DNA from: Oopsacas minuta
Taxonomy: Eukaryota > Animalia > Porifera
Length of the DNA stretch: 64,000 nt
Assembly (NCBI GenBank): GCA_024704765.1
Contig: JAKMXF010000320.1
Coordinates: 124,001 to 188,000, forward strand
Direction: 5' to 3'
Shown: piece after piece, positions 1 through 64,000 of the stretch
Layout: every line of letters begins with the position of its first letter
How positions within the stretch are numbered: position 1 is the first letter of the stretch
Notes under the pieces: model-generated
Database searches by the model: none
Told to the model about the DNA's origin: nothing
Seen by the model: only the letters and a program-made list of their open reading frames with translations
Position numbers and translations under genes: made by a program

Positions 1-642
1 TAGTAAACCTAAAATGTTTTTTATTTATTCATACTTAAAATTACTGAAAATTACCATCTAAAGTAAGATTATCACACTCTTATGTAAAATATGCAAGCAT
101 CAAAATGAAGTTATACAATTAATAGGAGATTTTATCCAATTGTCTCCATTACTAATTTTAAAACTCCGGCACTTTAAGTTCCTTGGGTATACACTTCTTT
201 TCGGTAATCATTTTACCCTAAAAACTGTTATTGGAAAAAATCATTACCATTACGATGGAATGAAAAACAAGAAAATAATATCTGAAGAAGATTCAAATCT
301 ACCACGAAACATGAAAGTCAATTTTGCAGTATACTTGGCTATTCCTTGTTAGTTGACCTCAAACACAAGCATTGGGGGAGTTTAGTACGTATCATTCCTA
401 AATAAGTACATTAGATATATCGTAATATACTTGGCTAAATTATCAGTTTGCTTACTAATGGTATTAGAAACTATAAAAGTACAGTATTGAAGCCATATAC
501 TATCAAATCGCCAACATCTCCTATAACCATATAAGCCCTCTAAACGACCTTTAACATGATTTTACGATCTCGTCCCCCGAGCCCTCCAATTTTCTTGAAA
601 ATACATGCTAGTTAAGAGAAAGCTTACTATAAATGTATAATA

Positions 643-1666
643 AAGTAGAACCTCCCAAGCGGGGTATCCGGGAAACACTAACAAAATTCTGCACCCCACT
701 TAGGGAAATACTCCACTTCTGACATTATGTATTTCAGCGTTTTTACACATTTCAATAAGTATAGTTCTAGATTTTATTGATTATTACAGCCATTTTTGAA
801 GGAGCCACACACTGGAGCGAGATTTGAATGCTATTAGAATATAACAGGTCCAATGTTACAAAATATTGCCTTAATGACTTCAAAGAACCTGCCCAATTTG
901 GATGGTTTTAGCACTTCTAATGGCTAGCTAGAAAGGTTCCGAAGCCGCAATAGTATTATAAGTAAAGTTATACAAGGTAAAAGAGCGTCAGCTCCTCTGA
1001 ATGCTGTCGAGGATTTCAAGAAGATATTGTCTACTCTCCTTAACAAACTCCCGATATCCATACAATGGAAAGCTACTGCCAAAGATTGGATGAATTCTAC
1101 TTCTATAATTAAATGCTAGGATTGAGACACAGAAACAGAATGTCTCGCTCTATCTTGATAACTTTTCCGGGCATGAGCGTAGATTTGAATTAGCCAAGGA
1201 ACATTAACGGTTTAATCCATGTCCCTGTTGAACGGTTACTACCGAGTTGTACTTTTCTAGTACAACGTTGATCGAGGGATTGTTAACGCTTTGAAAATTA
1301 GATATCGTAATGAATTTTATCGAAAAACCTCCTATGGATGGTGTAGATATCCTATATGCATGCGTTTGGTTGGTAGGGCATGGTATTCGTTACACAATAC
1401 ATCCATCGTTTCTCTGAGAAAGCTGGTTTCTGCTTTGAATCAGATAATGAAATCATTCCTGATCTATATTCCATGATATTGTGAATCAAGATGAAAAGGA
1501 TATCCTTGATAAAGAAGCTTTGATAGCTGAAGACGCTGAGTTATAGAAATGATTGAGTTGTTCGACGCTAAGGAAGATCAAGTTGAAGGTGCCGTAGAAC
1601 TCAAAATTCCAGCAGTGCACCCCAATACCCTACTTCTGACATACCCCACTTTTGGAGGTTCTACTG
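643..1666 (+). mobile_element. Degenerate Tigger/pogo (Tc1/mariner superfamily) DNA transposon
   Basis: About 25-bp imperfect TIRs (agtagaacctcccaagcggggtat / ataccccacttttggaggttctact) flanked by TA. The interior translates to a broken CENP-B-type HTH motif (FSTSNG*LERFRSRN, compare FxASNGWLxRFKxRH) with stops. Confidence 0.7.
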
Positions 1667-2834
1667 TATGTGATTTAAACGTAGATAGGGATATTTGACT
1701 AGTGATTTATGCTAACTGCTAAGTTGAACAGAAAAATCGTCTCACTATGTGTTCGCTCTTCTGTAATTGAAATATCAAAATATACGTAGAGACTTGCTCT
1801 TAACGGCTATACATGGGTATTTGAGTACGCTGAATCCGAATTTCGCATTTTCAAGTTTATCATATGTAAATTATTGTTGAATTATGAATAGTAAGTAAAC
1901 AATTATCCAAATTTCTAAATATTGTTAGAGACTTTCTCTCAACAGGCATGTGGGGTACAAATTACGCTGGACCCGGTGGCCTAAGAGAAATTACGTCGGC
2001 ACAGGCGGTGATTTGAGATTTTTTACATCTCAGCATAAATAACCTATCAAATATCTCGATCTACGTCTAAATAAAAACTTACAAATTTATAGTTAATCTT
2101 TCTCTCGGAAACAAACGATAATATGTTTTGGCAAGAACTGTGAAAAATAACAGGGAAATTAAAAGGCCGCAAGGGTCGATACTGTAAAATCGAGAATTCA
2201 GGTTATTTAGAAGCCCAGCATTTATATAAATAGACTCAGGTAACCTAGCGGCGTCCAACAAGAAGTAATTCGATAGGGTTTGGATAAGTTTTAGAATGGA
2301 TTGTTGACACATTCCTGAGGCCTTTTGTGTTGCTATGGAAAAAATATCCCCGATAAGGTCATCTGATCGGACTTCAATGATTCAAGTTTGTTCAATTTTT
2401 ACAGTTCCTCTAGTGCTATCTGATGACTATACAAAATTCATCAAAAAATTTGCCCAAAGCGGATTTTGCGGTTTTGAATTCGTAATATAACATAATTCGT
2501 GACCTACGTTATAATAAGGCCTGTTCACTAGTGCGATTTTTTGGACCATGGATGTCGTTTAAGTCCATTAAATTTTATTTCAAATAATCATGTATTTGAT
2601 GTTATTCACCCAAATCGTGAACTTAAAAATTGTTCTTAAGCGATTTTGAAGACCATGGATGCATTTAAGTCCTTATTTTTACAATAAATGTTATAGTTAG
2701 AGAAAATTAACTAAAATGTGAATCCATGAGAGAAAATATTATTGGGTTTAATACTAAGCATATTTCAAATAGTGAGTGCCTGATAATAGTACAAAATAAT
2801 AAAAGATACGTATATTAAAGTGGTATGTGATAAG

Positions 2835-5190
2835 TTAATTAGGCTTCAATTTCTTTAATTTTCGAGTATTTTCGACACACGGTTTCAATGGTAGCTGGGA
2901 ATTCATGTTCTTAATCTTATTTGATATAAGACAGTTTGAAGTAGCAGTCAATAGTTTAGCTAATACATCCCACATGAGTGTACCACATTCGTCACACATC
3001 ACTCTCCATACTTCAGCTTGTTCATCTTCTATAAGACTTGTTGTTAACTGTATCAGGATACTTCTAGAAGGACCGGTTATAAAGTTATTGAATATGCTTG
3101 GTTGACTCTCGATAGAAGAGAATACTTTCCATAGCGTAATAATTGCGTCTATGACATCACTACTTGGCCATTTTAGTGAGCCTCGGTCGATTATCTGAAT
3201 TAATCGATATTCAGAATCTGAAGGTTCTTCAATTTCCATTTCTTTGTTTTCAGTGAGGAATAAGAGACATGATTGACATTTAGTAGAATGTTTGTAATAG
3301 GCATGCACTGAGTAGCCTGCTATAAAGGAGAGTGATTGGAGTATTTGCTTGTTTAATTCTATCCCTGAATATCCCTGAATCGCCGAGAGATACATCTCCA
3401 AGCTGAAAGACGCATGGGAGTCTTGGTCACAAGAGGATGAGCACGATTCTAAGAAGTTCTTAAGTGATATGCTATCTTCTACAGGCTTTTTCGAAAATAA
3501 TTTGAGTATGCTGGACAACTTTATTCTCCGTTCTGTTTCAAGGACCTGGCAGTAGCTAATGTGGTATTGTGCTCCTGACATCATCCTATACAAGCCAAAA
3601 TGATGCTCAAGTGGATCATTTTGCAAGAACGAAGAAAGGACGTACGAATAGCCACAATTTCCAGTCAGATGGTTTACAATGCACGGGAGTGCAATACAAG
3701 AGTGACGGAAACTTGTAGAGGTTTGAGGACTTAATTTACCTCTTTTGTCAGGCATGACTCGCCAACATTCAGCCCAATCAACTACACGTTGAAGGAACAT
3801 AAATCTGGTATCATTGTAGGTAAGTGGAACTGAAAATTCATCTTTGTGAAGGATACCCTTGTTCGGAGTATTGATGTTGAATAGCTTCCAAACATTACAA
3901 ATAATGGTAATAAAGTCTGCAGTCTGTGAATTTCTAGAAGTGTGGTATCGCGATTGGTAGCTAACGTTTAATGCAGCGGCTGTAGATTCATCAAATATCC
4001 TTAAAGCTAAAGAAACATTTTGTCGTTCTAAAGTGGAAGGCCAACAAGCTTTAAAGGTTAATCTTGGAGCTAATTTAGCAACAGAGTGTTGGTCACCTTT
4101 ATATAATTCGCGAATTTCTTCGAAAACTGCAGTGCTCGCAACTTGTATGTTCTCAAAATCTGGATAAGTGAATGTTTTATTATAATCTATTTGGTTTAGC
4201 CAGTTATTACGTATCAATTTGATTATATGAACGAAGTCAAAAAGCAAAAACAATGGCCGGTTTGAGTCCATAGGGTGAGGAACAATATGCTCTAGAAGTC
4301 GGCTGGGAGAAAATAACTTGAAAATGTTAACGTTCATCGGGTAATTATCAGTACATAAAACGTGTACAGAGAGTCCACATGCTTCAACATCACGAATAAC
4401 ATCTTTGATGATAGGAAAGAGTACCTCAGCAGATGAGCTGGAACAGGGCAGTAAACGGACAATACTGGACCATCGTTTGGACAAACTTGATATCATGAAG
4501 GCAAAAACGGTTTTTGCAGGATCAGTAGGATTCAAAGAAGATCCAATTATCTTACCTCCTTTTGTATGTAAATGTGGATTTTACATGAATTTCATCCATC
4601 TGAATCACTACATTTCGTTCCCATTTGTTAAACTGAGTGACTGATTGTTTGAGATAGTTGGTAAACTCAGAATCCAAACCAAAATTGGAATATAAGCGCT
4701 TTAGAGTAGAAAGGTGCGGCAATGATAGACAGTCCAGGGATTGAAGATATCTATAACAAACTGGCGAGATAAGCTGGCATTTGAGGGACAAGACAAGAGT
4801 TTCGATGTTGTATCGCCTCATAGTTTTCGCGATCAAAGCGTTATCCAATTGGCATAGAATAAACTGAAGACTTGATAATAGAGGCTGTTGGTTTCCAGAT
4901 TCTTCTCCAGTTGAAAGGGAGTCTATAGCTTTACGAATGCTTCCGGTTGCTTCTCTGACATGGTGTTGGAATGTTTCAGGAGAATTAGTAGGGGCAGAAT
5001 GGTTTTCAATTTCTTTAAGCAAATCGTTAAGTTGACGAATATCATTTATCTGAGTGAGAAAGAGGAATGCGTATACCTTCGTAGAAACCCATAGTATGTA
5101 ATGTTTCGGTAATAGTTAACGAGCATCTAATTGTAATCAAACTGTTATTCGTTGTAGAAGGTTTGAGTAAATTAAAGGAATTATCATCAG
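2835..5190 (-). mobile_element. P-element/THAP9-type transposase, frameshifted, N-terminal THAP domain absent
   Basis: ORFs 4552-5022 and 2835-4535 join by removing one A in the run at 4560-4563, giving MDEIHVKSTFTYKGGKIIGSSLNPTDPAKTVF. The P-type motifs CTDNYP, FDFVHIIK and QNDPLEHHFG are intact. A second frameshift lies near 5050. The 5' end is replaced by a Helitron-like 5' terminus (5195-5270). No TIRs found. Confidence 0.85.
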
Positions 5191-5289
5191 ATGCGACAAT
5201 TCCATAATTGCATACCATAAATCCTTTCCTGATAACGAACAAACAATCATTGTGATTTTAATAATATAGATTATGTAATTAATTAAAAA

Positions 5290-5455
5290 CAGTGGAACCT
5301 CGTTAATACAAATACTGTTAATACGAATTTCCGAATAAGACGAAAATATTTACACATAATCAGGTCCCTACAATATATATTCAATTGGTATTACTCCGAA
5401 TAAGGCAAACATCTTTTGACCGTCCGTACGTGTTGGTATTAACTAGGTTCCACTG
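5290..5455. mobile_element. Tigger/pogo-type MITE
   Basis: TIR cagtggaacctcgttaatac / gtattaactaggttccactg; non-coding interior. Confidence 0.75.
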
Positions 5456-5892
5456 TGCGTATATAAATGTTCTATAGGTCACCAAAAAATACTTGGATAA
5501 CATGAGTTATGTAAGTCAGTACGGGCATTGAATATGGTATATTAACTGTGGGTGTATGTTTTGATCCTATGTAGGGTCAGAAATAGTTAATTTCTCTGTG
5601 ATAAAATATTGAAATTTATTTCTCTTTGCTACAAATTTAAATAACCTTAATTTGCATTATTAGTACAGATTTTAAAAGGTGTAAAAGAGATAACTGTGAG
5701 TGTCTATGGAAACTAAACAGACGAATAAATAGGTGTGTTGCCTGTAGATCTGCTGCTTATCATTGAAATATTCTTGAGACTTCTTGATATATAACTAGTA
5801 CATCTTCTCCAGTAATGTCACCACTTCCTCAGTTCTGTAATATAACATCTGACTACGTATATATTTTAATATTAGGTTTGTTATGCGGAATG

Positions 5893-7077
5893 TTAAATAG
5901 AAGAAAATTGGTCTAAATATTTGCTAAACAATATAAAAGGTTCTAAAACAGAAATACAGTAGCTGGAGTAATTCGTTCTGTTAAATTTATAATTTTCAGC
6001 GTAGTCGATTGTGTGAATTAATTGTCCTCTCTGATTGTAAATCTTAATTCTCTTCTCCTGGTTGTGGCTAAATAGAATATTTCCTGACAAATCAATGACA
6101 AAACTGAATAAGTCTATTTCAGGACATAACACATTAAACACTCTTAAACAAATACCATCTGTATCAAACACTTGCAATGGATAACCAGCTCCATAGAATA
6201 GCACGTATACTTCTTCTTTACAAATATGTATGTCTCGAATATTTGGACTCTTTTTAATGCGATGCGAAATTCTCAATTCAACTTCTCTCTGCTTCAAGAT
6301 ATTGTTACTATATACACAAAATGATATTATTTTACCAATTAATAAATCGCCTCTCGAAGTTAACGCTAATCCAAAATATTTATCTTCTCCTCCTATCGCT
6401 CCTGACCGGGCAACTATTTCTCCAGTAGTACGACTATATTTTAACAGTTCCGGGTTCATATAGAACCAGTTTTGCTTCAAAACATAAAAGTGTAAGCTGT
6501 CTATACAAATGTAAGTTATTCGTCCCAAATTTTGAAAAGAATTTACAATTTTATTCGTGATTATATCCTTCTCATAGACTGCATTATTGCGAGCGAAAAA
6601 AACAGTTAGAGCTAAGGGATCAGAAGCTATACAGCTGACTGGTGAGTTATGAGACAAATCATTTTCATTTTCCAAATTCAATACCAGTACATCTCTGTAC
6701 ATAGCATACGGATTCATTATACACCTCATCTTACCAACATTAATAATACTGTCTTGCCATTTAACATGTATGTTACTTGGTAATGTGTATTTCTTGATTC
6801 GATACAGATCCCTCTTAAGCGAACGAAAATTCTTCATTAGGAACCCTTGATACTTTTCTAGATACATATCCAGCTCATAATTTAGATATTCTATCACTCC
6901 ACTCGCCTCACTTGCTATAATATCTTCTTCTAACAAAATATAATCAATTTCGACTAGACTCAGTTCTATTAACATATTCACATTATTCTGTAAGCTAGTA
7001 ACGTTAATATAAGAACCCACTAACCGTCTGATAATCTCTTCTTTACAGATTTGTATTTCACTCTTAAACTTGTCCAT
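5893..7077 (-). CDS. Orphan protein with helical N-terminus and C-terminal NHL-like beta-propeller repeats (394 aa, intronless)
   Basis: Open 394-aa ORF. Repeats such as FGLALTSRGDLLI, IRDIHICKEEVYV and FVIDLSGNILFSHNQEKRIKIYNQRGQLIHTI resemble NHL blades. No RING or B-box seen. Confidence 0.55.
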   Translation of the reverse strand: MDKFKSEIQICKEEIIRRLVGSYINVTSLQNNVNMLIELSLVEIDYILLEEDIIASEASGVIEYLNYELDMYLEKYQGFLMKNFRSLKRDLYRIKKYTLPSNIHVKWQDSIINVGKMRCIMNPYAMYRDVLVLNLENENDLSHNSPVSCIASDPLALTVFFARNNAVYEKDIITNKIVNSFQNLGRITYICIDSLHFYVLKQNWFYMNPELLKYSRTTGEIVARSGAIGGEDKYFGLALTSRGDLLIGKIISFCVYSNNILKQREVELRISHRIKKSPNIRDIHICKEEVYVLFYGAGYPLQVFDTDGICLRVFNVLCPEIDLFSFVIDLSGNILFSHNQEKRIKIYNQRGQLIHTIDYAENYKFNRTNYSSYCISVLEPFILFSKYLDQFSSI

Positions 7078-7181
7078 CTTCTAAGTATGATAGTTGGAAA
7101 TTGAAAAATAAGCTTTAGGAAATTCTACCTTACTACAAGTTATCAAATTTATCTTAATAATATGGATAAAGAAATCTTATA

Positions 7182-7343
7182 TGTAGACTCTGCAAAGTTA
7201 ATCGGGTTACTTGGCCAGAACAAAACCATACAAATAGACTTAAAAGACTCCGGTTAGCGGTTAATCGAGCCAACACCCTTATTCAGCTTAACCGGCTCAA
7301 AACGGCCTGGCCCCGATGTGACCCTATTAAGCGGAGTCTACTA
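7182..7343. mobile_element. pogo-type MITE, same family as 16543-16701
   Basis: Shares gtagactc...ttaatcgggttacttggccagaacaaaaccata...gtgaccctattaagcggagtctac with the copy at 16543-16701. Confidence 0.7.
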
Positions 7344-7950
7344 TATATTGTAAGAAATAGAAAATATTTGAAATAAGTCACTGTTTCATCTGTCCGGTTA
7401 CCGGGATTACCGGAATATTAGATATTAGTCAACAGGTTCCCAATAGTTTACATTCTCATATTGACAAAGACCCAAAACCCAAAACCCGAAGACAAAATAA
7501 TCCAAATAATTTGGATAACACAAATTACACAGATTATTACTGTGCTGACAATAATATATACTTGTAGACTTGTAGTATAGTGGTTCAGTACTAAAATGGT
7601 TGACTTTCTTAGTAAGTTTATACGTATGTGTTCACTCTCCTGTTCACACCTTTAGACGGATATATAAGGGAATCAATGCTGAACGGGTGCCTATAGGAAA
7701 ATATGTCGGCATAGGCGGTGATTTGAGAAATTTGAAGACAATAAACCTGGTGTAATCAAAAGATTTGGGCTGTACAGTGTACACTTATAAATTGTGAAGT
7801 ATAGGTCACGGATAATCATCGAACACAGAATTTGACGAATTTTAAAGTTTTAAGCATATCCATACGACCAAATATTTCAAGGAATTTAGAGTAGAGGAAC
7901 AGAGCGTGGATCAGATTAAGATCATAAAATTCTGATACCATGATAAGTTA

Positions 7951-8886
7951 TTACTTTGGTCGTTTAAAAACATGCCAGAAATTACAGTATTTTCCTCTGC
8001 TACATCTCTTCCTACTCCATTTAGTAAGATTATTACCATACACAACCTGACAGATAGCTCTATCAAAATCTTCTAAACAGCTATACTCACACTGAACTAG
8101 CCTACGGTTATACCAGCGTGCATTCAGAGCCTCTCTACACTTTACAGCATTTTCTGTTCTCTCAAACAGTACGATAACATTCCCTCTGAGATGTGAGGAA
8201 TAATTAGCACAGACTTCAAACCTCAATACTCTTCCAGACTTGCTAACCTCTAGATAAACATCTTTGTAAAATGCTAAGTAGCACTGATAGAGGTCCCAGT
8301 CATCAATCTCCAATTCTACATCTTGTTCCCTTCCATCTACCATGCTCCCGCTAATTCCTATCTCTGTGAACAAGTGAGGGAACACTAGTGTCCTGGATAC
8401 CCGAGGGTAATAATGGTATTTGTCACATCTATCTCCGAATTGACATGCACCAGTCTTTGAGAAGAAGCTACACAGAGTGTCTGTATCAGGTGCGAAGGGG
8501 AGGTGTGTCATAAAGGGCATAATATGGTTATCTTTAATAAGACTAATGCTGCTCTTGCCCTTATAACTCTCTTTGACTACAGGAATAGAGCTAGTGATTA
8601 TTTCCTTATTAGTTTTCAGTCTGGATATGGTCTCTCTTTCCCTGGCAACCCAAGAAAACTCCTGGAATGTCCTTTCTTCTTCGTTCAATACATCTAGTCT
8701 GTTTTCGAGATGATTTACTGTTTCACTAATCTTAGCTACTTCTAAAGCTAAATTATATCTATTCTTAGCTAGTTGTTGTCTCATAACTCTTCTCTTCTCT
8801 TTCTTGAAAAGTTGTCTCCTCATCTTGTGCGTCATAGAGAGATAATCAATTCCTCTCTCTCTTAGGAGAGATTTTATGTCTGACAT
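7951..8886 (-). CDS. ZRSR2: U2AF35-related splicing factor ZRSR2/Urp (CCCH-UHM-CCCH), intronless, no RS tail
   Basis: Charged helical N-terminus, ZnF1 CSFFSKTGACQFGDRCDKYH, UHM with LRGNV and RWYNRR, ZnF2 ending CSRGKYCNFWHVF. Confidence 0.85.
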   Translation of the reverse strand: MSDIKSLLRERGIDYLSMTHKMRRQLFKKEKRRVMRQQLAKNRYNLALEVAKISETVNHLENRLDVLNEEERTFQEFSWVARERETISRLKTNKEIITSSIPVVKESYKGKSSISLIKDNHIMPFMTHLPFAPDTDTLCSFFSKTGACQFGDRCDKYHYYPRVSRTLVFPHLFTEIGISGSMVDGREQDVELEIDDWDLYQCYLAFYKDVYLEVSKSGRVLRFEVCANYSSHLRGNVIVLFERTENAVKCREALNARWYNRRLVQCEYSCLEDFDRAICQVVYGNNLTKWSRKRCSRGKYCNFWHVFKRPK

Positions 8887-9432
8887 CTCTAAATTACTAT
8901 TCCATTATTTCAGAGTTCCTAGTCGAGAAGACGAGTGTGATGTTGGCTTAGTATTTAACTGAGCACACTTGAAATCAATTGTTAATACACTTCCTGTCAT
9001 CTGATCTTCCCAATTTATTGGTATTATCCGAAACAGCAGACAAGGTTTCATCACATGTGAAAAATATCTGAAAATATAACTTTTTCACAAATCTTATCAT
9101 ACTTTTAGTAAATCAGATGACGGGAAGTTTATCAAATAAAGATTTAAAGATTTAAAGTAGCTCCAAAATGTAATTTTTTTTAAATTGTGGAAAAAAGTTT
9201 TCAAATAAATGTTTACACATAATGAAACCTCAGTGGTTGCTTTCGAATAATACTAAATTTGGGTACCTCGGATGGCAGGAAGTGTGGGAAAAATGGATTT
9301 CAAGTCAATATTCGGTTACAACCTTGAATTTAACCTAATATTATTCCATATTTGAAATCTAAGAAACAACAATTATCCTATTAGTCAACTAGTTATTATA
9401 GAGATATGAGTAATAGTTCTAAGTCAAATAGA

Positions 9433-9939
9433 TTACTTATTGAAGCTCCCCCCGTAGGGACCTGCTCCTCTTCCCATTCCGTGAAATTCCGGTTGGAAAC
9501 CATCACCTCCGACTCCTCCGGGCTTCGGTACATCCCCCCAAGCCCCATCTGTACTATCCTGAGTCTTCCTGTAGGCGTCCCTGTCCTCGTCACGAGGTCC
9601 AGATCCTGAAGGACCAAATCCAGGTTTACCACGGGGTAAAGCTGTCCTGGTGAAGGCAGGCCTCTTGAGGGTAGCGGGTACCACGTCTGAAGGCAGATGG
9701 AGATAATCCCTGAGGTACTGGATACCATCGTTAGTTAGGCGCCAATAGAAATGCTGCCAAGCGAACTTCTCTGTTACGTAACCACGACTCTTGAGAGACT
9801 GTAGAGCCTTGAGGACGTATAGGTTAGGAACCTTAATGTGAGGGTTTTCACTCATAGTACAGTCCTTCTTTGCTACGAGCACACCTTCTGTGAAGAGATA
9901 CTCATAAATCTTCTTGCGATCTTTCTTTGGCATCAACAT
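9433..9939 (-). CDS. RPS10: 40S ribosomal protein S10 (eS10), intronless
   Basis: [26 protein letters not shown]...[19 protein letters not shown]...[25 protein letters not shown]. Confidence 0.97.
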
Positions 9940-9983
9940 CTTAGATAGCTGTATTACTTATTGCTTTAATTAATAAACAAATA

Positions 9984-10722
9984 CAGTCAACATACGGTAT
10001 CTCGAATGCCGGTTAACTCGAACGAATATTCACGTTGTACTCTTAGTACTTATCGGATCCATTAACTCGAACATTCGATTTTTTGAACAGATTCAGTCAG
10101 AGTTCGAGTTACCGGATGTTAGCTGTATAGTAATTAACAATATAAATTTTGATAATTTGGATTTGAATGTTTATTATTATTATTGCATCTTTGAAAAGAT
10201 CACTAAATACGGAATAAAATTAAAATTTTCAGTTGTTAATCATTGAAAAAAGTGTCGCATTCGAACTGATTTGGACTTACCCTGAGGCTCGAATTACCGA
10301 TGTTGACTGTATTGGTAAGATTTTTAATAGCACTTTTATATGAAATTTAATAAGATAACTGGGATTGGAGTGGATATATTGATATGTTTCTGATTGAGAC
10401 CATATTCTGATACTAAGTATCTATAATCATTGTTTCCCACAGTATATCATAATTGGGATTGATCACTACTCTGATGCATATATTGTATTAAGTTCTCATA
10501 TTGCTACACATTCGTAGCGCATCTAGATTGCAAAGCTCGTTATTAAACGGCTTAATGAAGTGCTTTACTAGAAACACTGTTTGCAATTATGGATATTAGT
10601 CGAAGAATGCTTAATTGTGTAACGAAAATATAGATCTACAGTTAAAATCCGGTAACTCGAACTCTCAGGGAAATCAATATCTGGTCGAGATAACGAATGC
10701 TCGAGTTACCGGTTGTTGACTG
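9984..10722. mobile_element. Cluster of one pogo-type MITE family (9984-10125, partial 10258-10311, 10639-10722)
   Basis: TA-flanked ends cagtcaacatacggtatctcgaa / tcgagttaccggatgttagctg and cagttaaaatccggtaactcgaa / tcgagttaccggttgttgactg. Confidence 0.7.
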
Positions 10723-10940
10723 TATTAGCATTTACTAACGCGCTTCACAGAAATTGGGTAGCATTTTATGGGCTATATGAATATAAACCTGCTGCTGGAT
10801 CTGAGACATTCAAATTTTGAGTAAATATAAATTCGCCTACAAACCAATACGTAACATAAATACATGATATTTAAATAAGTGATGTTTGCATACAATACAA
10901 TTGGATAAAATCAAATAAGAGAAATAATATTATCTGTATG

Positions 10941-11810
10941 TTAGTTTCCTGAATAAATACCAGACTTAGATACTTTGATATCTTTCTTGGGTCTCTGGTT
11001 AAAAGTAGCAACAGATTCCAGATTTACAAGTAATTCTGTTCCTTCCACTAGCTGACCGAATGCTACATAATTTTTATCCATCCATTTAGCTGTTTGGAAT
11101 GTGATATAAAACTGAGAGCCATTAGTATGTGGACCTTTGTTAGCATATCCTAACACTCCTCTTCTGTCGTGTGGTACAGCAAATGATTCGTCTTCAAACA
11201 CTTCCCCATCAAAAACACATATACTGTTAGTCCCACCACCATCTACAATGTCTCCGCCTTGTATCCATCCTCCTGGTAGCATACGATGCATAGGTGACCC
11301 TACAAAGCTCAGAGTCACGTCTCCCTTCTTCCCAGCTGCTCCTGTACAGAGCTGGAGGAAATTTTTACTTGATTTAGGACAGAGCCGTGTATCTAACTCA
11401 AACACAAGTTTCCCTAGAGTAGCTCCCTCACTAGCCAGTTCTAAATAAACAAATTTCTTACTGACGTCACTCAAATATTTGAGATAACTTTCTCTAGCTT
11501 CTGATTCATAACTCTTAACTTCTCTATCAAATGTGTGATTGAATTTCTCCTGAGCCCAGGTAAACAGCTGAGAGTGACCGCCTAAAAACTGTCCATTGAG
11601 TAGCACTACACACGAATCTTTGAAACTCCAAGCTTCTTCTCTCCACTCCCGCTTCTCTTGCTGGACGTAAGCATTCCAGCTGAACTCAAATTCTCCAAGA
11701 GTTGACACTTCCGTCACGCGACCAGCTGATTTCAGTTGATTGCTGAGTTCTGTACAGTAGTGGTACTCGCTGCTGCTGAGTAGACCTCTCACGTAAAGAT
11801 GATGTGACAT
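10941..11810 (-). CDS. PPIL6: Cyclophilin-like PPIase with N-terminal extension (PPIL6 type), intronless
   Basis: C-terminal cyclophilin domain (CPKSSKNF, HRMLPGGWIQGGD, FEDESF, ANKGPHTNGSQFYIT, WMDKNYVAFGQ) plus the roughly 115-aa N-terminal domain typical of PPIL6. Confidence 0.85.
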   Translation of the reverse strand: MSHHLYVRGLLSSSEYHYCTELSNQLKSAGRVTEVSTLGEFEFSWNAYVQQEKREWREEAWSFKDSCVVLLNGQFLGGHSQLFTWAQEKFNHTFDREVKSYESEARESYLKYLSDVSKKFVYLELASEGATLGKLVFELDTRLCPKSSKNFLQLCTGAAGKKGDVTLSFVGSPMHRMLPGGWIQGGDIVDGGGTNSICVFDGEVFEDESFAVPHDRRGVLGYANKGPHTNGSQFYITFQTAKWMDKNYVAFGQLVEGTELLVNLESVATFNQRPKKDIKVSKSGIYSGN

Positions 11811-12489
11811 AATATATTGCTTTTACAGATAAACTTATGTAATATCAGATTACATATTTACAGTATTATGTGTTATTATTTATTTAACACGTCCGCAACT
11901 GCAACCAAAAGTGGAGCTCTAAAGCAATGACCCACAAAAGGTATAGCTAAAAATTTTCAAAAGTGATTTTTCAAAAAGTCACATTTGAGAATCATTATCT
12001 TGAAGGTTGTCATATTTGCATATTTCGCGCAATGTTCAGCATTTTCCAATCTTTTTCGCAGTTTTCTAACAAATGTACTAATTTGAAATTTCGTGAAAGA
12101 TATGTATAATTTTCTGTCATTGATATTTAGGCCAAGCAAAGACCCTGCATAGCTATTCAATAGGCCTAATCATTTCCATGGCATATTATAATACAGCGGT
12201 CAGTGGAACTTGCATAAACCGACACTCGTGGGGACATGAAAATTGGTCGGGGGTTTAGCAAATTGTCGGTTTATGCAGACTCCCCTACTGTACTAAGAAA
12301 ATCATGTAATTTATATACTTTGTGACTCACCGGGGGGTCACGGGGTTTCGAATGTGTTAATTAAGAAAACAATTATTGAATTAAGATTTAATGAATACTA
12401 AAAATGATTCTACCGACAATTAAACTAGCTAAGCATCATCATAACATGCTAATATATTAGTATAAGTGATATATGTATTAATTGATAAA

Positions 12490-13554
12490 CTATCCAATTG
12501 TTATTCCCACTCCTAATTTGATTTGATTGCTCTTCTGATTGAGGCTAGTTGAGAGAGCAAGAGAAACAGGGAGAGGCTGTAGACGCTTCTCTACGATAGA
12601 ACTGACAGTCCATTGACTGTTTATGCTAGAATATATCTTAAAATCTACTTTAGGGATATGCCATGAGTATCCCATTGTCACAACACCTGAGTCATCAAAT
12701 GGAGTTTTTTCATACTCTCCTACTAGATTGATGTTCTCTGTCACTTTCCGCAGATACCCCAGACTCCAAGAACCAAAGCTAAGTTTAGCAAATGTTTGCC
12801 ATCCAGGCTGCTTGTAACCAACGAATCCTGAAATACCAGCTCCTTGCTGAGAAGACTCTTTCTGGTAAGTGAATTCTACTCCTAGCGATAAGTTCTGAGT
12901 AACTCTCTGTAGATACTGCAGGGCTAGCACCCCGGATGCAGGGTACAAGCAGGGGTTGACTAGGGTAGAGCAGAAGGAGAAGTCTGTTCCCATATATTCA
13001 GCCATAAGCTGTACTACTGAGAATTCAGATTTCTGAGTTTGTATGTCAGAACGTAGTTTCAGTGCTTTGTTTGGTTTGTGTACACATATTGCCTTAAGAT
13101 TAGTAGCATTATCCATCTCTCCGTAGAACATCGGGTACAGCTCCATTTCTCCATACTTCTTACGACCAACATAGGATATGCCATAGGAATAGAGGCTAGC
13201 TTTGCTAGACGAGTGAAGACTATGTATTGCTTGAAAATACTGACTGAGAGGGGTATTGAGAGTTAGCTTAGCGCCTTCTATTAGATTAGGCAAATAGGTC
13301 TTGAATTCTTGATTAATACTCTCAATCGTGTCTGAGAATGCATCAACTGCTCCCTCTCCTTTCTCCCCGTGAACACCAGGGGGGTGGGAACCAAACGTGG
13401 GGAATACAGGAGAATCCTCTGGTAGATGTACAGGTCCTGATGTAGGAAGAGAGTTAGTCTCATTAGGTTTAGGGGGGGTGAGGGGAATAAGAGGATCAGT
13501 GGGAGGTGAAGCAGGAGAAACAGGAGGTGGGAGAGTATCTTTAGTATTACCCAT
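12490..13554 (-). CDS. TOMM40: Mitochondrial outer-membrane translocase channel Tom40, intronless
   Basis: Pro-rich N-terminus and porin-3 beta-barrel ending LGVGITIG. First ATG is at 13554 (the ORF track starts at a TTG, 13557). Confidence 0.9.
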   Translation of the reverse strand: MGNTKDTLPPPVSPASPPTDPLIPLTPPKPNETNSLPTSGPVHLPEDSPVFPTFGSHPPGVHGEKGEGAVDAFSDTIESINQEFKTYLPNLIEGAKLTLNTPLSQYFQAIHSLHSSSKASLYSYGISYVGRKKYGEMELYPMFYGEMDNATNLKAICVHKPNKALKLRSDIQTQKSEFSVVQLMAEYMGTDFSFCSTLVNPCLYPASGVLALQYLQRVTQNLSLGVEFTYQKESSQQGAGISGFVGYKQPGWQTFAKLSFGSWSLGYLRKVTENINLVGEYEKTPFDDSGVVTMGYSWHIPKVDFKIYSSINSQWTVSSIVEKRLQPLPVSLALSTSLNQKSNQIKLGVGITIG

Positions 13555-13963
13555 CAATCAATTTCTTAATAAATAGGCTATATATTCACTGAGCTCAATA
13601 GCTAATATAATTACTCTGTTCAATACGAATACATTAGTCAGGAAATTGATTTGTCTACCAAATTGAAGGCATGTACTAATCCACTATTTTGAAAAATCAC
13701 CAATATATGCCCGAGGACAAAATAAGTCAAACAGGTTTTCAATGGTTAACCCTCGGATGTACACCCTCTATTCTTGTACAAATTGTATAGGTAAAATATT
13801 AGGGTAAGTCGTAATGCCTTTTCTGAGTTTCCAGAGGGGGTACTTATTATCCGAGTTGTATAGAATTAATTATATTGCAACCTTCAATCATAGGCTATGT
13901 TTCAATTCAAATCAATTGCTAGAAATACACAATCTATCTATAATACTAGTATAAATATACCTG

Positions 13964-16315
13964 TCAGGTATCTGCGGATTGTTCAGCTAAGTATTTTTCA
14001 TATTTCTTGCGCTGAGTTTCAAATGCCTTTTGCAATATCTTTCTCGCTTTACCTATAATCTCTTCACCATCTTTATCATGAGTTGGAATTCCATTCTCAT
14101 CAAAAGCAGAATATTTATCAATTTCTTCTGCGGATTTGAAAATCTCATCTGGAGGAATTTTCCGTAGAGCTTCAGCTCTCAGCTGTTTATCTTTCATAAT
14201 TTGTTTCTGTATCTCTTTCTCCTGAGCTCTGTCTTTCTGCTGTTTTACCTTCTCTTCTCTCTCCGCTATTATATCCTCCTTCTTCCTCAGCTTTACTAAA
14301 TAAGGGTTCTGAGATGTCTCCGGCTTATCCTCTAACTGTATACCTACCTCTACCAACTGCTCATCTCTCAAACTATCACACAGAGACAGAATCTCAGTAT
14401 TCTTACTAACACGAGCTTGTTTACGTACTTCATGTCTGAATTTAGCAGTTAACAAAGCTATCGGCATTACTCTATCTTCCTCGGTATTGTAATCAGCTCC
14501 AGTAGACATGAAGCTATGCTGAGTACTAGCTACAACTCCTAGTATCTGATACAATCTGTACAGATAAGTCCCTGTCTTGAGTAAGAGAGGACTGTCTATT
14601 GGATGATGTGCTTTATCTGCTTCTGATACATATACATTGACAAGTGAAATTAGTTCTCTTAATAGCTTCATAGCTAATCCTGTATTAACAGAATCACATA
14701 GAGCTCTGTGTATCTGTGTCTGAGTATTAGATAAAGCTGAATTTAATTCTAATTCTGTTTTACTCCACTTAACACCACTACAACCTCCCAGCTGTTGTAG
14801 TCTAGCCTTCAAAGAGAGAAAAAAGTTCTTAACTGCAGCTTCGTATACCTCTGCTTCCTCAAGAGCTCGGGAGCTGTAGTCCAGCACAGAGTCCCACGCG
14901 TGGAGTAGGAAGAATATTCTCAGCTGAGAGGCGGTGTGTTTCTGGAGAGCTTCTCTAATAGTTATAAAGTTCTTTAAAGATTTAGCCATCTTACATCCGT
15001 GTATTGTGAGATGTCCAGTGTGTAGGAAGTAATTAATCCATTGTTTCGAATCATAGTAAGCTTCAGTTTGAGCAATCTCGTTATCATGGTGAGGGAACTT
15101 CAGATCCACTCCCCCTGAATGGATATCCAGCTGACCTCCAAATATCTCAGTAGCCATAGCTGAACACTCAATGTGCCATCCAGGTCTCCCTTGCCCCCAT
15201 GGAGATGGCCATGAGGGCTCTCCAGGTTTGCTAGCCTTCCAAAGGACAAAGTCCTGACTAGCTCTCTTCTCCTCACTGGACGTTAGCTCACCTTCTCCCT
15301 CCTGTAGTTGATCTAAATTCATAGCTGCTTCTGGAACCAGTTTAGCATACTGGTGTATTTCTGTAGAATTGAAATGATTAGTAGTGAAGTATACAGATCC
15401 TCTGGACTCGTATGCATAATTCTTATCTACCAGCACTTGAATGAAGGATACAATCTCTGGAACATACTCACTCACACGTGTCAGTACATCAGGAGGTAGA
15501 ACTCCCAGATCTCTCATGTCTCTGTGGAATTCTTCTTCATAATGACTACTCAGTTGTTGGAATATACTTTGGTTTGTAATAGAAGCTCCGAACTTCTTGT
15601 CTAGATGTTCAGAGAGAGCGTACTCAGCTGTTCTAGCTAATCTCTCTAGATCAGCTGTACTGCAATCAGCTGATTTTACAAGATGCTGTGTTTCTAATAT
15701 AGTCTGCTCCAGAGCTGATAACATCTTCTTTAGCATAGATTTCTTATCTTTATCCTTCTCAGTGTTATGTTTCTCTTGTAACATCAGTAGAGAATATTGT
15801 AAGTCATCTCTGAATTCTAACTTCGTACTAATGCCTAGATTAGATACATACTGCTGGAAGAGATATCTGCTACGACCTCTCTTGATAATCTTATCATCTA
15901 TATCAGTTATGTTCATGACGTATAGTATGTTATATCCGAAGTATTCGGTCAGAACACGTCTAAGAATGTCTAGAGAGAGGTAGGTACGTGCATGTCCCAT
16001 ATGTGATGAATCGTATACTGTAGGACCGCAGCTGTACCAAGTGACTAGGTTAGAATTAATAGGAACAAAGAGATCTTTCCTACGTGTAATGGAATTATTG
16101 AGATGTAGTCTGTCTCTGAGGTTGAGGTCTTCTGAGGGACTTTGCCATACAGGTTTTTGTGGAGATGAATTAGTTTTAAGATTGCTGTTATTCTCACTCA
16201 TTCTGCGTATAAATGCGAGAGATTGCACAGTATAAGGACTCTGTAATGAAGTATAAGCTACTGCAAGATGGGTTTGTGTTAGCTGTGTAAATCGGAGAAT
16301 ATTCATTACTAGCAT
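13964..16315 (-). CDS. CARS1: Cysteinyl-tRNA synthetase, eukaryotic cytosolic type, intronless, with 38-aa N-terminal extension
   Basis: WYSCGPTVYDSSHMGHAR (HIGH), MNITDIDDKII, GRPGWHIECSAM, FPHHDNEIAQ, KMAKS (KMSKS variant), eukaryote-type insertion and C-terminal extension. Confidence 0.95.
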   Translation of the reverse strand: MLVMNILRFTQLTQTHLAVAYTSLQSPYTVQSLAFIRRMSENNSNLKTNSSPQKPVWQSPSEDLNLRDRLHLNNSITRRKDLFVPINSNLVTWYSCGPTVYDSSHMGHARTYLSLDILRRVLTEYFGYNILYVMNITDIDDKIIKRGRSRYLFQQYVSNLGISTKLEFRDDLQYSLLMLQEKHNTEKDKDKKSMLKKMLSALEQTILETQHLVKSADCSTADLERLARTAEYALSEHLDKKFGASITNQSIFQQLSSHYEEEFHRDMRDLGVLPPDVLTRVSEYVPEIVSFIQVLVDKNYAYESRGSVYFTTNHFNSTEIHQYAKLVPEAAMNLDQLQEGEGELTSSEEKRASQDFVLWKASKPGEPSWPSPWGQGRPGWHIECSAMATEIFGGQLDIHSGGVDLKFPHHDNEIAQTEAYYDSKQWINYFLHTGHLTIHGCKMAKSLKNFITIREALQKHTASQLRIFFLLHAWDSVLDYSSRALEEAEVYEAAVKNFFLSLKARLQQLGGCSGVKWSKTELELNSALSNTQTQIHRALCDSVNTGLAMKLLRELISLVNVYVSEADKAHHPIDSPLLLKTGTYLYRLYQILGVVASTQHSFMSTGADYNTEEDRVMPIALLTAKFRHEVRKQARVSKNTEILSLCDSLRDEQLVEVGIQLEDKPETSQNPYLVKLRKKEDIIAEREEKVKQQKDRAQEKEIQKQIMKDKQLRAEALRKIPPDEIFKSAEEIDKYSAFDENGIPTHDKDGEEIIGKARKILQKAFETQRKKYEKYLAEQSADT

Positions 16316-16364
16316 TTATGAATTGATCAGGAAAGTTTGGAATCGTTCATAGAGTTTATAATTA

Positions 16365-18432
16365 CAGTGGATTCCGCTTAATGTGGGCACCGGTTAATGT
16401 GGGCAGCCGCATAATGTGGACATTTTACCAGGGACGGATTCATTTCTATATTACGTGTACTATATTTCTACGGTTAATATGGGCAATAATTCGGTTAATG
16501 TGGACAAACCAATTCTAAATATCATAGATTGAAGTTGAATTACAATCGACTCCGCTTAATCGGGTCACCGGTTAAGCTTGGGCCACCGGTTAATCAGGTC
16601 ACTTGGCCAAGAACAAAACCATAGAATAGTATTAATTTATTCCGCTTAATCGGGTCAAAATGCTCTGGAACCAAAGTGACCCGATTAAGCGGAGTCGACT
16701 GTATATGCTAAATACGTGGAACAAAAGTTGATTTGTATAATCTATAACTACGCCAAGAACGGGTCCAGGGTAGTCTGTGCCATTTTAGAAGCAGCATTCG
16801 AAAAAACTTCGTCAGCACACATATCCAGACTAGCATGAAGTGTATCGCTGAAACCCTGCTCGACGAAGTACTGCTGCAAAACCTGTATGGAGCGCTTGGC
16901 TGGCACGTTACTTATTCTTACTACTGTGTCATTATCAGAGTCACTGTCGCTGCCGTCCTCTAGGCAAAGGCGCTTGTTTGAGAGTGTCTCAACGATGTCA
17001 TCTTCAAGAGTGCCGTCCTCATTGTAACATTTCATATCTTCATCTATCAGGAGGTAGCTGTCGCCATTTACGACTTCTGGCAAGGCTTGCTCCTCGTTGC
17101 TCTCCTGCGAAGCTAGATTTTTTTCTGTACCCTCTTCAGATGCCGTCACCCAAAAGCCACCTTTACGGAAGCAGTTGGCTATAGTCTGGGTCTTCACCTG
17201 TCGCCAGCTCTTGGCTACAACACGAATAGCATCTAAGACGGTTATTTTTGCACTTACTTCTGTGGCCGTGCAAGATGTACTTAGCAGGTTGTCTTCGATA
17301 GCGGTAATGGTCATCTGCACTAGCTCTTTTCTATAATGACCCTTGATGTTCTTAATTATGCCTTGGTCCATTGGCTGTATTAGTGAGGTGGTGTTTGGTG
17401 GCAAGAATTCCAAGCGAATATTCTTCAGCGTGTCAAGAGCTGGATGCGCTGTGCAGTTGTCCACTAGAAGAAGGATTTTGCGTGATTGCTTTCCTAAAGC
17501 AGAATCCCACCTAGTGATCCACTCTTCAAACAACAAACTTGTCATCCACGCATTCTTATTCGCACGGTAACTGACTGGCAGCGTATCCATATCTATGCCC
17601 TTGAAGCAACGAGGTTTCTTGCTCTTCCCGATCACGAGTAGCTTAACTTTGTCATTGCCGGACATGTTTGCACAGCACAGGATTGTTACACGGTCCATAG
17701 CCTTCTTTGAACCACTGAGCTGTTGGTAAGCGTAACATAACGAGCCATCTGGAGTTGCTCGGTAGTACAACCCCGTCTCGTCCGCATTGTAAATATCGTC
17801 GGGCTTATACTCGCGCAAGAGCTGAGGAAAAACAATAGACATCCACTTTTCAGCTTCCACCGTATCAGCACTACCCTTCTCACCATGGGCTCGCTTATAT
17901 TTTATCGTGTGCCTTTTTTCCAGCGCGACAACCAGCCATCAGTTGCTTCGAAATCCGACCTGCCTAGCATTTGAGCGAGTTCCTCGGCTTTATTTTTCAA
18001 AATTGGTCCACTGATTCTAATGCCTTTGGTGAGAACAGCACTAAACCAAAGATTCAATGCCTCCTCGACCTCTGGATCCTTTCCATCTCTCTTCCGTTTC
18101 CCAAGACTTGCCTGCTCTAGTGTCCATCGTTCTGTTAGCAAAGTTTCTTCATTCAGTAACTTCGAAACGGTGGACTTTGGCACCCCGAAGAGCTCGCATA
18201 ACTTTCTCTGGCTTGTTCCCCGAGGTTGGGAACGGAATTTCTTCAGGAGAGCTATCTTCTCTGAAATAAGCAAGTCCGTTCGCTTCGACATTCTATGAAT
18301 GCTAAAGGACGGTAACTCTAGAATGGTTATTAATGAAATCATGAATTGATTAAACTTCGGATAATCTGGGCAGCCGCTTAATGTGGACGAAACGTGCTGG
18401 ACCGATGTGCCCACATTAAGCGGAATCCACTG
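16365..18432 (-). mobile_element. Full-length Tigger/pogo element; transposase split by a single 1-nt deletion
   Basis: Perfect 26-bp TIRs (cagtggattccgcttaatgtgggcac) with TA TSD. ORFs 17902-18414 (HTH/CENP-B; likely ATG 18291, MSKRTDLL) and 16748-17860 (DDE_1: IYNADETGL, LLLVDNCTAH, QPMDQGII) join if one A is added to the run at 17914-17919 (WKKRHTIKY). Confidence 0.93.
16543..16701. mobile_element. MITE nested inside the Tigger element
   Basis: 26-bp TIR ca(a)tcgactccgcttaatcgggtcac / gtgacccgattaagcggagtcgactg with TA TSD, 46 bp past the transposase stop. Confidence 0.85.
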
Positions 18433-19117
18433 TAACTTTATTTGTCAAATTGTGAGTACAAATTGGGATTCACAGTACTGATCATCCCATTTGTTATCCA
18501 TCAGAATAAACATACCCAATATGTTATTATATCCAGTGTTTCTAACGTAAATTTCGAAAGTACCCAAGCTGAAGCATAAAAAATCATCTTGATATACAAA
18601 ATCCCAAGCTATCCTAAGAATGAGTTATGTAGGCAAAACATTCTTCACCAACAAATAATAAAATGTATATAGAAGAAAGTTGAGAGTTAATGATCAAGGA
18701 TTGATAGTTTGAACTTACAACGAACTCCAATAATGCCAAAAAAAATTGAGAATAAAATCCCAAGTCTTGGGATTTCTTCCCTACACTTTAGAGAAATCCA
18801 AGCACTTGGAAAAAACCCAAGCGTTGGAGACACTGATTTATCAGTGTTTTCCAGTTTTTAGAAATATCAGAATAATATTCTACGGTTTACTCTCCCTACC
18901 ATTGAAATTAATTTTTTCGAAATGATCATCACACAGATAAACCAACTTCCGGGTTAGTAAGTTATATGTTTATAAGGCCAGAGGTAGTATTAAGATATAC
19001 TCTCTTAACTACAAAGAATCTTTATAAAACTGATACAAATACATTTTATATTTGAATATTCATTTCAAGAATTACAGCATACTCTGATACAAGACTAAAT
19101 TAGTTAGTTCTACAATA

Positions 19118-19714
19118 TTATATAACTCGCCTCACTTCAAAAAATCTCTTGAGATAGTAAATCTGTCCAATAGTTACCAGAAATAGAATTAGAGCTTCGA
19201 AGAAGGACCACCATACAACTCTTGAGTTAGTGTTATCATTAATCATTCGATGTATCCTCTCTCTTACTTCCATATATTCCTGTTCATGTTTTACAACTGT
19301 TAATCCTTTAGACAACTCTTGTATCATAGCTTCTAGACCAGTGCTGCCCCCTTCTAGATCAGAGCTGGTCGGTTCCATCATGTCTACACTAAACTTTAAA
19401 ACTTTAGGTGTCATTGTTGACATTTTGTTAGAGAAGCAGTATTTATAAGTTCCATCGTTAGCAGCTGCGAATGTATACTTCCCATTAGACTCCCTCACTC
19501 CTGTGTGGATAGGTCGCTCTTCTGGATCGAATATAAGAACATCTATATCGTAAAACCCACCTTCCACTACCTCAAATGTTATTCCTATCTTGGTGTGAGC
19601 CTTCACTGTATCGAAAAAGCATTCCTCAGCGTGTGCATCGATTTCAATGAAATAGGAATAGGAATTTCTCAAAAGTGAGAGCAGTATAAGAGAGCAAAAG
19701 ATTCGCAATTTCAT
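19118..19714 (-). CDS. TMED2: p24 beta cargo receptor (emp24/gp25L/GOLD), intronless
   Basis: Signal peptide, [55 protein letters not shown]. Confidence 0.95.
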
Positions 19715-19935
19715 AGATTAGCTAATATAAATAGATATAACTGAATATATCAAATACATTTCCCCGGAATTTTGACGGCACCCGTCAGACGTGCTGCATA
19801 GAGCACTAAGAGCGCCTCATTTATGGAGCGTGCTCCCGCTCCGCGGTCCTAGCCTTTAAGTGGAACGGCGCTCCCACCCCCGCTCCTTACACAGAAATGA
19901 GCGCACTGCCTCTCCACCACAATGGGCGACAAAGT

Positions 19936-20330
19936 ATACTGAATCCGAACTTCGCATTTCAAGTTTCTGATGTGTAAATTTATTGTTGTTTTTATGAATA
20001 TATACTAGCAAACAAATTTCAAAATAGCTCCAGAAATTTGGTCTCAACGGATTTCTAGGGTAATAGAATACGAATATGATATTGTCAACAACGTATTGTG
20101 AATATTTGTTGCTGTTTAGGTGTATGAAGTAAAGAAATTTCTAGTCTTAGACACTTGGTTTCAACGGTCATACGCTCATGCCAGGGTAATCGAGTACGCT
20201 GATTCCGAATTTCGCACTTGCAAGATTCTCAGGTGTAAATAATAGTTGCTCTATTATTTGCACCTGATGAAACAATTCAAGGCACGAAGTGCCTTGTTAC
20301 ATGCGAACACAGTGTTCGCATGCCTTGCTC
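19936..20330 (+). mobile_element. Helitron-like non-autonomous element, 3' part (two core units and terminal hairpins)
   Basis: Two copies of the core (gagtaYgctgaatccgaatttcgca...catatgtaaat), then hairpins aaggcac-gaa-gtgcctt and tgcgaacac-a-gtgttcgca. Confidence 0.65.
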
Positions 20331-21373
20331 ACAAAGCAAATAAAATGGCACATTTTCAAAAGGTTTTTCTGGCCTGACGACGTGTATTTCCACAATTAGA
20401 CAGTATATTAATTCAGCCCTAAGTGAAATTAATACATTACTTATGTCTAAAGCTAACTGATGTCAATATTTTAAGGATACGCATATACTTGATGGAAAGG
20501 TGTTAAAAACGCATAACTTACATCCCACAAAAAAATTAGGCTATCAATGTTATTTGCAAAGTCCCTAAATATGACTTCCCATTCGCTATAATAAATTTCC
20601 TGTGTCTAAAGCCAACTGATATCGATATTTTAACAATATTATCAATTACGGAATGTGTGAGAAATGTATAACTTACATACCACAAATATTTCCGGGAAAC
20701 CAATATGACGTTTGTACTCCTAAAATATGCTTCCTATACAACAATAATATTCCTGTGCTGTGTCTAGCATTAGCCGGATTAGTATGAGATATCAATAAGT
20801 ACACAATATTGTTTTCCGTCTCCGCTACTTTTGCCGTAAAACGAAGTTGAAAGTCTATGTCTGAACCCTCGCTAATCAAAACAGGACGATTGTACTGGAA
20901 TAATCTTTGAAAAAATCCAAATATGTTGTAAAATTATAACTTTAGAACATGTAAAGTTCCCGCTCAGGCCAGGGGTGCTAAAAATTCATAGAATAAACAA
21001 AAGCAAGATTACTCTATCGATATATCCAGTGTAAATATTAGGTCATTTTATTATCTTTTGATATGTAGGGGCATAAATTGGTGGAAGGTTGAGGGGGAAT
21101 CTCTAAACAGAAATGAACCAAGTATTAATAATATAAATGTAGATACTCTAGCCATGAAGTGAAGAGGTTAACTAATCAAATCAGTTGCTTAAAGGGCTTA
21201 ACAAGCGTAAGTCATTAATAACTTTAAATCTACCTGAAAATCGAAGATTGAAATAAGAAAATAATATTAACAATCTAACTGAAAAGGATCGAAAAACATC
21301 ATGCATCAAAATATTTAACAAATTGAATAATTCGTCTCTTTGAATTTGATGACATATGAACTATCAGGAAGGT

Positions 21374-22003
21374 CTAATTACGTGGTTTAGAATATGATTT
21401 CTGTCTATCACCAGATTTGCCTTTACCTTTACCTTTATATTCTCCTTTATATTGCCTCTTTCCATAAGAATTGGAGGGTTGTTTGCTACGTAGAAGTTTT
21501 CGTATAAATTCTCTTGACCTAAGATCAGCCTGCCTAACTGGTTCTGGAATTCTAGACCGTGAGCAAGCAAATACAAGCTCCTTGGCAGTCTCCAGACATA
21601 TTTTATGTCCAACTGATACATAGACAGGATTGACTACATTGTCCTGCCCTAAAAGAGCCATACCCCATGTCTTTCCAGAATGACCAATTAGTGGGAAACT
21701 GTCACCAGCTTTCCTTAACGCTGCAATACTATCCATATGCTTTCTGTCTTTATACAACCCATCAACTGAGAACAGCGTCTTGGCGACACCAATAGTTGGA
21801 ATGTCAGACATTACCCCAAGCTGAGAGGCTAGACCGAAGCCTCGTGTATGGAGAATACCGTTCCCGTCCACTAGAATTACCTCAGGGATTAATTCAGGAT
21901 GATTTTTAATCACAAGGTTAAGTCTATCATTAAGAAATGGAACCTCTCGGAAAGCCAAAAAGCCAGGGATGTAAGGAAGGGTTAGTTCAACCATTGCAGT
22001 TTC
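21374..22003 (-). CDS. ENDOV: Endonuclease V, exon 2 of 2
   Basis: Acceptor ttttcag|GAAACT at 22004/22003; ETAMVELTLPYIPGFLAFRE, VDGNGILH, PTIGVAK, PVYVSVGH, SRIPEPVRQADLRSRE. Confidence 0.92.
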   Translation of the reverse strand, partial: ETAMVELTLPYIPGFLAFREVPFLNDRLNLVIKNHPELIPEVILVDGNGILHTRGFGLASQLGVMSDIPTIGVAKTLFSVDGLYKDRKHMDSIAALRKAGDSFPLIGHSGKTWGMALLGQDNVVNPVYVSVGHKICLETAKELVFACSRSRIPEPVRQADLRSREFIRKLLRSKQPSNSYGKRQYKGEYKGKGKGKSGDRQKSYSKPRN

Positions 22004-22370
22004 CTGAAAATGATATATATATAAATAGGATATTGAAATGATAGTATATGTTGCAGTTCAGGTGCTATTGTAGTTTAAGTGCACTTAAACTGCAACACGT
22101 ATAAACAAAGCCGTCAGAGCTCGGGCGGTAATGACGATGGCCGCGCCCAGTTTTCTGAGCTTCAGACTGTTCTGTATATAAGTAGTTCAAAGGTAAATTT
22201 AGACGTTTTTGTATATAAATACAAATATATTTCAATAAAGTATGACAAACACATAGTAGTACACTGAGTTAGAACAATCAAACAGCTGACTGGGAAATAC
22301 AAAATCTGAAAATACTGGGATAATCAAACACTATGAAACATGTAATATAGTATTTAAAGTATAAATCTAA

Positions 22371-23315
22371 TTATTCATTTATCATATTTGATTTTAAAAA
22401 GAATAATTTAGTGACTTGAACCAAACCTCTGCTACAGAATCTCAGAAATATTAAAAAGTAACTGATACAGCAAGCCATTACTCCGAGAACAGCATATAAC
22501 AATATTGATGCTGAAGAGAACTTGAAAAAGAAAGAATCACAGAACTGAGAGCAATAATTGCAGGAGAAATCTGGTGTTGAGAAGATGAACAATAAAGTGT
22601 GAGATAACAAGAGTAGTGTGTAGAGAGGAAGAAATACGAGAATTTCAAATAAATATAGCTTGTCTAAAAACCAAAATAACTGATCTTGAATGCAAAATGT
22701 ATTCTGTTCACTTATTTCGTTGTTCTTGCATAACTTCATCCAGGCATTCCACAGCTTTACTGCTAAGTAAAACACTCCAATACAATGCATGAAGAGAACT
22801 GTTATAGGAATAAAATTCGTAATATGTCCTACCTTATAAGGGCAAGTGTGAAAGTTGATAGATGCAATAACAATGTTCGCTATATGAAAGATGAAGAGAA
22901 ACACTTTGAAAATAGTAATCGCAGAAGTGTAATAAAATGTAGCACCTAGGGAAGAAATACCCTGCTCCAGATGACGATGTTCCTCAACTGCAAGAAGGAT
23001 AGTAGACGAGTTTAACAGAGATTCTGAAGGGGTGTGCGATCTATGGGAAGCACTCTCCTGTACATTGGAGGGGTAAGGAGGAGGGAAGATCAGTTCATGA
23101 GTTTGTTCAATGCTACTGCAACTGTGGTGCGTGTTTATAGGTGCTGTTGTGTGTGATGAAACAGTCCCATCAGTCTCAATTCTGAGGGGTAAATGAGATT
23201 CAGATGTTGAGGGTGATACACTAGAGTGTCCAATAGATTGGTAATCATGAGAGTAAAGAGGTGTTGAATGGATTCTAGTGAATTCACCTGAATAAGTGGG
23301 CGGTGGAGAATTCAT
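22371..23315 (-). CDS. Four-TM membrane protein with S/T/P-rich PPxY-bearing N-terminus, TMEM272-like; nested in the ENDOV intron on the same strand
   Basis: 314-aa ORF with PPTY and PPPY motifs, four hydrophobic segments, and loop motifs FHTCP...FIPITV and NYCSQFC...FFKF resembling TMEM272. Confidence 0.55.
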   Translation of the reverse strand: MNSPPPTYSGEFTRIHSTPLYSHDYQSIGHSSVSPSTSESHLPLRIETDGTVSSHTTAPINTHHSCSSIEQTHELIFPPPYPSNVQESASHRSHTPSESLLNSSTILLAVEEHRHLEQGISSLGATFYYTSAITIFKVFLFIFHIANIVIASINFHTCPYKVGHITNFIPITVLFMHCIGVFYLAVKLWNAWMKLCKNNEISEQNTFCIQDQLFWFLDKLYLFEILVFLPLYTLLLLSHTLLFIFSTPDFSCNYCSQFCDSFFFKFSSASILLYAVLGVMACCISYFLIFLRFCSRGLVQVTKLFFLKSNMINE

Positions 23316-23798
23316 ACTTAATTCTTTTCAAATCGTGAAATTACAAATTATTATTCTCAGCGAATTTTTATAGCAAAATATTAGAGTGATCACATTTACG
23401 TAGAGCCAAATGAATTCCAGAATTATAACATCAGCCAATGGGAGGTAATGACTACATTCAGTTCACTAGCAATAGCGTGATATCACAAAGCATATCGCTT
23501 TAGGACACATATTAATGTGGAAACCTAACGTGTTGGCTAATCAGCTGAAATCACTTTTACCACATTCCTGGGCTCTGAAGTCACTTAACTGGTGGATAGA
23601 TTGCACAGATTAAAGTAGTGTAAATTAGATTCAATGCATGTGAGAACTTACTGAATTAGTATAGAAATGGCTTCCTTCTATAACAGCAATAGTAAAGTTT
23701 ATAACTAGCAATGAGAAACACAAGAATGATATTGTCTACCAAATTACAATATCGAAAACAGCATTCAGAATAATTCACAAAACCTTATAGGCAATTAC

Positions 23799-24040
23799 AG
23801 TCAAACCTACTTAACGGCCACCTGCACTTAGCGGCCACCTAAAACAGTCCCCTCCGATTTCCCATTATTACATCTGGATAGCGACCATTTCCTCAACGCG
23901 ACCAGCGGCCACCAATTTTGGTCGCTTGCTAGTGCCAAACCTGTCGATAACGGCCACTTTATATAGTGGTGGCCTCCCATAAGTTTTATCTTTACAAGTC
24001 CCTTGGGTGGCCAATGGCCATCATTAACTACTTCACTATA
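23799..24040. mobile_element. Tigger-type MITE remnant
   Basis: TA-cagtcaaacctacttaacggccacct terminus with internal repeats of gcggccacc; right end degenerate. Confidence 0.55.
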
Positions 24041-25717
24041 TTTATCCTTTATATCGATCACTTGTCTTAAAGGCTGACTTATCTATATCAGTCAAATTTG
24101 ATAGATTTGGGGCCTTATTCACTAAACTACTTAAACTTAAGTATTGCTAAAACTAGGTATTTAAGGCCCCTGATGTAAACCTTGTTCCAGGAAATTCTAG
24201 ACTGTGAACAGGCTATAATTTCGTAGGCTGTGCACATGCACTCAAGTATTCAGTTATTAGTAAAACAATTTGGCGCGTATATTTTCTAGCGCGCCACCAC
24301 TGCAACAGAGCTGTGATGATGGAGTAATTAAATCTGTTTAATCATTCTAACGTATCTCATCACATGCTCAAATTAAAATAGAATTAAAATATTTATAGAT
24401 TTCACTCAGCAAAAACGCCTTATTAAGATAACAGAAATGAAGCAAATATGTATAAATTGAGCTACACATCTAGAGTAGACACTAAATTATATATTCATCA
24501 CATAATTCTATAGTTGTTTGTTGAAAAGAAGGTTATTAGAAAACTTATAAATAAATAAATTTATACTTGATAGTCACAACAATTAATATTTTCTATATAA
24601 TTATGGGGGAGCTGTATTTGTTCAAATTAGCATATTGTCATTTGTTCAAAATTCTAAGGTTGTCATTTGTTCGACTTATATTTTCCTATACTTTCCTATG
24701 TTTTTCTATGTTATCAAGACATCTCAATGATTACCTGTCTATAATCCTAATTAAAAAAATATTCCCCTCATACTTCCATAATTATTAAACCCACGAACGA
24801 GCGTAGCTAGTATTGGAGTGAAGCGGAAATGTGCGCGATTGGCGCGATGAGCTGTCACAAGTTTTAAAACTAAAATGTACATACAAAGTAGAAGTAATGT
24901 ATGCGCCTAACCAGTACGTAACTATGAAAATACTAGAACTTGCCTAACGCTATCAATGAGAGATAGGACTAATATCTACTGTTAAAGATGACAAAATAAA
25001 TATATAAGAAAATATCAGTCGAACAAATGACAAGATGCTAATTCGAACATGTGAAGCGCTAATAATTATTTGCTCTGACATGGTATTCTCCTATAATGTT
25101 AAAGGCGCGTAAATAGGAAGACTCAATTATTAGATGAGTGAGAACAGTCCAACAAGAGCGGATTATTTCAAAATTTGGAATGGAATATTTGTAACGAGGT
25201 AAATAACTATATGTACAATCATTGTATGGTTAAATAATCATCAAATGGCTTCATAATTATTGATTAATGAATATGTACATACTACACCAGAGAGGGATGC
25301 AAGATTTTGGTAAGGGGGCGGGTAAAATTTTCAAGCGGCTTTGGAAAGAATTGGAAGATCATGTGTACTCATTGCTATACGATGCTGTACACACTCCCAG
25401 GAAAGTTTCGTAAACCTGTGTTCTTGAAAACCTTTCTGACATCTCTTGCGTTTGATGGAGTAGCTAGTGCTATTTTAATATAACATTAAGCTAACAAGTA
25501 ACAACTATGATCAAAATGTTCGACAAGTACGCATTAAGCAGAGATTGTCTACGTGTGATAAAGTACTTTGTGCGTATAGGTGTAAATAATATAATTATTC
25601 AATAAAATTCTTAGAGACAATTAAACTTTATACTGGAGTGGAGGGGGGCCCTGCCCCCTGCTCCTGGACCCCTCCTATACACATTATATGTATTCTGATA
25701 AAAATAATATAATTAGA

Positions 25718-27610
25718 ATGGATTTCCTGACGGTGAGTATACTGTTACTACTTCTCCTGGCCCTTTGTGTTATCGTGCACTTTGTCAGCAAGAAGATACC
25801 CATACTCAAAGTACTCAGAGTTTATACTATCAAAGTAAACACAGGAAGACCTGGTTTAAACCATGGGGGCTCCTTGGTGGCCAAAGTACTGAAGGAACAC
25901 CACATAGAACACGTGTACACTCTGTGTGGTGGTCACATCTCTCCTATACTGGTAGCTTGTGAAGAAGAAGCTATAAGAGTTATAGACACGCGAAATGAGG
26001 CTAGCTGTGTGTTTGCAGCTGATGCAGAAGCCCGTATAACCGGAAATGTAGGGGTTGCTATTGTGACGGCAGGACCAGGAGCTACCAACACAATAACAGC
26101 TGTTAAGAATGCACAGATGGCGCAGACTCCTCTACTGGTGCTCTCTGGAGCAGCAGCATTGCTGTTTGAGGGACGAGGCAGTCTACAAGACATTGATCAG
26201 ATGTCTCTCTTCAAACCTCTGTGCAAATACACTGCTAGAATTCCAAGAGTAAACGAAATAGTCCCAATACTCCGTAAAGCGATTCAACAGGCTATGTCAG
26301 ATACTCCAGGCCCCGTGTTTGTTGAGTTCCCAATAGACACGATATATCCTTATGAATTGCTCCTGGAAGAAACACTGCCAAAACAACCAGCAAGGAATAC
26401 AAAGGAAAAACTAATAGAATTCATAATTAAGGTAAATATAGGAGACATATTCACAGGAGCTTTCACGGAGCAGGAGTATGGCCCTCTCCCCATATCTTTT
26501 CCTAGACATACACGAGCTCAATGTGACACAAGTATCAAACTATTCCAGAACTCAAAGAAACCAATTATTGTTATATCAAGTCAAGCAATGTTACACTCTG
26601 TGAAGCCTATAAATTTATGCTCAGCCCTGGAGCTGATGGGAGTACCCTGCTATCTGTCTGGCATGACCAGAGGGTTACTTGGTGAGGACAATGACATCCT
26701 GCTGAGACACAAAAGAAGAGAGGCGTTAAAAGAAGCAGACTTGATAGTATTAGTTGGTGCGGTATGTGACTTTAGATTAGAGTACGGTAAGGCTCTCTCA
26801 GGGAAATCTAAGAAGATTATTGTAAACAGAAACAGAGAAGACTTGCAACGTAACACTGACGTCATGTGGAATCCTGACCTATCTATCCTAGGAGACCCAG
26901 CTCTGTTTATAGAGAGTCTGAGTCAGGAGCTGCACAGGATTGGATACAAGGTGTCTAAGGATTGGTTAATGCACCTGAAGGAGAGGGACGATCTGAGAGA
27001 GACTGAAAATATCAACAAGAGTAGAGATCCTGTTAACAAGTATATAAACCCAATGAGTCTCTTGTTCCAGGTAAGAGAGACTATGGATAAGAACAGCATT
27101 ATTGTAGTGGATGGAGGAGACTTTGTTGGAACTGCTTCCTACATACTCAAGCCGAATGGTCCCTCTACCTGGCTAGACCCAGGTCCCTTTGGGACCCTTG
27201 GAGTAGGAGGAGGGTTTGGTCTAGGCGCCAAACTCTGTAAACCAGACTCAGAAGTTTGGATAATCTACGGAGACGGATCTCTAGGGTATAGTATTGCGGA
27301 ATTTGACACCTTCATGCGACACAAAACACCTGTAATTGCAGTGGTAGGGAACGATGCGTGCTGGTCCCAGATCCAGAGAGCTCAGGTTAAGATATTCAAA
27401 TCAGAGGTAGCTTGTAATCTGAGCTTCTCTAGCTACGAGTTGGTAGCAGAAGGTTACGGAGGCGTGGGATTCCAGATGCAGAACAATGACCCAGCTGAGA
27501 TAAGAATGTTGCTACTCAAAGCCAAAGAGATTGCTAAAACAGGCAAGCCAGTACTTCTTAACTTTCTAATCGGGAAAAGTAACTTCAGGGAGGGCTCTCT
27601 CTCAGTTTGA
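25718..27610 (+). CDS. ILVBL: Acetolactate synthase-like / 2-hydroxyacyl-CoA lyase 2 (TPP enzyme with N-terminal membrane anchor), intronless, nested antisense in the ENDOV intron
   Basis: TM anchor, TLCGGHISPIL, RNEASCVFAADA, VTAGPG, GSLQDIDQ, WLDPGPFGTLGVGGGF, TPP motif GDGSLGY...VGND. ATG 25718 is preferred over 25688. Confidence 0.93.
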   Translation: MDFLTVSILLLLLLALCVIVHFVSKKIPILKVLRVYTIKVNTGRPGLNHGGSLVAKVLKEHHIEHVYTLCGGHISPILVACEEEAIRVIDTRNEASCVFAADAEARITGNVGVAIVTAGPGATNTITAVKNAQMAQTPLLVLSGAAALLFEGRGSLQDIDQMSLFKPLCKYTARIPRVNEIVPILRKAIQQAMSDTPGPVFVEFPIDTIYPYELLLEETLPKQPARNTKEKLIEFIIKVNIGDIFTGAFTEQEYGPLPISFPRHTRAQCDTSIKLFQNSKKPIIVISSQAMLHSVKPINLCSALELMGVPCYLSGMTRGLLGEDNDILLRHKRREALKEADLIVLVGAVCDFRLEYGKALSGKSKKIIVNRNREDLQRNTDVMWNPDLSILGDPALFIESLSQELHRIGYKVSKDWLMHLKERDDLRETENINKSRDPVNKYINPMSLLFQVRETMDKNSIIVVDGGDFVGTASYILKPNGPSTWLDPGPFGTLGVGGGFGLGAKLCKPDSEVWIIYGDGSLGYSIAEFDTFMRHKTPVIAVVGNDACWSQIQRAQVKIFKSEVACNLSFSSYELVAEGYGGVGFQMQNNDPAEIRMLLLKAKEIAKTGKPVLLNFLIGKSNFREGSLSV

Positions 27611-28903
27611 TTAATGTCTGTTTGTTAGATTACAGTGTAATAGTTATTAATATATAGTACTGTTGCTTGAGAAATTTCCTCTTAAAATGAGGAATATTTT
27701 TGCACCCTGGATACTGAAGTGTTGAGCTTTAGTAAAATCATGCAATGACAAGGTGGGGGCGCCAAACGCAAACATACTCCCACCTTGAACTTTATGCACA
27801 ATTCTGATTACTTACAAGTATTTCCTAAATAAGCAGGTCATTTTACGACATTGACCTGGCAGCATGTAGGGTCCTAATATGACAATACTGTAATACTGCT
27901 TTGAATATCAGAGATACAGCGGATCTACTTTTTTTAGGACACTAAATTTTCTAAACTTATTCCAATTAAAGAAGAACAGTGAAATGTCTAGGAATTTTTC
28001 AGTTACTGGAGTAAGAATCCAGAAGTCCTTAATACGAGAATTATTAGTTATACCTTTATGATGGAGATTAGATGGCCCAGCCTAGGCTATAAACCTTTTA
28101 GAATCAATGATTCAGCTTGAATGTAGGCAAATCTTGGGTAATGAGCAAGGTTGAAACCGCTCGAACCGAATACTAATTTGTCATACCAGTGAACCTTCGT
28201 CATATTTTGCTACATATTTACAAAGATTTGGACCTAAAATGATCACACCATCCAAAAAACTTATTAAAGTAGTATAAAGCTCCCTGCTGAGCTGAAATCA
28301 ATTTTCACAGACTAATTATTCTTCCTGCTGCTCGGATAACCGATTTTTTAATTATCGGATATTTTTGTGCTCGAAAAGAGTCTATAAATTGTAGAGCTAT
28401 CAAAGGTATGGTAGCAAATCTGAAATATATTATAGAATTTATGAGTAATGTGCTTGATAAAACAGCTATTTTGAGCCGCTTAAAGGTTTATAATCATGTC
28501 TATAACCAATAGAAAATTAATAAGAATACAAGAGGCGCCCGAAGAGTGCGACACGGGGACACAAAGTGTTAACGGACGGTGCAGCGCAAGTGAGCGAAGC
28601 TTGCTTATATGTCTAATTATTGAAAGACGTATTAAACAACTCAGATTGAAATAAATAAAATACTCTTCGTTTAGTGGTCACTTGAATGTATTTGGGAATA
28701 TTCAGCTTCATAGCAACGCAACTATATCCTAAGAATGTGGCTAATAAATTGCATGATAAGCCATTTTAAATCCGTCAGGAGAGTGGCAGTAATCAATAAG
28801 AGAGATAGTTTTCAATATCACTATGAATACTGAAGGAGAGTAATTAGATTCTCAATAAATATATCTAGATTCATAGATTATGGTATGTATGATGTAAAAT
28901 TAC

Positions 28904-29383
28904 CTGATGCAGTAGCTTGAGTGAAGGAAACTCTAAGATTACTAGCATAGCACAAGCATTCACTTCGTCTCCCTTAATGAATGAGATATCCACCCCCCCG
29001 ACTAATTTGAGATTTCCAAATGGATTCAATCCTTTTTTCCATGCTAACACTCCTGGACAATCCTCTACACTTAGTTTCTGTTTCAATTCTAACTGTTCTT
29101 CCGCCCATAAAGCCTTGTATCTGTCTAGTTCAGGATGACTGTTGCGATGGACGACCCAGGTATTAGCCACACTGTTCTCTTCAGGTGCGTCACTCCTGTT
29201 TCCTTTTATAGCTAAAGATGTTAAGCCCTGTACTAGCTCATTCACGCCGGGTTGATCTTTCTGGGGCTCAGTTGCTTTTGACGGTGAGTCGTGATCAGAG
29301 CCATTATCAGAATCATGATCTGAGTAACTCTGGTAGTGAAGATCATCATCATCTGAGTCTATATGTGGATATCTAGCTGCCAT
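28904..29383 (-). CDS. ENDOV: Endonuclease V, exon 1 of 2
   Basis: Acidic N-terminus, WAEEQLELKQKL, VGGVDISF, ACAMLVILEFPSLKLLHQ, then donor CAG|gtaatt at 28904/28903. The phase-0 join to exon 2 gives a 369-aa protein collinear with human ENDOV (FPELEVVYEESRMVSLTAPY). Confidence 0.92.
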
Positions 29384-30304
29384 TACTAGTTTATAAACAT
29401 GTACATATTATTCTGTCAATTTCTACCACTAGTTTATATCTAATTTTATCACCTGTAAAATTTCTACTTATATCATTATGAGTATAAATCACTAACGTAC
29501 TATTATTAATGGTTCAAACAATGATATACTCAGCTACAGGGGGTAGCCAGCTCCGCAAACTGACTCACACCAATGGAGCGCCAGCTGCAAGTAGCCCACG
29601 CCAATCAATTCTACTCCAAACGCCTTGTCTAATATATTATAAATCAAGGCTGCTTAAAACGACAGTACGCAATCTTAGTCCAGGTGAAATCGGGTTATTT
29701 TGTCCATTTGATTACAATGTAAAAACGACAAAATAACCAGATAGACAACAAACCACATTATGCTAAATACTGATAGACAAGATTATTTTGATAGCAAATT
29801 TGATAGCTAATATACACCAATTAACAATACACAAGTCTACATATTATTAGCTATTAATTATGCCATGTACTAATCCATTATTTTGAAAATTCACTAAAAT
29901 ATATTAGGAAAAAATAAGTCGAACAGATTTTCAATTGTTTACACCCTCAGATAGAGAAAAATACTCGATAATAATAGAAATATAATATTTGACAAAAAAC
30001 AACCGATCTGAAAATGACCCGATTTCAACTGTACATATACGTATTCGTTCTAAGGTGGTCCAAAAAAATCTGAAATTTGTGAAGTAATGTCAAGCGTCTT
30101 ACTGCTACTAAATTTCAAAAAAAATCGGAAGTCATTTAGGGGTCCGCAATTCAATTCAAGTTATCTATGGGAACTGCCTGCAACCTGCAAATCCACCCAC
30201 GCAAAACCAGGCCAAACGACCGGGTGGGATTGAGTCTGTCTACGCTCCTGCTCAGCTCTATCAGGCAAAGTATACTCGCAACATAATGAATATAGCATTT
30301 GAGT

Positions 30305-30909
30305 CAGGGTTACCAGATGTTCTTCATAAAAATATTGGAAACATGTTGAAATTTAAGTACAACAATAGGGACTGCCTAACCCTTCTGACTGTTCCATGCA
30401 GCAATACTGAACTTCCAACCAATATTCTTCCTAATCCCACCATTAAAATTCCACCAGCATGCAAGTATACAATTGAGCATGTATAGACGACTTCCTTCAA
30501 AACTAGGTGTCTGCTCAGTAGAGCGTACTTTTATTTAAGATGATAAATACTAAATTCTGTAGAAATCGATGTTTTTGGCTGCTTGCACGTGCTTGGTTCT
30601 CCATAATACTATTTACATACGAGACATATTGTGTTTTTTGGTACGGAGTTATTTGCTAACATGATCATATAAAAATTTGCAATTTTAATGTACTTTCTTT
30701 CTGGTTATCTACTAATTTGATGGATGTGAAGAGTAAGAATTTCATTTTCCAAGCATAGACGATTTTGTAGTTGAATCTGGGTATATTGCCTATTATGTAG
30801 TAATCTTTAATGACAAAATTACGAAAAGGACAAATATTAATATAGAAGGATAATACGGACATTTTCGAAGAAAGGACAAAGGGTGAATAACGGACGTCTG
30901 GTAACCCTG
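30305..30909. mobile_element. Non-autonomous TIR element
   Basis: cagggttaccagatg / cgtctggtaaccctg termini with subterminal ggaca repeats; no TSD recognised. Confidence 0.5.
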
Positions 30910-31512
30910 ATGTTTCCTACACAACTAGTATTCTATGAATCAAATTGCACATCAATAGATTTTTGGATATTTCCTGTGAATGCAGGCAGTTTAATTATGT
31001 TATTTTGTATCAAAGCTATACTGAATTCACAAACTATATATTTTATTATACGCAATGAGGTGTACACTTGTGTACCGGTCCTATCTATTAACCGTTCCTT
31101 ATAAGTTATAAATTGACTCTTCTTGACTTTATTGGATGGTTAGTCCTTTGTAATTCAAGATTTGAATTAATGTATATCATGAAGAAGGAAAACAGTTTAT
31201 ATGTTCTAAATATATTCAGTCATATTCAGATTAATTCTAAATTACATCTTCTCAAACATATCTGTCTATAGATTAATTATTGGATTTAATTCTCATCTTA
31301 TGGTCTTCTCATAACATAAAAGCATATCCAATGCTAAAACTAAGAATATTGTATTATTTAAACACACACCATTGTTTCTTTTAAAATTAAATATTAAACA
31401 ATAATGCAAACCATGACAATCTATGTTGTGACATATTTGTTTAACCCGTCTTTTACTGTTAGATGGAGAATAGTTATAAAATGTATTACTCAAAGAAAGT
31501 ATAACTTTCGTT

Positions 31513-34017
31513 TTAGTTTAGATAAATTTTAATTTTCCAGTTCTCCAATAACTGGATGAGACTGCGTTTCTTAAATCGCGCGGCCCAATCTAAGGCCTCT
31601 TGGACTAAAACCTTCCTTTGTTCCACCTCAGGCAAACGTTCTAATATTTTAAACAAATTGTCATAATTCTTTCCTGATTTTCTGATCTCGACACGAATAT
31701 CCTCTTTAGCCAAACTAATTTGTTTCAATTTAATTACGTCAAAATTAAGACTCTCACTGACCATTGTCTCAGTTTTTTGCCGCTTCGGATGAGTGGTAGG
31801 GAATGGAGCTGGATTTGAGCGTTTCGTATTGAAGTGGTTGGCAGGTAGATTCTTAGAATCGGATAATATACAAGACGGTTCATCTCTGCTGTTTAATGGT
31901 TCTTCCGTATCGCTTGAGTTGAGTAAATTGTTCTGTGAGTAAGATAAGTCACTCGCTGGGTGATTAGAAGCTAATCTATGGGGGTTGTCTCTGTATCCGC
32001 TCTCTAATGAGGGGGAGGGAGATATGTCTGAATAACTAGTCTGAGAATATTTTAAAGACGAATAATTAGAATTTAAATCGTTAGATGGAGTTTGCCTCTT
32101 TTCTATCCAACTAAGTTGCTTTTCAAATTGAGAGAGAGGAGGAGGAGTCATAGAGCGAGGAGGAGTGTTGGGAGAAGGAGGTCTAATCTTGTGTTTAGAC
32201 TTAATGCGCTTGTCTGTAGGAGCTTTAAATCCGTATCTATCTTCGATATCTTCATCAGCTTCATCCAGTATTGAATTCTTTGCAGAAATATCTACCAGTT
32301 TATATGGGTTAGCAAATAGTTGTGTGCGTGACATACAAATATCGATTTCTCTCAGAGGAGGTACTCTACTGAGATATTCTTGGTAGTTACCCATCTGAGA
32401 GATTGGTATGGAGTAGTCACGTATGGATAGCCGTGTCGAGGAGTGAGGAGATGTGAGTATGTCACGATATTTCCTAAGTTTGTCAAGACACGTGTGTCTC
32501 AGTCCGTATACACTACCCCTCTTAGCAACAGGCTTGTTATGACTACTAACTTCAACCTCCCTAAGAGGAATAGAGGTATACACACGTTTGCTTTCTGATT
32601 CAGATTGTCGTTTTATCTTCTTAAGATATGCAATGATGTTGTAACTAGGGTTACCATCATAAGAATTGGGAATTAGAAGAGAGTTAGCACCAAACAGTCT
32701 AAGAGAGTTCTTCAGAGGTTGTATATAGTAAGTAGGAATAGAATTCAGATATTTGTTAAACTCTTGTGTCCATTGAGAAGAAGGACGAAAATTCTGTTTA
32801 CTCAGTTCATCTAACAACGGGATGATAATCGGATAGTCATAAGGCATTACGAATATGTTCACATGCTTCCCACCACTACTAGCCCTGAGATACCCGAAAG
32901 CACGTGCAGTTCCCTCCTTGAATCCGCTATTCATTACGTAGCACTGCCAAGAGGAATTGTGAGTATTCTTACGGCTTAGTATGTATTGAGTCAGTGGAGA
33001 TGGTTCAAGTTCGTATTTGTCAAACGGGAAATTCTCAATTAGAAGAGGATGAGATTCCTTCGTATCGAAATAGATCGTTGGATGAGCACTCCTTGGCGGC
33101 AACTGGTTGCTATTCGCATCAGGCCAGAACTCTTCAGGGATAGGCCAGTGCCCATTGAACTGTCCAGTTTTGGGGTTAGCCTTCACATACATCAACTTAC
33201 GTCCGCAAGAAATGTTGGAGATATTGGTAGTCTCAGAAAGACTAGAATCAGAACTTCTGTTGTCAGAGCGACTACTGTTCCGGACAGGATCTCTCATACA
33301 CTCAAAGTTTACCACAACCCCCGTCTGTAACTTGGTAGAGATAGACTCGAGAGAGTGCGTTAGAGATTTGGGTGAGATTGCTACGTAAGATTTACCTCCA
33401 GTTGCCTCACACATAGAGTTTATCTCTTGCTGAGCATCGAGATGAGAGAATTGAGTAGGAGTAAGAGAGTGTGCTGGTGTGACACCAGGGACTCGAAGGA
33501 TTATAGAAAACAATCGCTGATCCCATCTAAACGGTTCCTTAGTTAGTTCCGCTCCCTCATACCCACTGTTGGGTAGGTTTAGAAGAGATTCTACCCCAGA
33601 CAAATTAGTGAATGATCCGCCATCTGATAGCAATATTATACAAGCAGGTTCAATATAAAACGGATTCCTACCCATACCATAATTATCTGTAGCAGATTGT
33701 AGTCTCGGAATATTCAAATAATCAAAACATTCTCTTAATGAATTTCCTAAAGTAGAAATAGCATTTCCTTTAAGATTCTTGAGTTCAGCTGAAAACGTAG
33801 CATGGCTCTCCTTCCATCCAGATTTTATGCAGTAAGGTCGTTCATCAAAGTTTACAAGAATATATCTGTCGTGACGCCCCGAGCTATCTCTGTTTCTGAT
33901 TTTTATAAAACTTTCCACCGCATTTTTTGCTATATCCAACAAGGAAGTGCCGAGATAGGATACCTGGTTCATGGATGAACTGCTATCAACCAGAAAAACG
34001 ATCACTTGTACAACCAT
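31513..34017 (-). CDS. INTS6: Integrator complex subunit 6, intronless (834 aa)
   Basis: VWA domain (VFLVDSSSSMNQ, EPFRWDQRLFSIILR), GHWPIPEEFWPD, PFDKYELEPSPLTQYIL, ISQMGNYQEYL, C-terminal AARFKKRSL. Confidence 0.95.
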   Translation of the reverse strand: MVVQVIVFLVDSSSSMNQVSYLGTSLLDIAKNAVESFIKIRNRDSSGRHDRYILVNFDERPYCIKSGWKESHATFSAELKNLKGNAISTLGNSLRECFDYLNIPRLQSATDNYGMGRNPFYIEPACIILLSDGGSFTNLSGVESLLNLPNSGYEGAELTKEPFRWDQRLFSIILRVPGVTPAHSLTPTQFSHLDAQQEINSMCEATGGKSYVAISPKSLTHSLESISTKLQTGVVVNFECMRDPVRNSSRSDNRSSDSSLSETTNISNISCGRKLMYVKANPKTGQFNGHWPIPEEFWPDANSNQLPPRSAHPTIYFDTKESHPLLIENFPFDKYELEPSPLTQYILSRKNTHNSSWQCYVMNSGFKEGTARAFGYLRASSGGKHVNIFVMPYDYPIIIPLLDELSKQNFRPSSQWTQEFNKYLNSIPTYYIQPLKNSLRLFGANSLLIPNSYDGNPSYNIIAYLKKIKRQSESESKRVYTSIPLREVEVSSHNKPVAKRGSVYGLRHTCLDKLRKYRDILTSPHSSTRLSIRDYSIPISQMGNYQEYLSRVPPLREIDICMSRTQLFANPYKLVDISAKNSILDEADEDIEDRYGFKAPTDKRIKSKHKIRPPSPNTPPRSMTPPPLSQFEKQLSWIEKRQTPSNDLNSNYSSLKYSQTSYSDISPSPSLESGYRDNPHRLASNHPASDLSYSQNNLLNSSDTEEPLNSRDEPSCILSDSKNLPANHFNTKRSNPAPFPTTHPKRQKTETMVSESLNFDVIKLKQISLAKEDIRVEIRKSGKNYDNLFKILERLPEVEQRKVLVQEALDWAARFKKRSLIQLLENWKIKIYLN

Positions 34018-34156
34018 TATCGTTTTGTTACATATCTAGGATAAGTTGATGAATTGTAATAACTAATAAGAAGCAAGAAATCAGAATTGTAACAATAATT
34101 ATTTCATACAGTGTGACAATCGTAAAAACTAGGACATGAAATGATAATTAATATGT

Positions 34157-34345
34157 ACAGTCAATTCCCGTTATATCGTCATTGTTCCGCGATAATCCCT
34201 TCCGCCTTCGAGATAAGCACAGCTCGATTTAACTGATGATTTTGTTTCTTTGACGGTTTGGGACCAAATTTACACAATTTCAGAATTAGATATAAGCAGG
34301 TATATTGATAAGTATATCAGTGTTTGACATAAAGGGAGTTGACTG
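34157..34345. mobile_element. Tigger-type MITE
   Basis: TA-cagtcaattcccgttatatc / gacataaagggagttgactg termini. Confidence 0.6.
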
Positions 34346-34942
34346 AAAATACTGATCAAGGTTAAATACGTTAATACTAGATCTCACCACTCGCATTGAC
34401 TTATTACCATTAATCCTTTTCAAAGTTAGACTGTTTATGCCTCGGACAATACATAGATGCCAACCTGGCGTCTCACCAAGTAGTGAGATTTCCTCTCAAA
34501 AGGAATGAGATTTGGCATTTCAGAATCTAAAATCAAAATGTACAGCGAAGATGATAAAATGGCGTGAGAGTTGAATTGGGATCTCTGACAATAGCTAGTG
34601 GTGGTTCACGGCACTGGTATAATAATGGGAAAGTTTAAGCAAAAGGAAAACGTCATAATTGATTTTTGAATTCCTTTTATTTGGAGGTATTACAATTCCT
34701 TGAGACCACGCTCCTATGGTTTCTTGTATGCTTATTAATAAATTATAAATATATGTTTTCGTAATAGCAAATATTTATTTATTAATTAATTGATCATGAA
34801 CGAAATAATTTGTATTTATGTACATATTTGCCATATTTCAAACATGTTTCAAACACGTTCTCTTTTTGCTAATTAGTGATAAAATTCATTATTTTCCCTA
34901 ACGGATACCTTACGGCTTACCCGAATTTTATCCTTATCAAAG

Positions 34943-35976
34943 ATGCCGAAAATGACCATTGGGAACGCACAGGCTATTCTAAGTAATACTCTGAAGCGGT
35001 TCTATTCCGTTACAGGGGAATCATTAGGCCTCATTTTTACTTGGAGAGGCGAACTATCCATCATTGGCAGCCAAGATTTCAAAAATTTTGTCACCAACCA
35101 TAACGTTCCAATTTGGAAATCTGTTGCCTATCCTAATATATGTACTATTTCTAAACCTTCACATGCGGAAGGAATACCTTGAATCTCATCTCTAATGAAG
35201 ATTTCGGGTGTTACAATATTGGCATGGTCAGAAAATCTCAACGCTGATTACACAAAGTCGACTGGTTTGTTAAATGTATATTTTTCAGCATTTTATTTTG
35301 TCCTATTATTAAAGTCAATAAACATTCTCTGATACACCATAAATATCTATTCATATCGTTTAGGTAAGTTCCGTGATTATTGGGGACGAACAGAGTACCA
35401 ACCTTTATGCTGGCCCATAAGTATTCCCTTCCGCGACTTAAAATTCAAGTCAAAATGCCATTTGTTAGAAATTATCAGATCTTATAGTGCCTTCTATTCT
35501 ACTGACTCTGTAGATGTTGTGACCATCTGCACTCGTGATAGATCGCCAATTATCAATAGAATAACTAAAGAGCCTAAAAATTCAGATGTAAATCGAATTT
35601 ATACTTTATAGGCTCTTTAGTTATTCTATCGATATCTATGACCACTAATTGTGAAGAACCCCAAGAACTTAGCGACCATTTTGATCTGTCTGGAGATATT
35701 GATACTACAAATGACTCATTCTTTCATTTTTCTGAACCGCAATCCGGTATCACTTCACTCTCAAACCAATCAACGCCCCTAGCTACTTCTAATCCTTCAA
35801 ACTTCTTCCCCGGTCTGTAACCCGATTCTAGTTATATCCCAAGAGATGGACAGATTCCTCATTGTAGTCTTGCAAAACTATCTGGTGCTAAACCAATTTT
35901 TCCTGTAGCTACTATCCCCTCTGAAGCTCCAGTTGTATTTCTAAGACAGGGACGGATAGTTATACAAATGAATTAA
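34943..35976 (+). pseudogene. Spliced NRF1/EWG/P3A2-like DNA-binding-domain gene with in-frame stops
   Basis: The frame from ATG 34943 reads through TGA 35180-82 to ...YTKSTG|KFRDYWGRTEYQPLCWPISIPFRDL using a 99-bp GT-AG phase-1 intron (35265-35363). Compare NRF1 KYSTGRGKPGWGKESCKPIWWPEDIPW. Another in-frame TAA at 35818-20; downstream exon structure uncertain. Confidence 0.45.
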
Positions 35977-37698
35977 CAAACACTGATCAAGTAAAGAAGG
36001 AGGGATCTGAGATGAATTTACCAGATCAGTGCAATACACAAATGCCAGATAAACAAGGAATATAAGAGTGAGACACAAGATATCTAAGTGATTTCAATGT
36101 TGTGAAACTAATTATGATAATTACATTTCTTATACATATTATTCTCCAGAGCCGAAACAAACGGAATTTATAATACAAGCCGAGAAAGAAAAAGTGGAAA
36201 TGCAGGAAGTAAAGAGGAAATTGATGCAGACTCCTGGACAACCCATTGACCTCACTTTCAGTTCTTTGTCAAAAGATCATGAAAATAATTGTAAGGATGG
36301 AGCTGCAATCTGGAAAATTATAGAGGGAGTAAAATTGCTTGAAACAGATAGGTATTCCATCAGGCAAAAAATGCTAAGTGTTCATAGCTTCCCATACAAA
36401 TGTACAGGCAAGCCAAAAAGTGGACAGGCAATTATCTGACCTGCATGACCGGCTCCGCCGGCCTTGTAAGGAATCCATTAAATGGGCTAAATATGTTTAA
36501 ACGGCCATCCTTCAGTTCGTTTAGGCGCAAGAAAATTCATCACAATAAGTCAGGGACGGATCGTGGGGTGTGGAGGCCCTTGGGCGCCAGCACAAGCATC
36601 CTTGAGGCTCCCTCCAACCACGATAGATCGTTGCTGTTCATATCTGCCGGATACTAAAAGAAATTTGAGACAGCAGGGACAATTTTACGAAAAGCTGCAT
36701 CTCTCTCTTCATTTCATATTTGGCTTTGCGTTTTGGTACAATAAATTGATAATCCGTTTTTGGAGAAAAGTACGTCTTAAGCCGAGTAAGAACTAACAAA
36801 GTTCTACTATACAGCATTTTGGTAGTACTTTTTCAAGATTTCCTGCACACTACCCTTGTAATAGAATGAATTAAATCTACGGCAGAATTTGTTGAAATTG
36901 AGGTCCTGTAACACTCTACATTGTCCAGGGACCAGATATGTCCGGCCATTAGTGGTCCTGGGTGGCTATATTTGATCCAGGGAAGACCAATTATATAACA
37001 CAAGATATCATTATACAATATTCATAACAAATCCGATCAAAATCCAATTCAGCAAGTAGATATCGATTCCAAAGACCCTATCCAACAAGCTGAGGTAGTC
37101 AGAGATCCTCACAACATCCAGGTGCAAGCTTGCCACTATTCCAAGGTAAATTTCTCCACTACAGTTCAAAGAGTGAACGAAAATACACATAATAATAGAA
37201 TACGAGCAATATCATTAACTAACTCGATCAAAAACCTGTTCAGCAACTAGATATCGCTCCCAAATACACCAACCAACAATCAGGAGGTAGGGGAACACTC
37301 AGTGCTGCCAAGTGAATTCAGAAAAATTTATGGAGATTGACCGAAAATTTACGTAGAAACTATAGTTTTTACGGAGCATTTTAAAATCCCTTAATGACCC
37401 CGAACAGGTCCTAATTTGCTTTTACAAATGCCATTAGCTAACAACTTTTTATTAATAATCATTAATAAATGTAGATATATGGACACTTTCGCGTTTGTAA
37501 ACAATCCTATCAGCATGCAACAAACTATCAAAGTACTATTTTCTATGGTCGCAGTTAGATGTTAACAAAGGTAATACAAGTACATGTAATTAGCTAGAAA
37601 TACGTAGAAATAATCTTCATACGTAGATACGTAGATAGCAGTCAAATTTATGGAGACTTGGCAGAACTAAGGAGACTAGGACTAGAAATAGTCGACTA

Positions 37699-38136
37699 TC
37701 TATATTATTAAATTGCAATTGTTGTCTGTCTGTTGTCAAGGAAAAGGATTTATGGAATGTTGCATCGAATTCGAATATCTCAATTCTGAGATGTCGCATA
37801 ACTATGTATTTATCGTATTTAGGGAGAAAGTAAACATAATTCAATCAAACTAAATATATCGAATATGCTGAATCCGATTTTCACACTCTGAATTAATCAT
37901 ATGTAAATGTATTTGTTGTTATGAATATAAAGCTAACAATTTCTAAATAGCTTAGAAACTTGTTTCAACGGTTATACCAGGGTAATCAAGTACTCTTATT
38001 CCGAATTTTCCACTTTCAAGCAGTGGCGGCGCTATTGGTCGAGCACAATTACATCACAGGTGGGGCAAGTGCCGAGTTACATGCAAACACAGAGTGTTCG
38101 CAAGTCCCGCAGCGCAAGCAAGCGAAGCGGCTCGCA
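37699..38136 (+). mobile_element. Helitron-like non-autonomous element
   Basis: A|TCTATATTATTAAA 5' end, gtctgtctgt microsatellite, core unit, degenerate 3' hairpins. Confidence 0.65.
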
Positions 38137-38169
38137 TATGTATAGATTGAAAGAAAAGTATCCATCTCA

Positions 38170-38700
38170 GGTACGACATAGCGACGAAATGTCCGTTTAC
38201 TCCGCCCTTATGTCCGGACATCACTGATGCTCCTTCGAAAGAAAACCAAGACATTGTGACAAGTTTGGTTCAAGTGGCGATCAAAGCTCCTGTAATGATG
38301 TTGATATTCCCTGAGCAATCAGATCTATCGAAATATCAACGAAAATCACTGTCCTTCCATAAATTTCATGTCATGTAGAAAACGGAATACCATTACTTCA
38401 ACCTCTTTGTGGGTCCCTGTTCTTGTAGCATCCGAGAGTATTGCATACTTACCGTAATTTATCTCACCTTTACTCATTTGAAGTGCAACAAGCTTACGGA
38501 TGCCATAAAGATTTTGTTCTGTGCCGTGGGAGAGAGCATTGTATATGCTGCTATGTCATGTGCAGACTTGACTAGTCGGTAATATCTGATAAGAAACTCA
38601 TGCAACTCAATGAAATTACCTCGATTGCTCTTTAAAAACCCTTATCATGACCCCCCTTCATCATGTCCACGTAAGGAAGATCTTGACGCACATGAATAAG
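38170..38700 (-). mobile_element. hAT (ZMYM1/DUF4371-type) transposase remnant
   Basis: Broken motifs RQDLP-RGHDE, NRGNFIEL, LSPTAQNKI, YAILSDAT, SFEGASVMSGHKGGV. Confidence 0.7.
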
Positions 38701-38926
38701 GAAAAGATCAATGACAAACTCCAGATGCCCTTAATTACCAGTTAATAACCTTCGTAGGTGAATAAAATCGTCGTTTTGATAGCTGCTTTGATATTGTACC
38801 ATACGTGGCTAGTTTTGTATTTATATATATACACACTCCCCAACCAAAGTATTGGTGCACTCTAAAAAGTCCATTAAATTTGAATTGGCTGCCAATTTCT
38901 TCATCGTATAGATTATTGTATTGTAC

Positions 38927-39205
38927 CTGTGAGAATACCTCAATTAACCGCCTTATCAAATCTTCTCTGAGTGTTGGATACAGATGTGTAATCTCCCGCA
39001 CTAGTTTAAGCACATCACAGGCGATCAGGTGGTTCTGATCTAAGACAGAATCCATCATAGAGGGGAGGATAGAGCTAGCAATCTCAGGGAACATAGAACA
39101 GCAGGTGTGTAGACATAAGATGAGGTGTCTCTTGTATTTTATATTTTCATCTTCTTGTGATTGATCTGATGTTTGAGTCAGCTCACGTCTTAGGAATGCT
39201 GATAC
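38927..39205 (-). pseudogene. COPB1: COPB1 pseudogene exon 'A' (about aa 357-449 of human beta-COP), displaced downstream of the stop-containing exon
   Basis: ttttag|GTATCA...TCACAG|gtacaa, 93 codons, phase 0/0: VSAFLRRELTQT...KYKRHLILCLHTCCSMFPEIASSILPSMMDSVLD...DVLKLVRE...LIEVFSQ. Confidence 0.85.
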
Positions 39206-41254
39206 CTAAAATCACATAGCAAACTTTCAAGGTTGAAACTGCAGGAACAGAATATCAGTCTTCGTGACTAGCGGCCTAACCGAATACTGAATACTGATAT
39301 TCGCATTTGGTTTGTACCCCAAAATTGAACTATTATCAAATATCTATAGAAATAGTGAGTATTAGCTGTGTCACTGGTAATACTTACAAAGTGATGGCGG
39401 AAAAAAGCTCCCAAAATTGTTCTCAATTAATCATGACAGGTCCTTGTATGCTTCCAAAGTATAAGCTTAAAATCAACACAATAATAATCACATAACAAGA
39501 CCTCGAAGGGAGGCGAACAGATACCCAAATGTTAAGGCCTATGTATTTAGGCATAAGTCGAAGAATAGTTTCGTTTTGGAAAATAGTCAGTTCCTCATTG
39601 CATTTAATATTTCATAGATATTGTGAATAAGAAGCATCTCTCACTCATATAATAATTATTTAGAGAACTTAAACTTAACTTACAAAGGTAATTAATTCAT
39701 CAACTAATCAGCCGTCAGATACATTCATAGAGAGACACTAGCAACTAAATGGGCAATCAGTCCCAAGTGTATGGTATATTGAATCACTGTAATAAAATTT
39801 AGAAGAATTGAACTATGGATTTTATCGATTGTTGCAACTAGTCCGAATGATAGAATTAACAGAATTAACAGAATTCAAAATATTATGTTAAAACTGTGGA
39901 TAAATATTGTTAAATCATTTCTCATAATTACGTTCTTGGTATTTCTAATGAATAATACAGGGGATTTTTATGTTTATAGTAAATCCCAGATGGTATTATG
40001 GGATACATAAGTTTCTGTTAGACTAGATACTGAATTCGCTTAGCTATGGTGCCCTTGATTAGTGATTTATTAACAAGAGCAGCACAGGCTTTATGGAAGA
40101 GTTAATACCGCAGACCTCAATTAAATTGTAAAGTAACTGAACAAAAGGAGTAGTTTCTTGGATACCGGTTGTCATGTCAGAAAAATTTAATTAAAATAGA
40201 ATTATGCGTACAAGGAATATCAAGGATCATGCTTGTGCTTGACTTGATCTGACGCAATATATGCTGTAAAACATCAAAACGTTATTAAAGTGTTGTAAAC
40301 TCCCAGTGAGGTCAAGTGGCAAATGCCTGTAAGCAGACAGTATTATATTTACAATAAGAAAAAATAAAATAACACATGAATATCATGGAATGATGGAATA
40401 TGCTATTATTGGTCTAGGCAGTCAGCTGATATCCATGACATCAAGTGTTAGCAACATGTCTTGAAAGTAACATTTGATAATACCTATTTTCCCAATGTAC
40501 ATGGTCCAAGTCCTTATTGATTATCTATGATTGTAACTCTAGAAAATGAAAATGAACGCAATTGGAGTGTGTTCCATTTTAAAGGAGCAGTTGCGGAAGT
40601 ACGATCCAATAAATTAAAAGCACTTAGTGCTCTGCCTATTCAATCCTACTGGCCGGGTCGGACCACTTTACCTTAAATCAAACCAGTGACCTGATTGCTT
40701 TAAAATTGACCCCGCTGCCCCTAAGTACACATTAGGAAAGCAGCAAAATACGTACGAATTGCAATGTTTGCTAAGACGATCAAATGAACAGAACAAATAT
40801 CATGTATATTTATGGCGAACAACACTACTAAAGTAAGGATAATATCTACCTACTGCTCCACGATATTTATCAAAGCAAAATTGTAGAATTAACTAACAGA
40901 GCCTTTGTCATGATATTATAAGATTCTTACACAGAAAGTTGCATCACGTATACTAAGGGTTGCATGAAAATAATAGTTTTTAATGGAACATGGCCTGGTT
41001 AAATTTGTTGCATACACTATTATTTGATGCAACCAATTGCATATTGTATGCCACTGTATATGTATGGTGGGATATACTCTTAATTATGACTGAAATAGTT
41101 CTCTCAATATGTATAATCTGTATTTTAGGCTAATCAACATAATGTATCACATATAAAGTAGAAGAATTAACAATAATGTATATCGCCTATTGTATCATAT
41201 CATCAGTGAGAAAACAATATTCTATTAGCAAATTATTCTACACTCTATGAGAGA

Positions 41255-42051
41255 CTAAACTGATATTTCCTTCTTCTGACTAATATTGATTTTATCTCCT
41301 AAGCTGAGTGCCATGCCTTGTGACTTAGCTCTGATTCTGACGTGTCCAGTAACAGAGACATCCTTATCTTGAGGATTCTTGAGAGATATGTTAGCAAGAG
41401 CTTCCTCTCCAAATATACTTTTGGCGTAAAGATTAGCAGAGAGGAAGTCACACTCTCCAGAGAGAGCCTTTGGAGGTGTGAGACATTTCATGCTAGTAGA
41501 TTTGACTGTGTTCTAGATAAGTTTGCATATTCTTGATTGAAAGGTTAACAGATAGTTTATTCTCCTACTCAAACTCAGTCCATTTCTTCCTGAAGTCCTC
41601 CTGCATCAGATGACCAGGCCTTATGTAGTCCATAATATCAATGTGTATGTCATTCAATACAACACAGTTCTTGTCAGAGGATGCAGTACCGACTACATCA
41701 TACACAATATTACCGAAAATAACTCCATTTGCGGTGGATGAAACTTTCACTGCTACTTTGATATTAGCGAAGTCTTGTGGAGCTAGATTTATCTGAGATG
41801 GTTTCTCGACTAGTTTCAGATCTCCATGAGTAGCTAGTTCCAACAGGATTCCTTGTAGAGTATCAGGAGTCTGGTTAACAATGAGGATGTCAAGAATGAT
41901 GTCATACTGATGTACATATACATAAGCTTCAGCGTAGATAGGATCAGAGAATCCAGTCATCTGGTAGACACGATCTAACTTGCTCTCTGATGAACTGTTA
42001 GTATCCTTTTGGTCTGAGGATCCTACTGTTTGTAGGAGACTTGTTTCGAAC
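41255..42051 (-). pseudogene. COPB1: COPB1 pseudogene terminal exon 'D'
   Basis: Acceptor ttgtag|g at 42052/42051; [20 protein letters not shown]...[16 protein letters not shown]. Lesions: TAG at the conserved Trp of EFEWENK (41565-67) and a 2-nt deletion near 41506. Confidence 0.92.
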
Positions 42052-42849
42052 CTACAAGTATATGACGCAATCATTATAACATATATGGTCATTTCAAGAT
42101 TTCGTCAGCATTATTAGAGATACGACACCAATGTATTATCAGGCCATGGGAAGAAGTCAAGAAGGTATATAGAATATATATGCAAGACGATAAATTCCTC
42201 TACAGTGCTTCCAAATTGGAGCATTTTTGTTAACAAATTTGCTTCGTAAGCATTTAGATGACTCATTTCGATTTGGGAAATAGATTGTAGGCAGCGTTTC
42301 CCACACTATTTTTGGGATTGAGGGAGCCTCTGTCGCTTATATACGTACTAAACCTTATGCATAGAGTCTTCATTTTAACTCGATTTGGGGGAACACTGAT
42401 TGTAGGTATAGTTTGCCTATTGTTAAGTATCAATAATACATACATATAGTCGGGGAAAATGCTACATTTTGATCGAAACAAAAATATTTCTCTATGTAAA
42501 CAAATAAATTAACTGAATCATCACTAGTCAATTGTTAGGCGGGGCATTGCTTTTGTATCGAATGCAGAGTCAAAAGTAATGAATAAAGCTCCCAATAGTA
42601 CTTACTCAAAATGTATGAAATGTATACACCCAGAAACGATCCAAACAAGGTAATAATTAAAGTATATACAAGGGTCACTAAGAAAGGTTTGCGACTCGGG
42701 TATAACTATTGTTTGAAGTCAATTGAAATAGTTTAGAATTTTATAATATGGAATATAATTGTACAAAGTAACCACCATTGTGGGAAATATATTTATGCAT
42801 CCGCTCAAACCACTTTTCAAAGTAAGAGGTCCAATCTTCAGGTTTTACC

Positions 42850-43440
42850 TGCTCTAAGCAGCCTCTATATGCCTCGACAGCACCCGCTGGAATGTCGAAA
42901 GTAACTCCACGTATCTGCATTTTTCATCCTCGGGAATAGATAGAAGTCGCATGGGGCAAGATCCGGTGGATATGGTGGGTGGGTGACGAGCTGAATGTCA
43001 TTCTCTACAATGGTGTATAATGTTCTTGCAGCTGTGTACGCGTTGCATCGTCATGATGCCATAGAATTGGTCTTCTAACTCGTTTTTAGTACTTACAAAG
43101 ACACTCCTGTATTAACTTTGGTACGCAACTTCGGAATACCATTCTGAGTTAACTGTTTTCGCTTAATTAATGGAATTGTAGAAACATGACCCGATTTTCG
43201 CAAAAAATGTCGCAACCATATGGTTTCCCACACTTTTTTGGTGTCTCACTTTAGTAGGATAGTCTTCCCCTGGAAATCTCCAGACAGATGGATGTTTTTT
43301 ACGCTCAGTATCATACTGGTGGATCCACGTTTCATCATCCATAACAACATGATCCAATAGTTCAGACTTTCCATTTGTTGTAAAATTTCATGATCATGAA
43401 CTTGCAACATGAATCGCTCGCTCTCTTTCAATTTCCATTA
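42850..43440 (-). mobile_element. mariner transposase remnant
   Basis: DDETWIHQYDTE, SVGNHMVATFF, HPPYPPDLAPCDFYLFPRMK, with frameshifts. Confidence 0.85.
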
Positions 43441-43644
43441 TGCTACAATTATATAGGTGTAAGATAAACTTATGAGAGTTATTACGTGATCTAAGTTATC
43501 ACACACATCTACAAATATGAATCTCACTATACGTACTGTTCAGTACTAATTGATTCTGAATACAACCTGTTCAGAAATATAATTTACAATCAGCGCCCAG
43601 ACGTTATTAATTACTCTACATTTCTCCCCATTAATGGTAGATAT

Positions 43645-44230
43645 TCATCCCACTGATCTTTCCTGTCCGTATATGTACGCAACATATCCAACAGAATACG
43701 CTTCGATTTTTCCACCAAACCATCCCCTTGGGATGATTGAACTTGTGTGAGTCTTTTTAACACCGAATGAACTACATAATTCTGAGACTAATGCACTCTC
43801 AAAGTTTCTCCCCTGATCACTATACGATTCCTTCGGAATACCAATATGGCAAAACAGCGTCATTAGGATCCCTTCTATTCTGTTTGCTCTTTGGTCCGGC
43901 ATAGGAAACGCTTCCAACCATTTGGTGAAATAGTCTTGAACGACTAAGATATACTTGTTCCCTGTGCCTTTATAGGTACCTCTAGGACATCAACTGCGAT
44001 TCTTTGCCAAGGGAGAGATAACTAAAGGAGTCTATACTGGTCTAAGTTGTTTGACGATCATACATTTATCAAATGTGCTGCAAAATTGTCTAACATTCCA
44101 TGCCATTCCAAACCAAAATGCACTATTTTTAAGTCTCTCAAACGTTTTACGCCATCCGAAATGGCCAGAACCAGGTATATCATGACTCTTATGTAAGAAA
44201 ATATTTTTCAATTTGGTAGGAACAAATTAC
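43645..44230 (-). mobile_element. Gypsy-type integrase remnant
   Basis: HDIPGSGHFGWRKTF, WQRIAVDVL, YILVVQDYFTKWLEAFP, YSDQGRNFES. Confidence 0.8.
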
Positions 44231-44304
44231 AGTTCTTCTTTCACCGAATCCATAAACTCAATTTTTACTGCAAAGAGGGTGGTTTCCATATTTAGAAATT
44301 ATCA

Positions 44305-44400
44305 TGTTTCCTTATCGACATGATGTATGAGTAAAGAATTTCATGTTTCTTTATCGACATGATGATGTATGAGTAAAGAATATCATGTTTCCTTATTATA
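44305..44400. repeat. Tandem repeat, unit about 38-41 bp, about 2.4 copies
   Basis: tcatgtttcYttatcgacatgatg(atg)tatgagtaaagaat repeated head-to-tail. Confidence 0.8.
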
Positions 44401-44559
44401 CTTGTGAGTAATGAATAATATGATTCTTACTTACAAGTTATAATTGAAAATATCAGGAATTTCACACTTGCTTATATATTTGAATCACATATATAAAGAA
44501 ACTAAAAGAAATAATAGACATTCACATTTAAAAAAAAAACAACAGGATTGCTCAAAGGA

Positions 44560-45066
44560 ATGGCTAACGTAAAAGTAAAAGTCCACTTTATCGAACAAGG
44601 AAAAGAGAGCAGAAAGAAAATTCGAGAATGCTTCAAGAGGTTACATGAAGCTCTACGACTCAGAGAGAGTAATCTCCTATCTTACCTTGATCAAAATGAA
44701 GAAGATTATATTAGCAATAATCAGGAAATAAATAAATTGCTAGAGAAGTTGAAGAAATACAAATTGATTAGTGCAGAAACACTAAGTTCAAATGAACTGG
44801 CAGACATCCATGGAAAAATAGAAGCATTGATAAATAAGAAAATCGAGGAACTAACAGCTGAGACAGACAGGTGTATTGAATTTGAATGGAACAATCAATT
44901 CGAGACTCAAATAGAACAGCTAGGGAATATTAAAAGTTTAACTGTAAAGGATTACAGGATTGCAAGAAACAAATTTAGAAAAGTATCATTCGTTTCGATA
45001 TTTTTCATTTGTCTATACTTTATAAATTATGTCATATTCCAGCGGTTCCCAACCTGGGGTCCATAG
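44560..45066 (+). CDS. Coiled-coil (TRIM BBC-like) orphan ORF nested antisense in the COPB1 pseudogene intron; may be a first exon
   Basis: IRECFKRLHEALRLRESNLL...IEFEWNNQFETQIEQLGNI. Possible donor AAA|gtatca at 44982; the ORF tail runs into a MITE. Confidence 0.45.
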   Translation: MANVKVKVHFIEQGKESRKKIRECFKRLHEALRLRESNLLSYLDQNEEDYISNNQEINKLLEKLKKYKLISAETLSSNELADIHGKIEALINKKIEELTAETDRCIEFEWNNQFETQIEQLGNIKSLTVKDYRIARNKFRKVSFVSIFFICLYFINYVIFQRFPTWGP

Positions 45067-45126
45067 GATCTCAAATTTGTATTGCAGTCTATAAGATAGG
45101 GCCTACAGAAAGGCTGGGAACCGCTG
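45040..45126. mobile_element. 87-bp hAT-type MITE
   Basis: TIR cagcggttcccaacct / aggctgggaaccgctg with 8-bp TSD tcatattc/tcctattc (7 of 8 match). Confidence 0.8.
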
Positions 45127-46630
45127 TCCTATTCTATCATTCTTATAAGATTATATCGTACAACTGTGTTAAATACTGTAACATTAGCCACGCATGTTGG
45201 TATTAACTACTATTTGTAGTTCATTGGTTATAATATTACATAACAATAATAGCTAGAGCATAGGCGGAGAATAATCGCATTTGCCAGAAAAGTAGGGGGG
45301 TCGATACTCAGCCTTCAGCCAATAGAAAATGATATAATAGATACATATTGGTATCTAGGCGGAGCTAGGGGGTTGTTGGTAACCCCCGGACAACTGTCAG
45401 CAACCCCTGGATTACTGAAGATTCACACAATTGTATATTAATGAGGTTGCTAGCTACCCCAAAGGCGAAATGCTAGTTACGCCTCTGATTGGTATTGAAT
45501 TAGAATATTCCAGTTGACATAACAAATGGTAGCTATTCAGTACTGTCATATGAGCGAATATCTTAGAGCACAAGAGAATAACGAAATATGGAGCCCCTGG
45601 GGAACTTTGAGTGTTTTTTGAGGAAATAATTAAGGAACTCCCCAGCATAAAGTTTGAGTTTGATTAGAGTTTCGTATAAAAACAACGCGTAAGCAAATTT
45701 AAAAGAAGGAAAATAAATAGTTGTATAAAAGAAGGACAACATCATAGTACTAACTTCTAACTCTAATCCCTCCTATTCAATTTTGTTGAAATCTCCAAAG
45801 GTGTGAACAGGAGAACGAATACGTATATATGTTAGGACAAATTTGCAGAATCAACAATTATGCATAATTACAGATTTTTGGTAGGAATTACAAGCGATCT
45901 CTAAGTGTAAGCGAGTGACTTAAAATCAATATCTGTAAACATTTAATATGTCCACACGGTCGATGGCATCATCATCTACTTCATAACCACGAAGATGTGT
46001 CCATGTCGTGCACAGTAGAGAATTGCTTCAATAATTGATTGAATGACTCTACCTATTCTCGAGTCTCTATTCTCTATTCTCTATTCTCTACTATGACTTG
46101 TTGAATAGCGCAAGAACTTCAATAAGCTAAATATTTGCAATACTTGCGGATGAAACTAAAGACTATGTAGTGAAAACAACAACTATCACTATGATTCCGT
46201 AACATAAATAAATCTAAAATAATTTTACTGGATATACGCATGTATCTGAATTGAATGCTGCTGCTCCTGTTGAGTACATCTTCCAAAGGATTTCGTAATT
46301 CAATTTATACTTATCAATGCGTAAGTCAGTGCTATGATGGGCATCTGTCAAAAGCCCTCTGGTCAAAGAGGAAGACAATGTTGATAAACTCTCCAATACA
46401 AGGTGTTCTCGTTCGTAATATATCTTGCTGTTGAAAATATTGTTTAAAATAATTCGTCGCTTAATATGAGAGATTTTGATCTCTGACTACTGTATGCACA
46501 AACACACATGAGCATCGGTATGGGGGGAGAGACCAAGGCACGTACCCTAGGTGCAGCTTCGTAGGGGGTGCCGGGAATGCTGGATGCTTAGGCGGGTGGT
46601 AATGGACGTGACGACCTTGTACACACTAAA

Positions 46631-46992
46631 TCTATATTATTAAAACTCAATTATTGTGTGTGTATGTTTGTGTTTGTTTGTCCGCTTTGTATTATAATAA
46701 TAGGGGAAGATAATCTGCGATATAATACAGGGAATAAGATATCCTTCTGTTGAAGATATAGGAAAAGTAAACAATTAAATTGGCTAATCGAGTATGCTGA
46801 GTCCGATTTTCACATTTTCGAATTAATCATATGTAAAATTATTTGTTGTTTTTATGAATATAAAGTAAACAAATTGTTGAAATATTAATATATTATTTCA
46901 ATTTTGCAATTTCATACGTTGCTAAATTCGAGGCACGAAGTGCCGAGTCACATGCGAACACAAAGCGTTCGCAGCCGCGAACGAGCTCGTAG
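46631..46992 (+). mobile_element. Complete Helitron-like non-autonomous element (362 bp)
   Basis: Inserted between A and T. 5' TCTATATTATTAAAA, (gttt/gtgt)n tract, core unit, hairpins ggcac-gaa-gtgcc and tgcgaac...gttcgca, 3' end gagctCGTAG|t. Confidence 0.75.
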
Positions 46993-47031
46993 TATATTAA
47001 GTGTATCTCAAATCTAGCAATAACTAATAAC

Positions 47032-47489
47032 CTGTTCTCTGCATCTAGAGCATCTCCAGTTACAAGCAATCCAAACAAAATAGTATCATCTGCATGAGTT
47101 TCACTCTCCTCCGGTATACCAGTGTCCTTCATCTTGCTTTCCTTAGACTGCTCACTGCGTAGTTCGTCTACTGCTTTTCTTGTTTTATCTAGAACGGCTA
47201 AGCCTATGGAAGGGTCAGGAGAGGATAGCAATCTCAAACATAACTACAAGTGATCTAGCTCAATGGCAGGAACTGGTTTCTTCAACAGTTTAGATCTTCC
47301 TGGTTTGAGCATTTAGGATATGATTAGCATAGCTTCTCCTTTAAGTGCATTACAACTCTGTTAGTTATTACACAAAGAAGCGTAGGTAATGGCTAGCTTA
47401 CTCAGAGCTCCAGCTAGTGAGCAGGCTAGAGTGTAGTTACCTTCTAGAAGCTTCTTGCGTAGAGTAGGAGCATCATCCTGCTTCTTAGC
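47032..47489 (-). pseudogene. COPB1: COPB1 pseudogene exon 'C'
   Basis: cctaag|GCT...AACAG|gttatt, phase 0/2: PTLRKKLLEGNY...GEAMLII...DDTILFGLL. In-frame stops at 47363 (TAA), 47315 (TAA) and 47246 (TAG). Confidence 0.88.
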
Positions 47490-47863
47490 CTTAGGGGTTA
47501 TATATATAAGATAAGCAAAGTACAGTAAGGCCTGTAATGGTCACTTAATATTAACGTTACGTAAAAATCTTTTATGATCAAATTCAAAATATTTCCCAAA
47601 GCATTGTAATAATTCAATACAAAATACACTGGAACCAACATAACCCAACACCTGTATTGTTAGGAAGACATCTATAATCAGACAGAGTTAATCTAAATCT
47701 TCCTACAATACAAATTCACCTGAATAATCTTACAATTTGCTAACCCGACACAATTTCCATATACAAGCCACCAATGATTGTCGGAATATGCATTTTCCCC
47801 ACTATATAGTATAGTAGTTATTTCCCCTTACTGTATATGCATAAGCTTGACTTAATCTAATAC

Positions 47864-48127
47864 CTGAGAAATAGTAGAGCTAAGAGCACTCTGAGTTGCA
47901 TATGTCCCATCAGCAGTGACGTATGAATGAGATCCAGTAGGCACAGACTCTATAATATTCAGAGAATCATCCTCTCCAGCAGCCTCCTTTCTCTGCTCGC
48001 TCTCCACTATAGGGAGCTCTCCCACCAATAAACTTATCTCCTGCATCACTCTAGTTATTTCTTCCTCAGTCATACAGTGCTGACCTAGCACCCATAATAA
48101 TGGACGGAGTACTTCTCCATTTTCAAC
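47864..48127 (-). pseudogene. COPB1: COPB1 pseudogene exon 'B'
   Basis: VENGEVLRPLLWVLGQHC...GELPIVESE...VTADGTYATQSALSS; donor CAG|gtatta. The expected acceptor reads ttAA instead of ttAG. Confidence 0.88.
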
Positions 48128-48619
48128 TTAACAATAGAGCCATTCATAACAACAAAAGTATAGTGCAACCGTTATAAGTGGGGTCTATATAAATGGAGAA
48201 CCTCTACAGCTATAAGCGGGGAGGGGAATGGGCGATACAGTTAAACAATAGCTTCAAACATTAAAATCAGAATCTATAAGTGAGAAATTCTAAAAGATAA
48301 AATTTCCTGAATTATCATTTCTTGTGCCAAATGTATAAAATCAAGTATTTATTGCTATCTTCGGATTTCAAAGAAAAAATAGCTACAAAGTTATATTATA
48401 CTTGCAAGATATTATAAGATTATAGGAAGTGAATATACAAACTGAAATTATAAGTGGGGATTGGGGATATCAAAATTTAGCCGTTCCGACCTCCCCCACT
48501 TATTGAGGTCCTAATACATCATATATATGTATATAGATTATACGAGAAAGAAGTTAGCAGCCAATTCAAATTTAACAAACGTGTTCACTTCAATCGTATA
48601 TTTGACTGACTTACCGTAT

Positions 48620-50507
48620 AGCTAGAGAAAAATTTACTTAGCACGCCAAGGACTGCCTACACGTGGTCATATTGACTCAGAATCTAATTTTAAGCAACTC
48701 TTAGTTCTACGTGCTTCTGATTCAAAAGATTTACAGAAATGGCTCCTGAAAACAATATCATGGACTTCGATCGAAGTACAAGAAGAAATACTAGATATTA
48801 TGGCGAACCATATTGTGCGATTATTTACACGTCAAATGCGTAATTATTCCTATGGATTGATAGCTGACGAGACGTCTGATATTTCTCGGATTGAACAACT
48901 GAGCATCTGTTTTCGTACTATAGGTAGTAACTTATCTCCCAATGAAAGAGTGCTTGGCTTCTATGCTCTTGATAAGTGCGATGCTGAATCAATATTTTCA
49001 GCAATCAAAGACGCCCTCCTTCGCTTCGGTATTAGTTTGTCATACTGCTTCGGGATGACATTTGATGGTGCCTCATAGTTCAGTGGTCTTTCAAATGGTG
49101 TAGCTGCTCGAAATTCTGAGGTGGCTCCAAGTGCCCTAAGTACTCACTATCATATGCATTGTATTAATCTCGCAGTTCAAGATGTTGTCAAGGCTGTCTC
49201 TCTAACGCGTGACTTTCTACACTTGGTCAACGACCTAATCACTTTCCTTCGTCATTCCCCGAAACGTTGTGCAATTGTGCATAAAGTTGCATTGGAGTTA
49301 GATAATACACAAACCCACAATAGACCCCTCTGTCTTACTCGTTTCACAGTTAAATATACTGCACTTTCGGGATTGTATTGACAATTTGATGTAATTTTGG
49401 ATGCATTGGCAGTGATTGAAACACAAGCAACTGAAAGTAAGGTTAGATCCATAGCAAGTGGATATCTTAAACGATTAGCTGAATTGATGTCTGTTTTGGT
49501 CTCTGTTTTTAGCTGAAAATATTTGAATTGACAGATAATTTAAGTAAACAGGAAAAACTATTTCAGTTGGGGAAGGAAATAATCTCTGTTCGATTTACGA
49601 TCTCAATTTTATAATCAATGCACTGTGATGAGAAATTTAAACTACTATGGACAGAAACGGAGAATTTTCGTAAGCAACATGGAGGGGAAGCTGCAAAGCT
49701 TCCACACAAAGTAAGGCGTCCAAGTCGTTTTGATATTTCTGAACAACATGTTTGGCAAACACCAGGAGAGTACTATCTCTCAATATACTATCAAGTTCTT
49801 GATCATGCCTGCGATAGGTTAAGAAGTCGAATTACTAACAAATATATACCAATTCTGGAACCAATTAAACAACTCTTAGATAGTGTTTGGAAGGAGCACC
49901 AGTCAACTTAGATAACCTTAATCTCGTTGTAATCATTACGGTAAGGATATTTTGGATTCGAAACGTCTTGAAGCACAACTTCTTTGCTTGGAGAATCTTC
50001 CGGAACGATTTTACATCCGAAGGCTTCTGTTTCTCAAATTATGAAACTTATTTCAAAATGCGAAATGAGAAATTTATATCCAATGATAGTCAACATTATT
50101 CAGCTATATCTTGTATCCCCTGCTACTACAGCCAATGCAGAGAGATCATTTAGTCAGCTACAAAGGTTGAAGACTCATTTAAAAAGCACGATGAATCAAA
50201 GACATCTCAATTCACTGCTTATACTCTCAACTTACCAAGAAGAACTCGATCTCTTAACATTGATGAATTGGTGAATGATTTTGTATTGAGAAATGAAACA
50301 GGGCGTAACATTTTTAGTAACAATTAGCATCATTGAAATGAATCATTTTCATAGTTTTAGTTTTTTTTTTGTCTTAACATAACATGGAATATTACCAAAT
50401 ATTATTATGATACTAATAAGTACCAAATTTAAGATAGGAAAGATATAAGGTGAGTAAAATATTGGGGGGCGATCGACCCCCTTGCCCCTCCAGGATCTAC
50501 GCCCTTG
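48620..50507 (+). mobile_element. Degenerate hAT transposon (DUF4371 and hATC dimerisation domains), right TIR present
   Basis: YLARQGLPTRGH, IADETSDISRIEQLSIC, FDGAS*, HCINLAV, PATTANAERSFSQLQRLKTHLKSTMNQ; ends ggatctacgcccttg. Multiple stops and frameshifts. Confidence 0.85.
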
Positions 50508-51745
50508 TTATAATATGCCCTTAATAATGTGATTTTTCGAACATCCAAAAAGGGGACAATGACGTCATAATTTCGTCATAGGTGTGAATTACGTTTTAAT
50601 TGTATAGATTGCTTATTTCAAGCAATTTGTGTTGATAATAAATGTTTTATGAATCATTGTAAAAAGTTTGTGCTCAAGTTCGAACTTAACTCTTAATGAA
50701 TACGGCTTACTTTCGAAGTGATCAACTTCTTAGTAAATACGGCGGCAGACTAGATTAAGGTACTCAACCATTTTCAAGTGATTTGATAGGAAATTGACTG
50801 ATTAATGATTGTGTGTTAGGTTGATCTAATTTCACGCTCTTGAAATGTATATTATACAGACAGACGGCCACAGTGGGTTATTTTGGGTAAATATTTCCAG
50901 TAGGCTATAACATCAACAATTTTTATTATTTTCTGCTGAATTTTTGGCTACTGGGGTTTAACTACAGACAATTTTTTGGCATGTCAGATATTGAGAGGAT
51001 GAGTTAGCATTTGAAAATTATGGCGTCATATTTAATTTCGAAAATATTCATATATTTTTCGTTTCCTATAATTCATGACTATATACGATATTCTTAATGG
51101 TATCTTGTTCCGATAACGAATACAAGTAACTAAGCACCGCATTAGTTATTGAAGAATCGTATCCTAATCTTGTGATTAGGATATGTTGTATAGGAATGTG
51201 ATATATTATGTCAACTACAAAACTAAATATATATTTAAACGTAAATCAGTGTATATCAAATTATTTTACATAAATTATAGCCATACAAAGCTGTAAAATG
51301 TCACTTACACTTCCTGAAGTAAATGAAATATTTCTGGATACTAAACAGGGCAATCGAAATGCTAAAGTAGATGTCAATTTGGCAAGTAGAATAATTGGAG
51401 AAAAACTTGAAATCGACTCACAATTACCAACATTCTCAAAGTATGCGAAGAACCACCATTTGAGGTACACTCGGCTTAGATAACCATTGCACCACGATCA
51501 GTCCGAAAATAATCTTGAACAAATAGTTCTTAAGCGTCAGGACTATATTACAAGTACTGAAACTCCAGCCTAAAGTTAGCCAGCTGGTCTCTAATTCGTG
51601 ATTTTCGGACAACTCTAATACCTCAATTCCAATTTTACTCATCGGTATCAAATCCAATTGGAGTAACAGTCAACTACATTGACCACATAGTAAATCTCTT
51701 GAGACGTAGCATCACATACTCTATACAATCTATTGAATAACCCTG

Positions 51746-52065
51746 ATGTACCCGCTCAACTTTATGGTTAAACATGGTGTAGATGGGCCGGGAAGTCACA
51801 CTGTGTCTAATCTTAGATCTCAAATACCTCGTGATCGTTCACATTTTCTCTTGTTTATGGTTTCTCCTCTTGAATTGAAAGATTGTCAAGAAATTTTATC
51901 TGGTCTAATCAATACCCAAATTCTAGATTCTCCAACCAGCCAATCGCATTGCTATCTCAAAAAGAGAGCATTGTAAGTGTCACTACTCTAATGAATTTCT
52001 TGAATCTACAAATTGACGAACTCGTGTCTTCGAGAATGAAAGTGGACTTTGTGAATAATAGTTGA
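51746..52065 (+). mobile_element. Transib/RAG1-like transposase fragment, truncated
   Basis: VKHGVDGPGSH (first catalytic Asp context), FMVSPLEL, then after one frameshift IWSNQYPNSRFSNQPIALLSQKES. Compare RAG1 PNSELCCKPLCLMLADES and Transib WQNPxPSSTRYCRPI. Confidence 0.5.
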
Positions 52066-52286
52066 GTTAAACATTACATCAACATAGTAATATTTAGCTT
52101 GACATACCATAGTAACCAAAAGTATAGAATGGAATGTTGGTATTATCATGGTTTCGCTGAACTTCGATGAACAAATATTTATAGAATAGTTTTATTAGAT
52201 AGTCTGTCATGCGTGTAATATCCTGAATAGTGCGAGAATTTGCGAGTAACTTTTGTTCACAACAAAATACGTTCCCATTATTCATA

Positions 52287-52382
52287 CTACGGGCCTTTGG
52301 CTCGTCACCTCGCGATGAACTCGGCGCATTGCGCCTCGGGGTATTCAACGGATAAACAACAATTGAGATTTAATAATATTGA
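52287..52382 (-). mobile_element. 96-bp mini-Helitron-like element (termini only)
   Basis: Minus strand a|TCAATATTATTAAATCTC...ggcgc-aat-gcgcc...ggccCGTAG|t. Confidence 0.65.
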
Positions 52383-52399
52383 TATTGTTTACAATATTC

Positions 52400-52854
52400 A
52401 GATTCAGCATACACTATTACCACAGTATAACCATTGAAAGCATGTTTCTACAACAATTTTGAAATTTGTTTACTTTATGTACCTAAAAGTAAACAAATAT
52501 CCGCAATATGTTGTTTATAATTCCATATTCGGGCTCAGCATACTAGAATACCCAAGGATAGTCGTTGAAAGTATGATTCTACCTCAATTTTGAAATTTGT
52601 TTACTTTTTATTCATCAAATCAACAATAAATTTACATATGAGAAATTAAAAATGCGAAATTCGGATACAGCATGTTCGATATTTTAGTGAAGTTTTATTG
52701 AATTATATTTACTTCCTTGATAAACACGATAAAAACATAGTTATGTGATAATTTCAAAATTGCATACCGTAAATCCTTTCCTTGACAACGGACAAACAAA
52801 CAGACAAACAGACAGACAGACAGACAGGCAATCATTGAGATTTAATAATATAGA
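52400..52854 (-). mobile_element. Helitron-like element, 5' part with (GTCT)n microsatellite and tandem core units
   Basis: a|TCTATATTATTAAATCTCAA end at 52854, (gaca/aaca)n at 52791-52826, about three core units. Confidence 0.7.
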
Positions 52855-53476
52855 TTTAACCTATAATTATGCTGTATTATCACAAAGTTTAAGTAGAGAA
52901 AATTAATGAAAATTCACATAAATTAGGTTTGAGCTGTAAAAGTAACATTAGAACTACACCTAGTGCAAGTTTGATAGTATTTTGAAGGTTGAAATTATAT
53001 TTATAGGAATTTAAGTTGGGTGAACAAAAATATGATTTTAAAAGACCCGAAAATTAATATAATTTGGTGAGACTTTGAGATAGTACAATACTCGTGTATG
53101 TTGATTCAGATAAAAAGCAATTGTAGATTTGGATACACCTACATATTTCTAATCATTCTCAATATATACATTGACAACATTTAAATATGGAAATTTCCCC
53201 TACTAGAAGCGAATAGCCCACTGTAGACGGCCTATGAGGAGATATAACTCCAAATATTTGAAGGATCTGGACTAAAACTAATTAATTGGAATTATGACAA
53301 TTTATAAATCTTGAATTGTATAAAGTGAATCCTTAGATTTTAGAGAAACGTTTACATACGCGTACTACCATATACCATATACCATATACCACATATAGTA
53401 AGAATACAAAAGGTTAAAATATCTACACATATCTATAATACAGGGGCGTTTCACTAGGTGGAGTAACTCTCTTACA

Positions 53477-55003
53477 TTATGTTTCAGTGTGTTTTGTACT
53501 TGTTTTGCTATATTTAACTTTCACTTTCCCAAAGGAGGCTCTAATATGGTTCGTCAAACTCTTGAACCAGTTAAACCATACCAAAATATTGGCTTTCAAA
53601 ACAAAAACAAGAAAGAAGATTAGTCTTTCCAAACGATAGAGAATGTTATAAGTAATCAAAATTTCACCAAGAGAGTCTATGTGTGGTCCGAGCCCATCAC
53701 AGTCTGTACCATTTTGCCACACTGATGCTGGGATCAATTCATAGGTAGCGTTGTACCTTATGGCTTGTAAGTTTTTATAAACTATTATTGGACTTTGTAG
53801 AGTAATGCAAGCTCTGTAGTCGAAAATAGTTACAAACTCCTCTGTCGATACAGTAAAAAACCAAACTGATTCAACCACGAAAAATACAAACAAGACGCAG
53901 TATAGTAAGCAGTAAATAATGAATCTTTTCTCAAGACTAGACATATTCCTACCTTGCCCCACTGTTGCCATACTATTAATCCACAACCAACGGAATCGTA
54001 CAATAATGAAAATCACCAGAGTCATAGAAGAAATAACTGTTAGGAAATCAGGCAATACTCTGCCAATGATGAATAGTGAAACAGTTTGAAATCCTGCAAA
54101 AGAGCCAAATGATTCGTAGATGTAGTTCGAGCTCAAAGCTAGCGTAACTATACAGAATATCGCAGGGATCCCAAATGCAATTAATGCTTCAACAGATACG
54201 ATAATAATCTTTAACTTCGACTTCATTTTATGTCTGTACGAATATTCAATAGCAATAACTATGTTTAATAGAGAAAAGGTAATCCAAAAGAGAATAGAAT
54301 ACCTTAGGAAATGTAGTAAAACCCCTTGTCCAATCAAGCGTTCTTGAAATAATACTTTGACATCATCAAAACTATAACGGCTATTCGCATCACAATAGTA
54401 TGATGGTCCTGGGATATCTCCAATAGAAAATGTAAATGTTAATAAGGATAAGCAGATAACTACAAAGAAAATGGATACCTGTGGGAATTCCCAAAAGGAT
54501 TTGATAAAAGGCCAGGATATCAGCACAAATATGCTGAGCAAGATAGCAACGATATCTATTATTGATATTATAGCACGGTGGAAGTCAAAACAGCTTTGTG
54601 TAGCACAATAGTCACCAATGGTACACGAAGGTGAGCAATAAGGGAAGGAACTTGAGTGAACATAATTGTCCGGACAGCTAAAAGTGTAGTTATCAGTTTG
54701 ATTGTTGCTCAATTCTTGAATTAAATTATTCAATTCGAGTGTATTATTGGAATGTCCACTAAAAGATTCCTCAAAGTTTAATAAGATTTTAGTTTCAATT
54801 CCAATAACAGTAATACAGAGAACCCAGATGATAACTATTGCAGTTATACCAAACACGAACAACAGAACCTTTTGCAATATAGGATTTAGATTTACTCGGT
54901 TTTTTAATTTTTGGAGAAATTTGTTGTCATTATCAGATGTCTTGAGATTTTCCTGCACTTCCGATTTGTTTTCAAATTCCAGAGCCTTAGGCTCAGTGTT
55001 AGC
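53477..55003 (-). CDS. Frizzled/Smoothened-like 7TM protein without CRD, plus an extra N-terminal TM; terminal exon (upstream exon with ATG not identified)
   Basis: The frame is open from acceptor tattag|GCT at 55003 with no ATG before the TM region. N-anchor, linker CP..CSPSC, SFWEFPQVSIFFVVIC (compare RFRYPERPIIFLSLC), YYCD, FWITFSL, FGIPAI; seven hydrophobic segments. Confidence 0.55.
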   Translation of the reverse strand, partial: ANTEPKALEFENKSEVQENLKTSDNDNKFLQKLKNRVNLNPILQKVLLFVFGITAIVIIWVLCITVIGIETKILLNFEESFSGHSNNTLELNNLIQELSNNQTDNYTFSCPDNYVHSSSFPYCSPSCTIGDYCATQSCFDFHRAIISIIDIVAILLSIFVLISWPFIKSFWEFPQVSIFFVVICLSLLTFTFSIGDIPGPSYYCDANSRYSFDDVKVLFQERLIGQGVLLHFLRYSILFWITFSLLNIVIAIEYSYRHKMKSKLKIIIVSVEALIAFGIPAIFCIVTLALSSNYIYESFGSFAGFQTVSLFIIGRVLPDFLTVISSMTLVIFIIVRFRWLWINSMATVGQGRNMSSLEKRFIIYCLLYCVLFVFFVVESVWFFTVSTEEFVTIFDYRACITLQSPIIVYKNLQAIRYNATYELIPASVWQNGTDCDGLGPHIDSLGEILITYNILYRLERLIFFLVFVLKANILVWFNWFKSLTNHIRASFGKVKVKYSKTSTKHTET

Positions 55004-56699
55004 CTAATAATTAAAAGTAATAAATAGTATTTGATGTAATCCTTTATAGTAAACTAATACATAAGATCAATACTACAATACTATTAATGTAATTAATTAT
55101 AGTGAATTAGTGATGTTGTGTTCTAGGTCATTTCAGGTCCCTCTGGCAGTGTTTCATCCAGACATTCTGGCAAGGGGTGGGCAAACTAGAGTTTTGGAAA
55201 TGTAAGGGGCACATATGATCCAAAAGGGGCAAGTGCCCCCACCTAAATGAAATTCTGCCTGGCTATGTAGAGTAGTAATTTACCGTGGATTTGTGGTATC
55301 AATATATTTGTATGATCAGATTTGACTGAGGAAACTGTAAGTTCCCCAGGGCTAATTTTGGCTTATATAAGAGATATTTAGGCCAGGTCGAGTCTTGGAC
55401 GAAAATATGACATTGTAATTGATTTCCAGGTACTCCTCCAGGTACTCCGCCGAGTATATTGAGTCGCACAGCGACCAAAAGCAAGGTGTTATATACTTAA
55501 GATAAATACGAGCACGACGTTCGGTTCCGAGGACACAGTAGCGACCTAGCAGTATTATCTTAAATAGTACTTCTTCTTCAAATAAAATATTAGTAACCAT
55601 TGACTTTGATAGAATATCTATCTGGATAACACGTACATTCGGATAGTAAATATTAATTTTTGTTTCCTTAAAGGGCTTCAGCTTATCCGAATTTCACCGT
55701 AATTCATACCTTTGACATCAATCCTTGGAGGCCTGGGCGGAGCCCAAATATCCTCTAGGCTTTGGTAAAATCCCTGTACACCAAAAATTTGTTCTCACTC
55801 GCTACGCTCGCTCGTCCAAGGATTTCAATGCCTGTCCCAATTAAATCCCTGGACGTTTTGCAGGTATGTGTATTAGAGTTAATTAATGTAATAAACTTCT
55901 GACAGATTAAATTGTTTGATTTTATTACCACTTTTGCATTTTCCACAATTTTCCGATATTATACACAACATGAATACAAGATTTATCCTCTGTTTTGTTA
56001 CTAACACGAGTATAAATGTATTCATTTACCATATTGTGTATATCTTGGTAGCTGGCCCAAGTATATGTAATTTATGATTAATTGTCGAGAACAATTGTAA
56101 ATTTGAATTATGGGACTCTATACTTTGCTAACAAGTGATGTAGAAATTTGATCAGAGAACCCATATATAGGGTGGGCCAAAATAACTGGGCCCGAACAAT
56201 TATGCATAATATTTAGGAAAGATTAACAAAACCTTATAGCTATGGAGCTGAAATACAAGACGAATACAAACTATTATTATCGTAGGTTGAAAGTCTACGA
56301 GTATTAGAGCTTATGTTTTAGATGAACCTCAGAAAAATCTTTCCATTTTGGATTTTTAGAGCAAAATTCCCATTACATTCTTCAGAACTATTTCCCTCGG
56401 AATGACTTGCACGGTCTTGGGACTTACTGGTTAGGATTTTACAGTTCTCTCTGTCTGAAATTTCTTAACCCATCGCTGAATTCTCGATTTCCAGGTCGCA
56501 TTTTTGACATAGAATATATGCAAAACTTTTTCCTTGAAGCCGTGATTCAAAAATTCTCTGAACTTACAAAGACTTGTACTGAAAACTCTATCACTTCATA
56601 TATAGAACAAGTATATCACAAATATATGTATATGGCATATACATTATTGAATTATTTGCAAGATTAACCCCCTTTGTAGCAGTTGAGAGCAAGTATCTA

Positions 56700-56990
56700 C
56701 GTAATTTTTGAAATTTGCTAAATTGTTTATTTTATATTCAGAAAACAACAATAAATTTACATATCAACGGACAAACAAACAAATAATGCCATATTCGGAC
56801 TCAGCATACTCGATTACCCGTGTACAACCTTTGAAAGCATGATTCTACCACAATTTTGATATTTGTTTACTTTAAATACCTGAAAACAACAATAATTTTA
56901 CATATGAAACTTGAAAATGCGAAATTCGTATTCAGCGTACTTAGTTACGCCTGGGTAGCCGTTTAGAGCAAACCTGTACTTATATCCGAG
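56700..56990 (-). repeat. Tandem core units of the Helitron-like family
   Basis: Reverse-complement copies of gagtaYgctgaRtccgaat...catatgtaaa(a)ttattgttg; a further single unit lies at 1795-1945 (+). Confidence 0.65.
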
Positions 56991-57935
56991 ATATGGATAA
57001 TTTGTTCACTATACATTCATAAAAACAACAGTAAATTTGCATGATTCAGCATGTCCGACTGGATTAACAAAAGATACGATAAAATCGTGTATTTAAGTTG
57101 ATGTTATGTAAAATATCAGCCAATTGAGTGACCGCTGACGTCGATTAGTAAAATCGTGTTAATAGATCATTTAGAAGGTCGATATGTGCATAACTAGACA
57201 AGCGGTCATTCGGTTAGGAAAAAATTTGGGATTGGAATGTTGTTACATTCCTGAGACATTCCTTCGTTGCTAGGGAAATTTTACTCGATTCAACGGAATA
57301 AATGAGTTAGTCCGATTAGCCGGTGCTATTTAACTCTTTGCTTTGCATACGGTTATCTCTGGCCAAATAACCCGATTAACAGATGGCCCCTATTATCGAA
57401 GTATACTGTATACGACGGCAAATATGAATACGTATTATGAAATATTATAATATCTTTACCATTGAGTTCCTTTGTTAAAGTAGAGATGATATAGGTTGAT
57501 TATTTTTGTATATTATAATTATAAATATGATATCTTGAGTGCATATATAAGACAATTAGTTAATTTATGAGAATTAAGTGAAATTTGAGCCAAACAAAGA
57601 CTTGACATTTAAGGCTCGCGGGAATATCCCAATTAAATGAATGATTAAAACTATACAGTGAATAAATGACAAATCGCGCGAAATGACAATTTAGACTGTT
57701 GGAGTGCTAATATAAGTAAATTAGACTCAGCCATAGCCTTCTCTATATAAGGTCTACCGTCACCCCGAATTTTGGACTAGGGATATAGTAGTGTATGATA
57801 AATATTATATTAGTATATAGAATGATTTTATATCCCACAAACAGTACTTTTATACCTAAGTAAATGTATTACAGATATGTAGAATATGCTGTATAACGTT
57901 AAATATCGCATCTTTGATTTCAAAGATAATGTACG

Positions 57936-59182
57936 AAATGATGTAAAGATGCTTTTGTAAAACATATTAAAAATTTGTTATGATAAAGTTGGCAGGTTTT
58001 TGAGTTACAGTAGTGACCATGGATGATAATAATTTGTCAATTATAAGTCGAAAACCCTCAATGATATAACAAAACTCACTATTGCCGATTTATAGTATAC
58101 CCGATTTCCCATACCCTCAGGGGCGGATACAGGGGAGGGGCTTGGGGGCTATAGCCTCCCCTGAGATTTTGAGATATAATTTTCTGTCTCAAAATGAATA
58201 ACTAATGAGATAAATTAACTTTTTCCTCCGTTGGTGGTAGAAATAGCTGTAGTTCGCTATTTCAGCGTATAACATTTAATAATTTTATAGGGGGCCTGCT
58301 CTCAGACCCCCCTTAGGATAGCTCTCTACGCTCGCAACTTGGCCCCCCTGAGATTATATCCTGGATCCGCCCCTGCTGCATACCCTTATATAAGCAGGCC
58401 CGGCGGAAGCTCGAAGGAGGTGGGGCGGCCGCAGAGTAAATAAAGTTGATTTGAGGGGATCGAGAACCCCTCAAATATACGTTACGATTATGAAATGAAG
58501 TCTTAAATATTGAGGACACTCCCTTAGAGATTACATTTGTTCTCAATGCAAATCAAAGTTGAGATATATAACTATAAATTAAAAAAAATATCACTAACAA
58601 ATACAGTAACTATACAATTAATATCCGAACGAATTGCTGATAAATCTGAGGATAGGTGATAAGTGGTGAGAGGACGAGATCCTGCAGCGATTGCATCCCA
58701 TTCGAAGGGTCTTTCATCTTTGATAATGGAATATTGGTCATCAGGGAATCTATTCGAAAGAATGAGGTAGTGGGTTGCTGCATTAGGGAGCTTAGCACTT
58801 TTAACCTCCAATAGTGGCGGATCGGGATCGCAAAGGGAATTCCATTGATGAAGAGGAATTGCCTCCGCAAATTCATGGTTCGTCAAAAGATCACAGAAAT
58901 ATTATCGCGAACCACGCCCGCGAAATTTTAAGTTTCAAAGAATTCACATAAAAAGTGGGACGGCTCAGGCCGCCCCTGTTCCGCCAGCCCTGAGTACAAG
59001 GGTATGGGAAATCGGGTATATACGATAAATCGGCAATAGTGAGTTTTGTTATTTCATTGAGGGTTTTCGACTTATAATTGACAAATTATTATCATCCATG
59101 GTCACTATTGTAACTCAAAAACCTGCCAACTTTATCATGGCAAATTTTTAACTTGTTTTACAAAAGCATCTTTACATCATTT
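57936..59182. mobile_element. Foldback/palindromic element (about 180-bp inverted arms) with two hAT-type MITEs at its axis
   Basis: Arms 57936-58117 and about 59000-59182 are reverse complements with scattered mismatches. Inner element 58118-58375 (caggggcggatacagg / cctggatccgcccctg, TSD cataccct) and about 58397-58992 (caggcccggcggaa / ttccgccagccctg). Confidence 0.8.
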
Positions 59183-59688
59183 AAGTGTTAAGTTGTGTTG
59201 AAAATTCGGGCAAAAAAGGCAAAATTTCGGGGAACCAAAAAGTACTGAATTTAGCGAGCATTTTAGTTTGGGTTTGTGTAGTGAAACCTTAGTCGTGCCA
59301 TGTAGCCTTTTACATGGTGTTTTCTTTGTTCTCTTAGTTTCTGTACCTTTGACTCATGCTATATACCTGTAGGGTAAATTTTGAGTTGTTTGTTCCTTAC
59401 TTCTTATTCTTCTCTACTTAAGTTAGAGATCTGCGTCAAGTAGATGTCGCCAGAACTGAGTCTTAATTCACTAAGCTTAGAAATCACGACAAATCACCAA
59501 TAGCTTTCACTTGGCTATAACTCTGGGTTGGTCGTGATTCGTGATTTCAAGAGCTTTATGAAAACAAGATTCAGCTCTAGCGACATATACTGTGTATTTA
59601 TCCATTGTCATGTCTGTATTTTAACTTTGTAGGATACTCATAAAATTGTTTTATATTTGATGACAAAACGAATTTCTAAGTTGAAATA

Positions 59689-60114
59689 CAGTTCAACCTC
59701 TATAAGCGGGGAGAAGGAAATGGGGCGTACCTTAGAGAAAATTATGCATCACAACATTGAAATGTACCTCTATTTGTATGGAAATCTACGGAAAAATTTC
59801 TATAATAATCAATTTTGAGCTAATTTGGAAGAAAAAAAACACGTATTTAACGCTACATGATGAATTGAAATTTTTGGGTTTCTAAGAAAAAATTCTTACA
59901 AATTTAAATATTCAACCAACAACCTTAAGAAATTCTGAAATTTGTTGAAATTTAGAAAATTTGTATATTTTGTATAGTCATGATGACATTTAAGTCTCTA
60001 CAATCCAACATTTTGTTTTCGTTTCAAATAATGTCGGATTATGGGGATTATTTTACCTCTATAATACGACATTTTTTCGTCTCACATTGAGCGTCGGATT
60101 ATGGAGGTTCCACT
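59689..60114. mobile_element. Tigger-type MITE
   Basis: cagttcaacctctataag / ttatggaggttccactg termini. Confidence 0.55.
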
Positions 60115-60308
60115 GTTTATGGTTTTGTGTTCCGATTGATCACCCGCATAACAACAAAAACATACGGAAGACATATACGTATAGGATACTATGTACCTAA
60201 CGCGCATGCTCTATGCTGTACTTGTTAATATATGCAGGCAGTAAAAATGCAGATGTGAGGTTAAATAAAGTTATTAATAAATAATTAATCTTATTAAAAA
60301 TTAAGATT

Positions 60309-60380
60309 GGCTCGTTGGTCTAGTGGCATGATTCCTGTTTTGGGTACAGGAGGTCCCGGGTTCAAATCCCGGACGAGCCC
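60309..60380 (+). tRNA. tRNA-Pro(UGG)
   Basis: 72 nt GGCTCGTTGGTCTAGTGGCATGATT-CCTGT-TTTGGGT-ACAGG-AGGTCCCGGGTTCAAATCCCGGACGAGCCC; all stems pair, A and B boxes present, T5 terminator at 60386-60390. Confidence 0.95.
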
Positions 60381-61082
60381 ATTCCTTTTTGGTTTATTTA
60401 CCATTCAATTGGCTACAAGTTACGTATTCACGTTTAAGTCACAATTATAGAATGTTACACCCCCAACTTTTTTGCAAGATGGTAAAAATCGCTATATGAG
60501 CCGTTATAAAGCATGTTGAGAGATAAAGGTTGAGCTAAAGATTTCTAAAATCGGTCAAGAAACAAAAACGTTACAGCAATTCTAGCTTATAAGCCAAAGT
60601 CTATGGAGAAAATTGATATAATCATTGAAACCACATAAAGTGTAAACGATGCTATTTTCTACCTCTCTTGTGCATACAACCTATTTCAGCTTATTACGAA
60701 GTATTCTTGTTGAATTACGAGTTTCCCGACTTTATTTCTAAACTCACTTTTAATTTCAAAGAATGCTTAGATTGCAATATATGAACTGAAAATAGATGAC
60801 AGGGGGGAATTGATGGATTAATTTAGTACAGTATTTTTTGTTGATATACATTTCTTTTTAATATTACATGCAGGCTTTGGAAAGTACGTATATTGAAATA
60901 GTATAATTTAGTAAAATTCAAGTTTGTTTGGTGTATAATGAACATCTTTGGAATTGGCGCATATTTGTTTCCGAAGTAAAACTGATCCCGTTACAGTTGA
61001 TGCTAGATATATACGAATACCGTTTATAAAACCTTAACTCGATTTACCGAATCTTTTGTATTCTACTCCATTGTAGGGCCGG

Positions 61083-63331
61083 TGTCACATAGTATTCATC
61101 CCCCTATAGTGGTTTTCCCCTTGCAAAATTACTACGTAGTAAATAATTAGATGATTGGATAATTGCGTTTTAATAGTATAAATATGAGAAACGCACTTAA
61201 GAAGAAATGAATAGAATATACGTATTAGCTAAAACTAATGAAAAAGAAATGCTATCGTTTTTTACCAATCGATAGAACAATATCATAATTGATGCCAGTA
61301 GAATCATCAACATATATCCCGAAATTGTTAATATTTTCTTTATTATGACTATATCGATTCCATCAGAGTATTTCTCCAAATATATTCCAGGGATAAATTG
61401 TAGTTTTAACAATGCTGCTGCAGAAAAAATTTCATCTGTAGTTCCCCACGTTCCATCTTTCCTCATTTTCGAATCTTCGAGATAATCTTTAGGGTTTTTC
61501 CACCTATTTCCTTCCCTTGTAATTCCATAAAATCACATACATATTTACTTAGTGTAGATTGCTGGTCTTCTTCTCCAGTAATTACGAATGATAAAGCTCT
61601 AAAAAGCAATTACCATCGCCGATAATAGCTTTATTCGAGCCGGTTTCGAAAATGTTGTAAATTTTACATTTAGTACTTGGCCAATAGGTGACGACTTCTC
61701 CTTAAACTTCAATACTCTTCCAGGAGCATCGCATATGTTCCTCTGCCATTGTAGATCTGGTGGTGAAATATATAGTTTTGAACCTCCTGTTTTATTTCAA
61801 GTGGAATTACTTCTTCGTTATTGTTTCGATTAATTTGGTTTTCTTTGCTGGTAATTCTGTTACCACATCCTCCTTAATATCTGGTTTAAGTTGAGTAGCA
61901 TTAAAAATTCTTTCGAGACCATCTAATATATATGTACCTTTTCCAAGACTTCTACGATGATTCTCTTCCCTATCCATACAAATTCAAACTTTCCACCCTT
62001 ACGTGTATTGCGTCGACAGTTTTTATACCATACAAGATCACTCATTTTATACTTGGGACATTGGTGTTTGGAATCGTATTGTTGTTTTTGTGCTTGCTGA
62101 GAGTTAGTAAGGTTACATTTAGCAGTAATCCTGAACAATTTTAGGATTCCTAGCCGCGAGATTCTAGATTCCAAGACATCTTAGTTATTTTGTTCCATAT
62201 CTGTGTTAACTTTACATGATTCTAGCTCGATTGGTATAGTAGTCGCATTTGTATTCCATAAACTAAAAATACGGCGAGAATTTTGTAGATGCTTGTCGAT
62301 TAGACCTGTAGAACATTAATATCCAAGAGATTAACTTATTCCAATTGTCCATATTGTCGTTCGCCAGCTTCCACAACTAGGTGATGAGAGTTTGATTAAA
62401 TCTTTCAGTCAGTCCATTAGACTGCGGATGATATGCACTGCATATGTTATGCTTAATCTCAAGTTCTAAAAAGAGTAGATGGTTGAGTTCTTTTACGAAT
62501 TCTCTTCCCTAATCAGAGATTATGTTTTCAGGGGCACCAAATCGAGCTATTACAAGATCCAAAATCGCAGCAAAAGCACAAGAGGCAGTCTTGTTAGGAA
62601 TTGCCTTGGCCTCTGCTCATCGAGTAGGATATTCAGTAAAAACAATAATATAAGAATTTCCTTCCACTGTTGCTGTGAGAGGACCAATCAAATCCATTCC
62701 CATTTGGAAAAATTTCTATTTGGTATATTCACAGGATGTAGTTCGGATGGGCCTTTCTTGAATTGATTTTGCTGTTGACCTTCTTCACAACTATCATTGT
62801 ACATCCCTTTCCACTAGTACCTTTCAGATATCTTATTGAATGTAGAACAAATACCAAAGTAACAACAGCCCGCCTTAGAACAATGCAATGCTCGAAAAAT
62901 TTGTCCTTTGTCTATCTCCTTTGGGACTTCTCTGATACTATCAGGTCGTGACTTCGTCAGAATATGGTAGAGAAGGCCATTTTCAACTTGAAACGATTGA
63001 CATTTATTTCTAAAATCTCTCTTATTATCCTTTAATAATTTCTTGTCCAGGCTTTCAAAAGATTTTGTGTAGAATCCCCTTTCCACATAATTGTAAATAT
63101 CTTCATAAGTTGGAAGTTGCATACATCAAAGTGAAATTTGTTCATCAAATGTATAATATATATATTTACGATATTTCCTAGTTATATTGCAATTTACTTG
63201 TTTGACTTCTGTCGGAAGCTAATATGGGTTCAATTGTTTTAAATTGCTTTGTTGAATTCTAGGAGATTTACTACACTTCATAATTTTCCGGGGGGAGGGA
63301 AATATATGTGTAGGGAAATTTCTATGTGACA
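61083..63331 (-). mobile_element. Full-length but degenerate Ginger1-type DNA transposon (Gypsy-like integrase plus OTU protease domain)
   Basis: TGTCACATAG...CTATGTGACA termini with CCGG 4-bp TSD. GIN-type N-terminus (YNYVERGFY...FQVENGLLY), rve core (MDLIGPL, IISD*GREF), GPY/F-like region, OTU (GDGNCF.RAL, DGTWGTTDEIFSAAALL). Stops and frameshifts throughout. Confidence 0.85.
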
Positions 63332-63519
63332 CCGGCGCCACCAGATTTGTGAACCTAACCTTCCGGGGAAAGCGGTCCGGTTGAATAGGCTACTCTAATA
63401 CAAACCGGACCAGTGTCGCTACCCTGCATTGAATTCTTACCGGATATAAATCATTATATATATACAGTTTCCGGCGATTTTCATATAATTGATATCTACT
63501 TTATTTAATTAGCCTTTAT

Positions 63520-63618
63520 AGTAGAACTTGCATATAACGTACTCGGCTTATATCGTACACTGGGTTAGTACGTACTAATTTTCCCTGAGGCGGTATGTTA
63601 TATCCGAGTTCTACTGTA
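63520..63618. mobile_element. Tigger-type MITE
   Basis: agtagaacttgcatataac / gttatatccgagttctactg termini. Confidence 0.6.
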
Positions 63619-64000
63619 TTTTCAAACTCCAATATCAATCATGAAACTCTTGAGATTCAGATAATATAGACACATTACGAAATGCAATTGTTCTAGTTTT
63701 GAACTTTCTAAGAGCAACTTTCCGAAAATTTATTACAGCAAAGCTTGCCTATGAACAATTTCAGGTTGTTTGTAAGATCAAACTATCTCAATTATTCAAT
63801 AGACTTCCTAATGGCTTCCAATGGCATGTAATATTTTTGGTCCATATTCCTATCGATGATATTTCCTAGAATTTTATCGATGTTAATCTAAAGCGAGATA
63901 TGTCAAAGTTGGTGAACTGCAGTGTTTAGTGTATCACACTAATAAGAGCATGAACAATGCCATAATATGGGTGGTTAATACCATTTTACTGTTTAGTGAC

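Follow-up and report, generated by a model that had tools for sequence, protein, structure and literature searches.

Start codons that closely follow an acceptor-like AG raise the question of whether a genome carries the imprint of trans-splicing with a spliced leader (SL) and, if the genes concerned also follow each other on one strand, whether they are transcribed together. Both questions arise for contig C320:124001-188000 of the glass sponge Oopsacas minuta, a stretch of 64,000 nucleotides that we refer to as the window. A sequence-only reading had proposed that most start codons between 5.9 and 34 kb of the window follow an AG by 0 to 3 nt, that these AGs accept a spliced leader, and that TMED2-CARS-TOMM40-PPIL6-RPS10-ZRSR2 may form an operon. 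All start contexts quoted there are indeed present in the DNA. Pfam backs the gene names of that reading except for two ORFs without any match there ('NHL' and 'TMEM272-like'); the exons of EndoV were matched to Pfam one at a time, and the identity of PPIL6 is backed by named homologues (Table 1). The O. minuta assembly comprises 365 contigs and 61.46 Mb with a GC content of 36%, and three proteins deposited for O. minuta (KAI6649525, KAI6649531 and KAI6649564) are identical to neighbouring ORFs. A search for the Ras family yielded 155 matches.

Table 1. Genes, transposon and candidate acceptors in the window (distances are from the start codon).
Feature	Positions	Strand	Remarks
'NHL' gene, 394-aa ORF	5893..7077	-	identical to deposited O. 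minuta protein; no Pfam match
Candidate acceptors, ATG 7077	7078..7083	-	TAG 7081-7083, 3 nt; AAG 7078-7080, abutting
ZRSR2-like zf-CCCH gene	7951..8886	-	Pfam; start matches deposited protein
Candidate acceptors, ATG 8886	8887..8899	-	GAG, 0 nt; TAG 8889-8891, 2 nt; TAG 8897-8899, 10 nt
RPS10 (eS10)	9433..9939	-	Pfam; without introns
Candidate acceptors, ATG 9939 (RPS10)	9940..9951	-	AAG 9940-9942, abutting; CAG 9949-9951, 9 nt
PPIL6 (cyclophilin-like 6)	10941..11810	-	only AAG 11820-11822, 9 nt
TOMM40	12490..13554	-	nearest AG is AAG, 10 nt; TAG 13578-13580, 23 nt
CARS ORF	13964..16315	-	Pfam
Tigger/pogo transposon	16748..18414	-	Pfam DDE_1 and HTH_Tnp_Tc5; ORF in two pieces
TMED2 (p24 family)	19118..19714	-	TAG 19722-19724, 7 nt
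EndoV, downstream exon	21374..22003	-	cis acceptor tcattttcAG at its entry
'TMEM272-like' 314-aa ORF	22371..23315	-	within EndoV intron; no Pfam match
ILVBL-like TPP enzyme	25688..27610	+	sole gene on the plus strand; within EndoV intron
EndoV, first exon, ATG 29383	28871..29388	-	TAG 29386-29388, 2 nt
INTS6, ATG 34017	31513..34038	-	TAG 34036-34038, 18 nt

Acceptor-like sites at start codons

An AG in front of an ATG is a common sight at 36% GC, and the pattern might therefore be functionless and reflect chance together with the selection of suitable ATGs by the reader. This explanation has some evidence on its side: across all ATGs, an AG turns up within 3 nt in 24% and within 10 nt in 51%, and a crude set of all 55 large ORFs exhibits no excess (25% within 3 nt as compared to 24% in the control, and 58% within 10 nt). 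Moreover, the starts of CARS (Met39), ILVBL (Met11) and the Tigger transposon were the reader's own picks among several ATGs. We have therefore defined an objective set of starts, i.e. ORFs of at least 150 aa for which the translation from the first ATG is identical to a protein deposited for O. minuta; 258 kb contain 17 of them. Here, an AG is located within 3 nt of the ATG in 7 of 17 cases versus a fraction of 0.20-0.24 among control ATGs (p 0.04-0.08), and the strict form of the claim thus barely beats chance. The looser form fares differently: a YAG is present within 22 nt upstream of 15 of the 17 annotated starts versus 0.47-0.50 in the controls (p about 5e-4 to 1e-3), and for TAG alone the corresponding values are 13/17 and 0.32. 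If the YAG has to follow at least 60% pyrimidines and to lie within 25 nt, 11/17 starts qualify versus 0.23 (p 3e-4). Thus, a pyrimidine tract followed by YAG, the 3' splice-site signal that an SL acceptor should carry, occurs in front of these starts above the expectation from composition. Among the genes annotated outside the original observation, a YAG is found within 16 nt in ten out of ten cases. This is difficult to reconcile with chance and selection, and we regard that explanation as unlikely.

Two trivial sources of the signal were considered. The nearest YAG is in frame with the start in just five out of 15 cases, indicating that the signal is not an effect of stop codons, and G is not favoured at position -1 (0.16), indicating that it is not an effect of the start context either. 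Several individual genes illustrate the pattern: The TAG at 7081-7083 is preceded by the pyrimidine-rich tract cttatttttcaatttccaactatcatactt, and a conserved ATGGA motif precedes the TAG at 8897-8899 of the ZRSR2-like gene. The same arrangement is seen at RPS21 and RPL38 elsewhere in the O. minuta genome, and in RPL38 a branch-point-like TACTAAC is located 5 nt 5' of CAG-T-ATG. On the other hand, PPIL6, TOMM40 and the ORF at 22371-23315 of O. minuta fit the SL reading poorly, as they have no convincing YAG nearby: for PPIL6, there is none within 88 nt of the start, and the ORF at 22371-23315 has an AAG 1 nt 5' of its ATG with no YAG in the vicinity.

Orthologous starts and the choice of start codon

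The comparison with three other glass-sponge assemblies (L002, L003 and L004) also argues against chance. In these relatives, a YAG is found within 12 nt of 12/17 starts versus 0.36 (p 0.0035), in a sample that is as small as the one from O. minuta (n=17 each), and this enrichment is seen even though the upstream sequences have diverged to the point of being unalignable. At the level of single genes, the position and identity of the site vary. The orthologues of the ORF at 5893..7077 have a TAG at 4 nt in L002 and an AAG at 8 nt in L003, and the AAG/ATG junction of RPS10 is shared by L002 and L004, whereas L003 lacks it. The PPIL6 orthologues have a TAG or CAG 1-4 nt from the start, and no leader-encoded N-terminal extension was found among transcript-derived PPIL6 relatives. 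For TOMM40, the nearest AG is 31-32 nt away in the orthologues; with a nearby YAG absent from every species compared, this gene is a poor example of an acceptor. The RPS10 contigs of Vazella, including those from Logan, are genomic. The Logan contig L011 covers 172 nt upstream and carries a tandem 23-mer.

Three of the starts deserve separate consideration. (i) The proposed acceptor at Met39 of CARS (ATG 16201) is a weak example, since its CAG-A is coding sequence and provides the Arg codon AGA in a conserved N-terminal extension. The N-terminus that is conserved in the relatives starts at ATG 16306, just after the TAG at 16309-16311, and a search of 40 nt at the first ATG (16315) revealed no AG. 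(ii) Similarly, no AG was found within 40 nt of the first ATG of ILVBL (25688), and it is the second in-frame ATG (25718) that has a TAG, at 25714-25716, in front of it. (iii) The tAG-a-ATG of the Tigger transposon (ATG 18291), a recent insertion carrying the same motif as the host genes and in this respect in line with chance, is intrinsic to the element, as judged from four further genomic copies that are 99% identical, and is a poor example of a host acceptor. If the acceptors are used, the annotation of start codons in O. minuta should take the first ATG after the acceptor; in this case CARS would start at 16306 rather than at 16315, and ILVBL at 25718 rather than at 25688.

Donors, promoters and the spliced leader

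A further possibility is that the YAGs terminate ordinary introns in the 5' UTRs, or that genes whose leaders are very short use the T-rich tract with TAG as an initiator or core-promoter element. A strong donor, AGG/GTAAGT, is indeed located 341 nt upstream of RPS10, and CCG/GTGAGT is found 520 nt upstream of PPIL6; the acceptors of these two genes could therefore belong to cis-spliced 5'-UTR introns. In addition, RPL38 has an intron right at its start codon (ATG/GTAAGT), and introns adjacent to the start codon are frequent in ribosomal protein genes. Upstream ATGs within 60 nt of the starts occur at about half the expected frequency, which any short 5' UTR would explain equally well and which is based on small numbers. 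However, a consensus donor (GTRAGT or GTAAGN) is absent from four of the six spacers in O. minuta and from all six in L003, although the small number of cis introns observed here do use GTAAGT. Since most spacers are without a consensus donor, the candidate acceptors appear to be unpaired, although weak donors may be present. As for a promoter motif, the cross-species alignments of the spacers contain no conserved upstream block. We therefore hold cis introns or a promoter element to be an unlikely explanation for the sites. The reading as SL acceptors provides the best fit, with acceptor-like YAGs that are enriched in O. minuta and in the orthologues and mostly lack consensus donors, although Tigger, Met39 of CARS and TOMM40 were poor examples, and most likely the YAG sites in front of the starts are the genomic footprint of SL trans-splicing.

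SL trans-splicing in hexactinellids, mentioned in the sequence-only reading, is borne out by the literature. PMC7986045 cites Douris 2010 for it, and in PMC4824033 Heterochone is listed after the same work. In Aphrocallistes vastus, a leader of about 37 bp has been observed in long cDNA reads (PMC10282587). Only 4% of the long reads carry this leader (PMC10282587), and trans-splicing may thus reach fewer mRNAs than the sequence signal suggests. A text search for Oopsacas and a spliced leader in one paper returned only the A. vastus paper, and sponges are unmentioned in Bitar 2013. The mechanism has thus already been published for glass sponges, and the window is just another local example. The likeness to the SL systems of Heterochone and A. 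vastus is close: the animals belong to the same class, with a compact genome and an acceptor, predicted in O. minuta, immediately upstream of the ATG that appears to have no paired donor. They differ in that the leader of about 37 bp is known from A. vastus, whereas the O. minuta case is known from genomic sequence alone.

We lean towards the view that the locus is a compact run of separately promoted housekeeping genes, the predicted unpaired acceptors of which take the glass-sponge spliced leader in trans. The signal itself was observed, along with its enrichment, its return in the orthologues and the scarcity of donors; that the cells make use of it, in trans and with a given AG at each gene, is our inference. 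In most genes, the acceptor would be the T-rich tract with TAG, or less often CAG, about 20 nt or less upstream of the ATG. Joining of the leader at such a site would discard the outron together with stray upstream ATGs such as those at 16315 (CARS) and 25688 (ILVBL), and would leave a very short genome-encoded 5' UTR. Each gene would most likely have its own promoter in the spacer of 0.4-1 kb rather than being part of one polycistron. If the acceptors are used, the promoters would be located further upstream than the 5' ends of the mRNAs imply.

The gene for the SL RNA was looked for as well. A blind pattern of promoter element, donor and Sm site gave 21 matches versus 22 in the control, a comparison of low power without a leader sequence; a single repeated family among these matches turned out to be a transposon. 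Local scans revealed no candidate. Genes for U2 (three), U1 and U5 snRNAs were located, and their promoter element near -60, similar to TCAAACCA, is weak and too degenerate for scanning. Contig look-ups with the exact products of RPS10 and TMED2 gave no match, and cluster look-ups with the proteins of the window returned the NCBI genome record alone.

Gene spacing and the operon question

The co-orientation of the genes is real but only mildly unusual. With 12 ORFs in a row, the minus-strand run in the window is the longest in 258 kb; with 19 strand switches among 55 ORFs, such clustering is mildly significant only (p=0.04). It is tempting to see in TMED2-CARS-TOMM40-PPIL6-RPS10-ZRSR2, possibly followed by the 394-aa ORF, one polycistron that is resolved by SL trans-splicing as in nematodes and tunicates. 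Most of the genes are preceded by acceptor-like sites, and gene order and strand are maintained in the three other glass-sponge assemblies. Certain spacers in L003 have just 173-301 nt, and the spacer between CARS and TOMM40 lacks AATAAA as well as ATTAAA both in O. minuta, where it measures 409 nt, and in L003, where it has 221 nt.

The spacers nevertheless speak against an operon. Typical intercistronic spacers in nematode operons have about 100 nt. Short spacers that leave no room for a promoter were not found in O. minuta, where they measure 409, 679, 1001, 546, 873 and 2811 nt. Across the species, the same spacers span 173 to 4194 nt as a result of transposon insertions, and they have acquired Tigger (between TMED2 and CARS), FLYWCH genes and, in opposite orientation, a MULE transposase. 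Moreover, the conservation of order and strand does not exceed the background synteny: the collinearity runs on beyond the run into a NAT gene and a RhoGEF gene, and since the latter is encoded on the opposite strand, we regard it as general collinearity. The operon proposed for these genes is thus unsupported, and a polycistron across the run seems very unlikely. Equally improbable in our view is co-transcription of one or more neighbouring pairs with resolution by the SL, for which CARS-TOMM40 is the best candidate; if true, sponges would thereby gain their first documented operon. Only a demonstration of polycistronic transcription would add something new for Porifera, and nothing in the window suggests it.

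In the SL1/SL2 operons of C. elegans as in the locus, housekeeping genes of unrelated function point in one direction and have acceptors, predicted ones in the case of O. minuta, near the ATG. The C. elegans operons, however, have spacers of about 0.1 kb, whereas those of O. minuta have 0.4-2.8 kb and tolerate transposon insertions. A second leader class and polycistronic RNA are known from C. elegans, while neither is evidenced in the O. minuta sequence examined. We favour the model provided by the operon-free SL systems of Hydra, rotifers, copepods and ctenophores, in which many genes, each transcribed independently, receive the leader. Hexactinellids, for which operons are unreported, have been grouped with these operon-free trans-splicers (PMC7986045).

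Acceptor-like signals upstream of start codons

Start codons of O. minuta are preceded, within about 20 nt, by a real acceptor-like signal. The sequence-only reading had placed an AG 0-3 nt before most starts, and every upstream string it cited is indeed found in the sequence. This distance, however, turned out to be too strict and in part a product of choice, and the tightness of the pattern was overstated. In a crude set consisting of the first ATG of each ORF (150 aa or longer, no overlaps) on the contig up to 258 kb (n=55, transposon ORFs and internal exons included), AG lies within 3 nt in 25% and within 10 nt in 58% of the cases, no excess over all ATGs of this 36% GC sequence (24% and 51%, respectively). 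The clean set, chosen blind to the AGs, comprises 17 genes (seven in the run at 5893-34017 and ten outside) whose first-ATG translation is the deposited O. minuta protein. Here, the wider signal stands: TAG or CAG (YAG) within 22 nt is clearly enriched, and all ten genes outside the run have YAG at most 16 nt upstream.

Signals at the 17 annotated starts of the clean set
Signal	Annotated starts	Control ATGs	p
AG within 3 nt	7/17	0.20-0.24	0.04-0.08
TAG or CAG within 22 nt	15/17	0.47-0.50	5e-4 to 1e-3
TAG within 22 nt	13/17	0.32	about 2e-4
YAG after at least 60% pyrimidines, within 25 nt	11/17	0.23	3e-4

Two other sources of the signal were rejected: an upstream stop-codon effect, since the nearest YAG is in frame with the ATG in only 5 of 15 cases, and a Kozak-type effect, since starts lie in an A-rich context and only 16% of the 55 ORF starts have G at -1.

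Loci of other glass sponges were located by RPS10 (proteins 84-89% identical) on large ENA contigs: L001 and L002 from ERZ25069837, L003 from ERZ25072730, and L004, encoding RPS10 of Vazella pourtalesii, from ERZ26869290. Upstream sequence (160 nt per start) is essentially unalignable across species. Of the 17 orthologous starts, 12 have YAG no more than 12 nt away, as compared to 0.36 of all ATGs in the same loci (p=0.0035); for AG within 3 nt, significance is once more not reached at these starts. AAG|ATG of RPS10 is retained in three of four genomes, TAGTA-ATG of CARS is common to O. minuta and L003, and TAG is retained 6-10 nt ahead of the ZRSR2 start, where it follows a conserved ATGGA motif. 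For TOMM40, the closest YAG is 23, 32 and 31 nt away in three species, so that splicing of this gene either takes place further upstream or is absent. The ATGGA(N)TAG motif of ZRSR2, common to three species (8897-8907, minus strand), can also be read as a two-codon mini-ORF, ATG GAA TAG in O. minuta and ATG GAG TAG in L002.

Trans-splicing versus cis-splicing

Trans-splicing of a spliced leader (SL) is already known for the class of glass sponges: as the sequence-only reading had stated, it occurs in hexactinellids according to PMC7986045 (after Douris 2010), which gives operons as unreported there; Heterochone sp. is entered as an SL trans-splicing organism in PMC4824033 (from Douris 2010), and in Aphrocallistes vastus a leader of about 37 bp is present on 4% of long cDNA reads (PMC10282587). 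The latter paper was the only result of a literature search for Oopsacas together with spliced leader. The acceptor pattern is most likely the genomic footprint of this mechanism.

Consensus donors (GTRAGT or GTAAGN) occur in the stop-to-ATG spacers at about the random rate. Since they are missing in four of six O. minuta and in six of six L003 spacers, and since the few cis introns encountered use GTAAGT (RPL38), most acceptors appear to be unpaired. The exceptions are RPS10 and PPIL6, with AGG|GTAAGT 341 nt and CCG|GTGAGT 520 nt upstream, respectively; either gene could have an ordinary 5'-UTR intron there. Elsewhere in the genome, RPS21 and RPL38 have the same acceptor architecture, the latter with a TACTAAC branch-point-like motif 5 nt ahead of CAG-T-ATG.

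A blind genome search for the SL RNA gene without the leader sequence (U1/U2/U5-derived promoter element, donor and Sm site) performed no better than the control. For the genes of the window, the sequence collections covered yielded no RNA contig. Three U2 snRNA genes were found, all on a single contig (C111:108375-260857). About 60 nt upstream, U1, U2 and U5 have a weak TCAAACCA-like element in common, which is a candidate for the proximal sequence element of snRNA genes.

Gene content and the operon question

The assembly comprises 61.46 Mb in 365 contigs, and the window corresponds to C320:124001-188000. Nine deposited proteins (KAI6649525, KAI6649531, KAI6649564 and six more) are exact translations of ORFs on this contig. 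Pfam confirmed most of the gene names given previously; the 'NHL' and 'TMEM272-like' ORFs had no match even at E=5.

Features in and next to the run
Feature	Position	Strand	Basis
P-element/THAP9-type transposase ORF	2835-4535	-	
'NHL' ORF	5893-7077		no Pfam match at E=5
ZRSR2-like zf-CCCH gene	7951-8886	-	Pfam
RPS10	9433-9939	-	Pfam
Cyclophilin	10941-11810	-	Pfam; PPIL6 best named homologues
TOMM40	12490-13554	-	Pfam
CARS	13964-16315	-	Pfam
Tigger/pogo transposase, two ORF pieces	16748-18414	-	Pfam
TMED2	19118-19714	-	Pfam
Endonuclease V, two exons	21374-21994, 28871-29383	-	Pfam
'TMEM272-like' ORF, 314 aa	22371-23315	-	no Pfam match at E=5
ILVBL-like TPP enzyme	25688-27610	+	Pfam
INTS6	31513-34017	-	Pfam

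The proposal that TMED2-CARS-TOMM40-PPIL6-RPS10-ZRSR2 form an operon found no support, and a single polycistronic transcript of all these genes seems very unlikely. Operon-like hints are limited to two, a CARS-TOMM40 spacer without AATAAA or ATTAAA and some L003 spacers of just 173-301 nt. Against this, the O. minuta spacers measure 2811 nt between TMED2 and CARS (containing Tigger) and then 409, 679, 1001, 546 and 873 nt, and those of the relatives vary from 173 to 4194 nt and have taken in an opposite-strand MULE transposase and, in addition, FLYWCH genes. Gene order and strand are identical in the relatives, but collinearity extends beyond the cluster to include a NAT gene and, on the opposite strand, a RhoGEF gene, so that the conserved order is background synteny. 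Moreover, strand clustering is modest (19 switches across 55 ORFs, p=0.04). The MULE/FLYWCH-type insertions occupy differing spacers and leave the gene order undisturbed (L002:4336-5763, L003:7946-9439).

Endonuclease V is interrupted by a single intron of about 6.9 kb that contains the same-strand 314-aa ORF and the opposite-strand ILVBL. Its exons were profile-searched as separate pieces: exon 1 covers positions 17-58 of the Pfam profile, which exon 2 resumes at position 58. Exon 1 ends in a non-consensus donor, apparently CAG|GTAATT. Just beyond the run lies the P-element/THAP9-type ORF; its domains are TNP-like RNase H and GTP-binding insertion.

Individual start codons

Two of the proposed acceptors are weak examples. 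The tAG-a-ATG of Tigger (16700-18450, minus strand) is transposon sequence, since four further copies with 99% identity are present (C307, C222, C305, C140), and illustrates the false-positive rate of the pattern; given this identity, the element was active recently. The AG before Met39 of CARS belongs to an Arg codon (AGA) within an N-terminal extension that is protein-conserved in the relatives. The better candidate is TAG 16309-16311, before ATG 16306, which coincides with the beginning of the conserved N-terminus (MNILRF / MSILLF); AG is absent from the 40 nt ahead of the first ATG (16315). Similarly, ILVBL has TAG 25714-25716 between its first (25688) and second ATG (25718).

Two other glass sponges share, at the protein level, the CARS extension of about 35 residues (MNILRFTQLTQTHLAVAY...; 16201-16315, minus strand), after which comes a second Met. 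The extension resembles a presequence and would yield mitochondrial and cytosolic isoforms. Finally, the Logan contig L011 (SRR2064712) encodes an RPS10 with 67% identity and opens, upstream of this gene, with four tandem copies of a ACGATTCTTACAGGATTTTCCAT-like 23-mer (L011:1-100).
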